Shown piece after piece: positions 1 to 64,000 of a DNA stretch of 64,000 bases. This DNA is from Moniliella sp. 'wahieum' (taxonomy: Eukaryota), in assembly GCA_003971905.1 (NCBI GenBank), contig RSEE01000017.1, positions 372,001-436,000 of the forward strand, given 5' to 3'. Both the position numbers and the translations under genes were made by a program. Position 1 is the stretch's first letter, and every line of letters starts with the position of its first letter. The notes beneath the pieces were generated by a model. That model saw nothing but the letters and a program-made list of their open reading frames with translations. It made no database searches and was not told the DNA's origin.

Positions 1-1050
1 CCATCGCTGAGACCATCGCCATAATCAATGGCCTTTGGCATGTGGCTTGTTATCGCCGACACCAACATAACATGGGAAACATGGGGCCAAAACACCCCAC
101 CACCCCCCGTGTCCCAGGTTGCTCATAGCGACGCCTGCCCAGCTGAATACTGGTATCCTGATCGGCCTGTGATCAGCCACAAATATGCCCCAGGCCTATA
201 TTTTGAGTACTGTGGGCATTCGGCTACTCGGAGTACTGGTGCCTGAGGGTGCCTGAGTATACTACAATGGACAAGACCGGGATGAGGTTGTCCCTCAGAT
301 ATTAGACTTCAAGCAGGGGGCTCTGGGAGGTCTTACGCCCGGGCTGCATTCGTGGTTCCCGTGCTTATTAGGCACTCACCAGCCGCTGAAGAGGGCTCAG
401 GCTGACCGGGCTGATAATGATCGTCAGGCCGGCGTCAGGCACGTCAGGCCTCGGGCTGAGGCTACTTGACCTCAAGCTTCAAGCTTCAAGATCCATGTAC
501 ATTTACATTGAAGCTCTGGGACGCCCACTACAGCCACATTACTTGCCTCATTCGCGTCACTAACGGTTTTGTGCTGTGCACGTGTGCATTGTACCGAGTA
601 ACGGCGAGGCTATCGCCATATCGATCTTCTCCTGTCCAGATTTTACTGCGCTTTTGACCGTTATGTCTCCAGGGTTTGTAGCACCCATCGAGACTACTGC
701 GGCCTGGACCTGGGCACCTGTTAGGGGACTGAGCCTCAGTAACTGAAGCGCTGAAGCGCTGAAGCTCTCGAAGCTTGAAATCAGTGAACATCAGATCTCC
801 GAGCAGTGCATGTGGGCATTCCTCTCGTAGGCGTGACACGTGACATGTCTAATGTGACACATGCGAGAGGCTTAAGAAGTGAAACAAGAGGCGTTCTCTC
901 GCATACGCGAACGTGCCGCCTGCTTGATTAACCCGATTCCACATGGTTCGCTCCTCAGCGCAGAAGGCCCGGATGTGAATCTGTAGGCATCCCTCAGGCC
1001 TCGCATAGGCGCGATGATGGGATTTACGATCTGCCCCCCCACCAAGTTCC

Positions 1051-1058
1051 TTATAAAA
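1051..1058 (+). promoter_or_regulatory. TATA box of the PGM-family gene
   Basis: TTATAAAA about 75 bp upstream of ATG 1129, followed by a CT-rich 5' UTR-like stretch. Confidence 0.55.
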
Positions 1059-1128
1059 ACAAGCATGTCGCCTTCCCTTCCTCTCCTTTTCCCCCATCCA
1101 CCTCTCTCTTCTCTCGCCCGTCTGCATC

Positions 1129-1760
1129 ATGTTCCCCGCTGTGCTCTTCTTTTGCTTTTGGCCAGCTTGGTTCAAGCCGACAAGACCAAGGTTGCCAACA
1201 AGGTGTACCTTATCCGGCATGGCGAAAAGCCGGACAGTGGGAATGGACTGTCGACCCAAGGTACCGAGCGGGCGCAGTGCCTTCCCTCGGTGTTCACCTC
1301 GTCGAACGGGTACAACCTGGGACTGATCATGGCGGAGCAGCCTCAATCGGATGGCTCGCAGCAGCGCCCCTACGACACGGTTAAGCCCCTTGCCGACTCG
1401 CTGGGGTTGACTGTGGACACCAACTGCCAGCGCGACGATACATCGTGCGTGGCCAACGAGATCCAAAACTTTGCCGATTCGTCAAGCCAGGACATCCTGA
1501 TTTGCTGGGAGCACAAGGCGCTGTCGGACATCTCGGACCAGCTGGGAGACCAATTCAAGTACCCTTCCGACCACTTTGGTATGTCTCTGTCTGCCTCCCT
1601 TTTGTTGCGCGTTTTGCGTTCTTTTTGGGGTTCTGTGGCGTATCTGATCGCTAACTGTGGGATGGGTGGATCGGCAATAGACTTGATCTACGAGATTATC
1701 GATGGCGACTTGACGTCCAACTCGCCCTGGTCTGAGGACTGCGCCGGGTTGGACTCGTAG
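1129..1760 (+). CDS. Secreted histidine phosphatase / phosphoglycerate mutase-family protein
   Basis: Motifs VYLIRHGEKP, G.ERAQCL, QRPYDTVKPLA and ILICWEH. Signal-peptide-like start MFPAVLF/LLLASLVQA needs one indel in the T-run. Intron GTATGT ~1578 to CAATAG 1680 with a GCTAAC branch. Confidence 0.85.
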
Positions 1761-2846
1761 TGCCAGGCGCAATTGCATTGACAACTTTCTGGACGAACGG
1801 TGGGCGGAGGCTGCCTTTGGCTTTTGGCATTTGGGCTGGGCTGGGCGACTGGTAATGATTACGCGATGGTCCAAGTCAATCGAAGTCGATGAGGGTGCTG
1901 TGCGTGATGGAACAGAGGGTACTCTCCGACGAGCAGTCTACAGGAGAGGTGGGCAGGCGATTGATCACAGAGAGCGGAGCGAGATTAGGTGCAGCGAAGA
2001 GCGGAGCGGTGGCGGAGAGGCAGGACCCAACTGCAGAGAAAACGGACAGGAAAGGCGGGCGCACGCGCCGCGCGAGCTATGGTATGAACGGGTCTAGTTC
2101 CCTGAGCCCTACTGGCACCAGCCTATAGGCAAACTACCATGTATCGCCCCGACGTCACAACAGGAGAGGCAGCCCAACAAAAGGCTACCTATTTACCTAC
2201 CGTCATAAGATTAGTCAGCGTGCTTGGCCGCTAACGCGTAACGTGTAACGCGTCGCCCGTAATATAACCGGCAACTGGTAACCAGACTGGAAGCTTAAAG
2301 TAACGTTTAACCCCACCGACGTTTCAATGCACAATGCAGGAACATTGTGGGAAGGATATGTGTGCGCTGCGCCTCCGCACTGGGGCTGCGCGGGATTGGG
2401 GCGACAAAGCAGGCGGAGAAGGCAGGCGCGGGGGCAGTGTGAACCTGCGCTCCCCTGCAGAGACGGTGCGGGGGTGCTGGGGCGCTGGGGCCACCCCGGA
2501 CAGAGCGGGGGCGGTGGGTGCGCTTGGGTGCGCTTGGGTGCCCCAGGCAAGCGTCGCATCTGAGATCTCAGAGCGCTCACCTCAATCAAGCTCACGCACG
2601 GGGGCTGTGGACTGGGCCAGTGCGCTCTGCCCTCGGCATATACGCTGCTCGTCCATACCACACGTCACAGCAGGACCATGTTCAATGGGCTGCGTGGCGC
2701 ACTATAGCACACTCACCAGCACCCAGCCGCAGCTGCAGCAGCACAGGCCCGACAGCTCACGCCAAGCCGCGTCGGCGGCATGCCAGCTGCTCGCAGCCAC
2801 ACGTGTCTTCCCGCCGTGCCTCTCCTCCTCCACCACCACCGCCACC

Positions 2847-4530
2847 ATGTCTACGTCGCCCCGCTCGGGCTTCCGAGTATGTCAAGTGCTCTTTGCTCCA
2901 TCCGGCATGCCGTGCCCGTCCGTCGCGCTCGCCTCTGACCACAGCGAGACCCTACAGACTGCCTAACCAGCCAACAGACCCAGCTCCTCGCCGACCTCTG
3001 GACTGCCTTCTTTGCCTCTTGCCGCATCGAACCTACCGCGGCCGTGGCCGATACATCCTCCTCCCAACAGCCCCTCGCTGAGTCGGCCACAGCCCATTCG
3101 GGTCTCCATCCACAGAGCCACAACATCCCCTCCGACGACCGTGCAAAGCAGCAGCTCAAGCGAGCTGAGGAAGCATCGGAGATGCACGCCTTTCTCGAGA
3201 CGTATGGCGGCCCGCAGTTGCGTCGGATTTTTTGGACCGGCATCGTGCGAGGCGACCATCCCGACGCGGTCATGCTCCGCTTTCTCCCGAGCTAGGAAAT
3301 GGGACGTACAGGCGGCTGTGAACCAAATTGGCAGTGTGGCCCGCTTCCGCGTGGAAAACCAGTTGGAAGCACTACTTCGCGGCGGGGAACCCGTGTTGGC
3401 GCGGACCAAGGGCGCCGCCTCGCTGATGCGTCGCGGGGTTTGCTACATTTGGGGCCCACGCAACAGGGAGAACCGATCTATTGGATTGAGGTGGCTCGTC
3501 ATCTCTCTGCAAACCAGACGCAGCACGAACTGCTCCAACTCGTACACTACTACCAAGAGTGGCTCTCTCTGTTGACGGTGCCACCGGTGGAGAGGAAGCT
3601 GATCTGTTTTAATCTGACCAACTTTTCCCTGCGCCAGATGGACTGGTGGTGCGTGTTTGCGATTGTCAAGACGATCGATCGGTACTACCCAGAAACAGTT
3701 TCGCGCTTTCTGGTGTGGAGCCCCCCGTGGATCTTCAAGCCGATCTGGATGATTTTGCGTCCATTGCTCGATCCTGTGGTGCGGGAAAAGGTGGTAATTT
3801 TGTCCGACATTAATGAACTAGCCAAGTATGTCCCGCTCCATCGTGTACCAGCGGAGACGATGCAGGGGGCCAGAGTCCATGGAAATACACCTGGCCTGAA
3901 CCCAAGGAAGAGGAGCCTGTGGATGGCCGACTGCAAGAACAAGAAAAGACCGACGAGTTCTTTGCATCGGTCCAAGCGTTTGAAGATGCCACCCGGACCT
4001 GGCTCATGACAATGGAGCGAGCGGAACCGCGGCCGCGTCGGATAGGAAGGGGGTCAAGTCCGCCTCGGATCCCTACAATGGGTTCTTTGACGGAGAAGAC
4101 CCCTTTTCCACCATGACTCCACAAGCACACAGCCTGTCCTCATCCGCAACTCTTCCGCTTGATGGGACAGAGAACCCCATTGTTCAAGGTGCCAAAGCTG
4201 CGTGCAATGTAGCGGCTACAAGGATGCGGATGCACTGGCTCGAACTGCTACCTCACCTCGTAGGGCAGAATATGTGGCTGTCATGGGGCGTTTCACCTCT
4301 TAATGGAAGTGTGACATGGACCTATCCACCACCTCTGGAAGAGAAAGCGAAAGCGTTGGAAGGCACAACTTCTTGCCAAATGGCCCCCCTCCCCAGGGGA
4401 AGATGTCATGACGATTCACCGTGGACCCGATGGGAGCGAAACCCAGATTATTGGTGGCGTTAATGCGCTGCCTCACCTCTCTGTTGTGCTCGATACTATT
4501 GAACAGCGTAAGCCTATCAAGACGTTCTAG
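2847..4530 (+). CDS. CRAL-TRIO (Sec14-like) phosphatidylinositol transfer protein, CSR1/SFH2-like
   Basis: Motifs GDHPDAVMLRFL/RARKWDV, FNLTNFSLRQMD, YYPETVSRFLVWSPPWIFKPIWMILRPLLDPVVREKV. Intron ~2877-2945. Several frameshifts. Confidence 0.85.
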
Positions 4531-5584
4531 AGAAACTGGGCTTCCCGTCTCTACGTTCCGATATGTTTTCGAATCGGTTTTGTAGAGGGGGGGGGATTCC
4601 TTTTTTCTTCCCTCTCTCAGCACACCCTCACCATTCGTGTGCTTGGCTCAACCATTTCGTGTGCTTTGCTCATTTCGGCGCTTGCTCCCCCCCCCCCCCG
4701 ACCCCTCCTTCCTCTGGGACGGCGAGCAACCTTTTTTTCCCTCCGGAGGGGGCATCAATCTCGTCTGCGGTTAGCAATGAGTTTGAGTTCCATGACCTGT
4801 GACTGAGGCGAGCAAAAGAGAAGGCAAAATGGTTGCTTCTGTTGTCATTGCCCAGACTCATGCGGGGAGGTGTTTTGGGGGGAGCAGTTCAACCGTTCTT
4901 TTTTCGCATTGGTCCATTGGCCAACAGGTCTACGACCGAGTTTTCCCCCTTCAATATTAAGTCTGTGTACTTGTTTGTGTACTTGGTGTGTACTTGTTTG
5001 TTTGCTTGTTAGAATCGCATCTAAAGTGTCGTTGTGGACCCAATAGTGCGGGAGTGCGCGGCGAGTGCCCCTCCCCCCCAGCCATTGGCCACAGCCGTGT
5101 TTCTTTCTTATATTACTCCCCCCTTCCATGCAGGTTCGTGAGGGCTCCATCGTATGTTATTCCCCTTCCTTTGGTGGTGAGCAGCATGCTGATTACCCTC
5201 GGACGAATGGGAATAGCAAGGTGCGCCACTGGCCATGCAATGTATTGGTCGCCGTGGTCCTTCCATCATTCCTTTCTTTCTGTCTTTCGCCTGCAGACCC
5301 TGCTGTCATGGAATCATTTCCATTCCAACATAGCGATTTGCACATGGTGTTGAGCTCGTCCGCCAGGTGCCCGATTTTCTTCGCGGTACTTTGACCACCT
5401 CGTCACTCAAGTTTACATGGACGCGACGAAGCGGCTCGAAGGGTTTTCTGAGAAGGGTGAGTTGGCTTAGTTCAGACCAAGCATTATCGTTCGGCATTCT
5501 ACCAGGAACTATCCCTCCTACTCATGCTACACTTGACAAGGGAGAGGGTAAGATCATTTAGAAGACAAGGTAGGCAACATGCAG

Positions 5585-6624
5585 TTACTTTCCGCTCTTC
5601 TTTTTGCGATTGACAGGTTTCTTGGTCTTGACCGCAGTGGTACCCGTCACAGCAGCTTCCGGCAAAGAAGGAGCTTCCTCTTGCTCCTCTCCCTTTTCGT
5701 CCGATTCCTTAGGGGGCGGGCGGAACTTCTGTACCAGCGCATAGGCCACGTGGTGGACCACGAGGGAGCTTCAAGCGCCTGCGGATCATCACAAACCGCT
5801 CTCCGCCCGAGTTGGGCACAACGCCTTCCACCAACTCGGGGGATACCATGACATCAATGGTGCGGGACGATGCGGCGACTGGGGCAGCCAAGAGTCGCTT
5901 GAGCGCACCCTCATGTGCAGCCCAAGCTTCTTCCGACTCATCAGAGGGCAGGGGGGAAGTGCTTCAAAGCCGCCCAGGGCACTCGCACTTTGCGCACACC
6001 AACCGCCTTCTTCCCCGCAGGTTGAAGATGAGCTGGGCTCTCGCATCCAGGGCCCAGGGCAACCAGCCGCGCAGTCCGCCACAGTGCCACCACTTTCTTC
6101 TGGTCTCGCACAAAGGTGTATTGTTCAGCGCACGCTCCAATGCCACCGAGAGCACGAAGAGAAAGACCATGACCCCAACCAGACCGGGGCGATAGCGGTG
6201 GTAAAAGTACCCTGTGCCCCTCCATTGAGGGAACCCGTTCTTGAGGAATTCATCGTACCGGTCCCTTCGTCCGTCGCGGAGAATCTTGTTGATGCGGCCC
6301 AGCTGTTCAAACTGCTTGGCTGCCTGGGCAGAAGGGTTGCGGTCCGGATGCAAGGCCAGCGATTTCTTGCGGTACGCGCGCTTGATCTCGGGCATCGACG
6401 CATCGCGTCCACACCAAGCGTCGTGTAGAAGTCGGCCTGGGGGAGGATGCGCGGAGCGCAGCCTGCAGCTCAAGATCTGGCGGGTAGGGCGCTAGGTCAG
6501 CAGGGAAGAACAACGCAGGGGAGAAACGCAGGTACCTCTGATGTCATCCTTGTCCCAGTGGTTTTGAGCGAGGGCGAAGCAGGCACCCATCAGCAGGGCA
6601 GACCCATGTCCAGCGGAGGTGCAT
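5585..6624 (-). CDS. ERJ5: ER membrane J-domain (DnaJ) protein, ERJ5/DNAJC25-like
   Basis: Signal peptide then WDKDDI-EIFEL, J domain [47 protein letters not shown] followed by a TM helix, and a basic C-terminus. Intron 6477-6535. Frameshifts present. Confidence 0.8.
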
Positions 6625-7703
6625 CGTGCGTCGCACGTCGACTGTGCTGGGGCGTCACGTAGGGGTGGTGGTGGGGGGGGTGAAGGCGAAGCATGCGGCA
6701 CGGACGCAGCCTTGCCGCTGCTGTCCTGCCCCCCCTTCTTCCTGCCACGTGGAGCAGGCAGCTGATCGTGCCAGGCAGGCCAGGCAGGGCCAGGCACCTG
6801 ACCGGCCTGGACAACAGCAGGTCACGTGCTTCACGCTGGCCCGGCTCTCCTCTGCCTTACTCTGTTTCCCCCGAGGAGGCGCTAGAGGCACCAATTGCAA
6901 CTAGGGTTATGGTGCTCTGCAACCAGGCCGGGCTGCGTATTGCGCTGCTATTACTTCGTGACAAAACATCATCAGCGCAATCAGCAGCTGCGTGGGGGTT
7001 ATACCTGCTAAGGCCTCGGTGGTAAGGATACGAAAACGGCGGGTATACAGCTAAGTCCCCACCACGGATAGTGCCGTGCGCAGCGTAAAATAAGAGGGGT
7101 AAGGCTTCGCCAATACGGGTGTGCTATAGATTTGTTGGGAGGGAAGGATTCTCGGTTTGGGTATTGGGCACGATTTACATCCAGCATGGAGTTGCTCGGC
7201 GGCACCATATAGGACAGTTTCTATTTGACAAGGGTGCTGGTTGCTGTTCCTCTTTATTCCTCGAGAAGAAGCGTTGGATGTAGGTTGTGTTGCCCAGGAC
7301 CAGAACTTACACTTATTGTATAGCACGTGGGATAGTTTATAGCGGCGATGAGAGGCATAAAGCGTATCCAGAGACAGATGACAATACGTTTCGTTTGATG
7401 CTCTCTCCCTACGAGGGATGAATAGCAGAGAGAACAAAGGTGGGACATTACCACTTGTTTCCTTCTCGTGGAACGCCGCGCTCGATCCGCCTCGAGATGC
7501 TTGTTCCTTCATGCAGTTGACAATGACAGGAAAACATGGCGGCGAAGTGAGAGAGGAGGAGGGTAATAACGTCATATTATCGTGAAAGGCACAGACGTGC
7601 GTCTAGACACCTTTTGCACAGCCAGCACCTCCGTATTTTCACACCCCTTCTTGACTTCTCTAACATTATTGTGGGTTCCTCTGATCCGTATCACTCTCTC
7701 GCT

Positions 7704-7740
7704 CCCTTGCTCTCTTGCTCTCTTGCTCTCTTGCTCTCTT
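7704..7740. repeat. 8-bp tandem repeat (TCTCTTGC)n, about 4 copies
   Basis: Read directly: cccttgc tctcttgc tctcttgc tctcttgc tctctt. Confidence 0.8.
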
Positions 7741-9304
7741 CTCGACTGGGCTTCTGTTTCAATCCCTTAACATAAACAACATGATCTACAAATCTCTCTC
7801 ATACTCTTCTCCAAATCGCTGTCCGTCTAAAACGCCAAACATAATGGTTCCGACTCAGTTTCTCACCTCCTTCTCGCCCGGTCGCTTTTTCCCTTGACCC
7901 TTCAAGTTTCATCCTCGAGACTCGTTCTTTTTCGCTTTCTTTTAGTGCGTGGCCATCACTTCCTTCCCTTACGATTCGTTTCCCTTAGACCTTTTCCATC
8001 ATTTGGTGCGTTTCACCCTTCACTCTAATATCGACCTCTTGTAACAGTCGGGGCTAGACAAGGGAGACCAAGGTCCTGTCAAAATGGGCTGAGAAATGGC
8101 ACGACCGTTCGTGGGAGGAAACAAGAGGCATCTGGGAGTAGGGAACCGAAGCAAAAGGGAAAGGGAAGAGCGAGATATGCGGGATGCAGAGAGCGTGTTT
8201 AGTCGATTGGTGACACCTCTCTTGGTTCTTTCTCTTCTCTTCTCTTATTCTTATGTGCCTGTTCTTTGACGAGGTTGGACGGGTGGGGAGATGATGCTAA
8301 AGATGTTGATGAGGTCGACGAGTAGTAGCATTAGTATAGCAGGGTAATGCATACACACCCCTTGTTATTTTTTTCTGTTTTTGTTTGGGCATTGGTCAGT
8401 AACTCCGCCCCATCCGGTCATTACGCTAGCGATTACGTTCCCTCCAGCTTCCCGACGCATGGATATCGCCTGCTGTTGCGGATAGGGCCAATGCAAGGCC
8501 TAGGCCTAGCCCCTATATTTAGATCTAGATCGGATGGTGTGATGAGAGTGATATGCCATGCAGCTTCACTTGAAATTTGAAAAGCTTAACGCTTACAGCC
8601 GGGACCAGAGGCTCTTCCCCCGCAAAGGTGTGCTCGAGCATCCAGGCGCTCAGCTCCCCACGAAGCCAAGCCTAGACTGGAGGCGCTGGGACACAGGGGC
8701 GCCAGGCTCGGGCGTGCGGAGGAATACTGAGGTCATTTTGGGGTGTGAGAAAAGAGACCCGAGGTACTCACTATGAAGCGTGACATGTGACAGGGGATGC
8801 ATGATGTGCAGCGACGAATGAGGCACGCATCCGCTGAACGTGATGGATTCCGCCTATTTCCGCCGCATCTGCCGTGCCGCGGACGATGGATGATGGGCGT
8901 GGTGGGTGAGCTGTGCGGACGACACTGGCGCCGTGCCAGCACACATGGAATGCCGCGTGGGGTGGGGGGCCGCATGGGGGCAGTGCGACCTCTTTAGCAG
9001 GCGCTGCATTGGGCGGACGCCTGCGGGCTGCTGCTCGGGCCTAGCTGGGCCCTCCCGCCCGGGCGGCCGCCGTGTCTGCCGCAGTGCATCCATTGGCCTG
9101 GTCTCGATCAGCGATCGTCCCACCACGCTGTCGTCGCCGATTCCGTCCCCCTCGCCCCCATCTCCAGCCTGCTGCCTCCACCCCTCTCGGCTGCGATCGG
9201 TCGTTGCTACTCGCACCCCCCCCCCCCCCACCCACCCCACCCGTCTGCTGCCCTCGCCTCGCCCCGCCACCCCCTCCCCCCCCCCTGAGGGTAAGGTGGA
9301 CAAG

Positions 9305-10427
9305 ATGATGAGCACGCCATCGCCCTACCCGTCCGTGCTGACGGGGGCGCCTCTGCCCGACGACGCCCAGATCGAGCGCAGTCAGCCGTCGGTCTGCGTC
9401 GACTACCTTTCCCACAAGTGGACCGACGAGGATGTGTGGTCCAGTTGGAAGGCCATGACAAAGAAGAAGAACGAGATCGCCAATGGTGTGCGCCTCGAGA
9501 ACGCCTCCTGGCGCACGTGGGCCAAGCAGCGCGGCAACCTGCCCACCGTTTCCCCCGAGACACTCAATTGGTACGTTTTCATCTGCCTGGCGAAACGTCT
9601 CTAATGTCTCTGGCTTGATCGCACCACAGGTTGAAGGACAGCGATGTCACCTGGCTCTACGGCCCACTTCATGAGCATGCCGAACCGGTACCCCCGCCTA
9701 AGGTAGCCAGTGTCTCGGAGCGCTTTGGCCTCGATCCGGGAACCCCCGCCCCCCTTATCGGTGGCACTCCCGAACTAGCCCCCTTTAGTTCGCAGCACCA
9801 ACACGCCACAGCCCCAGGTCGGATGGCATGACGCCTGAGGCATATCCTCCCGCCAAGCGGCGGATCGAGGAAACCCCGGAGAGTGGATTCCATGTCCACC
9901 CTGGCAATGCCGCCTTTGCCCACGCAGGGTTTGGGAGCTACGTCAATTCTTCGGGCCAGAAATCCATCCTGAAACACCGCACGCTTGGTGACATCCTCGC
10001 CCCTCACGACTCGAATGGGAACACTCTCACCCATGCCCACTCGCATGGCAGCCCTCACTCGCATGGCGAGGAGGACTCCAACTCGGACAAGGATGGGGGG
10101 CATAGACACATCACCTTCAACTCGACGGTGGAGCAGTGCATTGCCCTTGATGATCCAATGGAGGAGGAAGAGGAGCAGAATCCGACCATTGCCAAGCTCG
10201 CCCCGACGCACCTGAAAGCCCAAGCAGAGCAAGAACCCCACGTGTCGTTTGGCAACTTTGATTACAGCTATGCCCCCGAGTGGGAGGTGGTGGAAGACCC
10301 CGAGTATTACACCCCCGATTATGAGCCAGCTGCGGGCGAGACACTAAGCAGCGATGATTATCTCGACGAGCGTGGGCGCGCTACGCAACGGACGCCAGAC
10401 GAGCGAACGAACCGGATTCATGAGTGA
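9305..10427 (+). CDS. REG1: PP1 regulatory subunit Reg1/Hex2-like (DUF1752/NitrogenReg-type N-terminal domain)
   Basis: CVDYLSHKWTDEDVWSSWK..NGVRLENASWRTWAKQ..VSPETLNW|LKDSDVTWLYGPL, plus a SILK motif (KSILKHR) and an RVxF motif (RHITF..VEQCIAL). Intron 9571-9629. One frameshift near 9820. Confidence 0.88.
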
Positions 10428-10544
10428 TCCTGTATCCAATCATCCTACATTAGCCCTGCCTTCTATTATAATTGCACGTTCCCAACCGGTTAACAGCGGT
10501 TTGTATTGCACCTTATGACAGGGCACACTCATAGTAGGCACTGC

Positions 10545-11330
10545 TTAGAGCTTCTTAGCCTGGACCAGCGCCTCCACCTCAGCAATGGCGTTGTCCAGAA
10601 TCTGCTTCTGGAGCGAGGGGTCCTTCAGTGCGTCCTGCACTTGGCCCACCACAGTCTTCGCCAGCTCCTTCTGCTCTTCGTCACGGACCTGAGCCTCGTA
10701 CCGCACCCACGAGTCGAGCACCGTCTTCACCTCAGCCGCAAGGGCAGTCTTCTGCTGCAGCTCGAACACCTGAGCCTCAGTCTGAGCCGTGTCCTTAGCC
10801 AGGGCGTACAGGCCCTTGGTCACGTTCACAACGTCCTTCTGAGCCTCGACCGCAGTGATCCGGTCCTGGATCGACTGGGCGTGGCGCTCGCGCGCGTCCG
10901 TGAGCATTTGGGTAATACGCTACCATTCACAAGTTAGCTCTCTTCCTCCTCATTGCGCAACGGGAGTAACCCCGGAAAAGACGGTAGGCACACGTACAGC
11001 AGCGCTCGAGTTGGCCCAATCGTTGAAGGGACCACCACCCTTCTTGACAATCGCCGTAAAGACAATCAAGAAGCCAGCCAAGATGACAGTGTCATCGTTG
11101 AGGACGTAGATCTCGTTGGAAACGGCAGCAGCAAGCAGCCCGCTACCCAGGGTAAGCCAGCCGGTCTTGGCTACCACCGAGTCGCCCGGGAGCAAGTCAA
11201 TCAGGGCCGAGGCTTTGGTAGCCGGTGCGGGCTTGGACGAGGAAAACCGCACCTGGCCCAATTGGCTCACCGTAGGCACGGCAGATGCGAGACGGGGCGC
11301 CCGGAGAAGCGTACGCGTAGCAATCGACAT
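10545..11330 (-). CDS. ATP4: Mitochondrial ATP synthase subunit b (subunit 4)
   Basis: Presequence MSIATRTLLRAPR; KASALIDLLPGDSVVAKTG, SNEIYVLNDDTVIL, KTVLDSWVRYEAQVR..EQKELA. Clean intron 10920-10997. Confidence 0.96.
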
Positions 11331-11555
11331 GGCGGTCAGCGGTGGAGAAGGAGCAGGAGCCAGTCCCACCCGACTGTGGCCGAGGTTCTGACAGGCAGCA
11401 GCGCCCGGGCGGGCTTGCCAGCTGGCGAAGGGCGGCATGGGGGCAGTGCAAAGCCCCTCGCACAGGGGGAGTGTTGCGCTGACGAAGATACAGCGGAATT
11501 GTGTTTCCGCCTCCCGGTAGGCGCAACCCTACTACTGGGCTCGTTCCCCCTTGCA

Positions 11556-12900
11556 ATGCTACGACGGCAGCACGCGCCTCCGCATATTGGCAGAGCGTCG
11601 ATAATCGACAAGTGCCCAAGTTGCGATACAAGCTACGCATAGACACATCGTCATCGTCCAGGCCACGGCGGCACCACCCAGCGGCACGACGTTACACCCT
11701 GTCTGCGCTGTCTGCACCGGCCACAACGAAGTGCAGCAGCGTCTGGATGTCTCCTGGGCACCCCCAATATCGGACCTGAAGAAAAAGATTGACGAACTTT
11801 TGTATGCCACACGCGATGGACTCGTAGTACCTCGGGGACTCAAATCACTCGATCAACAATCCAAGGCTGCTTTTGTCCAGGCCAAGACCCGACTGCACCA
11901 GCGCCTATTTATTCGCTTGATGGCCGGAAACTTGTTGACCACGTTCATTATCCCCGTGGGGAGCGGTGGAGTCACAAGACGCTCAAGACCGTTGGAACAG
12001 TGTCAGCCTTCCCTCCCTCGAGCTGGTGTTGAAGGAGGACGAGGGTGCGCCCCCCTCGTTCGTGGGCGATCTTCCCTCAGTCCATACGAACGCACACGGT
12101 ATGCTGAGGACTCTCTTGGCCTCTATTCGCACAGAAATGGACGAACATCTTCCTCCTCTGCACGGCCATGCTGCTATGAAGAGCCAACCTGTTGCTGATG
12201 CCGTCCCAGAAGGGGTTCTCCATCCTAGGAGGGCTGGGTATGAGTACCTCTCTAGGCTGGAGACGGTATTTGGTCGAAAGCAAAGTACACCTATACCCTT
12301 CTCGTTCATCTGTCGTACCAAGTCATTTCTAAAGCGAACTGGGCCCCTCCTTTTCGTACACCCAGCGGTCCACGCCCGCGCACACCACCCCCACCTCACC
12401 CCGACCACGCTCACCTCTCTGCATAATCAGCTCAACATATCCTCTCCGTTTTATCCATATAGCAGGTCTTTGATTCCATACCGCCCTTGTCCCTGTCGTT
12501 AAACTAAGTACCTCCTTCATCGTTCCCTCCGCGCTTGTGACATCTCTTTTTCTTGCTGCAGCACTCATCCAAATCCAGTTCTATAACAGTCTCAATAGAC
12601 CAAACCCAGTAATTCACGACCAATACGGTCTCAGTGCTAACCAAACAGCATTAATCTCCACCGGAAGCGGACCTGTGTTAGCGCCACCGTGCATGCTCAA
12701 CCCATTAATTTTCAGTGATTTGTCGGTAATTGACCTAGATCGATGTCTATCAGCCTCGCCTCCCATTGCGTGTGGTAGGTGGTAGGCTTTGTTCAATGTC
12801 GACGAAGACGCTTAAGAGGTGTTTGCCTTCGCTCGCATCTTCGAGTGGGAGCGCGATAATTGCGGGGTAAATCGGGCGGGCGGAATTGGCGGAACTTGCC
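11556..12900 (+). CDS. Hypothetical spliced protein divergent from ATP4 (boundaries uncertain)
   Basis: Protein-like segments (LDVSWAPPISDLKKKIDELL; RWNSVSLPSLELVLK..GYEYLSRLETVFG; LVTSLFLAAALIQIQ) separated by GTATGC/GTACAC..CAG intron-like stretches. No family recognised. Confidence 0.4.
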
Positions 12901-12963
12901 GCCTGGGCGAGGTTTGTAATCAAGTGTGTCCGCCTTGTGGCCCTCCCCCACCATCTGACTACA

Positions 12964-13311
12964 ATGTTCGCTGCCCTTGGACGCGGTTGGCGCCACTTTC
13001 GCTGGTCCCTCTACGAGCGCCCGGGCTTCACCTTCATGGTGGTCGCCTGTTTCTCCACCCCCTGGATCACCGCCGCCGGTGTCAGCATCCTGAACAGGTT
13101 CGATTACCAACGGCCCATCCCACTCCCGCGTTCTTACCCTCGTACGTCTCTGTTCTTCTCATGGGCTGTTCCTGCCCAGGACGCAGCACTCGGTCTTGCT
13201 TCCTCCTCCTTTGGACTGGAGGGGACGACCATGATGGCTAGAGACTGACCCATGTGACCAGTACCCGAGGGCCCGCGCCAGGAGGTGACGGGGTACGACG
13301 ATGAGGAGTAA
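12964..13311 (+). CDS. NI9M: NADH:ubiquinone oxidoreductase 9.5 kDa subunit (NDUFA3/NI9M family)
   Basis: MFAALGRGWRHFRWSLYERPGF + TM helix + RPIPLPRSYP. Splicing intron 13142-13261 gives LPEGPRQEVTGYDDEE*, the characteristic P.SYP.P..R..GYDD C-terminus. Confidence 0.88.
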
Positions 13312-13526
13312 GCCGCCCGTAGCTGGTTACATCTACTACTGCATTTCTCAAGCTCTACCTCCTTCATCTCTTTCCCCAAGGAACGGCTGTTCTTTCGTGT
13401 TGCAAGGTTGGTTGCCTGTAGGGAGAATTCCAAGTAGCTTACTCATCTACTACGTTACTAGTCTACTATGCCTCTGCTCCCCCACCACAGTTGCACTCCG
13501 ACTGAAATCACGTAGCATTTTCCATT

Positions 13527-14918
13527 TCACCCCCACTGACGCTGCGGCGGCGGGTCGTTATAGCCTCCTCCGTAAGAGGGTAGCCCCCATACCCGCCCTG
13601 GTAGTTCCCCTGAGGAGCGGCAGGAGCGGGCGGACCTTGGGCCCAACCCGGTCGCCTGGCTGGAGGAGCGCCCGGCCCGGGAGCGGGGGCGGCCCAGTCA
13701 CTCCCTCGGGAACGGGGGGTAGTCGCAGGGCACGGAGGGCAACGTTCGGGTCCGGGGGGGCCAACGCAGCGGCTTGTGGGGTGAAGAGGGCGGCAAAGCC
13801 ACTGTCTTGCGCGGACAGCAGTTGGCCTACCACCCACACATTTCCACCATCGTGGCTGGCCGGCCATAGGAGAGTTGAAACCGGTACGCCAGCTGTGACA
13901 GACAGGCCACATCCGACGGATCAAACTTGCTTCGGTCAAACCCTGCAAGACTCATGTCCCCTGGCGCCGGGGGCGGCGCATGTGCCCCCTGGACCAACGA
14001 GGTGAGCATGGCTAGCTTGTTCGTGTCTAGGGCAGAAGCCGGCGCGGGGCCGGCGCAGCCGCAGCCGCAGGAGCACCGGTTTAATCAGGGCCGATAGATT
14101 GGCCAACACGCTGGCCGTGTTCTGTGAAGTGAGGGGAGCAGAAGCGGGAGCAGGGGCAGAGACTGACGCTGGAACAGGCGCCGGTAGAGGGTGGCCATAT
14201 GTAGGCGTCTTCTGAGCGGGAGGAGTGCCAGGGGCGTCTTCCCACTCGCTTTAGCTAGCAGCGCAGCCACGCTGGCGGGCAACGCAGCACCTGATGCAGC
14301 TGGCGCAGCTGGCACAGGCGCAGGCGCAGTGGCTGGGCCTCCTGTCGAAGGGGGCGGGCGAAGGGGTGGTGCTCCGTTCCTGGCTAGGCTCGCTATCCTT
14401 CACTGCTTGCTCTATCGCCGCCGTCGCCGACGGCGAGAACATATCTGCTTTTTCCCAGATCTCGAGCACCTTCTTAATCTTATCCTAAGGGAGAGGAAAA
14501 GGAGAATGTTAGTTAGAAACGGCAAGAATGGGGAGGGGACACAAAACGTACGTGTTGCGCGGGGTTGTTTTGCAGGGTAGCGCCGACCACCTTGGCAACG
14601 ACAGTCTCCAGGCGCTGAATCCAGGTGCGGGCCAACGCAGGAGGGCTGTTCGGCAGGGCGAAGGCCCACCCTGCTTGGACAAGTTGGAAGCCTGACGGGA
14701 CACGGCATCAAGCAGGTACAAGCCACTGACAGTGGCACGGGGTTTTTTTTGTCGAGCTGAGGGCCGACGAGAACGGCGGTGAGCTCATCGGGCTGCACGT
14801 AGCAGGCCTGGCTTAGCTCCTTGGCACGTTCCGCTGTATTGGCAGACAGCTTATTGTTCGCCGCCGTCTCCTCGGCCAGCGTGGCCAGCTGCGTAAGCTT
14901 TTGATCGACCGACGACAT
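13527..14918 (-). CDS. RNA pol II CTD-interacting domain (CID) protein, Nrd1/Seb1/SCAF-like N-terminus
   Basis: N-terminal KLS.., LYLLDAVSRQA and DKIKKVLEIWEKADMF match a CID fold. Intron ~14486-14552. Pro/Ala/Gly low-complexity tail. Frameshifts present. Confidence 0.7.
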
Positions 14919-15333
14919 GCCTACACGTCCAGACTCTTAGCCTCGATCAGATGGATGGTGGCTGCCACTCAAGTTGGCGTTGTTGCAGACCGCGAGAAAG
15001 ACCCGCAGTGCAAATCTAGCCTTGAACTGAAGGCCGGCTGGTTAACCCTACTGGTGCTCCATTCCGCTGGGCGGAACGCGCCGCAGGATGATCGCTGTGT
15101 CTCTCAGGCTTAGCTTCATCGATCATCGATCATCCCTGTTTAGATCATCCATCACTTTGATCACTCCCCCATAAAATTAGGCCGGTCACGCGCACGCGCA
15201 CCTGTCACGCGTTCACGTTCAACATTGCTCTTGTACTTTGAATGTTGAAGGCCTGGAAGCGGAACCCGTGTTCCGCCCGCGGCAGCTGGCTGAAGCCCTC
15301 TAATCTGGGGGTAATGGCCTGCTCATCTAGGCT

Positions 15334-16904
15334 ATGACCCACCGCGTCTCCGTCTCGCCCGCCCCGACCGAGCCGTTGGCCTACACCCCTCCTCCCATGC
15401 GCGAAGAAGGCGAGCTTGAGGAACCCAGCGGGCTCGATGCCCTCGCAGCCCTTGCCGCCGCTCCCCTCAGCCATGGCTCATCCGACATGAGTGAGGAAGG
15501 TCGCATCCCGGATGGCCGTGACGATTTGTCCGATAGCGACAACAACCCGGACGCCGACGAGCCGGACGGAGCCGGACCAGGAGCCGGACCAGGCCGGACC
15601 AGGAACAAGAGGACGCTGAAAAGGATGATGAGGGCAATGGGGACGCTACCCCAGCGGTATCTCCGATGCCTCTAGTCCTAACCCCATTGCAACTCTGGGC
15701 TCGCTTGGCATTGTGCCACCTTGATGCCTGATCCAGCTGCGAAACTCAAGACCTCACTTTGTCAAACGCGACAGGTGTAGAAGACCTCGAGGAGCAGGAA
15801 CAAGACGAGGACGAAGATGAGGAAGACGAGGAAGAAGAAGAGGATGACGATGACGATGATGACGAAGAGGCGGTGGCCCGGCGTGCGAAGGCCCGAGCGG
15901 AGCGGAGAGCATCGATGCTGCAGGCCAAGAAGGAGGCTGAAGAGCGGCCGCCAAGGAGAAAGAGGAACAGGAAAAGGCTGATCAAGAAAAAGAGGCTAGT
16001 CTCAAGCGCGCGAGGGAAGAGGCGGACGAGGAGGAAGGGCCCCATAAGCGCTTGGCCGTCGTCCTGGAGGATGAGGGCGAACGTGGGACCCCGGCCACTG
16101 ATACGCCCGCAGGAGAAGAGGGTAGGTGCCCCATCTTTTTTGCTGCTGGGTTGGCTTGTGCTGACCGATACAGATACAGGCGCCGATGAGCTGGCTGTCA
16201 AGCGGCAGGAAGCACTGGATACGCTGACGGGGATCGAGGTGGACTTTGCGGCTCTACGGGACCGACTGTATGAAGAACGCATGTCCGAGGCAGCGCAGGA
16301 GGCACTCTTGCTCTATGAGGGCACCCACCCAGAACTGGTGCGGATCGGGTCACTGATTGAGCAGCGCCGGGCCCATGCGCGCGAAGTTACGCTGGCTTGG
16401 CAAACGCTTGTTACCGCAGAGCTGGAACGAACACGTGCCGCCCACCAAGAACGGATCTGGTCTTCCTGGCGTGCCGAATTGGCCGACCTGCGGACCAACA
16501 TGCTGGACGCGACGATGCGCAAGCGGCGACAGATCGAGCGCGAGCGACGAGCGCTCGATCGCGCCGCCGCGCTGCAGGCCAACCCGCCAGGGCAGGGCAT
16601 GGAGTACGAGCTGGCGATTGAACGGGAGCCAGCGACCGTGGCACGCGCATATGCAGCGGCCGCGGGCTTCCCGCAAGCAGGGCCAGAGGAGGAGAACGGG
16701 GCGGAAGGCGGGCTGCTGGCGTATCCTCTGCCGCGCGGGCTGGATGCAAATGTGGCGAACGACCTGGCGCAGGTGGGGCTGCTTCCGCCGCCAGAGCCGC
16801 TGCCGGAGATGGAGTACGAGTATGCGCGCTTTGAACGCCGCTCGCCTCCTCGCGCATATGGGGGCGGTGCAGGCGGGTACAGCGAGGGCTACTGGGGCGC
16901 TTAG
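15334..16904 (+). CDS. Sds3-like family protein (Dep1/Sds3, Rpd3L HDAC subunit)
   Basis: Acidic N-terminal region, then KRQEALDTLTGIEVDFAALRDRLYEERM..EGTHPEL and RKRRQIERERRALDR. Intron 16122-16179. Confidence 0.85.
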
Positions 16905-17258
16905 ACGCGCAGGAATTGGATTGTTAGAACGCACACGCAACGCACCCAGCTGCCGGCCGTCTCGGCTGGGCCGCAGCCACCGGCTGGCACGCATCGTGCT
17001 TGTCGCGTGCTGATGCACCCGTGCAGCAGCTCATGCACTCATGCCCCGGTGCACACGGCGCGCAGGCGCTCCGGTGCTCAGGCGCACGTAGGCATGGCGC
17101 ATGACGCGTGACAGCTGTGCTTCCGGGATGCGTGACAGACGCTACATGCTGTAGACTTATATATGCTCCAGGTAGCCTGTATGCCCCTCCTCCACCCCCC
17201 TTGCCTCCCTCCACCTCCACGCTCTTTCCGCGCCACACTCGCCTGCCCCTCGCCTGCC

Positions 17259-19443
17259 ATGGACACCACCGACACCGACACCGACGCGCTCCTCCCCATG
17301 CTCATCCGCCTGCCTACATCGTCCCCCACCCACCACCCTCCCACCACTTCGTCCCACTGCCCCAGTACGCCTCACCATTGCGCTTCGCCTCAGCCCCCGC
17401 CCCATCCGTCGCGGCCCTGCTCACCCTCGCTGCCCGCGGGATACCAGTCTGCATCCCTGTCTCCGTCTCCGCCCTCTCCCCCACCCCGCGTCACGCCTGC
17501 CCACCAACAATCTGCTCTTCGACCCGCCCCAGCACACTCCATGGTGCACCCGCGACGTCCGGGGTTCCAATTCAACACAATGAGCGACGCACCATCGGGG
17601 GCATCCCCCTCCCTTTCTCGCCTTGCCTCTGACTGGGCCTTTTCTGATGGACGCTCAGACTTGATGGTTCCCTTCGGCAGCCCTCTTTTCCCCTGGAGCC
17701 GCACCCCCCTCTTCGACCTCAACTAGCAGAGATCTGGCCAGCAGAATTAGCTGTCTCTCCCTCTGAAAAAGGAGTAACCATAACCCCCTCAAGGATCTAT
17801 ATCGACGTATGCTCCCGCGCCGCCGTCCCCCCCCCCCCTCCCCAAACCACGGTGGAAATACTAACCACGGACCAGTTGGATGAGCAACATACGCCACGGA
17901 ACGCTTACTTGCTTCGCCCCCTGGCAGGAACCATCACATCCTTCGCCCACCCAGCGGGGTCTCTCCCAAAGTTCTCCGTTGTTGTCCCATCGCTTCCAGA
18001 GGCCCCGTTGTTCACGGAAGTTATACCAAAAACGCAAGACACTCCAACTGAATCGGTTGAGCGCGTTGTTCAGCAAGCTAGTTACTTTACCCGTTCACAT
18101 GGCCGAGCTATCGCCCGTCTCATTGGTACAGAGGGGGGGGCGAACAAGAAGTGGCGAAAATCTTACTCGACATTGCGGCTGGCTCAATGGAACCAATAGA
18201 ATCCAAACCGGAACGAATGTCTTCCTTTACACCGAGGCGGGCCGGACGCAAGGCCTCTGCCCAGAAGGTCAAGTCCGATTCGAGTGGGCGTAGACCCGCT
18301 AATGCGCGACGCAGCCATCCCATTCCACCCCCCCTTGTGTCTCCTTGACAATCGCCCCTGTACGCACTGCAACGGAGAAAATCGATCTCTTTCCTGAACG
18401 GAAGGAGTGGATGCGGTTATTCCCTGATAACATGCCACTCTTGACACTATGTCCCAAGTTTTACATACGGTACCCTGTTCCCACCATGCTCTCCACCTCT
18501 CCCGCATTGCCAGAACTCATGTTTCCCTCAGCGTCTCTGCGAGATACCTACTTTCACGCTCGATCGTCACCCTGAACGGGGGCGAGGCTTGGAAACGACC
18601 TCGTCATCTGTTTGATCTCTATACACCCCGCCTCTTGCAAGGAAATGGACGCGAAAGGGCGGGACTCTGTCCTATTGGTACGTGCCTCCCTGTGGTGTGA
18701 TAATTATGAGTATACCACTCAGATTGACGGTGGTGTGTGTATCTATAGCTATGAAGAAGGGGTCGAGCATTGGGCCAAAGTACGTTTTGCCCCCTTTGTG
18801 TATGGGATGGTGGGCAACGCTGACCTAGTGACGGGGGGGGGGTATGGAATGGGGTGTAGACTAAAACGTCCAACTACAACTATCACATGTTGTATGTCCA
18901 CGGCATCAACTCTGCAACTGGGTTACCCTTCTACCCTCCTACTGCTTTCCGCAAGTCGCCCCGCCCCTTCTCTCGTCGAGGAACAAGGCTGAAGTCCTCC
19001 AAGGCCAATGTACGTTCTTTCTGATTCCCTTCACGTCTTCCAGCTCCTTAACCACCGACCCCCTACATAACAATATGCTAGGCTCTACATGCAAGCAGTG
19101 TACGTTCCTTCTCCCTTTTGGCTATCCGTTAATGTGTCTGACATCCGCCCAACAAGGGATCGACATTGAGAGCATTCGTCCTTGCCAGGTCAAGGTCCCG
19201 GAGATTTACTGGTGGAAGCATGCTCAGCAATGCCAAGGAGTTTACAAGACCCTCACCTTGGTGGAAGCAGTACAAGAGCTACAAGTTTTTGATCCTGAAG
19301 ATCAGGTCCGTCCTTCCTTTCTCTCCTTTTCTGGTATATATTGGTACGCGAGGACTGACATTGAGACGAAGCTCTATCTCCGCTACCTCGAGTTTATTCA
19401 GACCGCGGAGGACCCTTTTGAGGGGGAGGCCGTTGAGAGTTGA
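17259..19443 (+). CDS. Rua1 C-terminal (DUF4451) Cys/His domain transcription regulator
   Basis: DLYTPRLLQGNGRERAGLCPI, KTSNYNYHMLYVHGINSATGLPFYPPTAFR, IDIESIR..VKVPEIYWWKHAQQCQG. About 6-7 short introns. TATATA at ~17158 upstream of ATG 17259. Confidence 0.8.
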
Positions 19444-21888
19444 GAGGTGTGAGATGTGAGTATTGTAGTCATCTTCTCTCTTCTCTCTTCACTCCTTTCC
19501 AAAACCGCAACACGAAGGTTGATGTGTTTCGTTCGTCTCGTTTTTTTTTATTCTTCCGTTCGTCCGCCATGGTTGAGCACGTTGAGTACAGTTGCGCCTC
19601 TTGATTTGGCTGTCTCCATTCCTGTTCTCATATACAGAGTGTTGCAACTGTTTCCTATCCCTCAATAATGTTGAATTGGTCACATTCTAGCTTGCCATAT
19701 AAGGTCTCCCTCCCTCTGTGCGGACATAATCGAGACACAATCGCAATAGATTGAGTGAAGTGTAGCGACGTCCTCTGGTATGAAGATCGCCCATAACGCG
19801 TAACGTGATCAGAGGCCGGAGGGGGGGGCGAGTCGAGACAAAGTCAGGGAATGTGGCAAGGTGTCGTCAGCGGGTCAAGAAGCAAGAGCCGAGGACATGG
19901 AGCAAACCAGCAGAACAAGGAAACAACGAGACGCTCGAGACGAAGAAATTGGAAATGGGAACGGGAACAGCCAAACTATGACATCAAGATGCATATGACA
20001 TGATGTGCCGCATGAGGCATATGCGAAGAGGACCTACAACACTCCGTTAGCTGATGAAGGTGTTTGTAGTCCCGGTAGTCAGAAGTGGAGGAGGGTATAA
20101 CTGTAAGGCCAAGTGTCAGGGGAGGAACAGAAGAAAAAAGAGACAACTCGGTGGTGTGGCCCAGGAAATGAAAGAATATAGCTCCATCAAACGATATAGT
20201 ATAGTTTGGCACACCTGCCTGTGAGGGGCCGGTCACCTGATCGGCCACAACAGTATGTGTATAGGTTTTAGAGCTTTTATATCGCCTCATCGATCATCAT
20301 TCTCGTGCGCACAACACACGGGAGAAGCATCAGTTGTTCCCCGATCTGTCAGTACGATGGCGGGAGTTATACACGAAGACACGAGAGCGCCAAACACCGT
20401 GTTTTGGAAAAAGTTGATGTCACATGTCAGGTCACATGACTGCATGACCGTCAATGTTAAGCGTAAAGAGGAGTATTCGCACAGGTTATCCCTACTTACA
20501 ACACCCTAACAATGACCACTAGGGTGCATGCGGAAGCGACTAACAGCAGGGTCCATCACAGAGGGCGTCTGGGGAACCGTCCGGGAAGAAGAGCAAAAAG
20601 CCTCTCTGCCCGTACTTTAGATGTGCCGCTGCACCCCCCCTTTCCTTTTCTCTATGTGTGCCATGTATCAAACAAAGCCATTATACCATCAGTGATCGAT
20701 CGAATGATCCACTGACTGAGCCCTGCACCAGCACCATCAATACATCAGCGCTCAGGCTCTCAGCCTGGGCCTTCCATGCCGCCCGGTCCGCGGCATATGC
20801 GCGGCGCCAACATACGCTATACCCACATCCCGTACTTTCCGCGGGGTTCCATCAGCCTCGTCTGTTCATCGAGTTCATCGATCATCTCGATCATTCCCGG
20901 TTGTCAACTGCCCCCCAAAACAGGCGAGTACGCCTCCGCTCGTTCTGGAATGTTATGCACGTAACAACATCCCAAGTCTCGCTCTTCTGCTGGTCTTCTG
21001 CCCTGTCCCGCCTCGACTACATGGAAGCGGCTATTGATATACGAGAAGCAGTGACTAGTGAAATGCTTGAAGCTTGAAGCATATATGAAGACGCAGAGGC
21101 GAATGGCTCTGGCTGTTCTTGGATGAGCATGGTGGTGTGTGTGATGCGGGCCACGCACGCGACCGGCGGTTTAAATGCCTTAGCGCATCAGCGGCTGAGC
21201 CCCCCTGCTCCTAGTGGGATTGTCGAAGATGGTAGGGTGTGGCAAGGTGTGGCTTGCGGCACATGTCACATGTCACATGCAACACCGCTGCATGTTGCAG
21301 CTCGGAGTAGGCCGGATGAGTCACACAGAGGCCAGGCGGCCGTTGTTTCGGGCCCAGCCTCAGCGCTAGGCCGAGCAGGGAGCCTTGGAGCTCTTGAATC
21401 CTTGAAGCTTGAAGCTTGAAGCGTGCTTGATGCTTGATGCCCGGTGCCCTCCTCAGGCGGCCTGACCTCAGGGGTTTGAGGTTCTCAACAGCGAAATGCT
21501 CCACACCCTACTCCACCTCCTTTTTCCACCGTGCCGCTCGTTCCGACTGCGATACCTTCGATTTACCCTTCCGCTTTGTTAACATCTGCCTCCTCTACCA
21601 TGTACCAAGTTCTTGGCATCCATGTGGAATATGAACCCCCGCACCACGCATCGCGTGCAACGCGTCACGCCCCGCGCGATCTGAGTGAGATCTGAGAATC
21701 AGCACGACGCGTATGATGCGAAAAGGGGCAGATCGGCCTTCTTCTATACGCAGGTCCGTGCGGCGAGTGTGTAGGCAAGCGGACGCGCGCGGACGCGCGA
21801 ACCAGTTTGATCCAGCATGAGTGCATGCGTAGTAGTGGGCTAGTAGTGAGGCTGAGGAGGCTTTTGTGGGGACCTTTTTGGTGGCAGG

Positions 21889-21954
21889 TCACCGGTCACC
21901 GGTTACGCGTCACGCGTCACGCGTCACAGGTCATCGATCATCACAGATGAGTAC
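21889..21954. repeat. 7-bp-phased TCA/TTA + palindromic-tetramer array
   Basis: TCA-CCGG-TCA-CCGG-TTA-CGCG-TCA-CGCG-TCA-CGCG-TCA-CAGG-TCA-TCGA-TCA, then TGA-GTAC. Confidence 0.9.
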
Positions 21955-22171
21955 TGGTACTGGACTGTCTAGGATGTGAGAGAAGAAAGTCGCGCTAATT
22001 GCAACTGACGGGGGGGCTCAGCGGCTCAAGCGTTCGCGCAGGCGCACGGCCCCGTGGCGTGAGTAGGGCAGCATTTGGAGTCTCTAATCTAAGCCTGGCT
22101 GATCGCCAAGTCAGGGGTCCGAGGAAACATCTGTAACTCATTGATGCGCTGCGCGCACTCCGAAATTCACG

Positions 22172-22205
22172 TTAACGTTTAACGTTGATCATCGATCATC
22201 GATCA
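22172..22205. repeat. 7-bp-phased palindrome array
   Basis: TTA-ACGT-TTA-ACGT-TGA directly followed by TCA-TCGA-TCA-TCGA-TCA. Confidence 0.88.
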
Positions 22206-22345
22206 CTCGATCACGTTGATCCAGCCGTCCGGAGCACTGGACCCTACTGCGAAATACTACGTGCACCAATCCATCATCATGCATCACAGTACTCAATTCG
22301 TTCGGTACGTTCAGTGCAATCCGTCGCACGCCGGGGCAAATGTTC

Positions 22346-22373
22346 CGGCCGGGGTGCTTCGGCCGGGGTGCTT
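22346..22373. repeat. 14-bp direct repeat x2 (CGGCCGGGGTGCTT)
   Basis: Two exact adjacent copies. Confidence 0.8.
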
Positions 22374-23736
22374 CCAAAAATTAAAGCGATGCTACATGTC
22401 GCATGTCGGAGGCCTCAGCCTGAGGCTTCTCTGCTACAGTATACCATTGCCGGCTCTAGGCCTTTGGTATTACATCCTGGACCTTGTTCGGTGCAGATGA
22501 GCGCTCTCAGATCTCAGATCTCACAGGGGCTGAGAATCAATCAATTGTTACATGTTAATAAGCTTTACGCCAAGGCTTGTTGTATTAACGCTTTTTTGCA
22601 ACAAAAGCGATTCATTGACAGCACGCGCAAATGTATGCAGAAAGTAGACTTTGAGGGTTGCGGGTTGCCCGATTCGACATGTTTCTTCCCTCTCTATACA
22701 CCGCTTCTGCCCGATGCGCAGGAGTCCTTTTAACGCCTTAGCCTGAGACCCCCGTTGCCTATTTCCCGAGGCTCCAAATCTTTCGAACTCTTTGATCCAC
22801 CTCTATAACCGCTTGTCCTACGTCTACAGGGTGGATTGAATCCCATAAACTATGTGTGGTCCCACCGCCAGGCATTAGGCCGTTTATTAGGCCTGGCCAC
22901 AGGCCTTACTGTTGAACGTTGATTCGTGATTTGAGGGGCCTCGGCGCCTCAGCTTGAGAGGCCGACCAGATCCCAGAGGGAGTTGGGGGATTATCGATCA
23001 TCGATCATCTGATCGATGGTCATCGATTGGGCTCGTGACATGCGACAAATGACATGATGACACACAGATAGGGTGCAGGGTATGCTGTCTGTCGCAGCAT
23101 ACACGCCATATGCATACGCGGCCATATGACCCCGCAACGATGGGGTGGGTACACTGAGTACTGGGGACTCCGAGTACTGAGACGCAGGACTCCGTCCAGG
23201 GGGGGCTGCGGCTGTGTATTTGCCTACGCCAACCCAGGTGTTCCGACCACCGTCGGCGACATGCGGCTGCCGGTTGCCGAGCGCCGCGGTGTGAGACTGG
23301 TGCATATGCGTCAACGATCGGGGCCCAGCGTGCAGCAGACATGAATATTTGAATCGTTAGTAACCCGACAACTGGCGATGGTGTCCGAGACACAACAGGG
23401 CAGCCGGCTGGGCGTTGGACCCAGGCGGTGGATCGTCGGACCAGCAGCTGGGCAGGCGGATGCGCGCAGCAGGCGCGTGTCGGTCCCAATGCGTGCTGCA
23501 GCACAGCACGGCGCCTGAATGCGCCTCCCGGCCCCAGTGCTCCTTCCCAAGCCAGAACGCGTGTCCAGCTCGGTGGGCAGCACACCAGGGTCTCCACAAC
23601 CCCCGGAGCATCAACAGCCGCGCTCCTGTGTTCCGCGCCTCTAGCCTTCGGCATCCAGTGGCCATTCCACCCAGTTTGCCTCTTCCCTTTCCTACGGCGT
23701 CTCGTCCGCCATCTCTTTTGCAGCACTGCAACCACC

Positions 23737-26700
23737 ATGGTCCTTCCTCTCTGGCGCTCACGCTCCCAAGCGTTCTGGAGGAAACGCGATGCTCCTTCCG
23801 CGGCCCCAGCTGCCACCCCACCCTCCACCCCCAGTCCGCCTCAGACGACAGAGGTCCGCAAAGCACCTACTAGGCGCAAAACGCTGATGCGCCCAGGAAA
23901 TCCGCACCCGACTGAACCGTCGTCCTCATTGCAGTCTCCAACAGAGGGTGAGAAGAAGGAGCGCCGCCATTCCTTCTTCCCTCGCTCCATCCGATCTCGG
24001 TTCTCCCTATCCAGCCAAACCTCCGTCGACGACAACCCTGCCGGGACCGATTCCCACGTTGTCTCGACCCCAAGCGGGAAAGCTTGCCAGCATTGGACAT
24101 CCAACTGCCACCAGCTGACGTGGCACCGGGTGGACTCGTGTCCCATACCCTGCCTTCCGCTCCCAGCGATAGCGATAGCGGCAATGGCAGCGGTACTGGT
24201 AGTTGCACTGACAACTGCAGTAACAGTGCCGCCTCGGAATCAGATTCATCCGCCGCCTCGTATGAGGAGGGAAACAGTCTCTCTCACCTCTCTTCCCCAT
24301 GCAGTGGTGTATGCCCATCTCTGCCCCCTCTGGACCTGGCATCGAATTCAAACGCGCCACTAGTCGAACTTCCCCAAGCCATTTCCGTTGCCGGACCTTC
24401 CTCCGCACGCATGCCACATCCTGTGACGCCTCCACGGACCCATTTCGGGACTGAGGACACCAGGCCTCCCGCTTTCACTGCTCCTGAACGGAGACATTTG
24501 CCCCTTGCGTCTACCACAGCGTGGTCCGACAATCCGATGTCTTCAAACTGGAGTTGCACCAACGAGGTGGCCAGTGGCCTTGTTGGGCCCCCCTCCCAGC
24601 ACGATGCCGCCGAAACTACCCCCCGGCCTCACCCAGATCGGGAACGACCACTGTAGGCGGACAGGCGGACTCGTTCCCATCCGGCGTACCGTCCAGCCCT
24701 TGTGAAACATTGTTTGCCCATGGTGTCGAACCCACCAAAGAGAATTCTTTGCCTGCTATGGCCTGGTGCGTCATGGAGTCAGCCCTGGGAAAGTTCCGTC
24801 ATGCCACCCAGAGGCAAGATGCAGGGAAGCGCACCTTTGAGCGTGCTAAAATCCTGCGCATGGTGCTCGAACCGTTTTTGGAAATGGAGCAGCAGCGCCC
24901 CCTGGTGCGTCCCGATGCAAGCACCTCTACCTCAGCTCCGGTCAGTGCCAGTGGCAGTACAAGTGATCTAAGCTCCGTATCCGTCTCGCCCACTCTGTCG
25001 TCGGTCACGCTCGCTCCCATGACACCGGTATCCCCTGCGCTCTCGCTTCCTCCGCTCACGCCGCTATCCAAGTCCCACTTACCGTTGGATGGGTTCCGTC
25101 GATTCCGAGAGGGAAGCACCCGTCGTGATCTCCTCTTTGCCTGGATTGACGAGCTGATGGTTGCTGTGCAGGTGGCTCATGTCCAGCAGACCGGATCGCG
25201 ATGCTGGAAATTTGTCTGGTTCTTGAGGCACGCAACTTGAGCATTTTAGCGCTGGATGACCATGAATCGCAACGGTTCGTCGATCGTCTTACCTGCCTCG
25301 AATACGCCATCCATGAGATCAACAAGAAGGGCGTCTACCACAGCAACATTGTCTTTGCAGGTCGATTGCTTGCCTTGGCTCTAGTTCGCATCCCTGGCGT
25401 AGCAGAAAAAATTCTCACCAATTTGCCCATCACTCGGCAAGTGCTCCAACGTATGGCCAAGGAGGCCCAATGGGAAGATCTGCGTCCCCGAGGACAAGAA
25501 TGGGACAATTTCTCTCTCATTTCCCCCCCTACCTCCGCCCCTTCTGCTTCGATGACGCACGTACATATCTCTCTCGTGTGCCCGCCCTGCGTCCACCACG
25601 GGACCCCGATGAAACACGTGTTCGCTCGGAAGAGGTGTACTTGGTACGCAACAAGGGCAGGGGAATCGCCATGAAAGGAAATTGGCTCAAACGGTTCCAA
25701 TCCGACGACTCTGAACTCATTTTCATTTTTCCGCAGCTTCCACCGCAATCTTGAGCGCCTCGTTCGCACTCACCTCCACTGGGATCAAGACCTTTTCTTT
25801 GGTGCACCCGGAATGGCTCATATCGCGTCTCTGATCCAAAGCAAGTGCCTCGCTCTCGTACACCGTTCTCTTACCTCTGTTACTACTCAGCACATGGCCG
25901 ACACTACCTTGTACGTTATCCCTTCCCTTGTTCCTCGTTTTCAACTGTGGACTACTATTGAGACTGACGAAAACATATTAGCATTCCGGGTGATACGGCC
26001 AACGTTCTTGGGCAGCACAAATGGCAAGCCAAAGGAGCTCGAGGCAGCGACACGCAGATGTGTGGCAGCGGTGTTGGACACGGTTACCTTTGGTGACCCG
26101 ATCAGCAGTAAATCGCGCACCCTCTTTCATGCCCGCTATCCAATGGCACCTTGCTGCTTTGGTCCGTGGCACTTCCCTGTACGATGTGCAAGGTGTCTTT
26201 TGTTTCTTTGACTGGGCCGATGTACTGTTGGAAAACTTGATGGGGCTCCCGTTCCAAACTCGGGAAGTGCTGGACCTTTCGTTTGTCATCAGCATTGCGC
26301 GGCGTATCTTACAAGAGACGGATCATACTGTTACCCTCATTCGCACTCTCGCATTCCTCTACTCGCACTTTGGTCTCTTGGTCGCCACGCCTTGCTTACG
26401 GGAGGACATTGCTGACCACACCCTTCTCCATCGCGACATCTTTTCCAAGCTCCTCCTCTCCTGGTCCCCTACCGTCAGGGCCTATTTCCTTCACACCCTT
26501 GTCTTTCGTTTTGGCCATCTCACCGACTTCCCTCTCTCGGATCCAACAAGGGAAGCGACAAAACCAACTCTATGCCTTTTGCATCGACGCCTGGAAGAAG
26601 TACGCTCCCGCTACCTGTACTTGGCTTCCGCGGCTGTGGAAAGCAGTACCAATAGCACCACTGCCGTCTCCCAACCAACCACGCTCGCCAACTCACCCAA

Positions 26701-27298
26701 CGAGAAGGAGGCCGTGCAGCGACGATCAGCCAAGTCCAGCCTGGGTTGGGCGCAGTTGAAGCGACGGGGCAGTGCAACGCTCTCGCCGCGTGCCGTGCGC
26801 GCACGACCCACCACCCCCCGTGCGGGAAGTGAAACGGTGGGCGCACGCGAGCACCTTGCGCCCAGCGCATTCGACCTGCAGACCCACACACCCGCTTCCC
26901 CGCCCCCGGTCAGCACGCCTTTCCTCCACCGTACCACTCTCGTTCCCGGTCCGGCAGGCCGTAGCCTTCTCTCGCTTTTGGCCACTTCCCCTACCCCCCC
27001 GCCAAGGGGAGAAGAGGGGTATGCCACGTCCCTCCAGCCGTACGCGAGCAAATGTCTCCGCGAGTTGGAGGCAACGATTCGGGTATGTTGCATTGTCCTC
27101 GTGGTCTTCCTTCGGGACCAAGTGCTCGTGCCTGAACCTGGCTTGCAGAATGCGGCATGCTGACCTCTGTCTGACTGGGCTTAGGAGGAGGAGGACCTGA
27201 TCGTGTCGCGTCCTACGAATCAAGCGACCGAGGTACCAAACCTGATTGTTGCCTGGCCTGCCGTTTGGGGCGAGGGCTCCGGGCTGGGGACGGCTTAG
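23737..27298 (+). CDS. DUF1765 / UPF0592 family protein
   Basis: S/P-rich N-terminus; IVFAGRLLALALVRIPGVAEKIL, GNWLKRFQSDDSELIF, RPTFLGSTNGKPK, LVRGTSLYDVQGVF, LIRTLAFLYSHF, LLLSWSPTVRAYF. Last intron 27083-27184. Frameshifts present. Confidence 0.82.
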
Positions 27299-28309
27299 AT
27301 TGCAAAATACTCCATTCTCCTGTGAGCGCCTCATTGGAGGTGCCAATAGTCTAACAAGTCACACAACGTTTCGACCCCTGCTAAAGGCTCCCGCTTTGCT
27401 GCCCCCCCCCCCCCCCTCTGTGTGGTGTTATGGCTCATATTTTTCGTTGATTTCTTTACCTTTATTTTGCTTTTTGACGACCCACACGCTTCGGCTTCAC
27501 CCTAGGATCTCAGGTTTCGGAAGCCTGCCTAGTTAAGCCGAACCCGTGACGACCTTTTCATTTACTTTCATTCATACTAGTATTTCTTTTTGTTCGCTTC
27601 ACCACTTTTCCTCTCAATTACTCTCACACTACTACCCCGCTATTGTTCTTCTCTATCACTTTCTGTTGGCCATATAACCATCTATCTCGCATCATTTTTG
27701 CCTTCCCGCCCCTCTGCTCCCCCCCACAGTTTTCCGATGATCTTTCCCACAGACTTTTCTCCAGGTGACGGTGTGCTTTTATAAGAGTTACAGGCGATGT
27801 CAGGCCTATCCCAATCTACATATGCGAGATTGATTCGATCTGTTGGAGCCCATCCACTGTGTCGCCTTCCCCGGCCAAGACTTATTGAGGACAAGCTCGA
27901 GGGCGGCACATCGAAACAGAGGACGCCTGTTGCTACGAAGATAAAGACCAGGTCCTTAGATATGACATCAGGGAGAACGTTACACGTTACACGTTAAAGA
28001 ACGGAAGCAGGTACAAAAGGACCATTTGAGGCGAGGGGGGGCGGGGGTAGGGCGGGAGAGAGGGGACCGGGATCCTGACGGCTAATTGAGCCCGATCCGT
28101 ACAGTGAGAGAACGAGTCGCGGAACACAGAGAGAACGATTTACGGAAGAGAAGAGGGGTGTGGAGGAAAGGAAGGAAGGAACACCAGCAAACCCCTTAAT
28201 GGTGACAAGCGAAAGAAGAAGTAGAGTGTTGAAACAGCGGAGAAAAGGAGAGAAGACTAGGAACAAGGGGAATGAAGACACAGCTAAGGTTTAGCAAAAG
28301 GTAGAGAGA

Positions 28310-29540
28310 CTAGGTCAGAGTCTCTACTCTTGAACCGGGAAAGACCGAGCCGGGCGGGATCGAGTCGGTAGGGCGGGACGGGTGGGTGGAGTGCACGCTG
28401 GGGGATCGCGATCGGGACAGATGGGACGAGAACCCATCGACCGAAGTACTGCGCTTAGGCTCTCCAGCTTGTCCAAATGAAGAGGGGAAAGGTGGACCTC
28501 CTGCTTTTGCAAGGTGGTGATGCGCACCTCGGCTCCTGGGGTCTGAGGGTACACCGACAAAGACTTGTTGACCTGGGAGTTTTTGCGGATCCCAATTTCG
28601 GGAAACATGGGCTTGGTGCCCGTCGAGGTTTGGACCCATGCGCCCCATAGGTTACTTTTGCGCGGCCCTTTGGATGAGTATTCATCGGATGTGGTGCTGT
28701 CGGTCGTTGGCATCAATTCTGACCCACTCCGGCGTGTGTTGAGGTAGACAAGAGCGAATTGGTGTACATCTTGGGCATGATCACGCAGAAAAGGACGTGC
28801 AGCAGGTTCCCCGGCTATGTTCCAGCCCATTCTCTGTTAGTTCCTACTGTCAGCGCAAACATGCTGGTGAGAGGAAATACATACTTCAATTGCTACAATG
28901 ATGAGGTGAATCATGTCGACGATCATGGTCAGGACCGAAGTTTGGAGAATGAGGTTTTTCAACCTGACCATCTGGGAGTCGTTGTTGCGGAGAGTATTGA
29001 TGTCTTTACGCAACGTCACGACGACAAGGTGGAGGTGGTGATCACGTCGCACAGTACGCTCCCGCAGCACCAAACAAGCGTGACAGATTGAATCTCGCTC
29101 CACTTGCGGATATATTGCAGAATGGAGAGACCAATCATGCCAATGCTGCCCAATAGCCCGGCCAATGACAATCCCACAATGGTCGCGGTGATCCACCATT
29201 GCCGACGGAGGCGTTGCACCCTCCATGCCAAGAAACATTGCACCAGGCACGCAGCCGCTGCACCCGCTTGCACGGCGCAGATGAAACTGCGCGTCACTTT
29301 TTCCAGATGCGACGGTTCTCCAAAGTAACGTACCAGCCAGGTGAAGATGGCAACACAATCTGCCACACTGTTGATCACATCCAGACACACGAGGACGACC
29401 ACCACAAGCTTAAGAATCCAGGGATCCTTACGGTAGCGCGTATAGTACAGCCAGGTTTGGACCAGGGTTACCCCGAAAAGGCCAAGGTTGATGTAGACCC
29501 CAATAAGGACGTAGCCCACACCCTTCGCAGGTGAGCCCAT
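28310..29540 (-). CDS. DUF6534-domain multi-pass membrane protein (basidiomycete-expanded 7TM-like family)
   Basis: LIGVYINLGLFGVTLVQTWLYYTRYRKDPWILK, LVQCFLAWRV, LCDVITT, LILQTSVLT, and a PKMYTNSLLS-like motif near 28750. Cytoplasmic S-rich tail. 3' end uncertain. Confidence 0.82.
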
Positions 29541-30247
29541 GTTGGATGAACGATTGAAGAGAGTCGGATGAAGATGAGGGGTTAGAAGGGAAGCAAACTC
29601 CCTGACGGTGGTGTATAAGAGGGAGGAAGGAGAAGATGAAGGACTATTCGACAGGCTCCTGAAATTCAGCCTCTAGCTTTATGCTATGATGGCTGTCCAG
29701 GTCCAAGACTAAGGCCAATACGCTTATAGCTCTCCGTTAGTCTATAGCCTCTCGAAGCGCCACACTCGGAGGCGTTATTACATGATTGGATTAGCGCGAG
29801 AGTGCAATAACCGGTGACCGGCCGGTAACCCCTTCTACGGAAGCACACAGGGTTCAGTGTTTTGCATACCGATATATACTCTCCCGCCGGCCTAGTGCCA
29901 TAATTAAGCTGTTGCGTTTTCGGCATGAAAGACGCCGCCTACAGACAGAGGTCAATACGTGCTCAGCAAAACTTGAGGCTTGAAGGCCCGCCTAAGCGGC
30001 CTGAGGCCTCGGTAAGGGAAAGCCGCCCCGTAACGCGTATACGGTGATGCGTCTATACGACGGCGCGGTAATCGCAACTGGTCTGCCCCTGGGATATTCA
30101 TTCATTACCAGAACTAGACTTCTCTGATTTACTGGTTGCCTGAATAGGTTACCTCAGTTACCGGCCCCACAGTGGTTGTATTGGGTCAAGTGTTTGGAGT
30201 GACGAAGCTTCATGTGATTGGCGAGAGTATATGGTGAAGATCGATGG

Positions 30248-30325
30248 TTACCGGTTACCGATTATCGATTATCACTTGGGACCAGAGTGTAACCACCGCC
30301 ATCGCGACTCGGATAATCGATAACA
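30248..30325. promoter_or_regulatory. Phased TTA-array containing a cluster of GATAA (GATA-factor-like) sites upstream of the DUF6534 gene
   Basis: TTA-CCGG-TTA-CCGA-TTA-TCGA-TTA-TCA, and GGATAATCGATAAC at ~30311-30324. Confidence 0.4.
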
Positions 30326-31458
30326 AGCGACAACCTAGCTCTGTTGGCGTGGAAGTCGGAGAAGGCTTTGGGGCGGACATGTGACAGCCACAAGCAGGTG
30401 TGGGCTGGTGTGGCAGACATCGCAAGGGGGCTTTGCTTTGATGGGATGCGAGTATGCGACAGAAGAGCTTCCAGCTTCCGCGGCTTCCAGCCCACAGTGT
30501 GGCTGTTGTGTGGCGTTGACTTCAACCATCGATCACCGATCGTGGAATGCCGACTAGGCCGAACTGTCTCACTGGCGCCGATTTTGCCGTGTTCGGTGAT
30601 GAACATGAATGTTAGATCTCCCATAATCTGTTCTTGACTAGTCCTGACTGCTTCTCTCCTCTTTTGGCTACTATGGGCACGTTGTGGAAGACGAGAGAAA
30701 CGAGGCAGGCATGGTCGTTCTCTTCCAGAAGAAACGATAAGAAGGTATGATTACGAGAAATCTGTGGGCATTATGCCTTTGTGTACCAATAACAGCGTTC
30801 TCGATCATGTTTGCCCTTGCTTACATAGGCTCTTCAACAGCTTCAACGTCCGTGAGTACTGAGTGAAAGATGAAGAAGAGTGCGCAATGGGAGTAGGTGG
30901 GTTGTGCCTTATTGTCCCGTATATTAGGTGTGCTGGCCGGATGCTATTGTCCCAAAGAGGGCACTGAGGCCGGTCTGATGCACTTGTGATGCATATGGTG
31001 CCTTTGCAGCATTATGGTCTATAGCATGTGCGGAGACGGCACAAAAGCACTCCATTGAGATATGGTCGTTTCTCTCAGACGTATATAGTACGCTATTACC
31101 TTCTCTTCATTGCATTTCCTTCTCTAACTTCATGCATCAACCATCGAGAACATCCCCACTACGGAGGCCGGCGCGCTATATCCTTGTCGTGTGGGGCAGG
31201 ACCACACGCATATAAGGGTCGCATCTGTCTGCATCCGGACGATTATCTAGAGCCCATACAATGATACAGACTTTCACAGTCCGAAACCACAGAATAGGTA
31301 GTGAATGAGGAGTGTGAATTGGCTGTGACGCCGGATGCTACAATCGGAACGAACGTGGAGAGAAACAGATACAGCTGTGCCGGTCAAAAGAACGAACAAA
31401 TTGTCGACGTGTGAACGAGCGCAAACAGGACCCTTGCCTGAGGTCATCCACTCGTTCG

Positions 31459-33766
31459 TTACACTGAGTCAGAAAGGAGAGGGGAGATACCCTCCAAGGA
31501 TAGCGGAAGCCCTTCCCCAAGGAAAGGGGAGGGGGCACGCTCGGTAGCAGCTTCCCCATCCACCAAAGACCAGAAGAACGAATCAAGCGAATCAAGCGTG
31601 TTGAGCGAGCCGGGATCCCAGGCATCCGTCGTCACACCACCCGTCGAGGGCCCCCTCGAGCCCCCCGTTGACGGATCGGTAAGGGGAGGCTGTGAGAGAG
31701 AGGCGTTAGGGTAGGTCATTGATGACGCATAGGGTGCCGCGCGCAGCCAGGCAGTTGTCAGTTGCCCGTCGGGAAGAAGGTGGGCCAGCTGGCCAGGGTC
31801 CAGTTGTAGAAAGGAAGCGTTCGGTTCAAGTACCTCCTTTAGGCGACGGAGGAGATCAAGAAGGTCTTGGGCTTCTTGGGCTTGGATAGCACGTGCGCGC
31901 GGCGTCGAGACAATGCGTGTCGCTACATAGTGCTGAATTATAAGCGCCGAAGACAACACTTTGCGTGCCATTAAGAGACACCATCGTCCCATACCACTTG
32001 ATTCATCTTCTCCCGGCTCTGACGACGCCCACGCAGTCGGGCCTACGCAGTCGAGAAACGCCTGCACGGCATACCGCGCCGCGGGAACACACCTCTCTTC
32101 CGCCTCGTGCTGGCGAGGATCATCCATCCACCACGTGAGGACAAACCGCCCATAGAGCGGGAGCATCAGCGCGTTCAGCCCTAACTCCACCCTTTCTTCC
32201 ATGGAAAACGTCAGCATCGCGTTTTCCCTACCTTGATATTGGGCTTTGCGCGCTTGATCCGTAAGTGTTGGTCTTGGCTGGCAAGTCGTAGGTCAGGTGG
32301 AACGTGCTCCAATAGACTGTCCACTTGCGCTTGGATCTTTTTCGTCTCGATCCAGGACGCATCGAGGGATAAATTTGCATGTTGCAAGTTGAGCATTACG
32401 GCCTGATTCATGATCAAGCTCGTATCGAATGCGATCTGCAGAGAGCCGAGAGAAAGTTAGTTTTTTTCATTCCTCTCAAAAGCAAGTTGCCTCACCTTGA
32501 GAACGATGTTCCACCCTTTCTTCCTTCCAACTGGAGGGCGAATAGAGGAAAGAAGGTGCACTGCGCGGTCCGCGCTCAAATACCATAGGATGACGGGCGC
32601 GGAAGTGGGAGCTGGTGAAGGAATCGAGGATGACTGCGAACGTCCATAAGCGCATACGGTCCAGCACTTGTTCCCGTGGCAGCCCTGGAGGCGGATCAAG
32701 GTGGAGCCTGACGGAAAATGCATTGCCCATAGTTAGGAGTACCAGGGCCAAGCTCACCTTCTCCGAGCGGAAGATCAGCATGACAAACGCAAGCAGAATC
32801 TGGCTGCGGACAGTATCGATAGTGACCACTTCAAACGTTTGGGAGGCGTCCAGGGCGTAGATGGCCATGTCGAGAAAGGTGGGCAGATCGCAGTTGGCCA
32901 GAAAGGGGCTCGGCACCGAAGCAATCCCGGTCTCTACCATCACGATTACAGCCATGGCACAGATCAAGGCGCAAAAGTCAACGTAGTGGCACACAGTCTC
33001 CCGGGACATGTTGGACAGAAGAGGGCGCTGACGCACGTTGTGTAGAGCCTCAAGACGTGCATCGAAGACTGATCGATCAATGATCCAGAGTGTAGCGGGA
33101 CGTCAGCAAAAAAGATGTGGGCAATGGTGACAATGGTAGGGGTCGGTGGCAAATGCTGCAATAGCTGGAGCAGCACATCGGCCTTGTTGTTAGTGGAAGG
33201 AGGGGACGTGGCCGAAAACTGGGCCATTTCAGGAGGGAAAGGGGACACATCAAAAGAGCGAGCGTGTGGGTGTGGGTGAGAGTGCAGATGAGGAGGGAAG
33301 GGGGAAGGAGAATGAGAATGAGAATGAGAATCGGGACCAGAATGGGGAGTAGTTTTTGGCTCGGCGATGGCCGTGTGTGTGTGTGTGAAAGCGGGGAGGC
33401 GGCGGCGGCGGCGGCGGCGGCGGCGGAGGACGACGTAGATGGGGAGTCGTCGACGGTCCGAATGCCGAAGTGTCGGGCCAGAGAGGCGGCCAGACGCTCA
33501 AGTCGGTCGAGACGGGTCTGGACGGCGGGGGTGCAGACGGTGGCGGGTGGTTCGGGGCGTTCGATGGGGTGGGTACCGGGGGGCCAGACGCAGCGGTGCT
33601 CCTCATTGCGGCTGACGCAGCCCGAGCAGGGATGGTGGCGATCGCATTTGAGCTTGCGCACTCGGCAGTTCTCGCAGCTCTGGCGGTTGCTAGGGCGCTG
33701 AAGCGAGGGGATGCGCTTGCGCTTGCTGGGCCTCCCGGCGCCGTCGAAGATGCCACTCGTACTCAT
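31459..33766 (-). CDS. Zn(II)2Cys6 fungal transcription factor with middle homology region
   Basis: RQSCENCRVRKLKCDRHHPCSGCVSRNEEHRCVW, a coiled coil (RLDRLERL), MHR-like LHLDP..EQVLDRMRLWTFAVILD. Frameshifts present; 3' end approximate. Confidence 0.92.
33305..33428. repeat. Coding microsatellites (GAGAAT)n, (GT)n, (GCG)n in the TF linker
   Basis: Read directly; they encode His-Ser and poly-Ala tracts on the minus strand. Confidence 0.8.
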
Positions 33767-34614
33767 GTGCTGGATCGACGGCGGCAGCGCTCAGCCCGAG
33801 CCACAAAAACACGCGCTTGTCCGGAATGGCAAGCGCCAGCCTGCTGAAGGAGTGGAAGCAGCGAGCGGCCGACTGCTGATGGGTGGAGAATGGTTGATGG
33901 GATCGGATCGATCAGGCGGGGCAGGAATGGGCGTAAGCGTTGAGAGCCCGAGTGCCTGTGGGTGTCAAGCCTCAGGGCCTCAGGCTGAAGCTGAACGCTG
34001 AGCCAGACTGCGCCTGGAGGTGGAAGCGGGGACGGAAGCTTTGAAGGCCGACGCCAGCCGAGACCGCGCACGAAGAGCCTGAAGCCCGGGCGAGAGGCTG
34101 CGAAGGGGCGACCACCGTCCGAGCACAACCAACACAACCACGGCCATTCGCCCTCCCGTGCTGCTCCGCGGAGAGCAGACGAGGATGTGAATATTGTGAA
34201 TGCGCTTGGCGCGGGGCAGGCACCCGTGCACTCAAGCCACCCGAGTGGGCATTGAATATTGTATTTCGTCCGATGACTAGTGACTTCCGTCATCGCAAGC
34301 CACTCCAGGACGGGCGCTCGCCGCCTTCTCTTTCCCGCGGCTTTCTCGCCCACGCGAGCAAAGCGAGCTATGGATAAAACCACCAATGCATTCCCGGGCC
34401 TATCTTGGCCTTCTGTCACTACATAACCACTACTTACATTCAACGCAACTCCCCCATTCCCGCGGTAAACCAGTGATGAACATTGAACGTGCCCACACGA
34501 ATATTGGAATGAGTATCGTACCCTCTGAAAATACTAATACCGGCTGCCCTCCCCGACGCATAACCCTCTCTCGCGAGAAGATCGAGGATAAGAATCTCTC
34601 TCTTGCTCGCCCTT

Positions 34615-34669
34615 TGAGTTCCTGCGAAAAGTCTGAGTTCCTCCGAAAAGTCTGAGTTCATCCGAAAAG
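34615..34669. repeat. 19-bp tandem repeat x3 (TGAGTTCCTCCGAAAAGTC consensus)
   Basis: Copies at 34615, 34634 and 34653 (third truncated), with one substitution each in copies 1 and 3. Confidence 0.88.
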
Positions 34670-35273
34670 GAGATGCCCATGGTTATCCCGACGACTCGAG
34701 ATTGCAAATCCCGGCTTCGAACAACGTAATTGTCGCGGGGCCGAGAGCCCATAGCCTACGCTCCCTCCCTTCTCAGTCTTAGTCTTTGCCTTTTGAGTAG
34801 GTCTACGCCAAGACTGGGCTGGCTTTCGTATGAACCTCTGAAGAACGAACGTTGAACAAACACATGTAAGTACTCCGGTCAATTCTTGGCCCACACCAGG
34901 TTACGCCCGGACGATTCTCCTATAATTCGGCTGCCGGAAGACCAACAGCAGTCCTACTCTTAGGCTACTGGCCTCCGTACGTATCCAGACCCTCTTTCTT
35001 TTTCGAAAGCCCTCCCCCTTCGCAGTACCGCTTCCATAGACATTTTTGCAACTCCCTCTGAATGGACATGCTGTTCCCACCCTCTCGCTCTGTACCCATC
35101 CTCTTAAACAGCTCCCCACAAACGAAGAGCTTCTCCGGTCGTGCACATATGCAACTTCATTCCTAGAACATGATGATTTAACCCATTTTGTCTAGTATAG
35201 AGACGCAGAACCGTCCTTCGCTTTCCTAAGATAGAACGGAATGTACACGATGGCAGTACGGCGAAACGAATCC

Positions 35274-36807
35274 TTAAACGACTTTGTCGCTTCGGATGGC
35301 CGCTTGGCCATAATCCACCTTCTCGAGTCCTTCAGGTGTCGGGAGGATGCTGCGGTTGAAGCAGGCCAGCGGAAGGCCCAGCGTCACAGCCGCATTAGGT
35401 GAGTCAACGATAGAGCCCACGTGGATATCGATGGGCATCTGGAAGAGTCAAGGTGAGTTAGCAGTGCCCATTCTGTTCAGCCCAATAGGCCCCAACAGAA
35501 TTGATTCAGCAAGAACATACCGCCGAGAAGAAGAAGGTAGGCTTGCTCGCGGGTGTTATACTTTATCCAGATAGGCAATCGCCTCCCGCACCGCAACCTT
35601 TGTGGCGATCGTGGCGTCCATGTTACCCTGGCGTCCATCATTATAAATGTCAACCCCAATGCCCTCAAAGATCAGCTTGTCCGCGTACACCGGGTCGATC
35701 GGAGAGGGAGGAAGAAAGGCATTTTGGTTCCGAATTTCTCCACCCCGCCTTTGATCAGGTCGACTTGCAGTGTCACGACCCCAGCCATTTCAATGGCCCC
35801 GCAGAAGGAGATTTCGCCATCGCCCTGAGAGAAATGCAGGTCGCCGACTGAAATACACAAAGGTTAGCTCTTCCTTCCAATGGAAAGGGAATTGGGAGCC
35901 CAGCGTCCAAAAGAAAGTGACGACTCACGAGAAAGTTTTGCACCAGGCACGTAAACGGGAAAGTATCCCCGGCTCCCGGGGACAAGTTCTTGATGTCAAG
36001 GTTGCCCCCATTCTCCCGGCCAGGAATCGTACGGGCGCCCTCCGCTTGGATCGTTGCCTTGATTTGATCACTGAGAGCACCCGGCTTTGACCCAATGTAC
36101 GCTCCCTTGGGCTCGGGGGGCAAGGCGACAGCTGGGACGCAGGCTGATTTCTTGCCTTCCGAGTCGACCTCGAGGTGCTGGTCAATCAGTCCTCTCTCGC
36201 GCGTTCCACTTTTCCAGTAGTTCCTGCGAGGGGGCAACCCCAATCAGGCCCGGGTGAGGAATGCCCCGCAAAACGAACGCCGGGGATGTGGCGACTCGGC
36301 GTAAATGCCCTTGAAGTCCCAAATGGCCTATCGGTATCCCATCCCGTAGCATTGACAGTTAGACATTTGTGTCGATCAGAGGGGCAAGAGGCGGGAAACG
36401 TACCTTGGAAGCATGCGAGTCAAACTCGCGCGCAAAGAGACCATCCGTTTCTTTTTCAAAGATGCCCGTGAAGCCCCAGGGCTGATCCTCGTGGGGCCGT
36501 ACATCCAGAAGATCCACAACAAGAAGGTCGCCGGGCTCAGCCCCCTCGACGGCAATAGGGCCGGAAAGGTAGTGGATTTGGGTGAGATCGACATTGCGGA
36601 TGTCGTCGGCGTTGTCGTCGTTGTGAATCTGTCCACCTGTCCACTCGTGAGTCTCCATCTTGAAGATGGTGCCTGGCTTAACAGTGGCATAGGTAGGCAC
36701 GTCGGGGTGCCAGCGGTTGTGAAGGCCCTCTTGGGTGAAGGCGCGCTTGCTGACGTCGACCTGACGAGCGTCGGGATGGGGCCCCCGGTCATCTTGCTGG
36801 CGTCCAT
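35274..36807 (-). CDS. fmdS: Formamidase (FmdA/AmdA family)
   Basis: LHNRWHPDVP, IHYLSGPIAVEGAEPGDLLVVD, PWGFTGIF, EGARTIPGRENGGNLDIKNLS, VGDLHFSQGDGEISFCGAIEMAG, VDSPNAAVTLGLP. About 3-4 introns. Confidence 0.96.
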
Positions 36808-37103
36808 GTGGATGTGTAGCTGAAGGGGAAGGGCAAGACGGGGAATGGGGGTGAGATGTAGTGTGGAGGAAGGAAAGAGGGGGGGGTGGATGGCGAGGAG
36901 AGAAAAGAGATGGGGTTGAGGTGGAGATAGAGGCGGCACAGTGTCGACGAGCGAGAAAGGGCAAGCAGGCACCATACAGACAGGCAGGACGCGAAGCACG
37001 GACCAGGTCTCAGATTGCACAGTGGCAAGGAAGAGGACAGCAAAAGTGTCGTCTGCCACTCTGCCACCTCCCAAGAGGCACTGCTCTCACGCTCTCCTTG
37101 GGT

Positions 37104-37423
37104 CTTATCGATTACCGAGATTATCTCGATTAGCGCCAGTGACGACCGGTGACTCTGGGGTTGGCGAGTACTCAGACTGAGTACCGAGTAAGTGTGCGAT
37201 CCTGATTACAACACTGCCCCAGTGCGCCATCGGCTGATCCAACTTACATGGCTCTCTCCAAGCTCCACCTCGGGGCCACCCATCCCCACGGACCACGTGC
37301 CTGCCACAACCGACTGATCAAGTTTCAAATTCCAAAGCTTCAAGCTTCAAGCAGCGAGTTGGCGGCGGTCCCTTTTGGGTCCTTAGTTAGACGCACCCGG
37401 GTGCCGGGTGTTACCGGTTATCA
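37104..37423 (-). promoter_or_regulatory. Putative AreA/Nit2 HGATAR sites in the formamidase promoter
   Basis: CTTATC 37104-37109, TTATCT 37121-37126 and TTATCA 37418-37423, each GATAA on the gene strand, 300-600 bp upstream of the ATG. Confidence 0.45.
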
Positions 37424-37562
37424 TTTCCCAGCGAGGGGAAGCACGATGTACCGAGGCTACGCGTTACGCGCAGCGTTGCGCCTTTAAGGCATCCTTCAGC
37501 CCAGGCAACGTGCATCTCTGTGATGGCGATGACATAATTCTCGCTCGGTGCCCCATTTGTGA

Positions 37563-37633
37563 TGATCGATGATTAATGATTGATGATCGATGATCGATGA
37601 TTCTACCTCTGAGATTTGAAATCTGAAATTTGA
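37563..37633. repeat. 7-bp-phased TGA array
   Basis: TGA-TCGA-TGA-TTAA-TGA-TTGA-TGA-TCGA-TGA-TCGA-TGA (37563-37600), and TGA-GATT-TGA-AATC-TGA-AATT-TGA (37610-37633). Confidence 0.88.
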
Positions 37634-37852
37634 CTCTTTGCTCCCATCCTGTGCAGATCCCCATGGTGAGCGCTCAGGCTGAGCTATATAAGCTAGCGCA
37701 TTCAAGCTCGTTAGGCCTTGTCCGTCCCTGGCCCCAGCACCCCTAGGCCTAGATGGTGTGCGAGCCTGGCCAAACGTAGCTAACTCACCGCCACCGTCTC
37801 GACCTGCCACCTCGTCTTCACGCCCACGCCCGCTATAGCGTCTGTGAGAGTT

Positions 37853-39279
37853 ATGCCCCCGCAACGTAGTGCCCTCCCTCAGCATGGCCCCATGCCATGC
37901 CCATGCAGGAGATGTGCTGGGCGTTCGGTTTTCAGGAAGACCATCCGGCGTCACATACTTGAGCTCTACGGGATCAATCTATTCATGACCCAGGCATGCT
38001 GGTGTGGCTGCACTGGCACAAACTTGACTAAGGTTCTCTTACGGCGGGATAAGCCTGTTCTCGCTGCGGAAGTTGCGGGCCCCATTATCCAGCCTGGGCC
38101 TGCCAACCGGCAGCGTACGTTCCATATTTCGGCGCATGTTGGACCTACAAGCAACTCACTCTGTTCCCCACTACGCGCAGCACTGGAAACTTTGCAACCC
38201 GGTTTGCCCATTTCAGACGTGAATGGGGCGACGGCTGCGCCAATGCTCACGTCAAAGCCACCCTTCGATGCCCAGGCCAGTCGGGTACCAACTCCTATTA
38301 GTACGTCAACTCACGTCTTTGGAGACAAAGAGAATGCGGAACCTGATCTCCAGCGTGATAGGCAATACATGTTTCCATGTGTCCGTGGGACAATGTTGAG
38401 GCGAGGCTTACAGACGACGACGTCGTCAGCTTGCACCTATACAGTGCTGTGCGCTGCACCTTTGATCAATTTGAATGCCTCCTGTGTTCCGGAGCACATT
38501 TGTGGAAAAGGGTATGCTCGTTGAAAACTGAGGGCGTATCGTACTTGTCCATGATCAATCAGGAGAGTAGTGTTCCAGAAGGCAGCAACCAGGAGGAAAA
38601 TGGCCAGGAAAGTGCATACAACCCAGCATATATCAGCGTCTTGTTTTTCTCGCTGACCTTGGGAACCCCAAAGGGGCCCAGACTGCATGCATTGTGCCGG
38701 ATTCTGAGCCTGCTTTGGAGTCGGGGACGGTGCGCGTCCGCGTCATTGCGTGCCCACCTATAACTAATTCCTGTGTACTACCGTTTCCGGCTGCAACGCG
38801 CCATTGCTGATCTTCTCGACACACTCCGCGTCTATGTCAATGGGAATCACCGTCTGCCAACCCAGCTGGAGGGGAGCATCTTCCTCTATCGTGATCCGCG
38901 TCGAGGGCACGTCCTTCCTGAGTACCAGAATAAATGCACGGCCTCACTTCCATATAACCCTAAGGACATTAGCCGGGCTTTGGTACTCAAGTGTCGATGG
39001 AGTTGTGGTGCGGCTGTCACCGACATCGCGCATGCATTAGCTGACCATACAGGAAGGACAGTCGGATACACGCGGACTCCTCTCTGTTGGAATATATGTC
39101 ACCCACCCCATGCCGTTTGTTGCCCACAGCTCATCGAGCGGTCATCATACGCGGGAGTGTGGCGCATTCCCCTCCTACACCGGTATTGTTTCGCGACGCT
39201 GCTGTTCCTCTCTCTCTGCATCATGCCCACAGTGCTGGAGTCTAGGATGCAAGATGTGAAGTGGGTGCTTATAATATAG
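37853..39279 (+). CDS. Hypothetical spliced gene or degenerate transposase-like remnant
   Basis: TATATAA at ~37686; ORF start MPPQRS..CPCRRC..RKTIRRHI; intron-like segments (GTACGT 38115..CAG 38180). No confident family. Confidence 0.3.
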
Positions 39280-39309
39280 GCGCCAAATCCAACTCCGACC
39301 CCGCGGGAC

Positions 39310-40631
39310 ATGCACCGCAGCCAACGGCTACCACAGGCCCCCCCAGGCACCCGCAACCGCGCACCTCCGACGCACACTGGCCTACGCCTACCCCCCACCA
39401 GCCCAAGGCGAACAGTGGCCGGCTGCGTCTCGCTGTCCCCACAGAGAGCCAGTGCCCCACCGCCACACACCTGTCGCCCGCTCCCGATCAGAGCGCGTCA
39501 GCCTCCCCAGACCTCCACACGAGCTGCCCAAAGCACCGGTACGGGGGCGCTCTTTTTCAGCCGATGGTGACGTCACTGCAGTGGGAGGGCTTAGACTCGG
39601 CGGGTGCCTCCCCGGACAAATGCCGCACCTGTCCAGCGCTCTCGCAGCTGTGGCCTGCTGAGCGACGCTTACAAGTAGCTAGTAATGCTAACGACTCGGA
39701 TCGATGCTTGGCTGCCCCGCGTGACCCGCATGACTGCAACATCAAGTGTCGCCACAGGCCGTCGCTCTCTACCTCATCCGCTATCGTCACCACCACCTCT
39801 TCCCTCACTCCACCGCCTCTTCCTTCTCCCTCTTCCCCTTCTGCCGTGCCATTTGACACACGATGCACCACTTTCGGCGTAGCTTCCATGAGGCAAAACG
39901 CTCATCGAGTAGTTCCCCTCGCCCGCACCGTGTGTCGTTTGTTGGACCCCCTCCAGGTGCCAACCCGACCATCTGGTGAGTGCCAATCCTTGTCCGTACA
40001 ACGTGATTCCTATTAAGCAGCTGACTTGTCTTGCCACCCCCATTCACTCCGTGTGCAGGAAATACTTTGTTGCGGTGGATACCAATCGGTCGGGTGCGAT
40101 CGATGCGCGCGAGCTGCAGCGTGCGCTTGTCAATGGCGACTTTACCCATTTTGACTTTGCCACGATCACGATGCTTTTGTTCCAGTTTTCGCGCCACCGG
40201 ACGGGCGAGCTGGTGTACGAGGAGTTTGCAGCCTTGTACACTTACATTCTCCAATGGTCCGATTGCTTTCGCCAAGCGGACCGAGATGGGTCCGGGACGA
40301 TTGATGAACAAGAGATGGGAATGGCGCTGCGCAACTTTGGTTTCAACCTCGATCCCTCTACGCTCCACATGATCATGGTCAGGTACAGAGGCGTGAGCTC
40401 CCAGCCAGGCATTACTTTTGACCGCTTTGTCCGGGCTTGTGTAGCGGTCAAGGCCTTGACTGAGGGGTTCCAGCGATTTGACACCCAGGGAAGAGGGTAT
40501 GCGCAGATGTCCTACAAGGATTTTATGGAAATCCGTAAGTTTTCTCCCTCTTCCCCCCCCTCTCCCCGTCTGTATTGCTGCTGGCGCCGTCGATTGACAT
40601 GCATCTATACACAGACTTCAAGGCACCTTAA
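39310..40631 (+). CDS. PEF1: Penta-EF-hand Ca-binding protein (peflin/ALG-2 family)
   Basis: Pro-rich N-terminus, GPPPGANPTIW|KYFVAVDTNRSGAIDARELQRALVNGD, DRDGSGTIDEQE, FDRFVRACV. Introns 39976-40058 and 40534-40614. Start approximate. Confidence 0.9.
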
Positions 40632-41039
40632 AGCTGCATCCTCTTTTGTTTATTGGACCCCCGGTAACGAGGGTCTTGTTTGCTGATGGTGCCACATTTA
40701 CAGGCTCATGCTTATTCCTGCCCCCGATCTGAATAGGTCTATGTATACTTGTGTCTGATCGTTTGCGACTGTGAATCCTCTGCTGTGCACATTATCTGTA
40801 CCCAAAGTGCCACCGCATCATTCCCTGTTCTTGACCTGACCTCATCAGCTTCTAATCATTATCATCATTTACTGGCACAAAATGACGCGCGGGGTGCATT
40901 CGTCGATACCAGCCCCCCCTCCCCGAATTGTCTTGCAAAAGTGCAGTCTGTAGAATTCCGGAGGGGAGGGGACGGAGTGCAGAGGCCGGAAGCTCAGCAT
41001 ACTTCTCGAGTTAGCGTTTGAGAAGGCGCTCAATCGTAG

Positions 41040-42777
41040 CTACCTGCTTGGGCGTCCCCGCTGTGGCGTGTGACATGCGACGACCAGGGGGTGCGAGGAC
41101 CCAGCGAACCGAGGAGAGCCCAACGGGCTAAGCACGTTGCCTCCCGTGGGCGACGAGGGCAGGCTGGTCCCACTAGGTGAGAGGGGCGACCTTGTCCCCC
41201 TTAAGGCTAGGTTGTGGAGAGCCGGAGTCAGCAGATCGTCCAATCGTGCTTTGGTGGTCACATCGGCCAGGGTAAGAATGCGTTGCAATACGTAGTTGCC
41301 ATACAAGTCGTGCAAAAGGATCAGAGCAATCACTTCCTCTTCTCTATCCTCGCCCGTCTTGGTGCGCAGGAACAGACAATCGACAATCCATCGGAACAGG
41401 GCACCTTTCCCCCCGTCTTCTTGCCCAGTCTCTCGCTTCACTGGGCGCAATGGGGTTGCGACCCGAGCGAAGGAAATAAGGTGCTCCATTACGTTCGAAG
41501 CGTACTTATGCCGTGAAAGACGAAGAAACCAGTCGTACCCTGTTTCGGGGGCCAGAAGGAGAGATAGAACGGATTCTTTCTCATCTTCCTCGGGCACAGA
41601 CCCATCGCGGCGCAACAGCCATTGAACCAAATAATTGCCGTATGCATCTGTGCACAGATCGAGGGCATAGTGTACAATCTGGGCAGCCAAAGACCTTGTT
41701 TGGGAGGGTGGGCAATGTTCCAATAATCGTTGGAGCACCCGACAAGCGTAGTGATGCTTCCCCGTCCACAAAACGTGTGGTTCAAAAGCTCCGATCAGGT
41801 GGGAGACCACCTCTCTTGCGGCTTGCTCCGTTTCAACATGGGGGGCAAGGGTAATGATGATCAACTGTAGAACATGGTTGGCATTTTGGTCGGCCGCCAG
41901 CAATCGAACCTCCTCCTCGTTTGTGACTAGCGGGAGAACAAGGCCTGCGACCTGGTGGGAATAGAGAGGTAAGGCAGTGCTCGCTGCAGCACTCGACAAG
42001 CGTACTGGTCTTTCGCAATTGACGGCACATCCACACCCTTGGGATCAAAGAACCCCAGGATCCCCAACAGTTGGGATCGATCTGCCGCCGAGCCATGTTC
42101 CAACAGTTTCTGCACTACCTGCATTTTTCAACGTCAGTGGTTGCCGAAGGAGTTAGGATGGTGACCCACATAGTTTCCGTAGACGTCATACATCAGGTCT
42201 TGAGCGTGGTCACCCACTTCGGTCAAGACAAGGCCACGTTCTTCCTCGGTGGCGTGGTCCAAATAATGTTGTAGGCGTCTCGAACCCAGCTGGTCGCGAG
42301 AAAGACGTACGACTTGGCCGTGTAGGTTTCCACCTGCGGCGAGAAGGGGCTCGGTCAGAGAGAGGACCGATGAGAACTGCCCTTTGGGAAGGACGTGCCC
42401 CCTTGGCACCATCAATCAACGAGAATCGGCGACCAGGCGGAAGAGCGCGGGTGCCAACGCCATAAGTGGCAACGGCAGGCGAGTGGGGATGAGGGTACCA
42501 AGGGTCATAGGTGTACTGCCACCCCCACCCCGTGCATTCGGGCATAGCCCAGGGCTGGGACCAGTATCCTTGGGGAGTGTAAGGAAAGTAGGTGGGCGAG
42601 GTAGGCGTGGCGGGAGAAGCTCCTCCCTGTGGTGGAGCGTACCCATACCACACGGGATGCAGGGGGTAGATGTCCCGTGATGGCTGGGGGGACTGGACTG
42701 AGAATTGGGGCAGGGGCGGTGGCGTCTTCTGTTCCTTGGTGCGGGGGCGCGGTGTTGATCTGGGGGAGGAATGCCAT
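41040..42777 (-). CDS. Pumilio/PUF RNA-binding protein, Puf3/Pum class
   Basis: Eight repeats: DQLGSRRLQ, DVYGNYVVQ, DQYACRVLQ, DQNANHVLQ, HHYACRVLQ, DAYGNYLVQ, HKYASNVME, DLYGNYVLQ. Intron ~42119-42168. Ends approximate. Confidence 0.92.
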
Positions 42778-43136
42778 TGTACCTTCTCTGTAGGGGGGTT
42801 GGGTAGAGAAGAGGATGGCTAGCAAGCGGTGGCGACACTGAGGATGCGAGGGTGGTGGAGTGAAAGCCAGCGGAGTAGCCGCGACTCTGCAGGCGATAAG
42901 GTGTTAGGACTGGGATCCCTATAGCAACCGTGCGAGCCCGGGGTAGTGGTCGCCGCAGCGTTACAGCAATGCTGATAAGATCGGCGATGATTAATTGATT
43001 AAAGCGTCTTGATTAATATGTTACCTTGATCACGATCATGGGGCATAGCGTAGACAGCAAACAACCAAAGCTACTGACCGTCCTGACCACATCTCTAACA
43101 ACCCCGTTCCCAGCGATTGCCACTTTTCCCATCCTG

Positions 43137-46100
43137 TCAAACAGCCACAGGTGTGCTCGCAGGTCTCTCACCACCAAGGGCCCCTACCTTCAACATTACG
43201 TCTCTGGCGCTGCAGACACATGGAGAAAGTATGTGAATACATAGGGGGTGGGCCTCCATAACCATGCCAGAGAAGGCCAACGGAAAGAGATGCATATACG
43301 ATGCGACCACTTTAGCCGTCTTGCGTTCCAGCTCCTCCAGCCGCACTTCAAGCTCGTCGGCTCGATCCCGGATGAGAAGCAGACGCTCCAAATCGCGCAG
43401 AACGCCCGTCGAATCACCCGAACAGGCCGCATTGCCCGGCGAAATTGGCGAGGTTGCCGCCACGCCCAAGGCCGAGTCCAGCGCCGAAAAGTCTTCGTCC
43501 CAATCCAGGCCGGTTAACAGCGCTGCTGCTGCCTCTTGGTGACTGAGTTTGGTCTTGGAATTTTTGTCTGTGCTTTGGCCTTGGCTTTGGTAGTCTTGTG
43601 CGCCGACTTGTCCCGCCCAATCGTTCCTGCGGGAGTGGGGGGGTGGTAGAAGAGGCGGTGGCCTCCTCAAACATCAGCACCATTCTCCGACTCACGGAAC
43701 TGCCAACCCCCAAAAGTTGCTCGCTCTTTTCTTGGCTCTTGAGGGAGAGAGGACAGTACGAAACGAATTTTGCCCAGGTGTCTGCGTCCATCCCACGGGT
43801 TGGGTGAGGGTAGACTCAGCACCGGACAGGAGTTAGGCAGTTCACGCTGTTTCCCTTGTACACAGCAAATTTAGGGCGTTCCGACGTGGTCTTCCGCCTC
43901 TTTCCGTCACAGGGTCAAACGCACAGTGGAAAGTAGAACCTTTTTCCCAGTCCGAGGAATCAGGCCAAGCCGAGAAGGGATGAGGGGCCGGCGGAGAGGG
44001 GATGCCCATTCGCACCTTGTTTTGGGCATCGAAGCAAGGGTGAGGGAAGAGGTTGCGGTCTTGTTTGCTGGGATGCGGAACGAGGGCATCGGAAATGACT
44101 TGGTATGCGTCCAGACCCGACTCACATCATTCGGACAGCCGTGGCTGGATCAAAGTTTTTCGGATCGGCCCGAGGCTTGGACAGGGTAGGTAGTTTGGTT
44201 TGGTTTGGGGGTTGGGGATGGGGTTTCTCCCGGCTGATCCTCTTGTCTTACATTCTTGTACCCATTGTGCAAGTCGAGGGGGAAGAGGCAGCAGACCATG
44301 TCGCCCACCATTCACATAACCCCGCTCCAGGTCTGCGTCCGACACGAATCACAAGAACGCGATACGTCGCGGCCCGTCTTGGCGGAGACGAGTTCGGCGA
44401 AGATCATGGCAACGCGACTTGCTCGGTAACCTGTGATGGATTGGACGCAAAGCATTCTCCCTGGTAGGCACAGGGAGCAGTGGCCGGGGAAAAGTCAGTG
44501 CTTAAAGTGGGTTGAGGAGGTAATACAGGTTCAGGCTTGGGAAGGGGATGGGATGAGCTCCCGACACCGCGATCAACCGAGTCAGACAAAAGAGCTGTTG
44601 AGGCATGTACCTTAGCCGTCGGGGTAAGACTACTCGGCGCTGGCGGAGAAAGTCTGTTTTTGTCGTTGGAGTAAGGCTGTTTCTAGGCATCGTGTGAAGG
44701 TCCGGGACCTTTGATACCGAAGATGGTGACAAGGGTTCTTCGCTCGTCCCTGGGGTTTCCAAAGACGCATTGACAGGGTTTAACTCAGGTTCATCCTCTT
44801 CCGACTCCCACTCCGCCTCCTCGTCATATTCCACCGACTCCTCGGAATCAGACTTGGGAGGAGGACGGGGTGGGCGGAGCCCAATGTCGGGGTGAGACGC
44901 AGCTCGGTAAGTCGCATCCAGGTTATCATGAATCTCGAAGAGTTGATCCAGGGTATCGCGCATGCCCCTTAGTTGTCCCAGGCGTCGGCTGACGTCGGCA
45001 ACCAATATATCGGAGACTTCGGCGGTAGCTGCGCCAAAGGGAGTGGAAGCCAGACCGGCTGTGGCCCGGGCGGCTTCCTCCGCATGCTTGGCCATGCGAG
45101 CAGTTGCTTCCGCCAGAACACACTGCTTCTGCATAAGCTCCACCTGCCGATTGGCTTGCTGCATGATGCGATCCACCTCCTGCATCACTTCTTCCACAGC
45201 AAGAGAGCCTTCATCAACCCCTGGAGCGGAAGAGATCAACTCCACCATTTTCCCGGCCACAACTCTGATCTTCTCCAACACATCTGGGGCGGCGACTGTA
45301 TCCCTCTTGGCCAAGTCAGCAAGAAGGTCCGCTTCCTCCGCCTTACGAGCCGCATAAGCCACAATCTCCGTTTTCGACATGCGCTCCAATTGGTCAGACG
45401 TGAGATCCGCTTCAACGACCTCGGACCGATCCGCCTTTCCATTTTCTTGCTTTTTGTCACGAATTTCAGCCAGAGCAGCTGAGAAGGTTGTTCGCACATC
45501 CTCGCTCACGTGGGGTTGAAAATCGGATGATGGTGGTGCTTGGGCGGAGGAATCCTGGAGAGGAGAGGAGGGGGATGTAGTCTGAGGAGAAGGCAGGGGG
45601 TTCGAAGCAATTGACTGTTTCAGGGCCTCTGCAAACGACTTGGAACTTGCTCCACGTGTCTCTGGAGGATTTGGGCCAGTTGGTCTCCATCTTCCCAATG
45701 CGGGCTTGGCCGAAGGGAGCAATGGTGCACGGGAGGGAGAAGGGGTGGATGAGCTAGATGAGACCGGTGGGGCAGTTGCGCTCGGCGATGACAATGACGG
45801 CGTGAGGGGGGCAATCTCGCTGTGGGCTGGGGCTTCTGATGCTGGGGCCACTGGTGCTGAGGGCTCTGGTGCTGGGACCTCTGGTGCTGGGACTGATGCT
45901 GGTGGCGATGCCGATGCTGGTGCTGATGCTGATGCTAGTGCTGGTGCTGGCACTGGAGTTGGGGCAGGGGCTGGGGTAGGCAGGTGTAGGTTGTAGATGC
46001 AGGTGTAGATGCAGGTGCAGGTGCAGGTGCAGGTGCAGGTACAGGTGCAGGTGCAGGTGCAGTGTAAATGCAGGTGCAGAGTTGAGACAGGGCGGGAAAA

Positions 46101-46564
46101 AGGTGGCACCAGATTTGAGTGGAGCATTCTTCGAGCTTGCCGAATGTAAACCGATCTTTGCTATACTCATTGCGGCGCGGGTTGTGTATCATGGCTTTGG
46201 AGGGAAGTCGCATGGATGAAGAGGTCGGGCGGATTCGGGCTGGTCGTGAAGCAGCTTGTGTGGTCGCTGGTGCGGCACGCGGGGGTGTCGTCGCTGATGC
46301 AGCAGAGGATGGCGGGGCCGTTGGCGCAGCTGGAGACAGCGTGGCCGCTGTTGCAACAGGAGATGGTGTGGTCGTTGGGGCCAGCGTGATGGCGTGGTCG
46401 TTGGTCCAACAGAGATGGTGTGGTGGTTGGGGCAGCAGGGGGCGGTGTGGCCGGCGGTGCCACAGGGGGTGGAGTAGTCTCTGGAACAGTGCGAGCGATG
46501 AGGTCTCTAGAGACGACTTGCTCTCCTCCACTGAGGAACGAGCAGGGGCCGGTACACTCTCCAC
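43137..46564 (-). CDS. Large low-complexity/coiled-coil hypothetical protein; probably the C-terminal continuation of the TPR gene
   Basis: Long open frames with AP repeats, helical segments (EVDRIMQQANRQVELMQKQ; LLLIRDRADELEVRLEELERK) and a CDSC..CC motif near 44300. Terminal intron ~43214-43298. Confidence 0.55.
45850..46080. repeat. Coding hexamer repeats (GCAGGT)n and (GCTGGT/GCTGAT)n encoding (AP)n/(AS)n
   Basis: About 12 near-perfect GCAGGT-type units at 45996-46078. Confidence 0.85.
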
Positions 46565-46623
46565 CTTACTGGCAAGGAACCTGTTTTGTTCGCCACGCGC
46601 CGTCGGGCGTCCGATAGGATCTG

Positions 46624-48403
46624 TCAGCCAGCTTTTTGAGCCCCTCTACGTCTTCTCATCGGTTGCGTTGAGGCGCAAGACGCGATCAAAGTCTCGCTCC
46701 GCCTCATCATCTTTAGCAAAGCAGAGAGAGCAACACCACGTCGGAAGTAGGCTTGTGTGGGTCGGGTCGAGGGTAAGGGCTGCCGAACAGTCAGCCTCAG
46801 CCTCGTTGAATCGTTGAGCTTGAGGTAGCAGGCAGCTCGGTTGAGTGGGTAGACTGGCTCGGAAGCGTCGTATGCCATGGCTCGAGTGTAGTGCTCACAT
46901 GCCTCGGCAAACGATCCAGAACTGTAGGCTTCATTCCCAAGCTCCCGCACTGCTCGGCCCAGGGCAATGCGATGCGACTCTCCATACTCGTCCCTGGTCG
47001 GTCTGGGCTTGGGGTGGCCGCCCCGATTTGGACCCATGCTTCCCTGCTGGCAGGGCGAGAGGCTTGACCGCTGCCCGACGTAATTTTTCAAACTGCCGGA
47101 CAAAACCAAACCCATCAATCGAACCGTATGCACCCCCCCAACCATCTCAGGATAGGTGACGGTACTGCGTTTCTCCTTTGGACTGGATGATGCGTTGGGC
47201 CTGCGAGATCAGAACCCAGTTGTGCCGAAGACGAACGAGATGGTCGGCCCTGGACAGAAGCATCTGTGCTGGAGAACCGGCCAAGGAGGCGGGAGGGGAG
47301 ACTCCTTGAGCGCAGCCATCTCGCGAGCCACCACAGCATAGTACAAGTCCAGGCCGGGAGGTCAGAGAGGATTTTACGCACCCGCTTGATTGAAGGCAGT
47401 TGCATCGGATCAATCTCGTCGGCACATTGCCAGAGGGTATCGGCCATCTGCTGCCAAGCGTCGGTGATGATCTGTTTCCAACCGGGACCGTGAGAAGAGG
47501 CCTCAGCTGGGCCCATGCTGCCTTGTCGACCAACCGCTGTTCCATTCCTTTTTCAATCCAGCTCTGGAGGCTGGCAGTCTGGATGGCTTTCGGGCCAGTA
47601 TGCAGCGGACCGGAGGGCGTCCGCTTGTGGTCTCTCTGTTCGAATGTTGTCAACCAGGCGTTAAGGCATGGAAGACAGCGGGCGAAGGAGCAGGCACATG
47701 GGGGTCCCCACGTGTTTAGGTCGCGGCCATGGCGCGTCGCAAGGTCGCACAGGAGGTCAAAGCAATCTTCGGTGCTGAGTCGTAGCACCACAGATGCCAA
47801 CTCGTCGTCGCAGGCAGCACGCAGCTGGGTGAGGATGCCGAGCGCATGGCGACCGGCGGGGAAGCAGCATACGTGATGTGGACCGGCTCGAGGCCATGTT
47901 CGACAAATGTCATCAGTTTGTCTTCCAGCACGTGGTCCTGCAGGTTTCTGGACCATGATGCCACGAAACAGGGCTGGGACGGCAAGCGAGAAGCTGGTGA
48001 CAACAACTCGCGAAGGTGGCGGCTGACAACGCGCAGGCGGTTAGCCGGGGACGCTGTGGCTAACATCGAAGGAGCAAGTCAGCGGCGGGGCAAAGGAGGG
48101 GTGACTTGCAACGTACTGGTCGCACACATCTCACGCATGCGACACATCGTCGAGAGCACTGGTGTCGGCCTCGCCGCTGTCGGGGGCATGACTGTGCCGT
48201 GGATGTGGGCGTGGGTGTGGGGGTAAGTGTGGCCGTCGCTGTCGGAGTAGGCCAGGTGGTGTGGAAGGCAGCTGACGCTGCTGCGGCCGCCGCTGCGACG
48301 GAGGGGCGGGGCGACAAGCGGGACGGAGGGGGCGCAGACGGAACGGGGGTCGTCTTGGCGCGAGGCGTTCGCCCTTGCGGAGCTTGTTCTTTCCGCGCGC
48401 CAT
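46624..48403 (-). CDS. TPR-repeat protein (RPAP3/Tah1-like TPR triplet) with novel N-terminal region
   Basis: RELGNEAYSSGSFAEACEHYTRAMAYDASEPVYPLNRAACYLKL..AYFRRGVAL. Upstream exonic segments run to MARGKNKLRK at 48403. Many frameshifts. Confidence 0.7.
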
Positions 48404-49156
48404 GGCGGGGCATAGCAGAGAGGGTGCGGGGCGGGGGAGGAGGGCGGCAGCACTTAGGCGCAGGAACGTCCACCACTCCAAGGGAGCAAGCTGGGGCTGG
48501 CGGCGTGGTGTGCGCTCGGCGTGGACGACGCTGGCGACGCTGGCGATGCTGCTGCCGCCGCTTCAACTTGGATGCGAAGCTTGATGCCCGGCGCTGGTGA
48601 AGGATGGGGCGGGCAGCCCGCGGAAAACGGGACATGTGGACTGAAATGCTAGGGTTGGTGCGGCGTGGTGCGCTGCATGTTGGGGCTGCGGTGGCTGCTC
48701 CGCTGGGCCCTGCCATGCTTATGATCCGTGCAACCATGTCCTGTTCCGCCTTGCGTGTCAGCTTCAAGCGCTTATAAGAAGTGAACGTTCAAGTTGAACG
48801 GTGCCCCGACACTTGACCAGCCATAACCCGCTTCAATGTTGCACGGCAAGTGCCCTGCGCTCAGCCGGAGCACACGACCCAGCCGCTCTTTATTGCCTCA
48901 GCGCCTCCGCCCCCCCACCGCTTCTTCTGCTGGGCCTGGCTGCCACCGCCTCTGCACGCCTGCTGGCCTCCATCTGCGTGCTCGTCGCCGCCGCCACCAA
49001 CCTCGCCCTTGTCCTCGCCAGCCCCCTCCCCCCCCCTCCCCCGCGGACCACCCCCTCACATCGACGTACAGGATAGGCCGCCCGCCCGCCGCCCTCTGTC
49101 CTCGCCCCCCATCCTTGCCGCCCTGCCCCCCGCCCCCGCCGTACCGCCCACCCCGG

Positions 49157-50425
49157 ATGACACTACGTGCCGCACCTGACCCAGGACAAGTGGATCGGCC
49201 TCGGACTGGCCATCAGCAGCTCGCTCGCCATTGGCACCAGCTTCATCATCACCAAGAAGGGTCTCATGGATGCCGGCGACCAAAACTCGGGCGAGCTGCC
49301 AGCGACCAACACGCTTACTTGGCCAATCCTACCTGGTGGGCCGGTATGGCGTGCATGGTCGTTGGTGAGGTTGCGAATTTTGCTGCGTATACGTTTGCGC
49401 CACCGATTCTGGTCACCCCGTTGGGGGCCCTGTCGGTTCTGATTGGGGCGGTGCTCGCGTCGTTTGTGCTCAAGGAAGATCTGGGCCGATTGGGAAGGGT
49501 GGGATGCACACTCTGTCTCGTTGGCACCCTCATCATTATCTTGAATGCCCCTGAGGACAAGGAGATCCACACGGTGGACGAGATGCTGGCGTATGCACTC
49601 CAGGGTCCCTTCCTCACCTACTGTCTTGTTGTCACTGTTTGCGATCGTGATGATTTACCAGGTGGTACCACGATGGGGCAAGAAGACGCCGCTCATCTAT
49701 CTTTCCATTTGCTCGTCGGTCGGATCATCTCGGTCATGTCGGTCAAAGGATTTGGTGTCGCGCTGAAACTGACGCTAATGGGAGCAACCAGTTTACCCAT
49801 CCTTCGACCTATTGCTTTGCCATTGTGGTGTCGTCTGCATCCTGGTGCAGATGAACTATTTTAACAAAGCATTGGACCAGTACGTTATCTTCTCCGACAT
49901 CTCTCTGTTTGTTCGCGTCCCAAGGGTAGCACACGACTAATTAATTGCCATGTTTGCCCTCTAGGTTCTCGACCAATGTGGTGAACCCCATTTACTATGT
50001 CATGTTCACTACCAGCACCATCTTTGCTTCCTTCCTTCTTCCGAGGATTTAACACCCAGGGTGTGCACCGGCCGTATCACTCTTATGTGGATTTGTGGTG
50101 ATTTCATCGGCGTCTATCTGCTCAACATGAACCGACTGCAAGAACCAGAGCTGAGTCTAGGACCTCAACGCCAGTCCAATTGGGCACCACGAGGGAGCGC
50201 GGAGTACATTCGTAACCACCAGCGCTCTGCTTCGGGAGACGCGTGAGATTTGAAGATGAAGAGCAAGGAGAGCAGGTGGGAATGGTGCCTCTCCCTACCC
50301 CGGCTCAGGCCCCCACGCACAAGACCAGCGACATTTTTTCGGTCGTTGACGATGAGGACGCTTCATCGGGCGACGAGCAGCCAGGCAACGATGGGGCGTA
50401 CAGTTCCAGAGCCACCCTATTGTAG
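49157..50425 (+). CDS. NIPA-type magnesium transporter (DUF803)
   Basis: DKWIGLGLAISSSLAIGTSFIITKKGL, YLANPTWWAGM..GEVANFAAYTFAPPILVTPLGALSV, YLSICS, QMNYFNKAL|FSTNVVNPIYYV. Intron 49879-49964. Confidence 0.93.
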
Positions 50426-50727
50426 TCCCCTTTTGCTTCATGCTTTTGTAGTCTCTCCTATGCGACAGAAATACCATTTCTTGTCCCTGCGTCATGTGCT
50501 CCACACTCTATCCGTACCTGTAGCGCCCCCCTTCCACTGAAACCCAACCTACCTCGTCCATTGAGTGGACTTTGCCTGGCGCCCCACGACCCTGCTGTCC
50601 AATACCTACTGGGTACCTATGTGAGACCAGCCACAATCACCTCAGGATCATCGATCACGATTCAAGGAGACCAGAGTGGGCAGAAGATCAGATAATGAGA
50701 GCTGCTACAGAGCGAATCCGAGCAGAT

Positions 50728-53700
50728 TTACTTGGGCACCTTGGACTCAAAGTAGCCTGGGCGGCTTGGAGAGCCTCCGCAAGCTTGGGCTGCTCGCCGA
50801 CACCCTGCGCCGCATCGTTCTTTCCGCCACCACGTCACCAACCGACTTGCTCAACGCCGAGCAGTCTTGCGTTGACGCCATGCTCACGGTCCTGCTCCGA
50901 TACGTAGTTGGCATGGACCAGCTTAGTCTTGCCTGCCACGGTCTCTTCGGAGAAGAGGTAGACCGACTTGCCCAACTTGCGCGCATTGCCAATGCCCCCC
51001 GTCAGTGCCTTGGCGTTGGAGCCAACATCAAACGCCTTGATCAGGACAGGTGCGTTGGTTGCTCGGTTTGGAAAAAGTTGGTGACCCCATCAGCGACAAT
51101 TTGAGCCCGGCCTTCTCCTTGGCCTTCGTCTCGGCATCGAGCGCTTTGCGAATCGCACTGAAACGTGCTTGGATCGCTGCCTTCTCCCGCACACCAATTT
51201 CGAGTTGGTCCAGCTCATTTGCAAACGCTTTGAGCTCGGTGTCCTTCGCCGCCTTGTCCGCCACACCATCAATCCGAGTCAGCTTGTCCTCAGCCTCCTT
51301 GGCGCGGCGAACGACTTCTTGGCCTCATTGCCGGTGACAGCGACAATACGACGAGTGCCCTTGGCAATACCACTCTCCTCGATGATGACCAAATCTTTGA
51401 TGTCACCCGTCGACTTTACGTGGGTACCCCACAAAATTCGATCGACGTACCACGCCACTTGGGGTTGGTAAGGTCCTTCTCAATCTCCTCAATTGGGAAC
51501 TCGAGAGCAACAACGCGCACTGGGTCGGGGTACGCCTCTCCAAAGACGGCACGAAGTCCGGTAATCTTACTCGCCTGTTCAAGCGACAAGTCCTTGGCGT
51601 ACACCTTGACGTCCTCTTGATCCACCCCTTGCTCAGGTCCTCGATCTTGGCCAGATCAGCCACAGGAATCTGGGACTTGTGGCTAAAGTCGAACCGCAAC
51701 TTGGTGGGGGCTACAAGCGAACCCTCTGGTCGACATGGTCGCCGAGGACCTCGGGAGGCAGTAGTTGAGAATGGGGTGCCGTGTGGTTGTTGCGCAGGGG
51801 CCAGCGACGCAGTTTCGTCGTACGTCGAGGTCGCCTTGTCCCCAACCTGAACTCGCCTGGCTCGACGCCCTCTCGAATTGACCCGAATGGAGTACGTAGC
51901 CACCGTAGATTTGCACGTCATCCACCACAAGTCGTTCGGTGGTTGACGTGACCCCCGTGTCGGCCTGCTGACCGCCCTGCTCGGCGTACATGTTGGTCTT
52001 GTCGAGCACAATACCGAGGCTTGGAGAGGCCTCGGGTGACTGGAAGAATTTGCCGCCCTGGAAAATGGCACGATCGTTGCCTCGATGCTCTCCTCGGTGA
52101 ACTTGAACTTGTCGTGGTCCTGGGCCCGTTTCGTTGTGGTCCAGCGTCGCAATGTCGTGCACGTCCAGCTTGGGTCGTCCCGAAGACGTCTTAGGCCCAC
52201 CCTTGGACGCCTCCTTGGACGCGGCCTGTGCCTCGTCGAATTTTGGTTCACACCCAGCCTTGCTCCTCGGCCAGAAGAGCGTAAGGTCAACAGGGAAGCC
52301 GTACGTATCGTAAAACCGCCGTTAACACAACTCCTTCCATCCGAGCTTCTTGGCCTTGGCCGCGTATTGCTCAAACAGCCTCTCTCCACGGTCCAGAGTG
52401 GGGCGAAAGACTGCTCCTCCTCGTCGAGGATTTCTTGCACATCCTTGACGTGGCTAGTGATCTCAGGGAAGAAGGGACCCATGTGCTCAGCAACGGTCGG
52501 CACCAGCTGACTGAAGAAGTGGCCGATGGGGACGTTGAAGTACTTGCGCGCGTAGCGTGTGCCGCGGCGCAAGATGCGAGCAGTACGTACCCACGCCATC
52601 CTTGTCCGGCACACCGCCATCCGAGATGGCAACCGTGAGCGTACGAACATGGTCGCAATCACACGGTACGCCGTCGATGCCGTCCTTGTCGTCGGCTCCG
52701 AGCTTGCCAGCGTACGGCCGGGCATTCGTCAGCTCTTGGATCTTAGCAAACAAAGGCGAAAAGACGTCCGTGTCGTAGTTGGACCGACGGTCTTGCAGCA
52801 CCGATACAAGTCGCTCGTATAGCCCATGCGGTGTCAATGTGCTTGGCCGGTAGCGACGACGGACTGCCATCGGCCTCGCGGTTGAAACTGGATAAACACA
52901 TTGTCCAGATCTCAAGCACATCCGGGTCGTCCATGTTGACCAGGTGAGCCGCATTGCGCCCCCAATGCGGTCATAGTGGATCTCTGAGCATGGACCGCAT
53001 GGGCCCGTGGCGCCCATTTCCCAAAAGTTGTCCTTGGCATCACCTGTAAGGATGTTGGTCTTCAGCAACGCCGACGGAGCGCCAGATATCGCGGGCCTCC
53101 GTGTCGGGTTCGAGTCCTTGCTTCGCATCACTCGAAGTAGGTGACATAGAGACGATCTTTAGGAATGCCGTACACTTCAGTCAAGAGATTCCACGCGAGC
53201 GGATGGCTCAGACTGTTCAGGAGGAGTTAGTGGGAGGAGGGAGGAGGGGAGCAGAAGCAGAAACACATACCTTGAAATAGTCGCCAAAGGACCAGTTGCC
53301 AGCATCTCAAAGAAAGTGTGGGGTACGAGTCCTTGCCGACATCGTCCAAGTCATTGTTTGCCACCGGCGCGGATGCACTTTTGCGAGTTGGTAGCGCGCT
53401 TCAGAGAGGCCAGGTGGGAGGCAGCCTCGACGGTGCCGAGAAAAATGCTTTTGTATTGGTTCATGCCGGCGTTGGCAAACAGCAGTGTCGGGTCATCGTA
53501 GGGGATGGTGCGCTGGGGGCACAAAAATGTGCTGGTGCTCCTTGGTGAAGTAGTCAATGAACGTCTGGCGCACCTTGGCGGCGGGCCAATCGCCGAACTG
53601 GCTCTACGTCGACACGGAGACGGGCGTCGGCGTGTACGTGGACGAGGTCGACATGGCGGCGAGGGCGGGGATGGGTGGTGGGGGCGAGGCAAGAGAGACG

Positions 53701-53739
53701 CGCGCGGGCTGCCAGTCGTGGAGGCAGGCGAGCAAGCAT
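50728..53739 (-). CDS. ALA1: Alanyl-tRNA synthetase
   Basis: [118 protein letters not shown]. Intron ~53214-53270. Many indels. Confidence 0.96.
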
Positions 53740-53949
53740 GCGGCCAGACTGCGGCCGAGAAGCGCCGCCGGGAGGCCTTCGAATCGGAACCTGAAACACC
53801 GAAACCCGCCACCGTTCGCCCATCGGCGGAAACAGCCCCCCCGCCGTGTGAAAAAATGATCACCACCACCTCAGTCTGTTTTCCGCCGGGGCGCACCTGG
53901 CTCGCCACTGCTTTCCCCTGCCACCTCTTGCGCGCCTGCATCGTCTGTG

Positions 53950-54313
53950 CCAGTACGCATCGTCTCTGCTTCGGCGCTGGCGTTCCCTTCTCGTGACCCT
54001 GACCACATCCACTTCTTCTCCAGATTATCCCTGCGCTGCTTCTCTTGCGGAAAGGTCGTGGGCGACAAGTGGGACCTGTTTATGGGCATGATCAACGTCG
54101 ACATCGAGGAGGGCCAGGCCCTGACTGAGCTTGGTCTTAAGCGCTACTGCTGCCGTCGCATGGTGCTCACTCACGTCGACCTGATTGAAAAGCTGCTGCA
54201 CTACAACAGTATGTGTTTTTTTTTTTCCTTGCGCTTCCCAGCGTTTCCGTCCTCTCTTGTGGCTACTAACCATGTCTGTCCCTCCAGTCCACGACCGGTC
54301 CCAGGACGAGTAG
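53950..54313 (+). CDS. RPB10: RNA polymerases I/II/III subunit RPABC5
   Basis: [42 protein letters not shown]. Introns 53953-54023 and 54209-54287. The start codon appears damaged by a deletion. Confidence 0.93.
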
Positions 54314-54411
54314 CCAGCGTCATCTCACTTCTACGTGTACCATATCCTGCCTGTACCCCTCTCCTCAAAAATGCGCATGGCTTGCCTATGCTCACATGGG
54401 CCAGTGCATGC

Positions 54412-56333
54412 TTACTGGAGCGCACGTGTGGGCTCATAAAGCACCTCTTCTGCAAGCGGAAGATCGAGAGGTCGAGGCGGGGGTATAGCCTCCCCGGGCC
54501 GACGGGAAGGGCGTGGGGAGATAGTGTCCCGTGCTCCCATGGTTGCGGTAGTAGCATCCACTGCAGCTCCCTCTGCGGGGCGTCGGAGAAGGGGCCGCGG
54601 CAGAGCGAGCCCAGGGGGGGACTGGGAGCGGTAGGCTGGTCGCCTCCCGCCCCCGATCAGAAAAGTTGAAAAGGGTTTGCAATCCGGGTGAGCTGGGTTC
54701 GGAGCCCAACAAACCCGTCTCCGCCAGAGGGAGAAGAATCGGTTGCGTTGCGGTGGTGGTGTAGAGGGCACAGAGCCCCCTGGTTCCGTAGGGGTACAGG
54801 CAGGTGAGGGAACAGACACGCGCTTCATCCGCCTGGGATCCGCCCCTATTACGGCGTTCCCAGGCTGGATCGCTTCTTTTCTAGCGTTGACCACTGCAGA
54901 AGGAAGGACAGCCTTGGTACTTGCGCATCTGCCGGCAGAGCAATGGCACATCCATCTCGCGGGACTCTTCGTCGGATTCCGAGCTGTGGCATCCAACCAC
55001 AAGCGCCTAATGCACCAATGGGACGACCCAGACTTAAGCGCCGCCTCCCCTGTGCGTTGTAGAAACTGGCGTGTGTCCTGAGCCAGAGCTGGGTAGTGAG
55101 TGGTGTCGTTAATGCGGTGAAGCCGCCCCCGAGGGAAGTGGGTGTAGGGATGGCGTTCTCCCCATTACTTGCAATGCTGGAAGAGGGGCTGGACCGATTG
55201 CACTTGTCCTGAACTAACCACTTGGGCTGGAGACGCCAAAGTATACGCCTTTCCTCCTCGGGAGAAATGTTGGAAAGTGAAGAGAGGTCCATTTTCTCAA
55301 TGAACCCAAGAGCGCTTGGATGGACGCGAGATAATACCCTTCTTCGGATGAGAGATACTTATGTCCCCGAAATCGACCAATGTACTCCACATTAGACACG
55401 ATATGGGAGCATCGAGCCCGTATCAAGGTCAATATGAGCAGCGGAAGGAATGAATCGGCCCCAGCCTCGGTGGGGAGACGACGAATCAGGCCAAAGAGGA
55501 CCTTGCACACGTTGAGCAGCACGATCAACTTATCCCTCGGCGCTTTGTATTGGTTAATGCATCGTAGCTCCTGGGCAGCAAAATGAAGATATGCCTTGGA
55601 AGAGGATACATGTGGAAGATCAAGATGGCGTTCGGCGATCCAGGAGAATAACCGCTTGTCGGTCGAGAACTGTGTCCCTTTGGAGATCATTGGATCCAAT
55701 GGGCGTCCGCCCTGCGGCTTCTTGTGCCGGTGGGAACACATGTGAATACACACGCGTAGAATAAACTTCTCCATGGCTTCATTTGTTCTCTCTCTCTGCC
55801 TCGGTTAGGGCGATCCAAGGAGACGTGGACGCCATCAGATCGTCAACGGAGGCCAAAAAACCGAAGCTGTTCAGCTTGATCATGAACCGGACGGGGCCGA
55901 CGGACAAAGTCTTGCAAAAAACTAGAAGAGCCATGTTAGATTCAGGAGGAAACAGAGAAGCGAAAACGAACCTCCGTATATGTTCACGCACAGGAGCCGC
56001 GCTCTTGGTGGTGAGCTGCTCGAGAAAGAGGTTCAAATCTAAGAGAGTCTCGTTCGTCTCAGAGGTGGGGGGGCGGGCGCGGGATTGATGAGCCAAGGAA
56101 GCGCTTGGTTTGCACGGAAGTTTGTCGTGGGCGGGGGAGGGGGAGGTTGGGAATCGGTCGTGGGGGTCGGATGCTGGTGCTGGAGGGCAGGAACGAATGG
56201 GGCTCGGTAATTGGGCCGCCGGAGCGACCGGAGCCGGGGACGTGGCGGACGTGGGAGAGAACGTACGAGCACGGGTCTCCCGTCCGGCGCCCTCTGGAAC
56301 CAACATGGTGTTCGATACAAGTGTGGCTTCCAT
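54412..56333 (-). CDS. VPS9: VPS9-domain Rab5 GEF
   Basis: [95 protein letters not shown]. Ends approximate. Confidence 0.88.
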
Positions 56334-56701
56334 CGAGCATGCAACGGGCAGGCGCAGTTGTGGGTGGGGGCGTGGGCCAGACCGAGGGCGGGAAGGTGGC
56401 CGAGGGACGGCTGGACGAGGGAGGAGCGCAACGCTGCTCCACAGGTACATACTACGGCTCCAATGCTGGACCCTGGCCCTTGCCATTTCAATTTCAATCT
56501 CCATCGTTGGTGCGCAGCCTCCCAGAGTGAGGAAGCAGGCGACAGGCTACCAGTGGCGCCGTGCGGTTCAGCCCGCGGAATGATGCGGAATCAGCCAGGG
56601 GCGGGGTTGCTAGCTACTAGTTACTAATTGCCGGGCGCCCTTCAAGCTTCAGCTTCAGGCTGAAGCTCCAGGCAGCTCGTGGGCAGCCAGCGGACGCAGC
56701 C

Positions 56702-57375
56702 GATGGCTTGGACCTGGGACATCGACCACCACCCACTCCGCCCATGCCCAGCCCATCATCTCCCGTGCTGGCCAAGTTGGCTTACGATCAAACGGAAACG
56801 CTCTCAACGTACCGCGCGTGAACCCTTGGATCTTGCGGACCAAAGCGATCGGCGTGTCGGCTGTGTTTGCCAGCGTGGCTGGTGCCGCCCTCTACAAGAT
56901 CGCAACCCGCCCGTACGTCGCTCTTGCATATTCAACCTGCCGCTCTGGAAATGCTGACAAACCATGTGTTTTTACAGCAAGAAGGAGGACCCCTGGGTCC
57001 GCGTGAGGTCCTACGGCTTTTAGATGCGTCGCTTTGCGCAGCCAACTTCTGGGTCTGGAGGTGTTCTATCTTGAGGAAGCAAGGGTTCTGGACAAGAAGA
57101 CAATCACAGGGAGGTCTTGATATGTCCTATTTCATGCCAGGAATGCTGCGAATGTTGCCTATGCATCGTGTATATCCATCATGCTGACCCAGGGGCTTAG
57201 TGCTCATGGAATTGGGGTTCTGGTCTATTCATCTACCGAACGATGGGACTATTCGGGATTGGCGGCCAGGAAAGATCTCATTGGAGATGGTTCATCGATC
57301 ATCGCTTGTCTTCCTTCGGATGCACTCGCGCTAGATCCGATTCAGAAGCGAATGCCGGGAGTCAGAGGGTTCTGA
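56702..57375 (+). CDS. Small hypothetical spliced protein
   Basis: Clear intron GTACGT 56912..GCTGAC..TACAG 56977, and a second with a GCTGAC..CAG acceptor at ~57192. Hydrophobic segment IGVSAVFASVAGAALYKI. Divergent from VPS9. Confidence 0.4.
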
Positions 57376-57758
57376 CCTGTTGCCGATGTTACTGACTTCC
57401 TATTGGGTTGGCACGAGCTAGCAGCGCACGCTGGAGGAGAGAGCTTGGCATGCGCATCCTTCCTTATCCCGACCTCACGTTATGCACATACTATCGAAGA
57501 AGAGAGTCTGAGTCTCTGTCACTGAGTGCCGGGGACTGAGCGTTAATGGTTGGGTGCCATAGAAGATGGCATATTGGCTACCATATTGGATCCGCCTTGT
57601 ACTTTTTTAACTCATACAAGTGTATTGCTTCGAAGCATTTTGGGGAGGAGAAACCAAACCCATTCGCTGCAAGGGAAAGACCAGGGTAGGAATTAGAGGG
57701 GGAAAGGAAGAGAAGAAAGCGAGCTTCTCGGAGTTGTAGTCCACAAAGGAAGGTCAAA

Positions 57759-58781
<1,023 letters not shown>

Positions 58782-59131
58782 GTGGTGGTTGCAGGCTCGT
58801 CAGTGCTTTTTCTTTCCGGCCATTTTTCTGCGTTGCACATCAATCAGGGCCGTGGGGTGTTGCACCGAGGTAGAAACATCGCATTGGTCCATCACCCATC
58901 CCGAGCATCATCATGCATCAATCCACCTTCAGCAGCAGATCATCGATCATCGATCATCGAACTCATACCACAACTGCCTCACTGCCTCACCTACGTCGAT
59001 CGTTAAGCACATTCAACCGCCTTCCATTCACCTCGAGAGCACCATCCACCTTAGATCCCAAACCTACGGAGTAGGCGTGCTCCGCAGCTAAATCCCACGA
59101 AAATGATGCATGCGAGAAGCAGGACAATGTA

Positions 59132-60759
59132 TTACTCAATGTCATGTTGCTGGATCACATCGTCAATCTTGAGCACGCGCGGACAAGTGGGTGGCCAGTA
59201 GTAGCTGTTGCCGCTTGGATACGAGTGGATCCCACACATACGCCTCTTTCATGTCTCCTGCCCCATCTCCTGAGGCCGAGGTCCCCATACAGTCAATCCC
59301 CAGCCGCGGATTGGACTCGAGAGCTTGTCTGCTCTTCGCCGCCGCCAAGCTTTCGATAGGGCTCAGGCCGCTGTTGGCCGCAAGGGCGAGAGGGGTAGCC
59401 AGTGCCTGCTGAAGGCACGGATGGCGTATTGTTCCACAGAGGGCTCCTTGTCTGCCGCAGCGCTCACTGCAAGCCCTGCCGAGATCTCAGCTGCTCCACC
59501 GCCATATACCACGCGGTTGTCCGCACCAATGCGCGGACAACGCTCATGGCATCGTGCAAAGCGCGCCGTGCCTCGTCAACAATCATCTTGTTGCTCCCAC
59601 GCACAAATACAGTCACTGCGCGTGCATTGGCGCACTCCTCCACGACAAGCATCTTGTCCCGGGTCGTGCCAAAGCCTACTTGACGCACTACGCCGGCGCG
59701 CCCCAGCTTGGCCGGGGCCAAGTCCTCAAACCGAGGTACAATCCGGCCTCCAGTCGCAATCGCCACAAGCTCCATCTCAGGTCCCCCAACCCAGGACGGC
59801 TGGAAGATTGTGTTGGAGCAACAGGTGGTTTGCCTCGTCATCAAAGCCCCACTGGCACATGACCAAGTTGGCCCCTGAATCCTTGACTTGCTGGATCATC
59901 TTTTCGAACGTCTCTCGTTCATACTTCTCCAGCTTACGGTACTCGTCAACCGACGTGATGTCGAGCTTGTGCTTGGTCTTGGGCCGTGGTGGCTCGAAGG
60001 GCACGTGAGAATAGCAATTCTGGCATCGTGCACGGCCCGGGGCATCTGCGGGTGGCTAAAGTCCTTGTCGAGGACGACGCCGTGAACCAAGGCCGTATCC
60101 TCGAGCGAACCGCCGACCTTGCCATCGACCTTGATCAATTCAAAGTCCACGTCCTTCCGCTCCAGATCAGCAACTGACAGCACTGCATCAATGGCGATCT
60201 GGGCAAATTTGTCACTTGACTTGTTCACAATCTTAGATCCCAACGACGTTTTCGCCACCTTCAACAGCTCGCTCGTGTTCTCGCGGCTGAATGGGATGTG
60301 TCGGCGACTTTCTCAAGCTCGGCCACGGCAATTCACATGCACGATCATATCCATCGGCAATGCGAATCGGATGAATGCCCTTGTCAATCAGGCTTTCAGC
60401 CTGCTCGAGCAAAGCTCCAGCAAGAACCACGACGCCAGTCGTACCATCGCCAATTTCGTCATCTTGGGCCTTGGACAGCTCAACAAGCAGCTTTGCAACG
60501 GGGTGCTCCAACTCCATGTTGTTCATAATGGTCGCACCGTCATTGGTGACTTGGATGTCGCCGTCGGGGCCGATGAGGATCTTGTCCAGGCCACGGGGCC
60601 CGAGGGAGGTCTTGACAATGTTAGCCACCGTTTTGCCGCAGCGATGTGTGCCTTGATCGCCTCAATGCCATGCGCGCGCGTCTTCTTGCCTTGCTCACGC
60701 ACGACAATAAAAGGGCGCCCATACTCGTCCTGAGCATACGCTACTTGCGGCTCGGCCAT
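59132..60759 (-). CDS. CCT5: T-complex protein 1 subunit epsilon
   Basis: [95 protein letters not shown]. Frameshifts present. Confidence 0.96.
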
Positions 60760-61484
60760 GGTCGAGACAGGTAGGTGGGGGGAACTGGTGGCGGGGGGAT
60801 GGCAGAGAGAAAAGCCCCGTGAACGAGACGCGCCGCCGCGCGACTACCGGGGGGGCACCGCAGGCTCGCGCCCTGCCCGTGGGCGGAACGCTTCGGCTTG
60901 CTTCTTCCCGCCCACACCAACACGCCGGGCACAGAGCCAGTCTGTGTCCATTTCAAATGTTCAACGCGTGCGTGTTCGTTCGCACCCCGCCGAGGCGCAA
61001 CTACCGGCGCCCTCTCTCGCGCGCAGGCCTGGCTGGGCAAGAGAATCGCCGTGCGTACTGCTTCTGCTGCTCGTTCCTTCGCGCCACACAGCAGCCAATC
61101 CAGCGCCCAGCACGCAGGCCCAGGAGTCAGGATCACAACGCACACCACCATCCTCTGGTCCCACGAGTGGAGCAGATTGCCAGGTGGAAGCTTGGGGCGT
61201 ACAAGGGCGTGCGTACATCGAACAGGTGGGCGGGCTATCACATCCTCCTGCAGTACTGTCTAGCTACGCGCTCTCTGCGGTCAAGCAAAAACAACGAACA
61301 CGCTTCTGCCCAACAAATAGCTCACACGCAGGCCATGCAGCAGGCAAATGATCAGATGTAGGAAGGAGGATCGGTTCATCGTAGTTCTGGAAATCAAGTT
61401 GCCAGTTCCAGCAGAACTGCTGACAACTGGCACACCGAGAGCCAGGGTAAGGAATTCAAAGAACGCCGAGACAGGTGACTAAAT

Positions 61485-62425
61485 TTACTTGTAAACCTTG
61501 CCAAACAGCACCTCCTGGAGCTTGTCGTAGCCCGACAGCACACCAGCGCCGGCCACACCACGAAGGATGTTGGCGCCGGCACCCTTGAAGAGCGACTTGA
61601 CGCCCTCCTTGGCAACAATCTGGCGACCAGCATCGAACATGCCGTTTGTAGTGCGTCTTGCCACCCGAGGTCATCATCATGCGACGACGGATCGTGTCGA
61701 GCGGGTACGAAGCAATGCCGGCACCCGTGGTGACCACCCAGCCGAGCAGGAAGGAAGCGAGGAAAGAGCCCTCAAGAGGACCCGTGATGATAACCGGCTT
61801 AACCGAGTCGTACACACCAAAGTAGAGACCACGGTAGACCACAATACCGACGACCGAGGGGATAAAGCCACGGTAGAGACCAGCGATACCGTCCGAAGCA
61901 ATCGTCTTGCGGTACACGTCGAGATGAGGCCGTTGAACTGGCGCTCACCACCCTTGCCGGCCGACTTGGCGTCGTTGGCAAGACGAGTACGGGCGTAGTC
62001 GAGCGAGTAGACAAACAGAAGCGACGAGGCACCAGCGGCACCACCCGAGGCAATGTTGGCACTGAGCTTCTTGACGTAGGGGGCATCCTTGGGCACCTTG
62101 AACAGGGCCTTGAAGTAGTCCTTGAAGGCAAAGTTAAGAGCCTGGGTGGGGAAGTAACGGATGACGTTGGCCGTGTTGCCACGCCAGAAGGAGACAAGGC
62201 CCTCCGACTTGTAGGTGCGAGTGAAGGTGTCGCCGAGACCGCTGTAGGGCGGTCAAGACGGCCTTGCTTGATCATCTCATCCTGGTTCTGGATGAGAAGC
62301 TTGACACGCTCGATGGGGGCAGCCGCCGTCTTGGAGACAGCGGCCGAGATGCCACCCATCATAAAGTCGGTGAAGAAGGACGAGGCCGTCTTGGGCTTTT
62401 GCGCGGGATCGACAACGGCACCCAT
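61485..62425 (-). CDS. AAC: Mitochondrial ADP/ATP carrier
   Basis: [72 protein letters not shown] (RRRMMM signature). Apparently intronless; frameshifts present. Confidence 0.97.
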
Positions 62426-63655
62426 GGTGAAGGAGGAGTTGTTGGTGGGAAAGAGAAGGAGCTGCTGCAGCTCCGTTCGTGCTTGTGCAGAGGGTAGATA
62501 GCAGCAGCCCCGCAGCAACACAGGCGCGGCGCCGGGAAGGCTGCGCCGACGGGATGACAGCACGAGGGCAGTGAGGTGCATGCTGTTTGCCACGCAAGCT
62601 GGCGCCGTGCGGGCGGGATTCCAGCTGTTGCTGTGCTGTCAAAGGTTTTTGAAATCAACGGCGGCATAGGGCGACCGGTGAGCGGTGGCCGCCACCCGTG
62701 AAGCGATGACGATGCCGCGGGACGAGTGGCAGGCGGCGATAGCGCAACCATCGATAGCGCAAGCGCAGTGCAGCTTACGGCGCCGTGTTTGGGGCTACCG
62801 GGTACCGGTTGCCGGCTGCCCGTTCCGTTACATGGGTTAGCACCTCCTCCTTGGAACCATAATATGCCAACTCGATGAAGCTCCGGTACCTCATGAATCA
62901 TCCCGAGGCCTGAGGACCAAAGGCTCACCCGCATGGCGAAGAATGACGCCAGAGTACCATCAACAAACAGTTCATCTCGCACCAGAGTATTCTCACCACC
63001 TCGGCTGCTGCGCTTCCGTACGATCATCTCTCGACTGTACAGTTCCAAGCCCCCTTTGAAGGAACCATTTCGTGTGGCCTGAGCAGATGCACAGAGCGGG
63101 GATCGCTTTCCGACATGCGACGGCCCCTAAGGCCTAAGGCCTAATTGGCGTACGCGGTGGCTCCATCATGCATCACCGCACCCAGACAAGGCGAAAGCAG
63201 GTTGAAAAGACTAGTGGCCTCAAAAGCGACAAACGCATGCAGCAAAAGAACCCCCCCTGTATTGGTGACTGCTGATGACATAGGATCTAGGGAGAAGGGC
63301 CACACGACGGTGCAGGCGGAGGGCCTAAGCATAGTGCATGTCTTCATTACATGGATTTTGAGACCAACGATGACATATACCTTGCTGGAGTCGTTTGTAT
63401 TAGCGCCATCAAAACTACGGAGCATGGAGTCATGGGGTGATACACGCGGCGCAGGCGCCAACAGAATCGATTACGATTGCAACAAGGTGTGAGCATCCGT
63501 GGGGTAAACATGGAAGAAATCTGAGCCATGGCAAGAGAACGTTTCAGCCAAACGAAACATATCTTTTTGGTAGACCACCACGTCGCGGGGAGGGTGGAGG
63601 TCAAATGTGAGTGAGCGAAAAAAGGGAAATATGGGAAAATGATAGACTGCCCACA

Positions 63656-64000
63656 TTACTCCTTCTTCTCGGTGCTTTCGCTAGCCTGCTGCTGGCTCCG
63701 CGTTGCGCTTCTCGTAGATCTGCTTGAAGAGGCCGAGCGACGCCTGCTGGGTCTCGTTGATCTGTTCCCGCACCTGGTCCGGGGTGATGTCCGAGTCACC
63801 ATTTTGGGCCTTGGCTGCCAGCTCCTCCGTCTTCTTGATAAGCTCGTTGAGCTTGTCCTTCTCCTCCTGAGGCAGCTGGTCGGCGAACTCGCCAAGAGCC
63901 TTGGAGGTCTCGGCGCACACACCCTGGGCGCGGTTCGCCTCCTCGATCAACTCCTTGCGCGCCTTGTCGGCTTCGGCGTGCTTCTCGGCATCCTGAACCA
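63656..64000 (-). CDS. SSC1: Mitochondrial Hsp70, C-terminal part (truncated by the window edge)
   Basis: VQDAEKHAEADKARKELIEEANRAQGVCAETSKAL..INETQQASLGLFKQIYEKR..ESTEKKE*. Confidence 0.88.

Follow-up and report, generated by a model that had tools for sequence, protein, structure and literature searches.

The non-coding DNA of the 64-kb stretch analysed here (the window) carries T-N-A triplets phased at seven bases and separated by interchangeable 4-base palindromes, which raises the question of whether the arrangement is a code read by a protein or the trace of a mutational process. Its features suggest a scar left by mutation and not a code for protein binding. The best named protein matches for the window were to Exobasidiomycetes and Malassezia, and its DNA looks like that of a Ustilaginomycotina-like basidiomycete.

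A 7-base unit with a flank-copied core

The phased pattern described in the initial annotation is real, and all the example positions cited there were confirmed in place (472-488, 2232-2241, 8571, 15116-15132, 20420, 21052, 21266-21275, 21403-21419, 22507-22523, 22991-23007, 30248-30271, 37340-37349, 48782, 56642, 58911, 58940-58956 and 63128-63144). The string TNA-N4-TNA occurred 173 times in the window, against 102.4 expected from 3rd-order Markov simulations, and its N4 was palindromic in 65 cases (38% vs about 6%; 6.5 expected, z 24). When the same N was required in both triplets, 55 palindromic cases remained (10 had different N), against 1.8 expected under the Markov model (z 39) and a mean of 2.57, with a maximum of 6, in 100 dinucleotide shuffles made inside 500-bp blocks. 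The claim that at least 13 of the 16 palindromic tetramers are used was borne out, 15 being seen and TATA missing, and the proposed periodicity at lag 7 was present, with 40 TCA-TCA and 39 TGA-TGA pairs, whereas the remaining lags in the range 3-29 gave roughly 10-27.

At period 7 we counted 32 exact tandem repeats with two or more copies, vs 3.7 expected from the Markov model; tandem repeats were in excess over that model for all periods in the range 4-10, by similar factors across periods 6-10. At period 7, 19 of the 32 units were self-reverse-complementary up to rotation, vs 9.8% of all 7-mers in the window, and no such bias was found at any other period from 4 to 10.

What is conserved had been described as symmetry and spacing; both are real, but the constant part is narrower. 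The unit consists of a 5-base direct repeat, TNAxy, followed by the 2-base reverse complement of xy and by TNAxy again, so that the core palindrome is copied from the flanking dinucleotide. We identified 67 strand-wise matches to this rule at 37 exact loci, vs 0.2 expected in Markov simulations and 0.3 (maximum 2) in the local shuffles. The two spacer bases copied the TNA-distal dinucleotide in 51 matches and fitted both ends in 16, with none of the 67 copying the TN end alone. Among 32 isolated sites with TNA triplets around a palindromic tetramer, the flank dinucleotide equalled half of the core in 26, vs about 12% by chance, and the copied side was the right in 11, the left in 10 and both in five, counts that fit a symmetric process. 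By contrast, palindromes flanked by a 3-base TNA repeat only showed no enrichment in the window (39/668, or 5.8%, vs 6.25%). Run lengths of period-7 matches peaked at 5 (n=91, vs about 57 if the ratio of 0.29 from one length to the next had held) and again at 12 (n=6), corresponding to 12-nt and 19-nt structures.

The 2+2 spacer class was the only one enriched (67 vs 0.27). Among even spacers, those of 2, 6 and 8 bases were at chance level in the window; odd spacers of 3 and 5 bases gave at most 2-5 cases vs fewer than one expected, a spacer of 7 gave none, and the odd_flip classes gave 2, 2 and 0 cases vs 0.87, 0.03 and 0.0 expected. No position beyond T.A is conserved, the pre-event site TNAxy is itself non-palindromic, and decayed copies with point changes are present within arrays.

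Length variants and genomic location

The direct repeat is predominantly 5 bases long, with 6 bases at six loci and 7 bases at three. Where one extra base stood between the palindromic bases and the second TNAxy, it equalled the base to the left of the first TNA in 6 of 10 cases (2.5 expected); two extra bases equalled the left dinucleotide in 3 of 10 (0.62 expected); and with 3-6 extra bases none of 14 matched the left flank, such that the repeat never exceeds 7 bases. These nine variant loci point to a putative 7-base staggered break centred on TNA. The variants, including those with three palindromic bases, are as follows.

20864..20879, plus strand: 7-base repeat kept, GTTCATC.GA.GTTCATC
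30832..30847, minus strand: 7-base repeat kept, GTTGAAG.CT.GTTGAAG (minus-strand reading)
34186..34201, plus strand: 7-base repeat kept, TGTGAAT.AT.TGTGAAT
17030..17043, plus strand: 6-base repeat, C-TCATG.CA.C-TCATG
23049, and on the minus strand 20435, 22201, 33970 and 750: other 6-base-repeat variants
23342..23354, plus strand: three palindromic bases, TGAAT.ATT.TGAAT
15205 and 42988: other variants with three palindromic bases

Most loci lie in non-coding DNA upstream of annotated genes. The impression that the arrays are rare in coding sequence held, as only 2 of the 37 exact loci overlapped frames that run for 200 or more codons without a stop, an ORF-length proxy rather than a gene model, although such frames cover 50% of the window. 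The loci are also clustered: density is about one per 1.7 kb overall and about one per 180 bp at 19.8-23.0 kb, with 18 of the 37 in one 4-kb stretch (20-24 kb). The main loci are listed below, with the strand where one is assigned.

472..490: array TCAAG.CT.TCAAG.CT.TCAAG, two 7-base units, 19 nt, upstream of ORF 987-1757 (plus strand)
2232..2253: TAACG.CG.TAACG, then a decayed unit (CG to TG)
8571..8582, plus strand: single TGAAA.TT.TGAAA, upstream of an AreA-GATA-like ORF
8781..8792, plus strand: single TGACA.TG.TGACA
15116..15134: array TCATC.GA.TCATC.GA.TCATC, upstream of an Sds3-like gene
19794..23009: hot stretch with the 18 loci, in a part of the window with few ORFs (about 17.0-23.3 kb) and upstream of a DUF1765 gene; cores CGCG, TCGA, CATG, CTAG, AGCT, GATC, CCGG, ACGT and TGCA; composite array at 21887-21942, further arrays at 21401-21421, 22187-22205 and 22505-22523
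30246..30273: mixed array TTA-CCGG-TTA-CCGA-TTA-TCGA-TTA, with GG of the left flank copied in the left core and TC of the right flank in the right core
30312..30323, minus strand: single TTATC.GA.TTATC
30853..30864, plus strand: single TGAGT.AC.TGAGT
34274..34285, plus strand: single TGACT.AG.TGACT
37338..37351: TCA-AGCT-TCA array, upstream of a formamidase gene (minus strand)
37561..37600: five-unit array TGA-TCGA, -TTAA, -TTGA, -TCGA, -TCGA, whose middle units look like products of CpG-transition decay of TCGA
50646..50657, minus strand: single TGATC.GA.TGATC
56640..56651, minus strand: single TGAAG.CT.TGAAG, directly upstream of a VPS9-domain gene (minus strand)
57292..57303, plus strand: single TCATC.GA.TCATC
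58909..58958: single TCA-TGCA-TCA (58909-58920) and array GATCATC x3.3 (58938-58960), between a TCP-1 gene and an arginine-methyltransferase gene
63126..63175: array TAA-GGCC x2 (63126-63144) and single TCA-TGCA-TCA (63164-63175), upstream of an ADP/ATP-carrier gene (minus strand)

Probable excision-type scars and competing explanations

The units are probably scars of the excision type, left by a cut-and-paste element that duplicates 7 bp of its target and whose flanks are closed as hairpins; recurrent events at hot spots would build the short heptamer arrays. The base-level signature fits palindromic (P) nucleotides, as might arise from hairpins opened at a staggered break. Two marks of a hairpin-type footprint (hAT / Transib / MULE class) were found, namely P nucleotides (67 vs 0.2-0.3; flank rule 26/32) and a retained duplication, in the form of direct repeats of 5, 6 or 7 bases and never more (0/14). 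The element as agent, the hairpins, the position of the nick and the ligation step are what we infer from these. A transposon would insert into a target cut with a 7-base stagger around a central T-N-A, generating a 7-bp target-site duplication, and on its departure both flanks would be sealed as perfect hairpins, as in hAT, Transib/RAG and Mutator-like transposases. A nick two bases past each hairpin tip would then add two P bases to one strand and remove two from the opposite one, and end joining would link the 3'-extended end of one flank to the 5'-recessed end of the opposite flank. The product would be two TNA copies around a 4-base palindrome, half of it copied from one flank, each event thus converting baTNAxy to baTNAxy + y'x' + TNAxy, or its other-strand mirror image, for a net gain of 7 bases. 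Every scar would offer a fresh nnTNAnn target, so that re-insertion and re-excision, or later slippage, could produce arrays of 2-5 identical heptamers, and local hopping could account for the clusters in upstream regions.

We found no transposon, terminal inverted repeat pair or dispersed repeat in the 64-kb window, and no transposase domain by Pfam on its six-frame ORFs of 110 aa or longer. Weighing against excision scars, besides this absence, are a locus density that would be very unusual for footprints, an outcome that varies far less than in joints of the classical Ac/Ds or V(D)J kind, a 7-base stagger drawn from just nine variant loci, and an agent unseen in the 64 kb covered. If excision is the true origin, some 65 separate events of breakage and repair are recorded in these 64 kb, with their chemistry readable at base level (7-base stagger, T-N-A centre, two palindromic bases) though the agent is absent from the window. 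The units would then provide a precise searchable signature for the responsible transposase in the host and in fungi related to it, a natural record of host hairpin opening and end joining, and a source of promoter indels concentrated upstream of genes.

The same breaks could have an author other than a resident transposon: a nuclease or transposase, endogenous or domesticated, or else an aborted "hit-and-run" integration might cut TNA sites in open chromatin with a 7-base stagger and hairpin-capped ends, repair then writing the unit. We regard this as unlikely, although it agrees with 37 scar loci in 64 kb without an element, with the extreme uniformity of outcome and with the concentration of scars in upstream regions. 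It comes without a candidate enzyme; local hopping accounts equally well for clusters and for repeat strikes at a single site; and the window offers nothing that separates such a process from true excision. In its fuller form, in which a transposase-like nuclease or copyless hit-and-run transposition repeatedly cuts TNA in open promoters and adds stereotyped 7-base palindromic units, we hold it to be rather doubtful; if true, this fungal lineage would possess an intrinsic means of varying the length and sequence of its promoters, and the units would not be debris of an ordinary transposon family. Replication slippage, or hairpin-assisted expansion of chance-palindromic heptamers, would make the units ordinary heptanucleotide microsatellites with a structural bias, and is improbable. 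Arrays of 2-5 identical units do exist, further units may well be gained by slippage where two copies are already present, and tandem repeats exceed expectation at all periods examined; yet most loci are singles in which a 5-base repeat is joined to two flank-templated bases, which slippage cannot create, the pre-event site is not palindromic, and neither the strict T.A requirement nor the confinement of palindromic bias to period 7 is explained. With flank-templated singles dominant and that bias unique to period 7, we rejected the heptanucleotide SSR identity. Ordinary repeat and SSR surveys would miss these units because most stop at hexamers. We found no published description of them, and a full-text literature search returned nothing relevant to the heptamers that the initial annotation mentioned from Ustilago maydis, although the subphylum which that mention implied is close to the one indicated by the protein matches.

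Selection of cis-regulatory arrays, in which a factor reads TCA/TGA at 7-base spacing or the symmetry itself and so marks promoters, nucleosome-free regions or origins, appears very improbable to us. Such a factor had been put forward on the strength of phased half-sites, and the clustering of loci upstream of genes and the lag-7 excess of TCA and TGA pairs are in its favour. The flank-copy rule in 26 of the 32 isolated sites is however not predicted by selection for protein binding, TNA-palindrome-TNA strings that lack the flank copy show no excess, 15 of 16 cores are used without a flanking consensus, arrays decay, and a 7-base insertion would be purged from coding DNA whatever its origin. 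We rejected a transcription-factor site array, since nothing beyond T.A is shared and the flank dictates the core, although some arrays may have been co-opted secondarily. The case cautions against taking phased, symmetric patterns for regulatory grammar. The other earlier suggestion, a process that makes palindromes, was right in kind but not in its proposed form, template-switch mutagenesis perfecting imperfect inverted repeats (quasi-palindromes), which we consider barely credible here. Template switching does yield perfect short palindromes from a flanking template; it corrects existing quasi-palindromes, whereas the pre-event TNAxy is not palindromic, and it adds no direct repeat. A fold-back copy would moreover complement the middle base of TNA, which the copies instead keep (55 same-N vs 10), and the net change is always +7.

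Relation to known transposons and repeats

In hAT elements, an 8-bp duplication (nTnnnnAn) is combined with a hairpin offset by one base, giving a flipped base or an odd palindrome, as known from work on Hermes and Ac. We rejected assignment to the hAT superfamily, as the period here is 7 and the odd_flip classes number 2, 2 and 0 vs 67 for the even 2+2 class. Flank hairpins with end-joining footprints are reported for hAT, Transib, RAG and MULE (PMC5499845), and Ac/Ds footprints are described as palindromic copies of flanking DNA (PMC4561436); in hairpin-forming transposons, the hairpin forms on flanking DNA, host nucleases open it and end joining seals the break (PMC5499845, PMC4561436). The units resemble the footprints reported there for Ac/Ds, Tam3, Hermes (hAT) and Muta1, and Transib/RAG coding joints with P nucleotides, in keeping duplications around a palindromic flank copy (PMC5499845, PMC4561436). 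Unlike known hairpin-type footprints, they show a 7-base TNA-centred stagger, an even palindrome, near-constant gain and loss of two bases each, and repetition into heptamer arrays with no element in the window.

Elements of the IS5 group also target T-N-A. So does PIF/Harbinger, reported to make 3-bp duplications and to excise precisely, with mPing accepting any middle base (PMC4561436); it differs in that short duplication, in its 5' overhangs and in excision that is precise and footprint-free. We rejected it: although the sites do contain the T.A triplet, a palindromic 4-base spacer is no commoner than chance between 3-base repeats (39/668), and the repeat reaches 5-7 bases. In this analysis the nnTNAnn preference was linked to no known family.

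Excision of P-type elements produces long 3' overhangs and no hairpins. Galileo, of the P superfamily in Drosophila, is reported to share a 7-bp duplication and a consensus symmetric round its central base, GTAGTAC (PMC2775673), but its centre is A-N-T rather than T-N-A and its host is an animal. Within Basidiomycota, the same phylum, 7-bp duplications are described for hAT7 in Pucciniales and for Kyakuja (KDZ) in five Agaricomycotina orders (PMC12730594). The likeness would be one of duplication length, and the searched supplement of that source held no target sequences for either; as reported there, both come from groups other than the Ustilaginomycotina-like window, which contains no copy of them, and the 7-base stagger compared here was inferred from nine variant loci. 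Such elements would be marked by a KDZ or hAT transposase gene or by CA..TG termini, and Pfam detected no transposase domain in the window.

Bacterial contigs L015, L048 and L061 contain mirror-image heptamer arrays, similarly composed of tandem 7-base intergenic units, some of them TNA plus palindrome (GGTCACC, GATGATC). These differ in being long and arranged as inverted pairs round a hairpin, in admitting non-palindromic units (GTCGTAA) and in having no isolated 12-nt singles. Independent singles with other cores were also found in the fungal metagenome contigs L032 (which carries an AA9 gene), L064 and L044.

Non-randomness and the repeated unit

The heptamer feature is real and strongly non-random. 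Two TNA triplets separated by any 4-base spacer (TNA-N4-TNA) occur 173 times in the window, versus 102 expected, and 65 of the spacers are palindromic, versus 6.5 expected. This bears out the excess of palindromes claimed in the initial annotation, which had read phased TNA triplets and interchangeable palindromes as a non-coding grammar, and all of whose examples are present in the sequence where it placed them. Palindromic spacers with the same N in both triplets number 55, versus 1.8 expected; the same count in dinucleotide shuffles within 500-bp blocks averaged 2.57 and never exceeded 6. The interchangeability of cores and the lag-7 phasing that it described are likewise evident: 15 of the 16 palindromic tetramers are present (at least 13 had been claimed), and TCA-TCA (40) and TGA-TGA (39) pairs are most frequent at lag 7. 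Short exact structures of 12-23 nt, with many different cores, would not plausibly be an assembly artefact.

Tandem Repeats Finder returned many rows with period 7, and exact period-7 repeats of at least two copies number 32, versus 3.7 expected. Exact repeats at other periods likewise exceed expectation, and period 7 is therefore distinctive by content, not by fold-excess: 19 of its 32 units are self-reverse-complementary up to rotation, compared with 9.8% of all 7-mers. The exact repeats of the window at periods 4-6 and 8-10 show no bias of this kind.

The lengths of period-7 match runs drop geometrically (8930, 2305, 668, 195), with 91 runs of length 5 versus about 57 expected from our own continuation of the ratio, and a second bump of 6 runs at length 12; such runs make structures of 12 nt and 19 nt, respectively. 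Among length-3 runs, the spacer is palindromic at chance level (39/668, 5.8%), so TNA plus any palindrome plus TNA, the broader part of the proposed grammar, is not what is enriched. The enriched structure is TNAxy, then the reverse complement of xy (P), then TNAxy again, here called a scar, with 67 strand-wise matches at 37 loci, versus 0.2 matches expected. Among the spacer classes tested, enrichment was confined to 2+2 (67 versus 0.27 expected).

The flank rule and the extent of the target

The core of the scar is templated by its flank, which accounts for the use of nearly all tetramers. At 26 of 32 isolated TNA-palindrome-TNA sites a flanking dinucleotide is identical to one half of the core (on the right at 11, on the left at 10, on both sides at 5), and the 6 where neither flank fits are close to the chance background. 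In 51 matches P is a copy of the dinucleotide distal to TNA, in 16 it is compatible with either end, and in none with the TN end only; 18 other matches include one-step derivatives, such as CG to TG. Across 22 isolated sites, the T and A of the triplet are the only fixed bases; the base between them varies freely, and no further consensus is seen. The outcome is otherwise uniform, apart from length variants, which include three loci with three palindromic bases (for example, TGAAT.ATT.TGAAT).

At some sites extra bases stand between P and the second TNAxy. A single extra base is identical to that preceding the first TNA in 6 of 10 cases (2.5 expected), a pair of them to the left dinucleotide in 3 of 10 (0.62 expected), and runs of three to six match the left flank in 0 of 14. 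As the matches stop at two, the duplicated target can be no longer than baTNAxy, whose seven bases are arranged symmetrically around N. Full 7-base-repeat variants are:

20864, GTTCATC.GA.GTTCATC
34186, TGTGAAT.AT.TGTGAAT
30832, minus strand, GTTGAAG.CT.GTTGAAG

Two further repeats were noted near the start of the window. The period-8 array at 743-774 (CTGAAGCG x3.9) is readable as TGAAGC.GC.TGAAGC, a 6-base repeat beginning with TNA plus two palindromic bases, and is not fitted by the 7-base model. At 420-460, GTCAGGC occurs three times with spacers CGGC and AC, the last pair reading as a 7-base word, the reverse complement of its first two bases and the word again, with TCA one base off centre.

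Mixed arrays can be derived by the scar rule with a few point changes:

30246-30273, mixed array, left core taken from a GG flank and right core from a TC flank
21887-21942, larger composite array

At 37561-37600 the cores TCGA, TTGA and TTAA occur in one array, the series that CpG transitions would produce. Within-array core differences here, at 2232-2253 and at 27977-27996 are CG-to-TG or CG-to-CA (TCGA to TTGA to TTAA; CGCG to CGTG), which suggests decay by CpG transition, possibly from cytosine methylation of short repeats. On the minus strand at 22160-22225, G/TGATC.GA.G/TGATC.GA.TGATC.GA.TGATC has AACG on either side and adjoins TTAAC.GT.TTAAC; several events of different classes appear to be stacked at this site.

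Proposed break repair and its alternatives

In the best reading, which we consider moderately probable, each scar is the stereotyped product of break repair, of the kind left by transposon excision, at a 7-base stagger centred on TNA. A symmetric staggered target, nnTNAnn, would give a 7-bp duplication; excision would turn both flanks into perfect hairpins, and a nick 2 bases past each hairpin tip would transfer two bases between strands. The left top strand would then end ...TNAxy y'x' and the right top strand begin at T, their ligation giving baTNAxy.y'x'.TNAxy and bottom-strand ligation the mirror product. Such a scheme would account for the net gain of 7 and the 5-base repeat, for an even palindrome from one flank only with equal left and right classes, and for the absence of TN-derived P bases (palindromic nucleotides from opened hairpins); the 6- and 7-base-repeat variants would arise because the other flank loses less. 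Every scar would supply another TNA target, its context now palindromic, so that further events or slippage would lengthen an array by identical units.

A 5-bp asymmetric duplication of TNAxy was dropped for the symmetric 7-base model, given the extra-base variants and since 'proximal' P bases never occur. A 3-bp target-site duplication (TSD) with transposon-end remnants (2+2 terminal-repeat bases) was rejected, since more than 10 families, each with its own termini, would have to be invoked and the core agrees with the flank. Products with P bases from both flanks (period 11) yielded no exact case among 5 candidates. Perfect 10-base palindromes (TNA-pal4-TN'A) occur at 4 loci and may be chance, because just one of the four fits the flank rule.

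For hAT, Transib, RAG and Muta1 it is documented that host nucleases open flank hairpins and that end joining follows (PMC5499845, in part). Among known systems, 7-bp duplications are made by hAT7 of Pucciniales and Kyakuja of five orders of Agaricomycotina (PMC12730594, in part; the portion of its supplement searched holds no duplication sequences for either), and KDZ elements of Cryptococcus make 8-bp duplications (bioRxiv 10.1101/2024.08.15.608186, in part). Galileo has a 7-bp duplication with a symmetric consensus (PMC2775673, in part). PIF/Harbinger shares the TNA target with the scars, but differs in its 3-bp duplications and precise excision (PMC4561436, in part). A full-text search with partial coverage of the literature found no description of the heptamer pattern or of fungal footprint arrays, nor the Ustilago maydis repeats named in the initial annotation.

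Inverted-repeat and direct-repeat scans of the window gave no convincing inverted-repeat pairs or dispersed repeats, only chance-level pairs, as did a custom scan for TSDs with terminal inverted repeats. Pfam searches of its six-frame ORFs (110 aa or longer) detected host genes alone and no transposase domain, and Rfam and tRNA scans gave no matches. As a transposon is absent from the window, the responsible element or enzyme is an agent that we infer.

Location, host and occurrence elsewhere

Judged by ORF length, the scars are rare in coding DNA, as had been proposed: open frames of 200 codons or more occupy half of the window, and 2 of the 37 loci fall within them. Coding sequence would be cleared of a 7-base insertion however it had arisen, and non-coding location is therefore uninformative on function. 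Eighteen of the 37 loci lie at 20-24 kb, in a stretch poor in ORFs that separates the Sds3 and DUF1765 genes, a clustering that fits local hopping or open-chromatin preference. Most others precede a gene by a few hundred bases:

472, gene-upstream locus
2232, gene-upstream locus
8571/8781, gene-upstream loci
15116, gene-upstream locus
37338-37600, gene-upstream loci
56640, gene-upstream locus
58909-58958, gene-upstream loci
63126-63175, gene-upstream loci

The stretch at 17000-23300, which contains half of all scar loci, has about 6 kb without a Pfam-recognisable ORF, and frames of at least 200 codons are absent from 17031 to 22997; it is a candidate long promoter, non-coding RNA or former transposon landing zone.

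The 64 kb are nuclear DNA of 53-59% G+C with interrupted, fungal-type genes. Pfam searches of six-frame ORFs identified a Zn2Cys6 factor, an AreA-type GATA domain, Sds3, formamidase, a PUF protein, a NIPA transporter, alanyl-tRNA synthetase, RPB10, a VPS9 domain, an arginine methyltransferase, CCT5 and an ADP/ATP carrier. In protein comparison, a CCT5 fragment shares 81-84% identity with Tilletiaria, Jaminaea, Sympodiomycopsis and Tilletia, 74-84% with Malassezia and 92-93% with further assemblies, and a PUF ORF reaches only about 30% against named basidiomycetes; from these identities, the host is a poorly sampled basidiomycete, most likely of the Ustilaginomycotina. Coding low-complexity repeats at 45826-46439 and 15796-15868 (periods 6, 12, 18 and 27, with an acidic GAAGAC-type tract) are unrelated to the heptamer pattern; a protein search with the low-complexity ORF found no database relatives.

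A metagenome scan seeded with one array, and so a biased sample, gave 121 loci totalling 416 kb. Further scar loci in this biased set number 25, versus 8.4 expected, a modest excess, and the flank rule holds at 42 of its 60 isolated TNA-palindrome-TNA sites, many of them TCGA cores near the seed. Fungal contigs with independent single scars are L032, where an AA9 gene lies alongside, L064 and L044; contig L041 carries a NACHT gene. Three high-GC (68%) bacterial contigs, with SecDF, RNase E/G and outer-membrane barrel genes, hold long heptamer arrays of GGTCACC/GGTCACG, GATGATC and GTCGTAA:

L015:5100-5240, bacterial heptamer array
L048:2060-2170 and 5995-6050, bacterial heptamer arrays
L061:6000-6135, bacterial heptamer array

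Some of these are inverted pairs around a GC-rich hairpin followed by a T run; the bacterial arrays are a different thing from the fungal scars.
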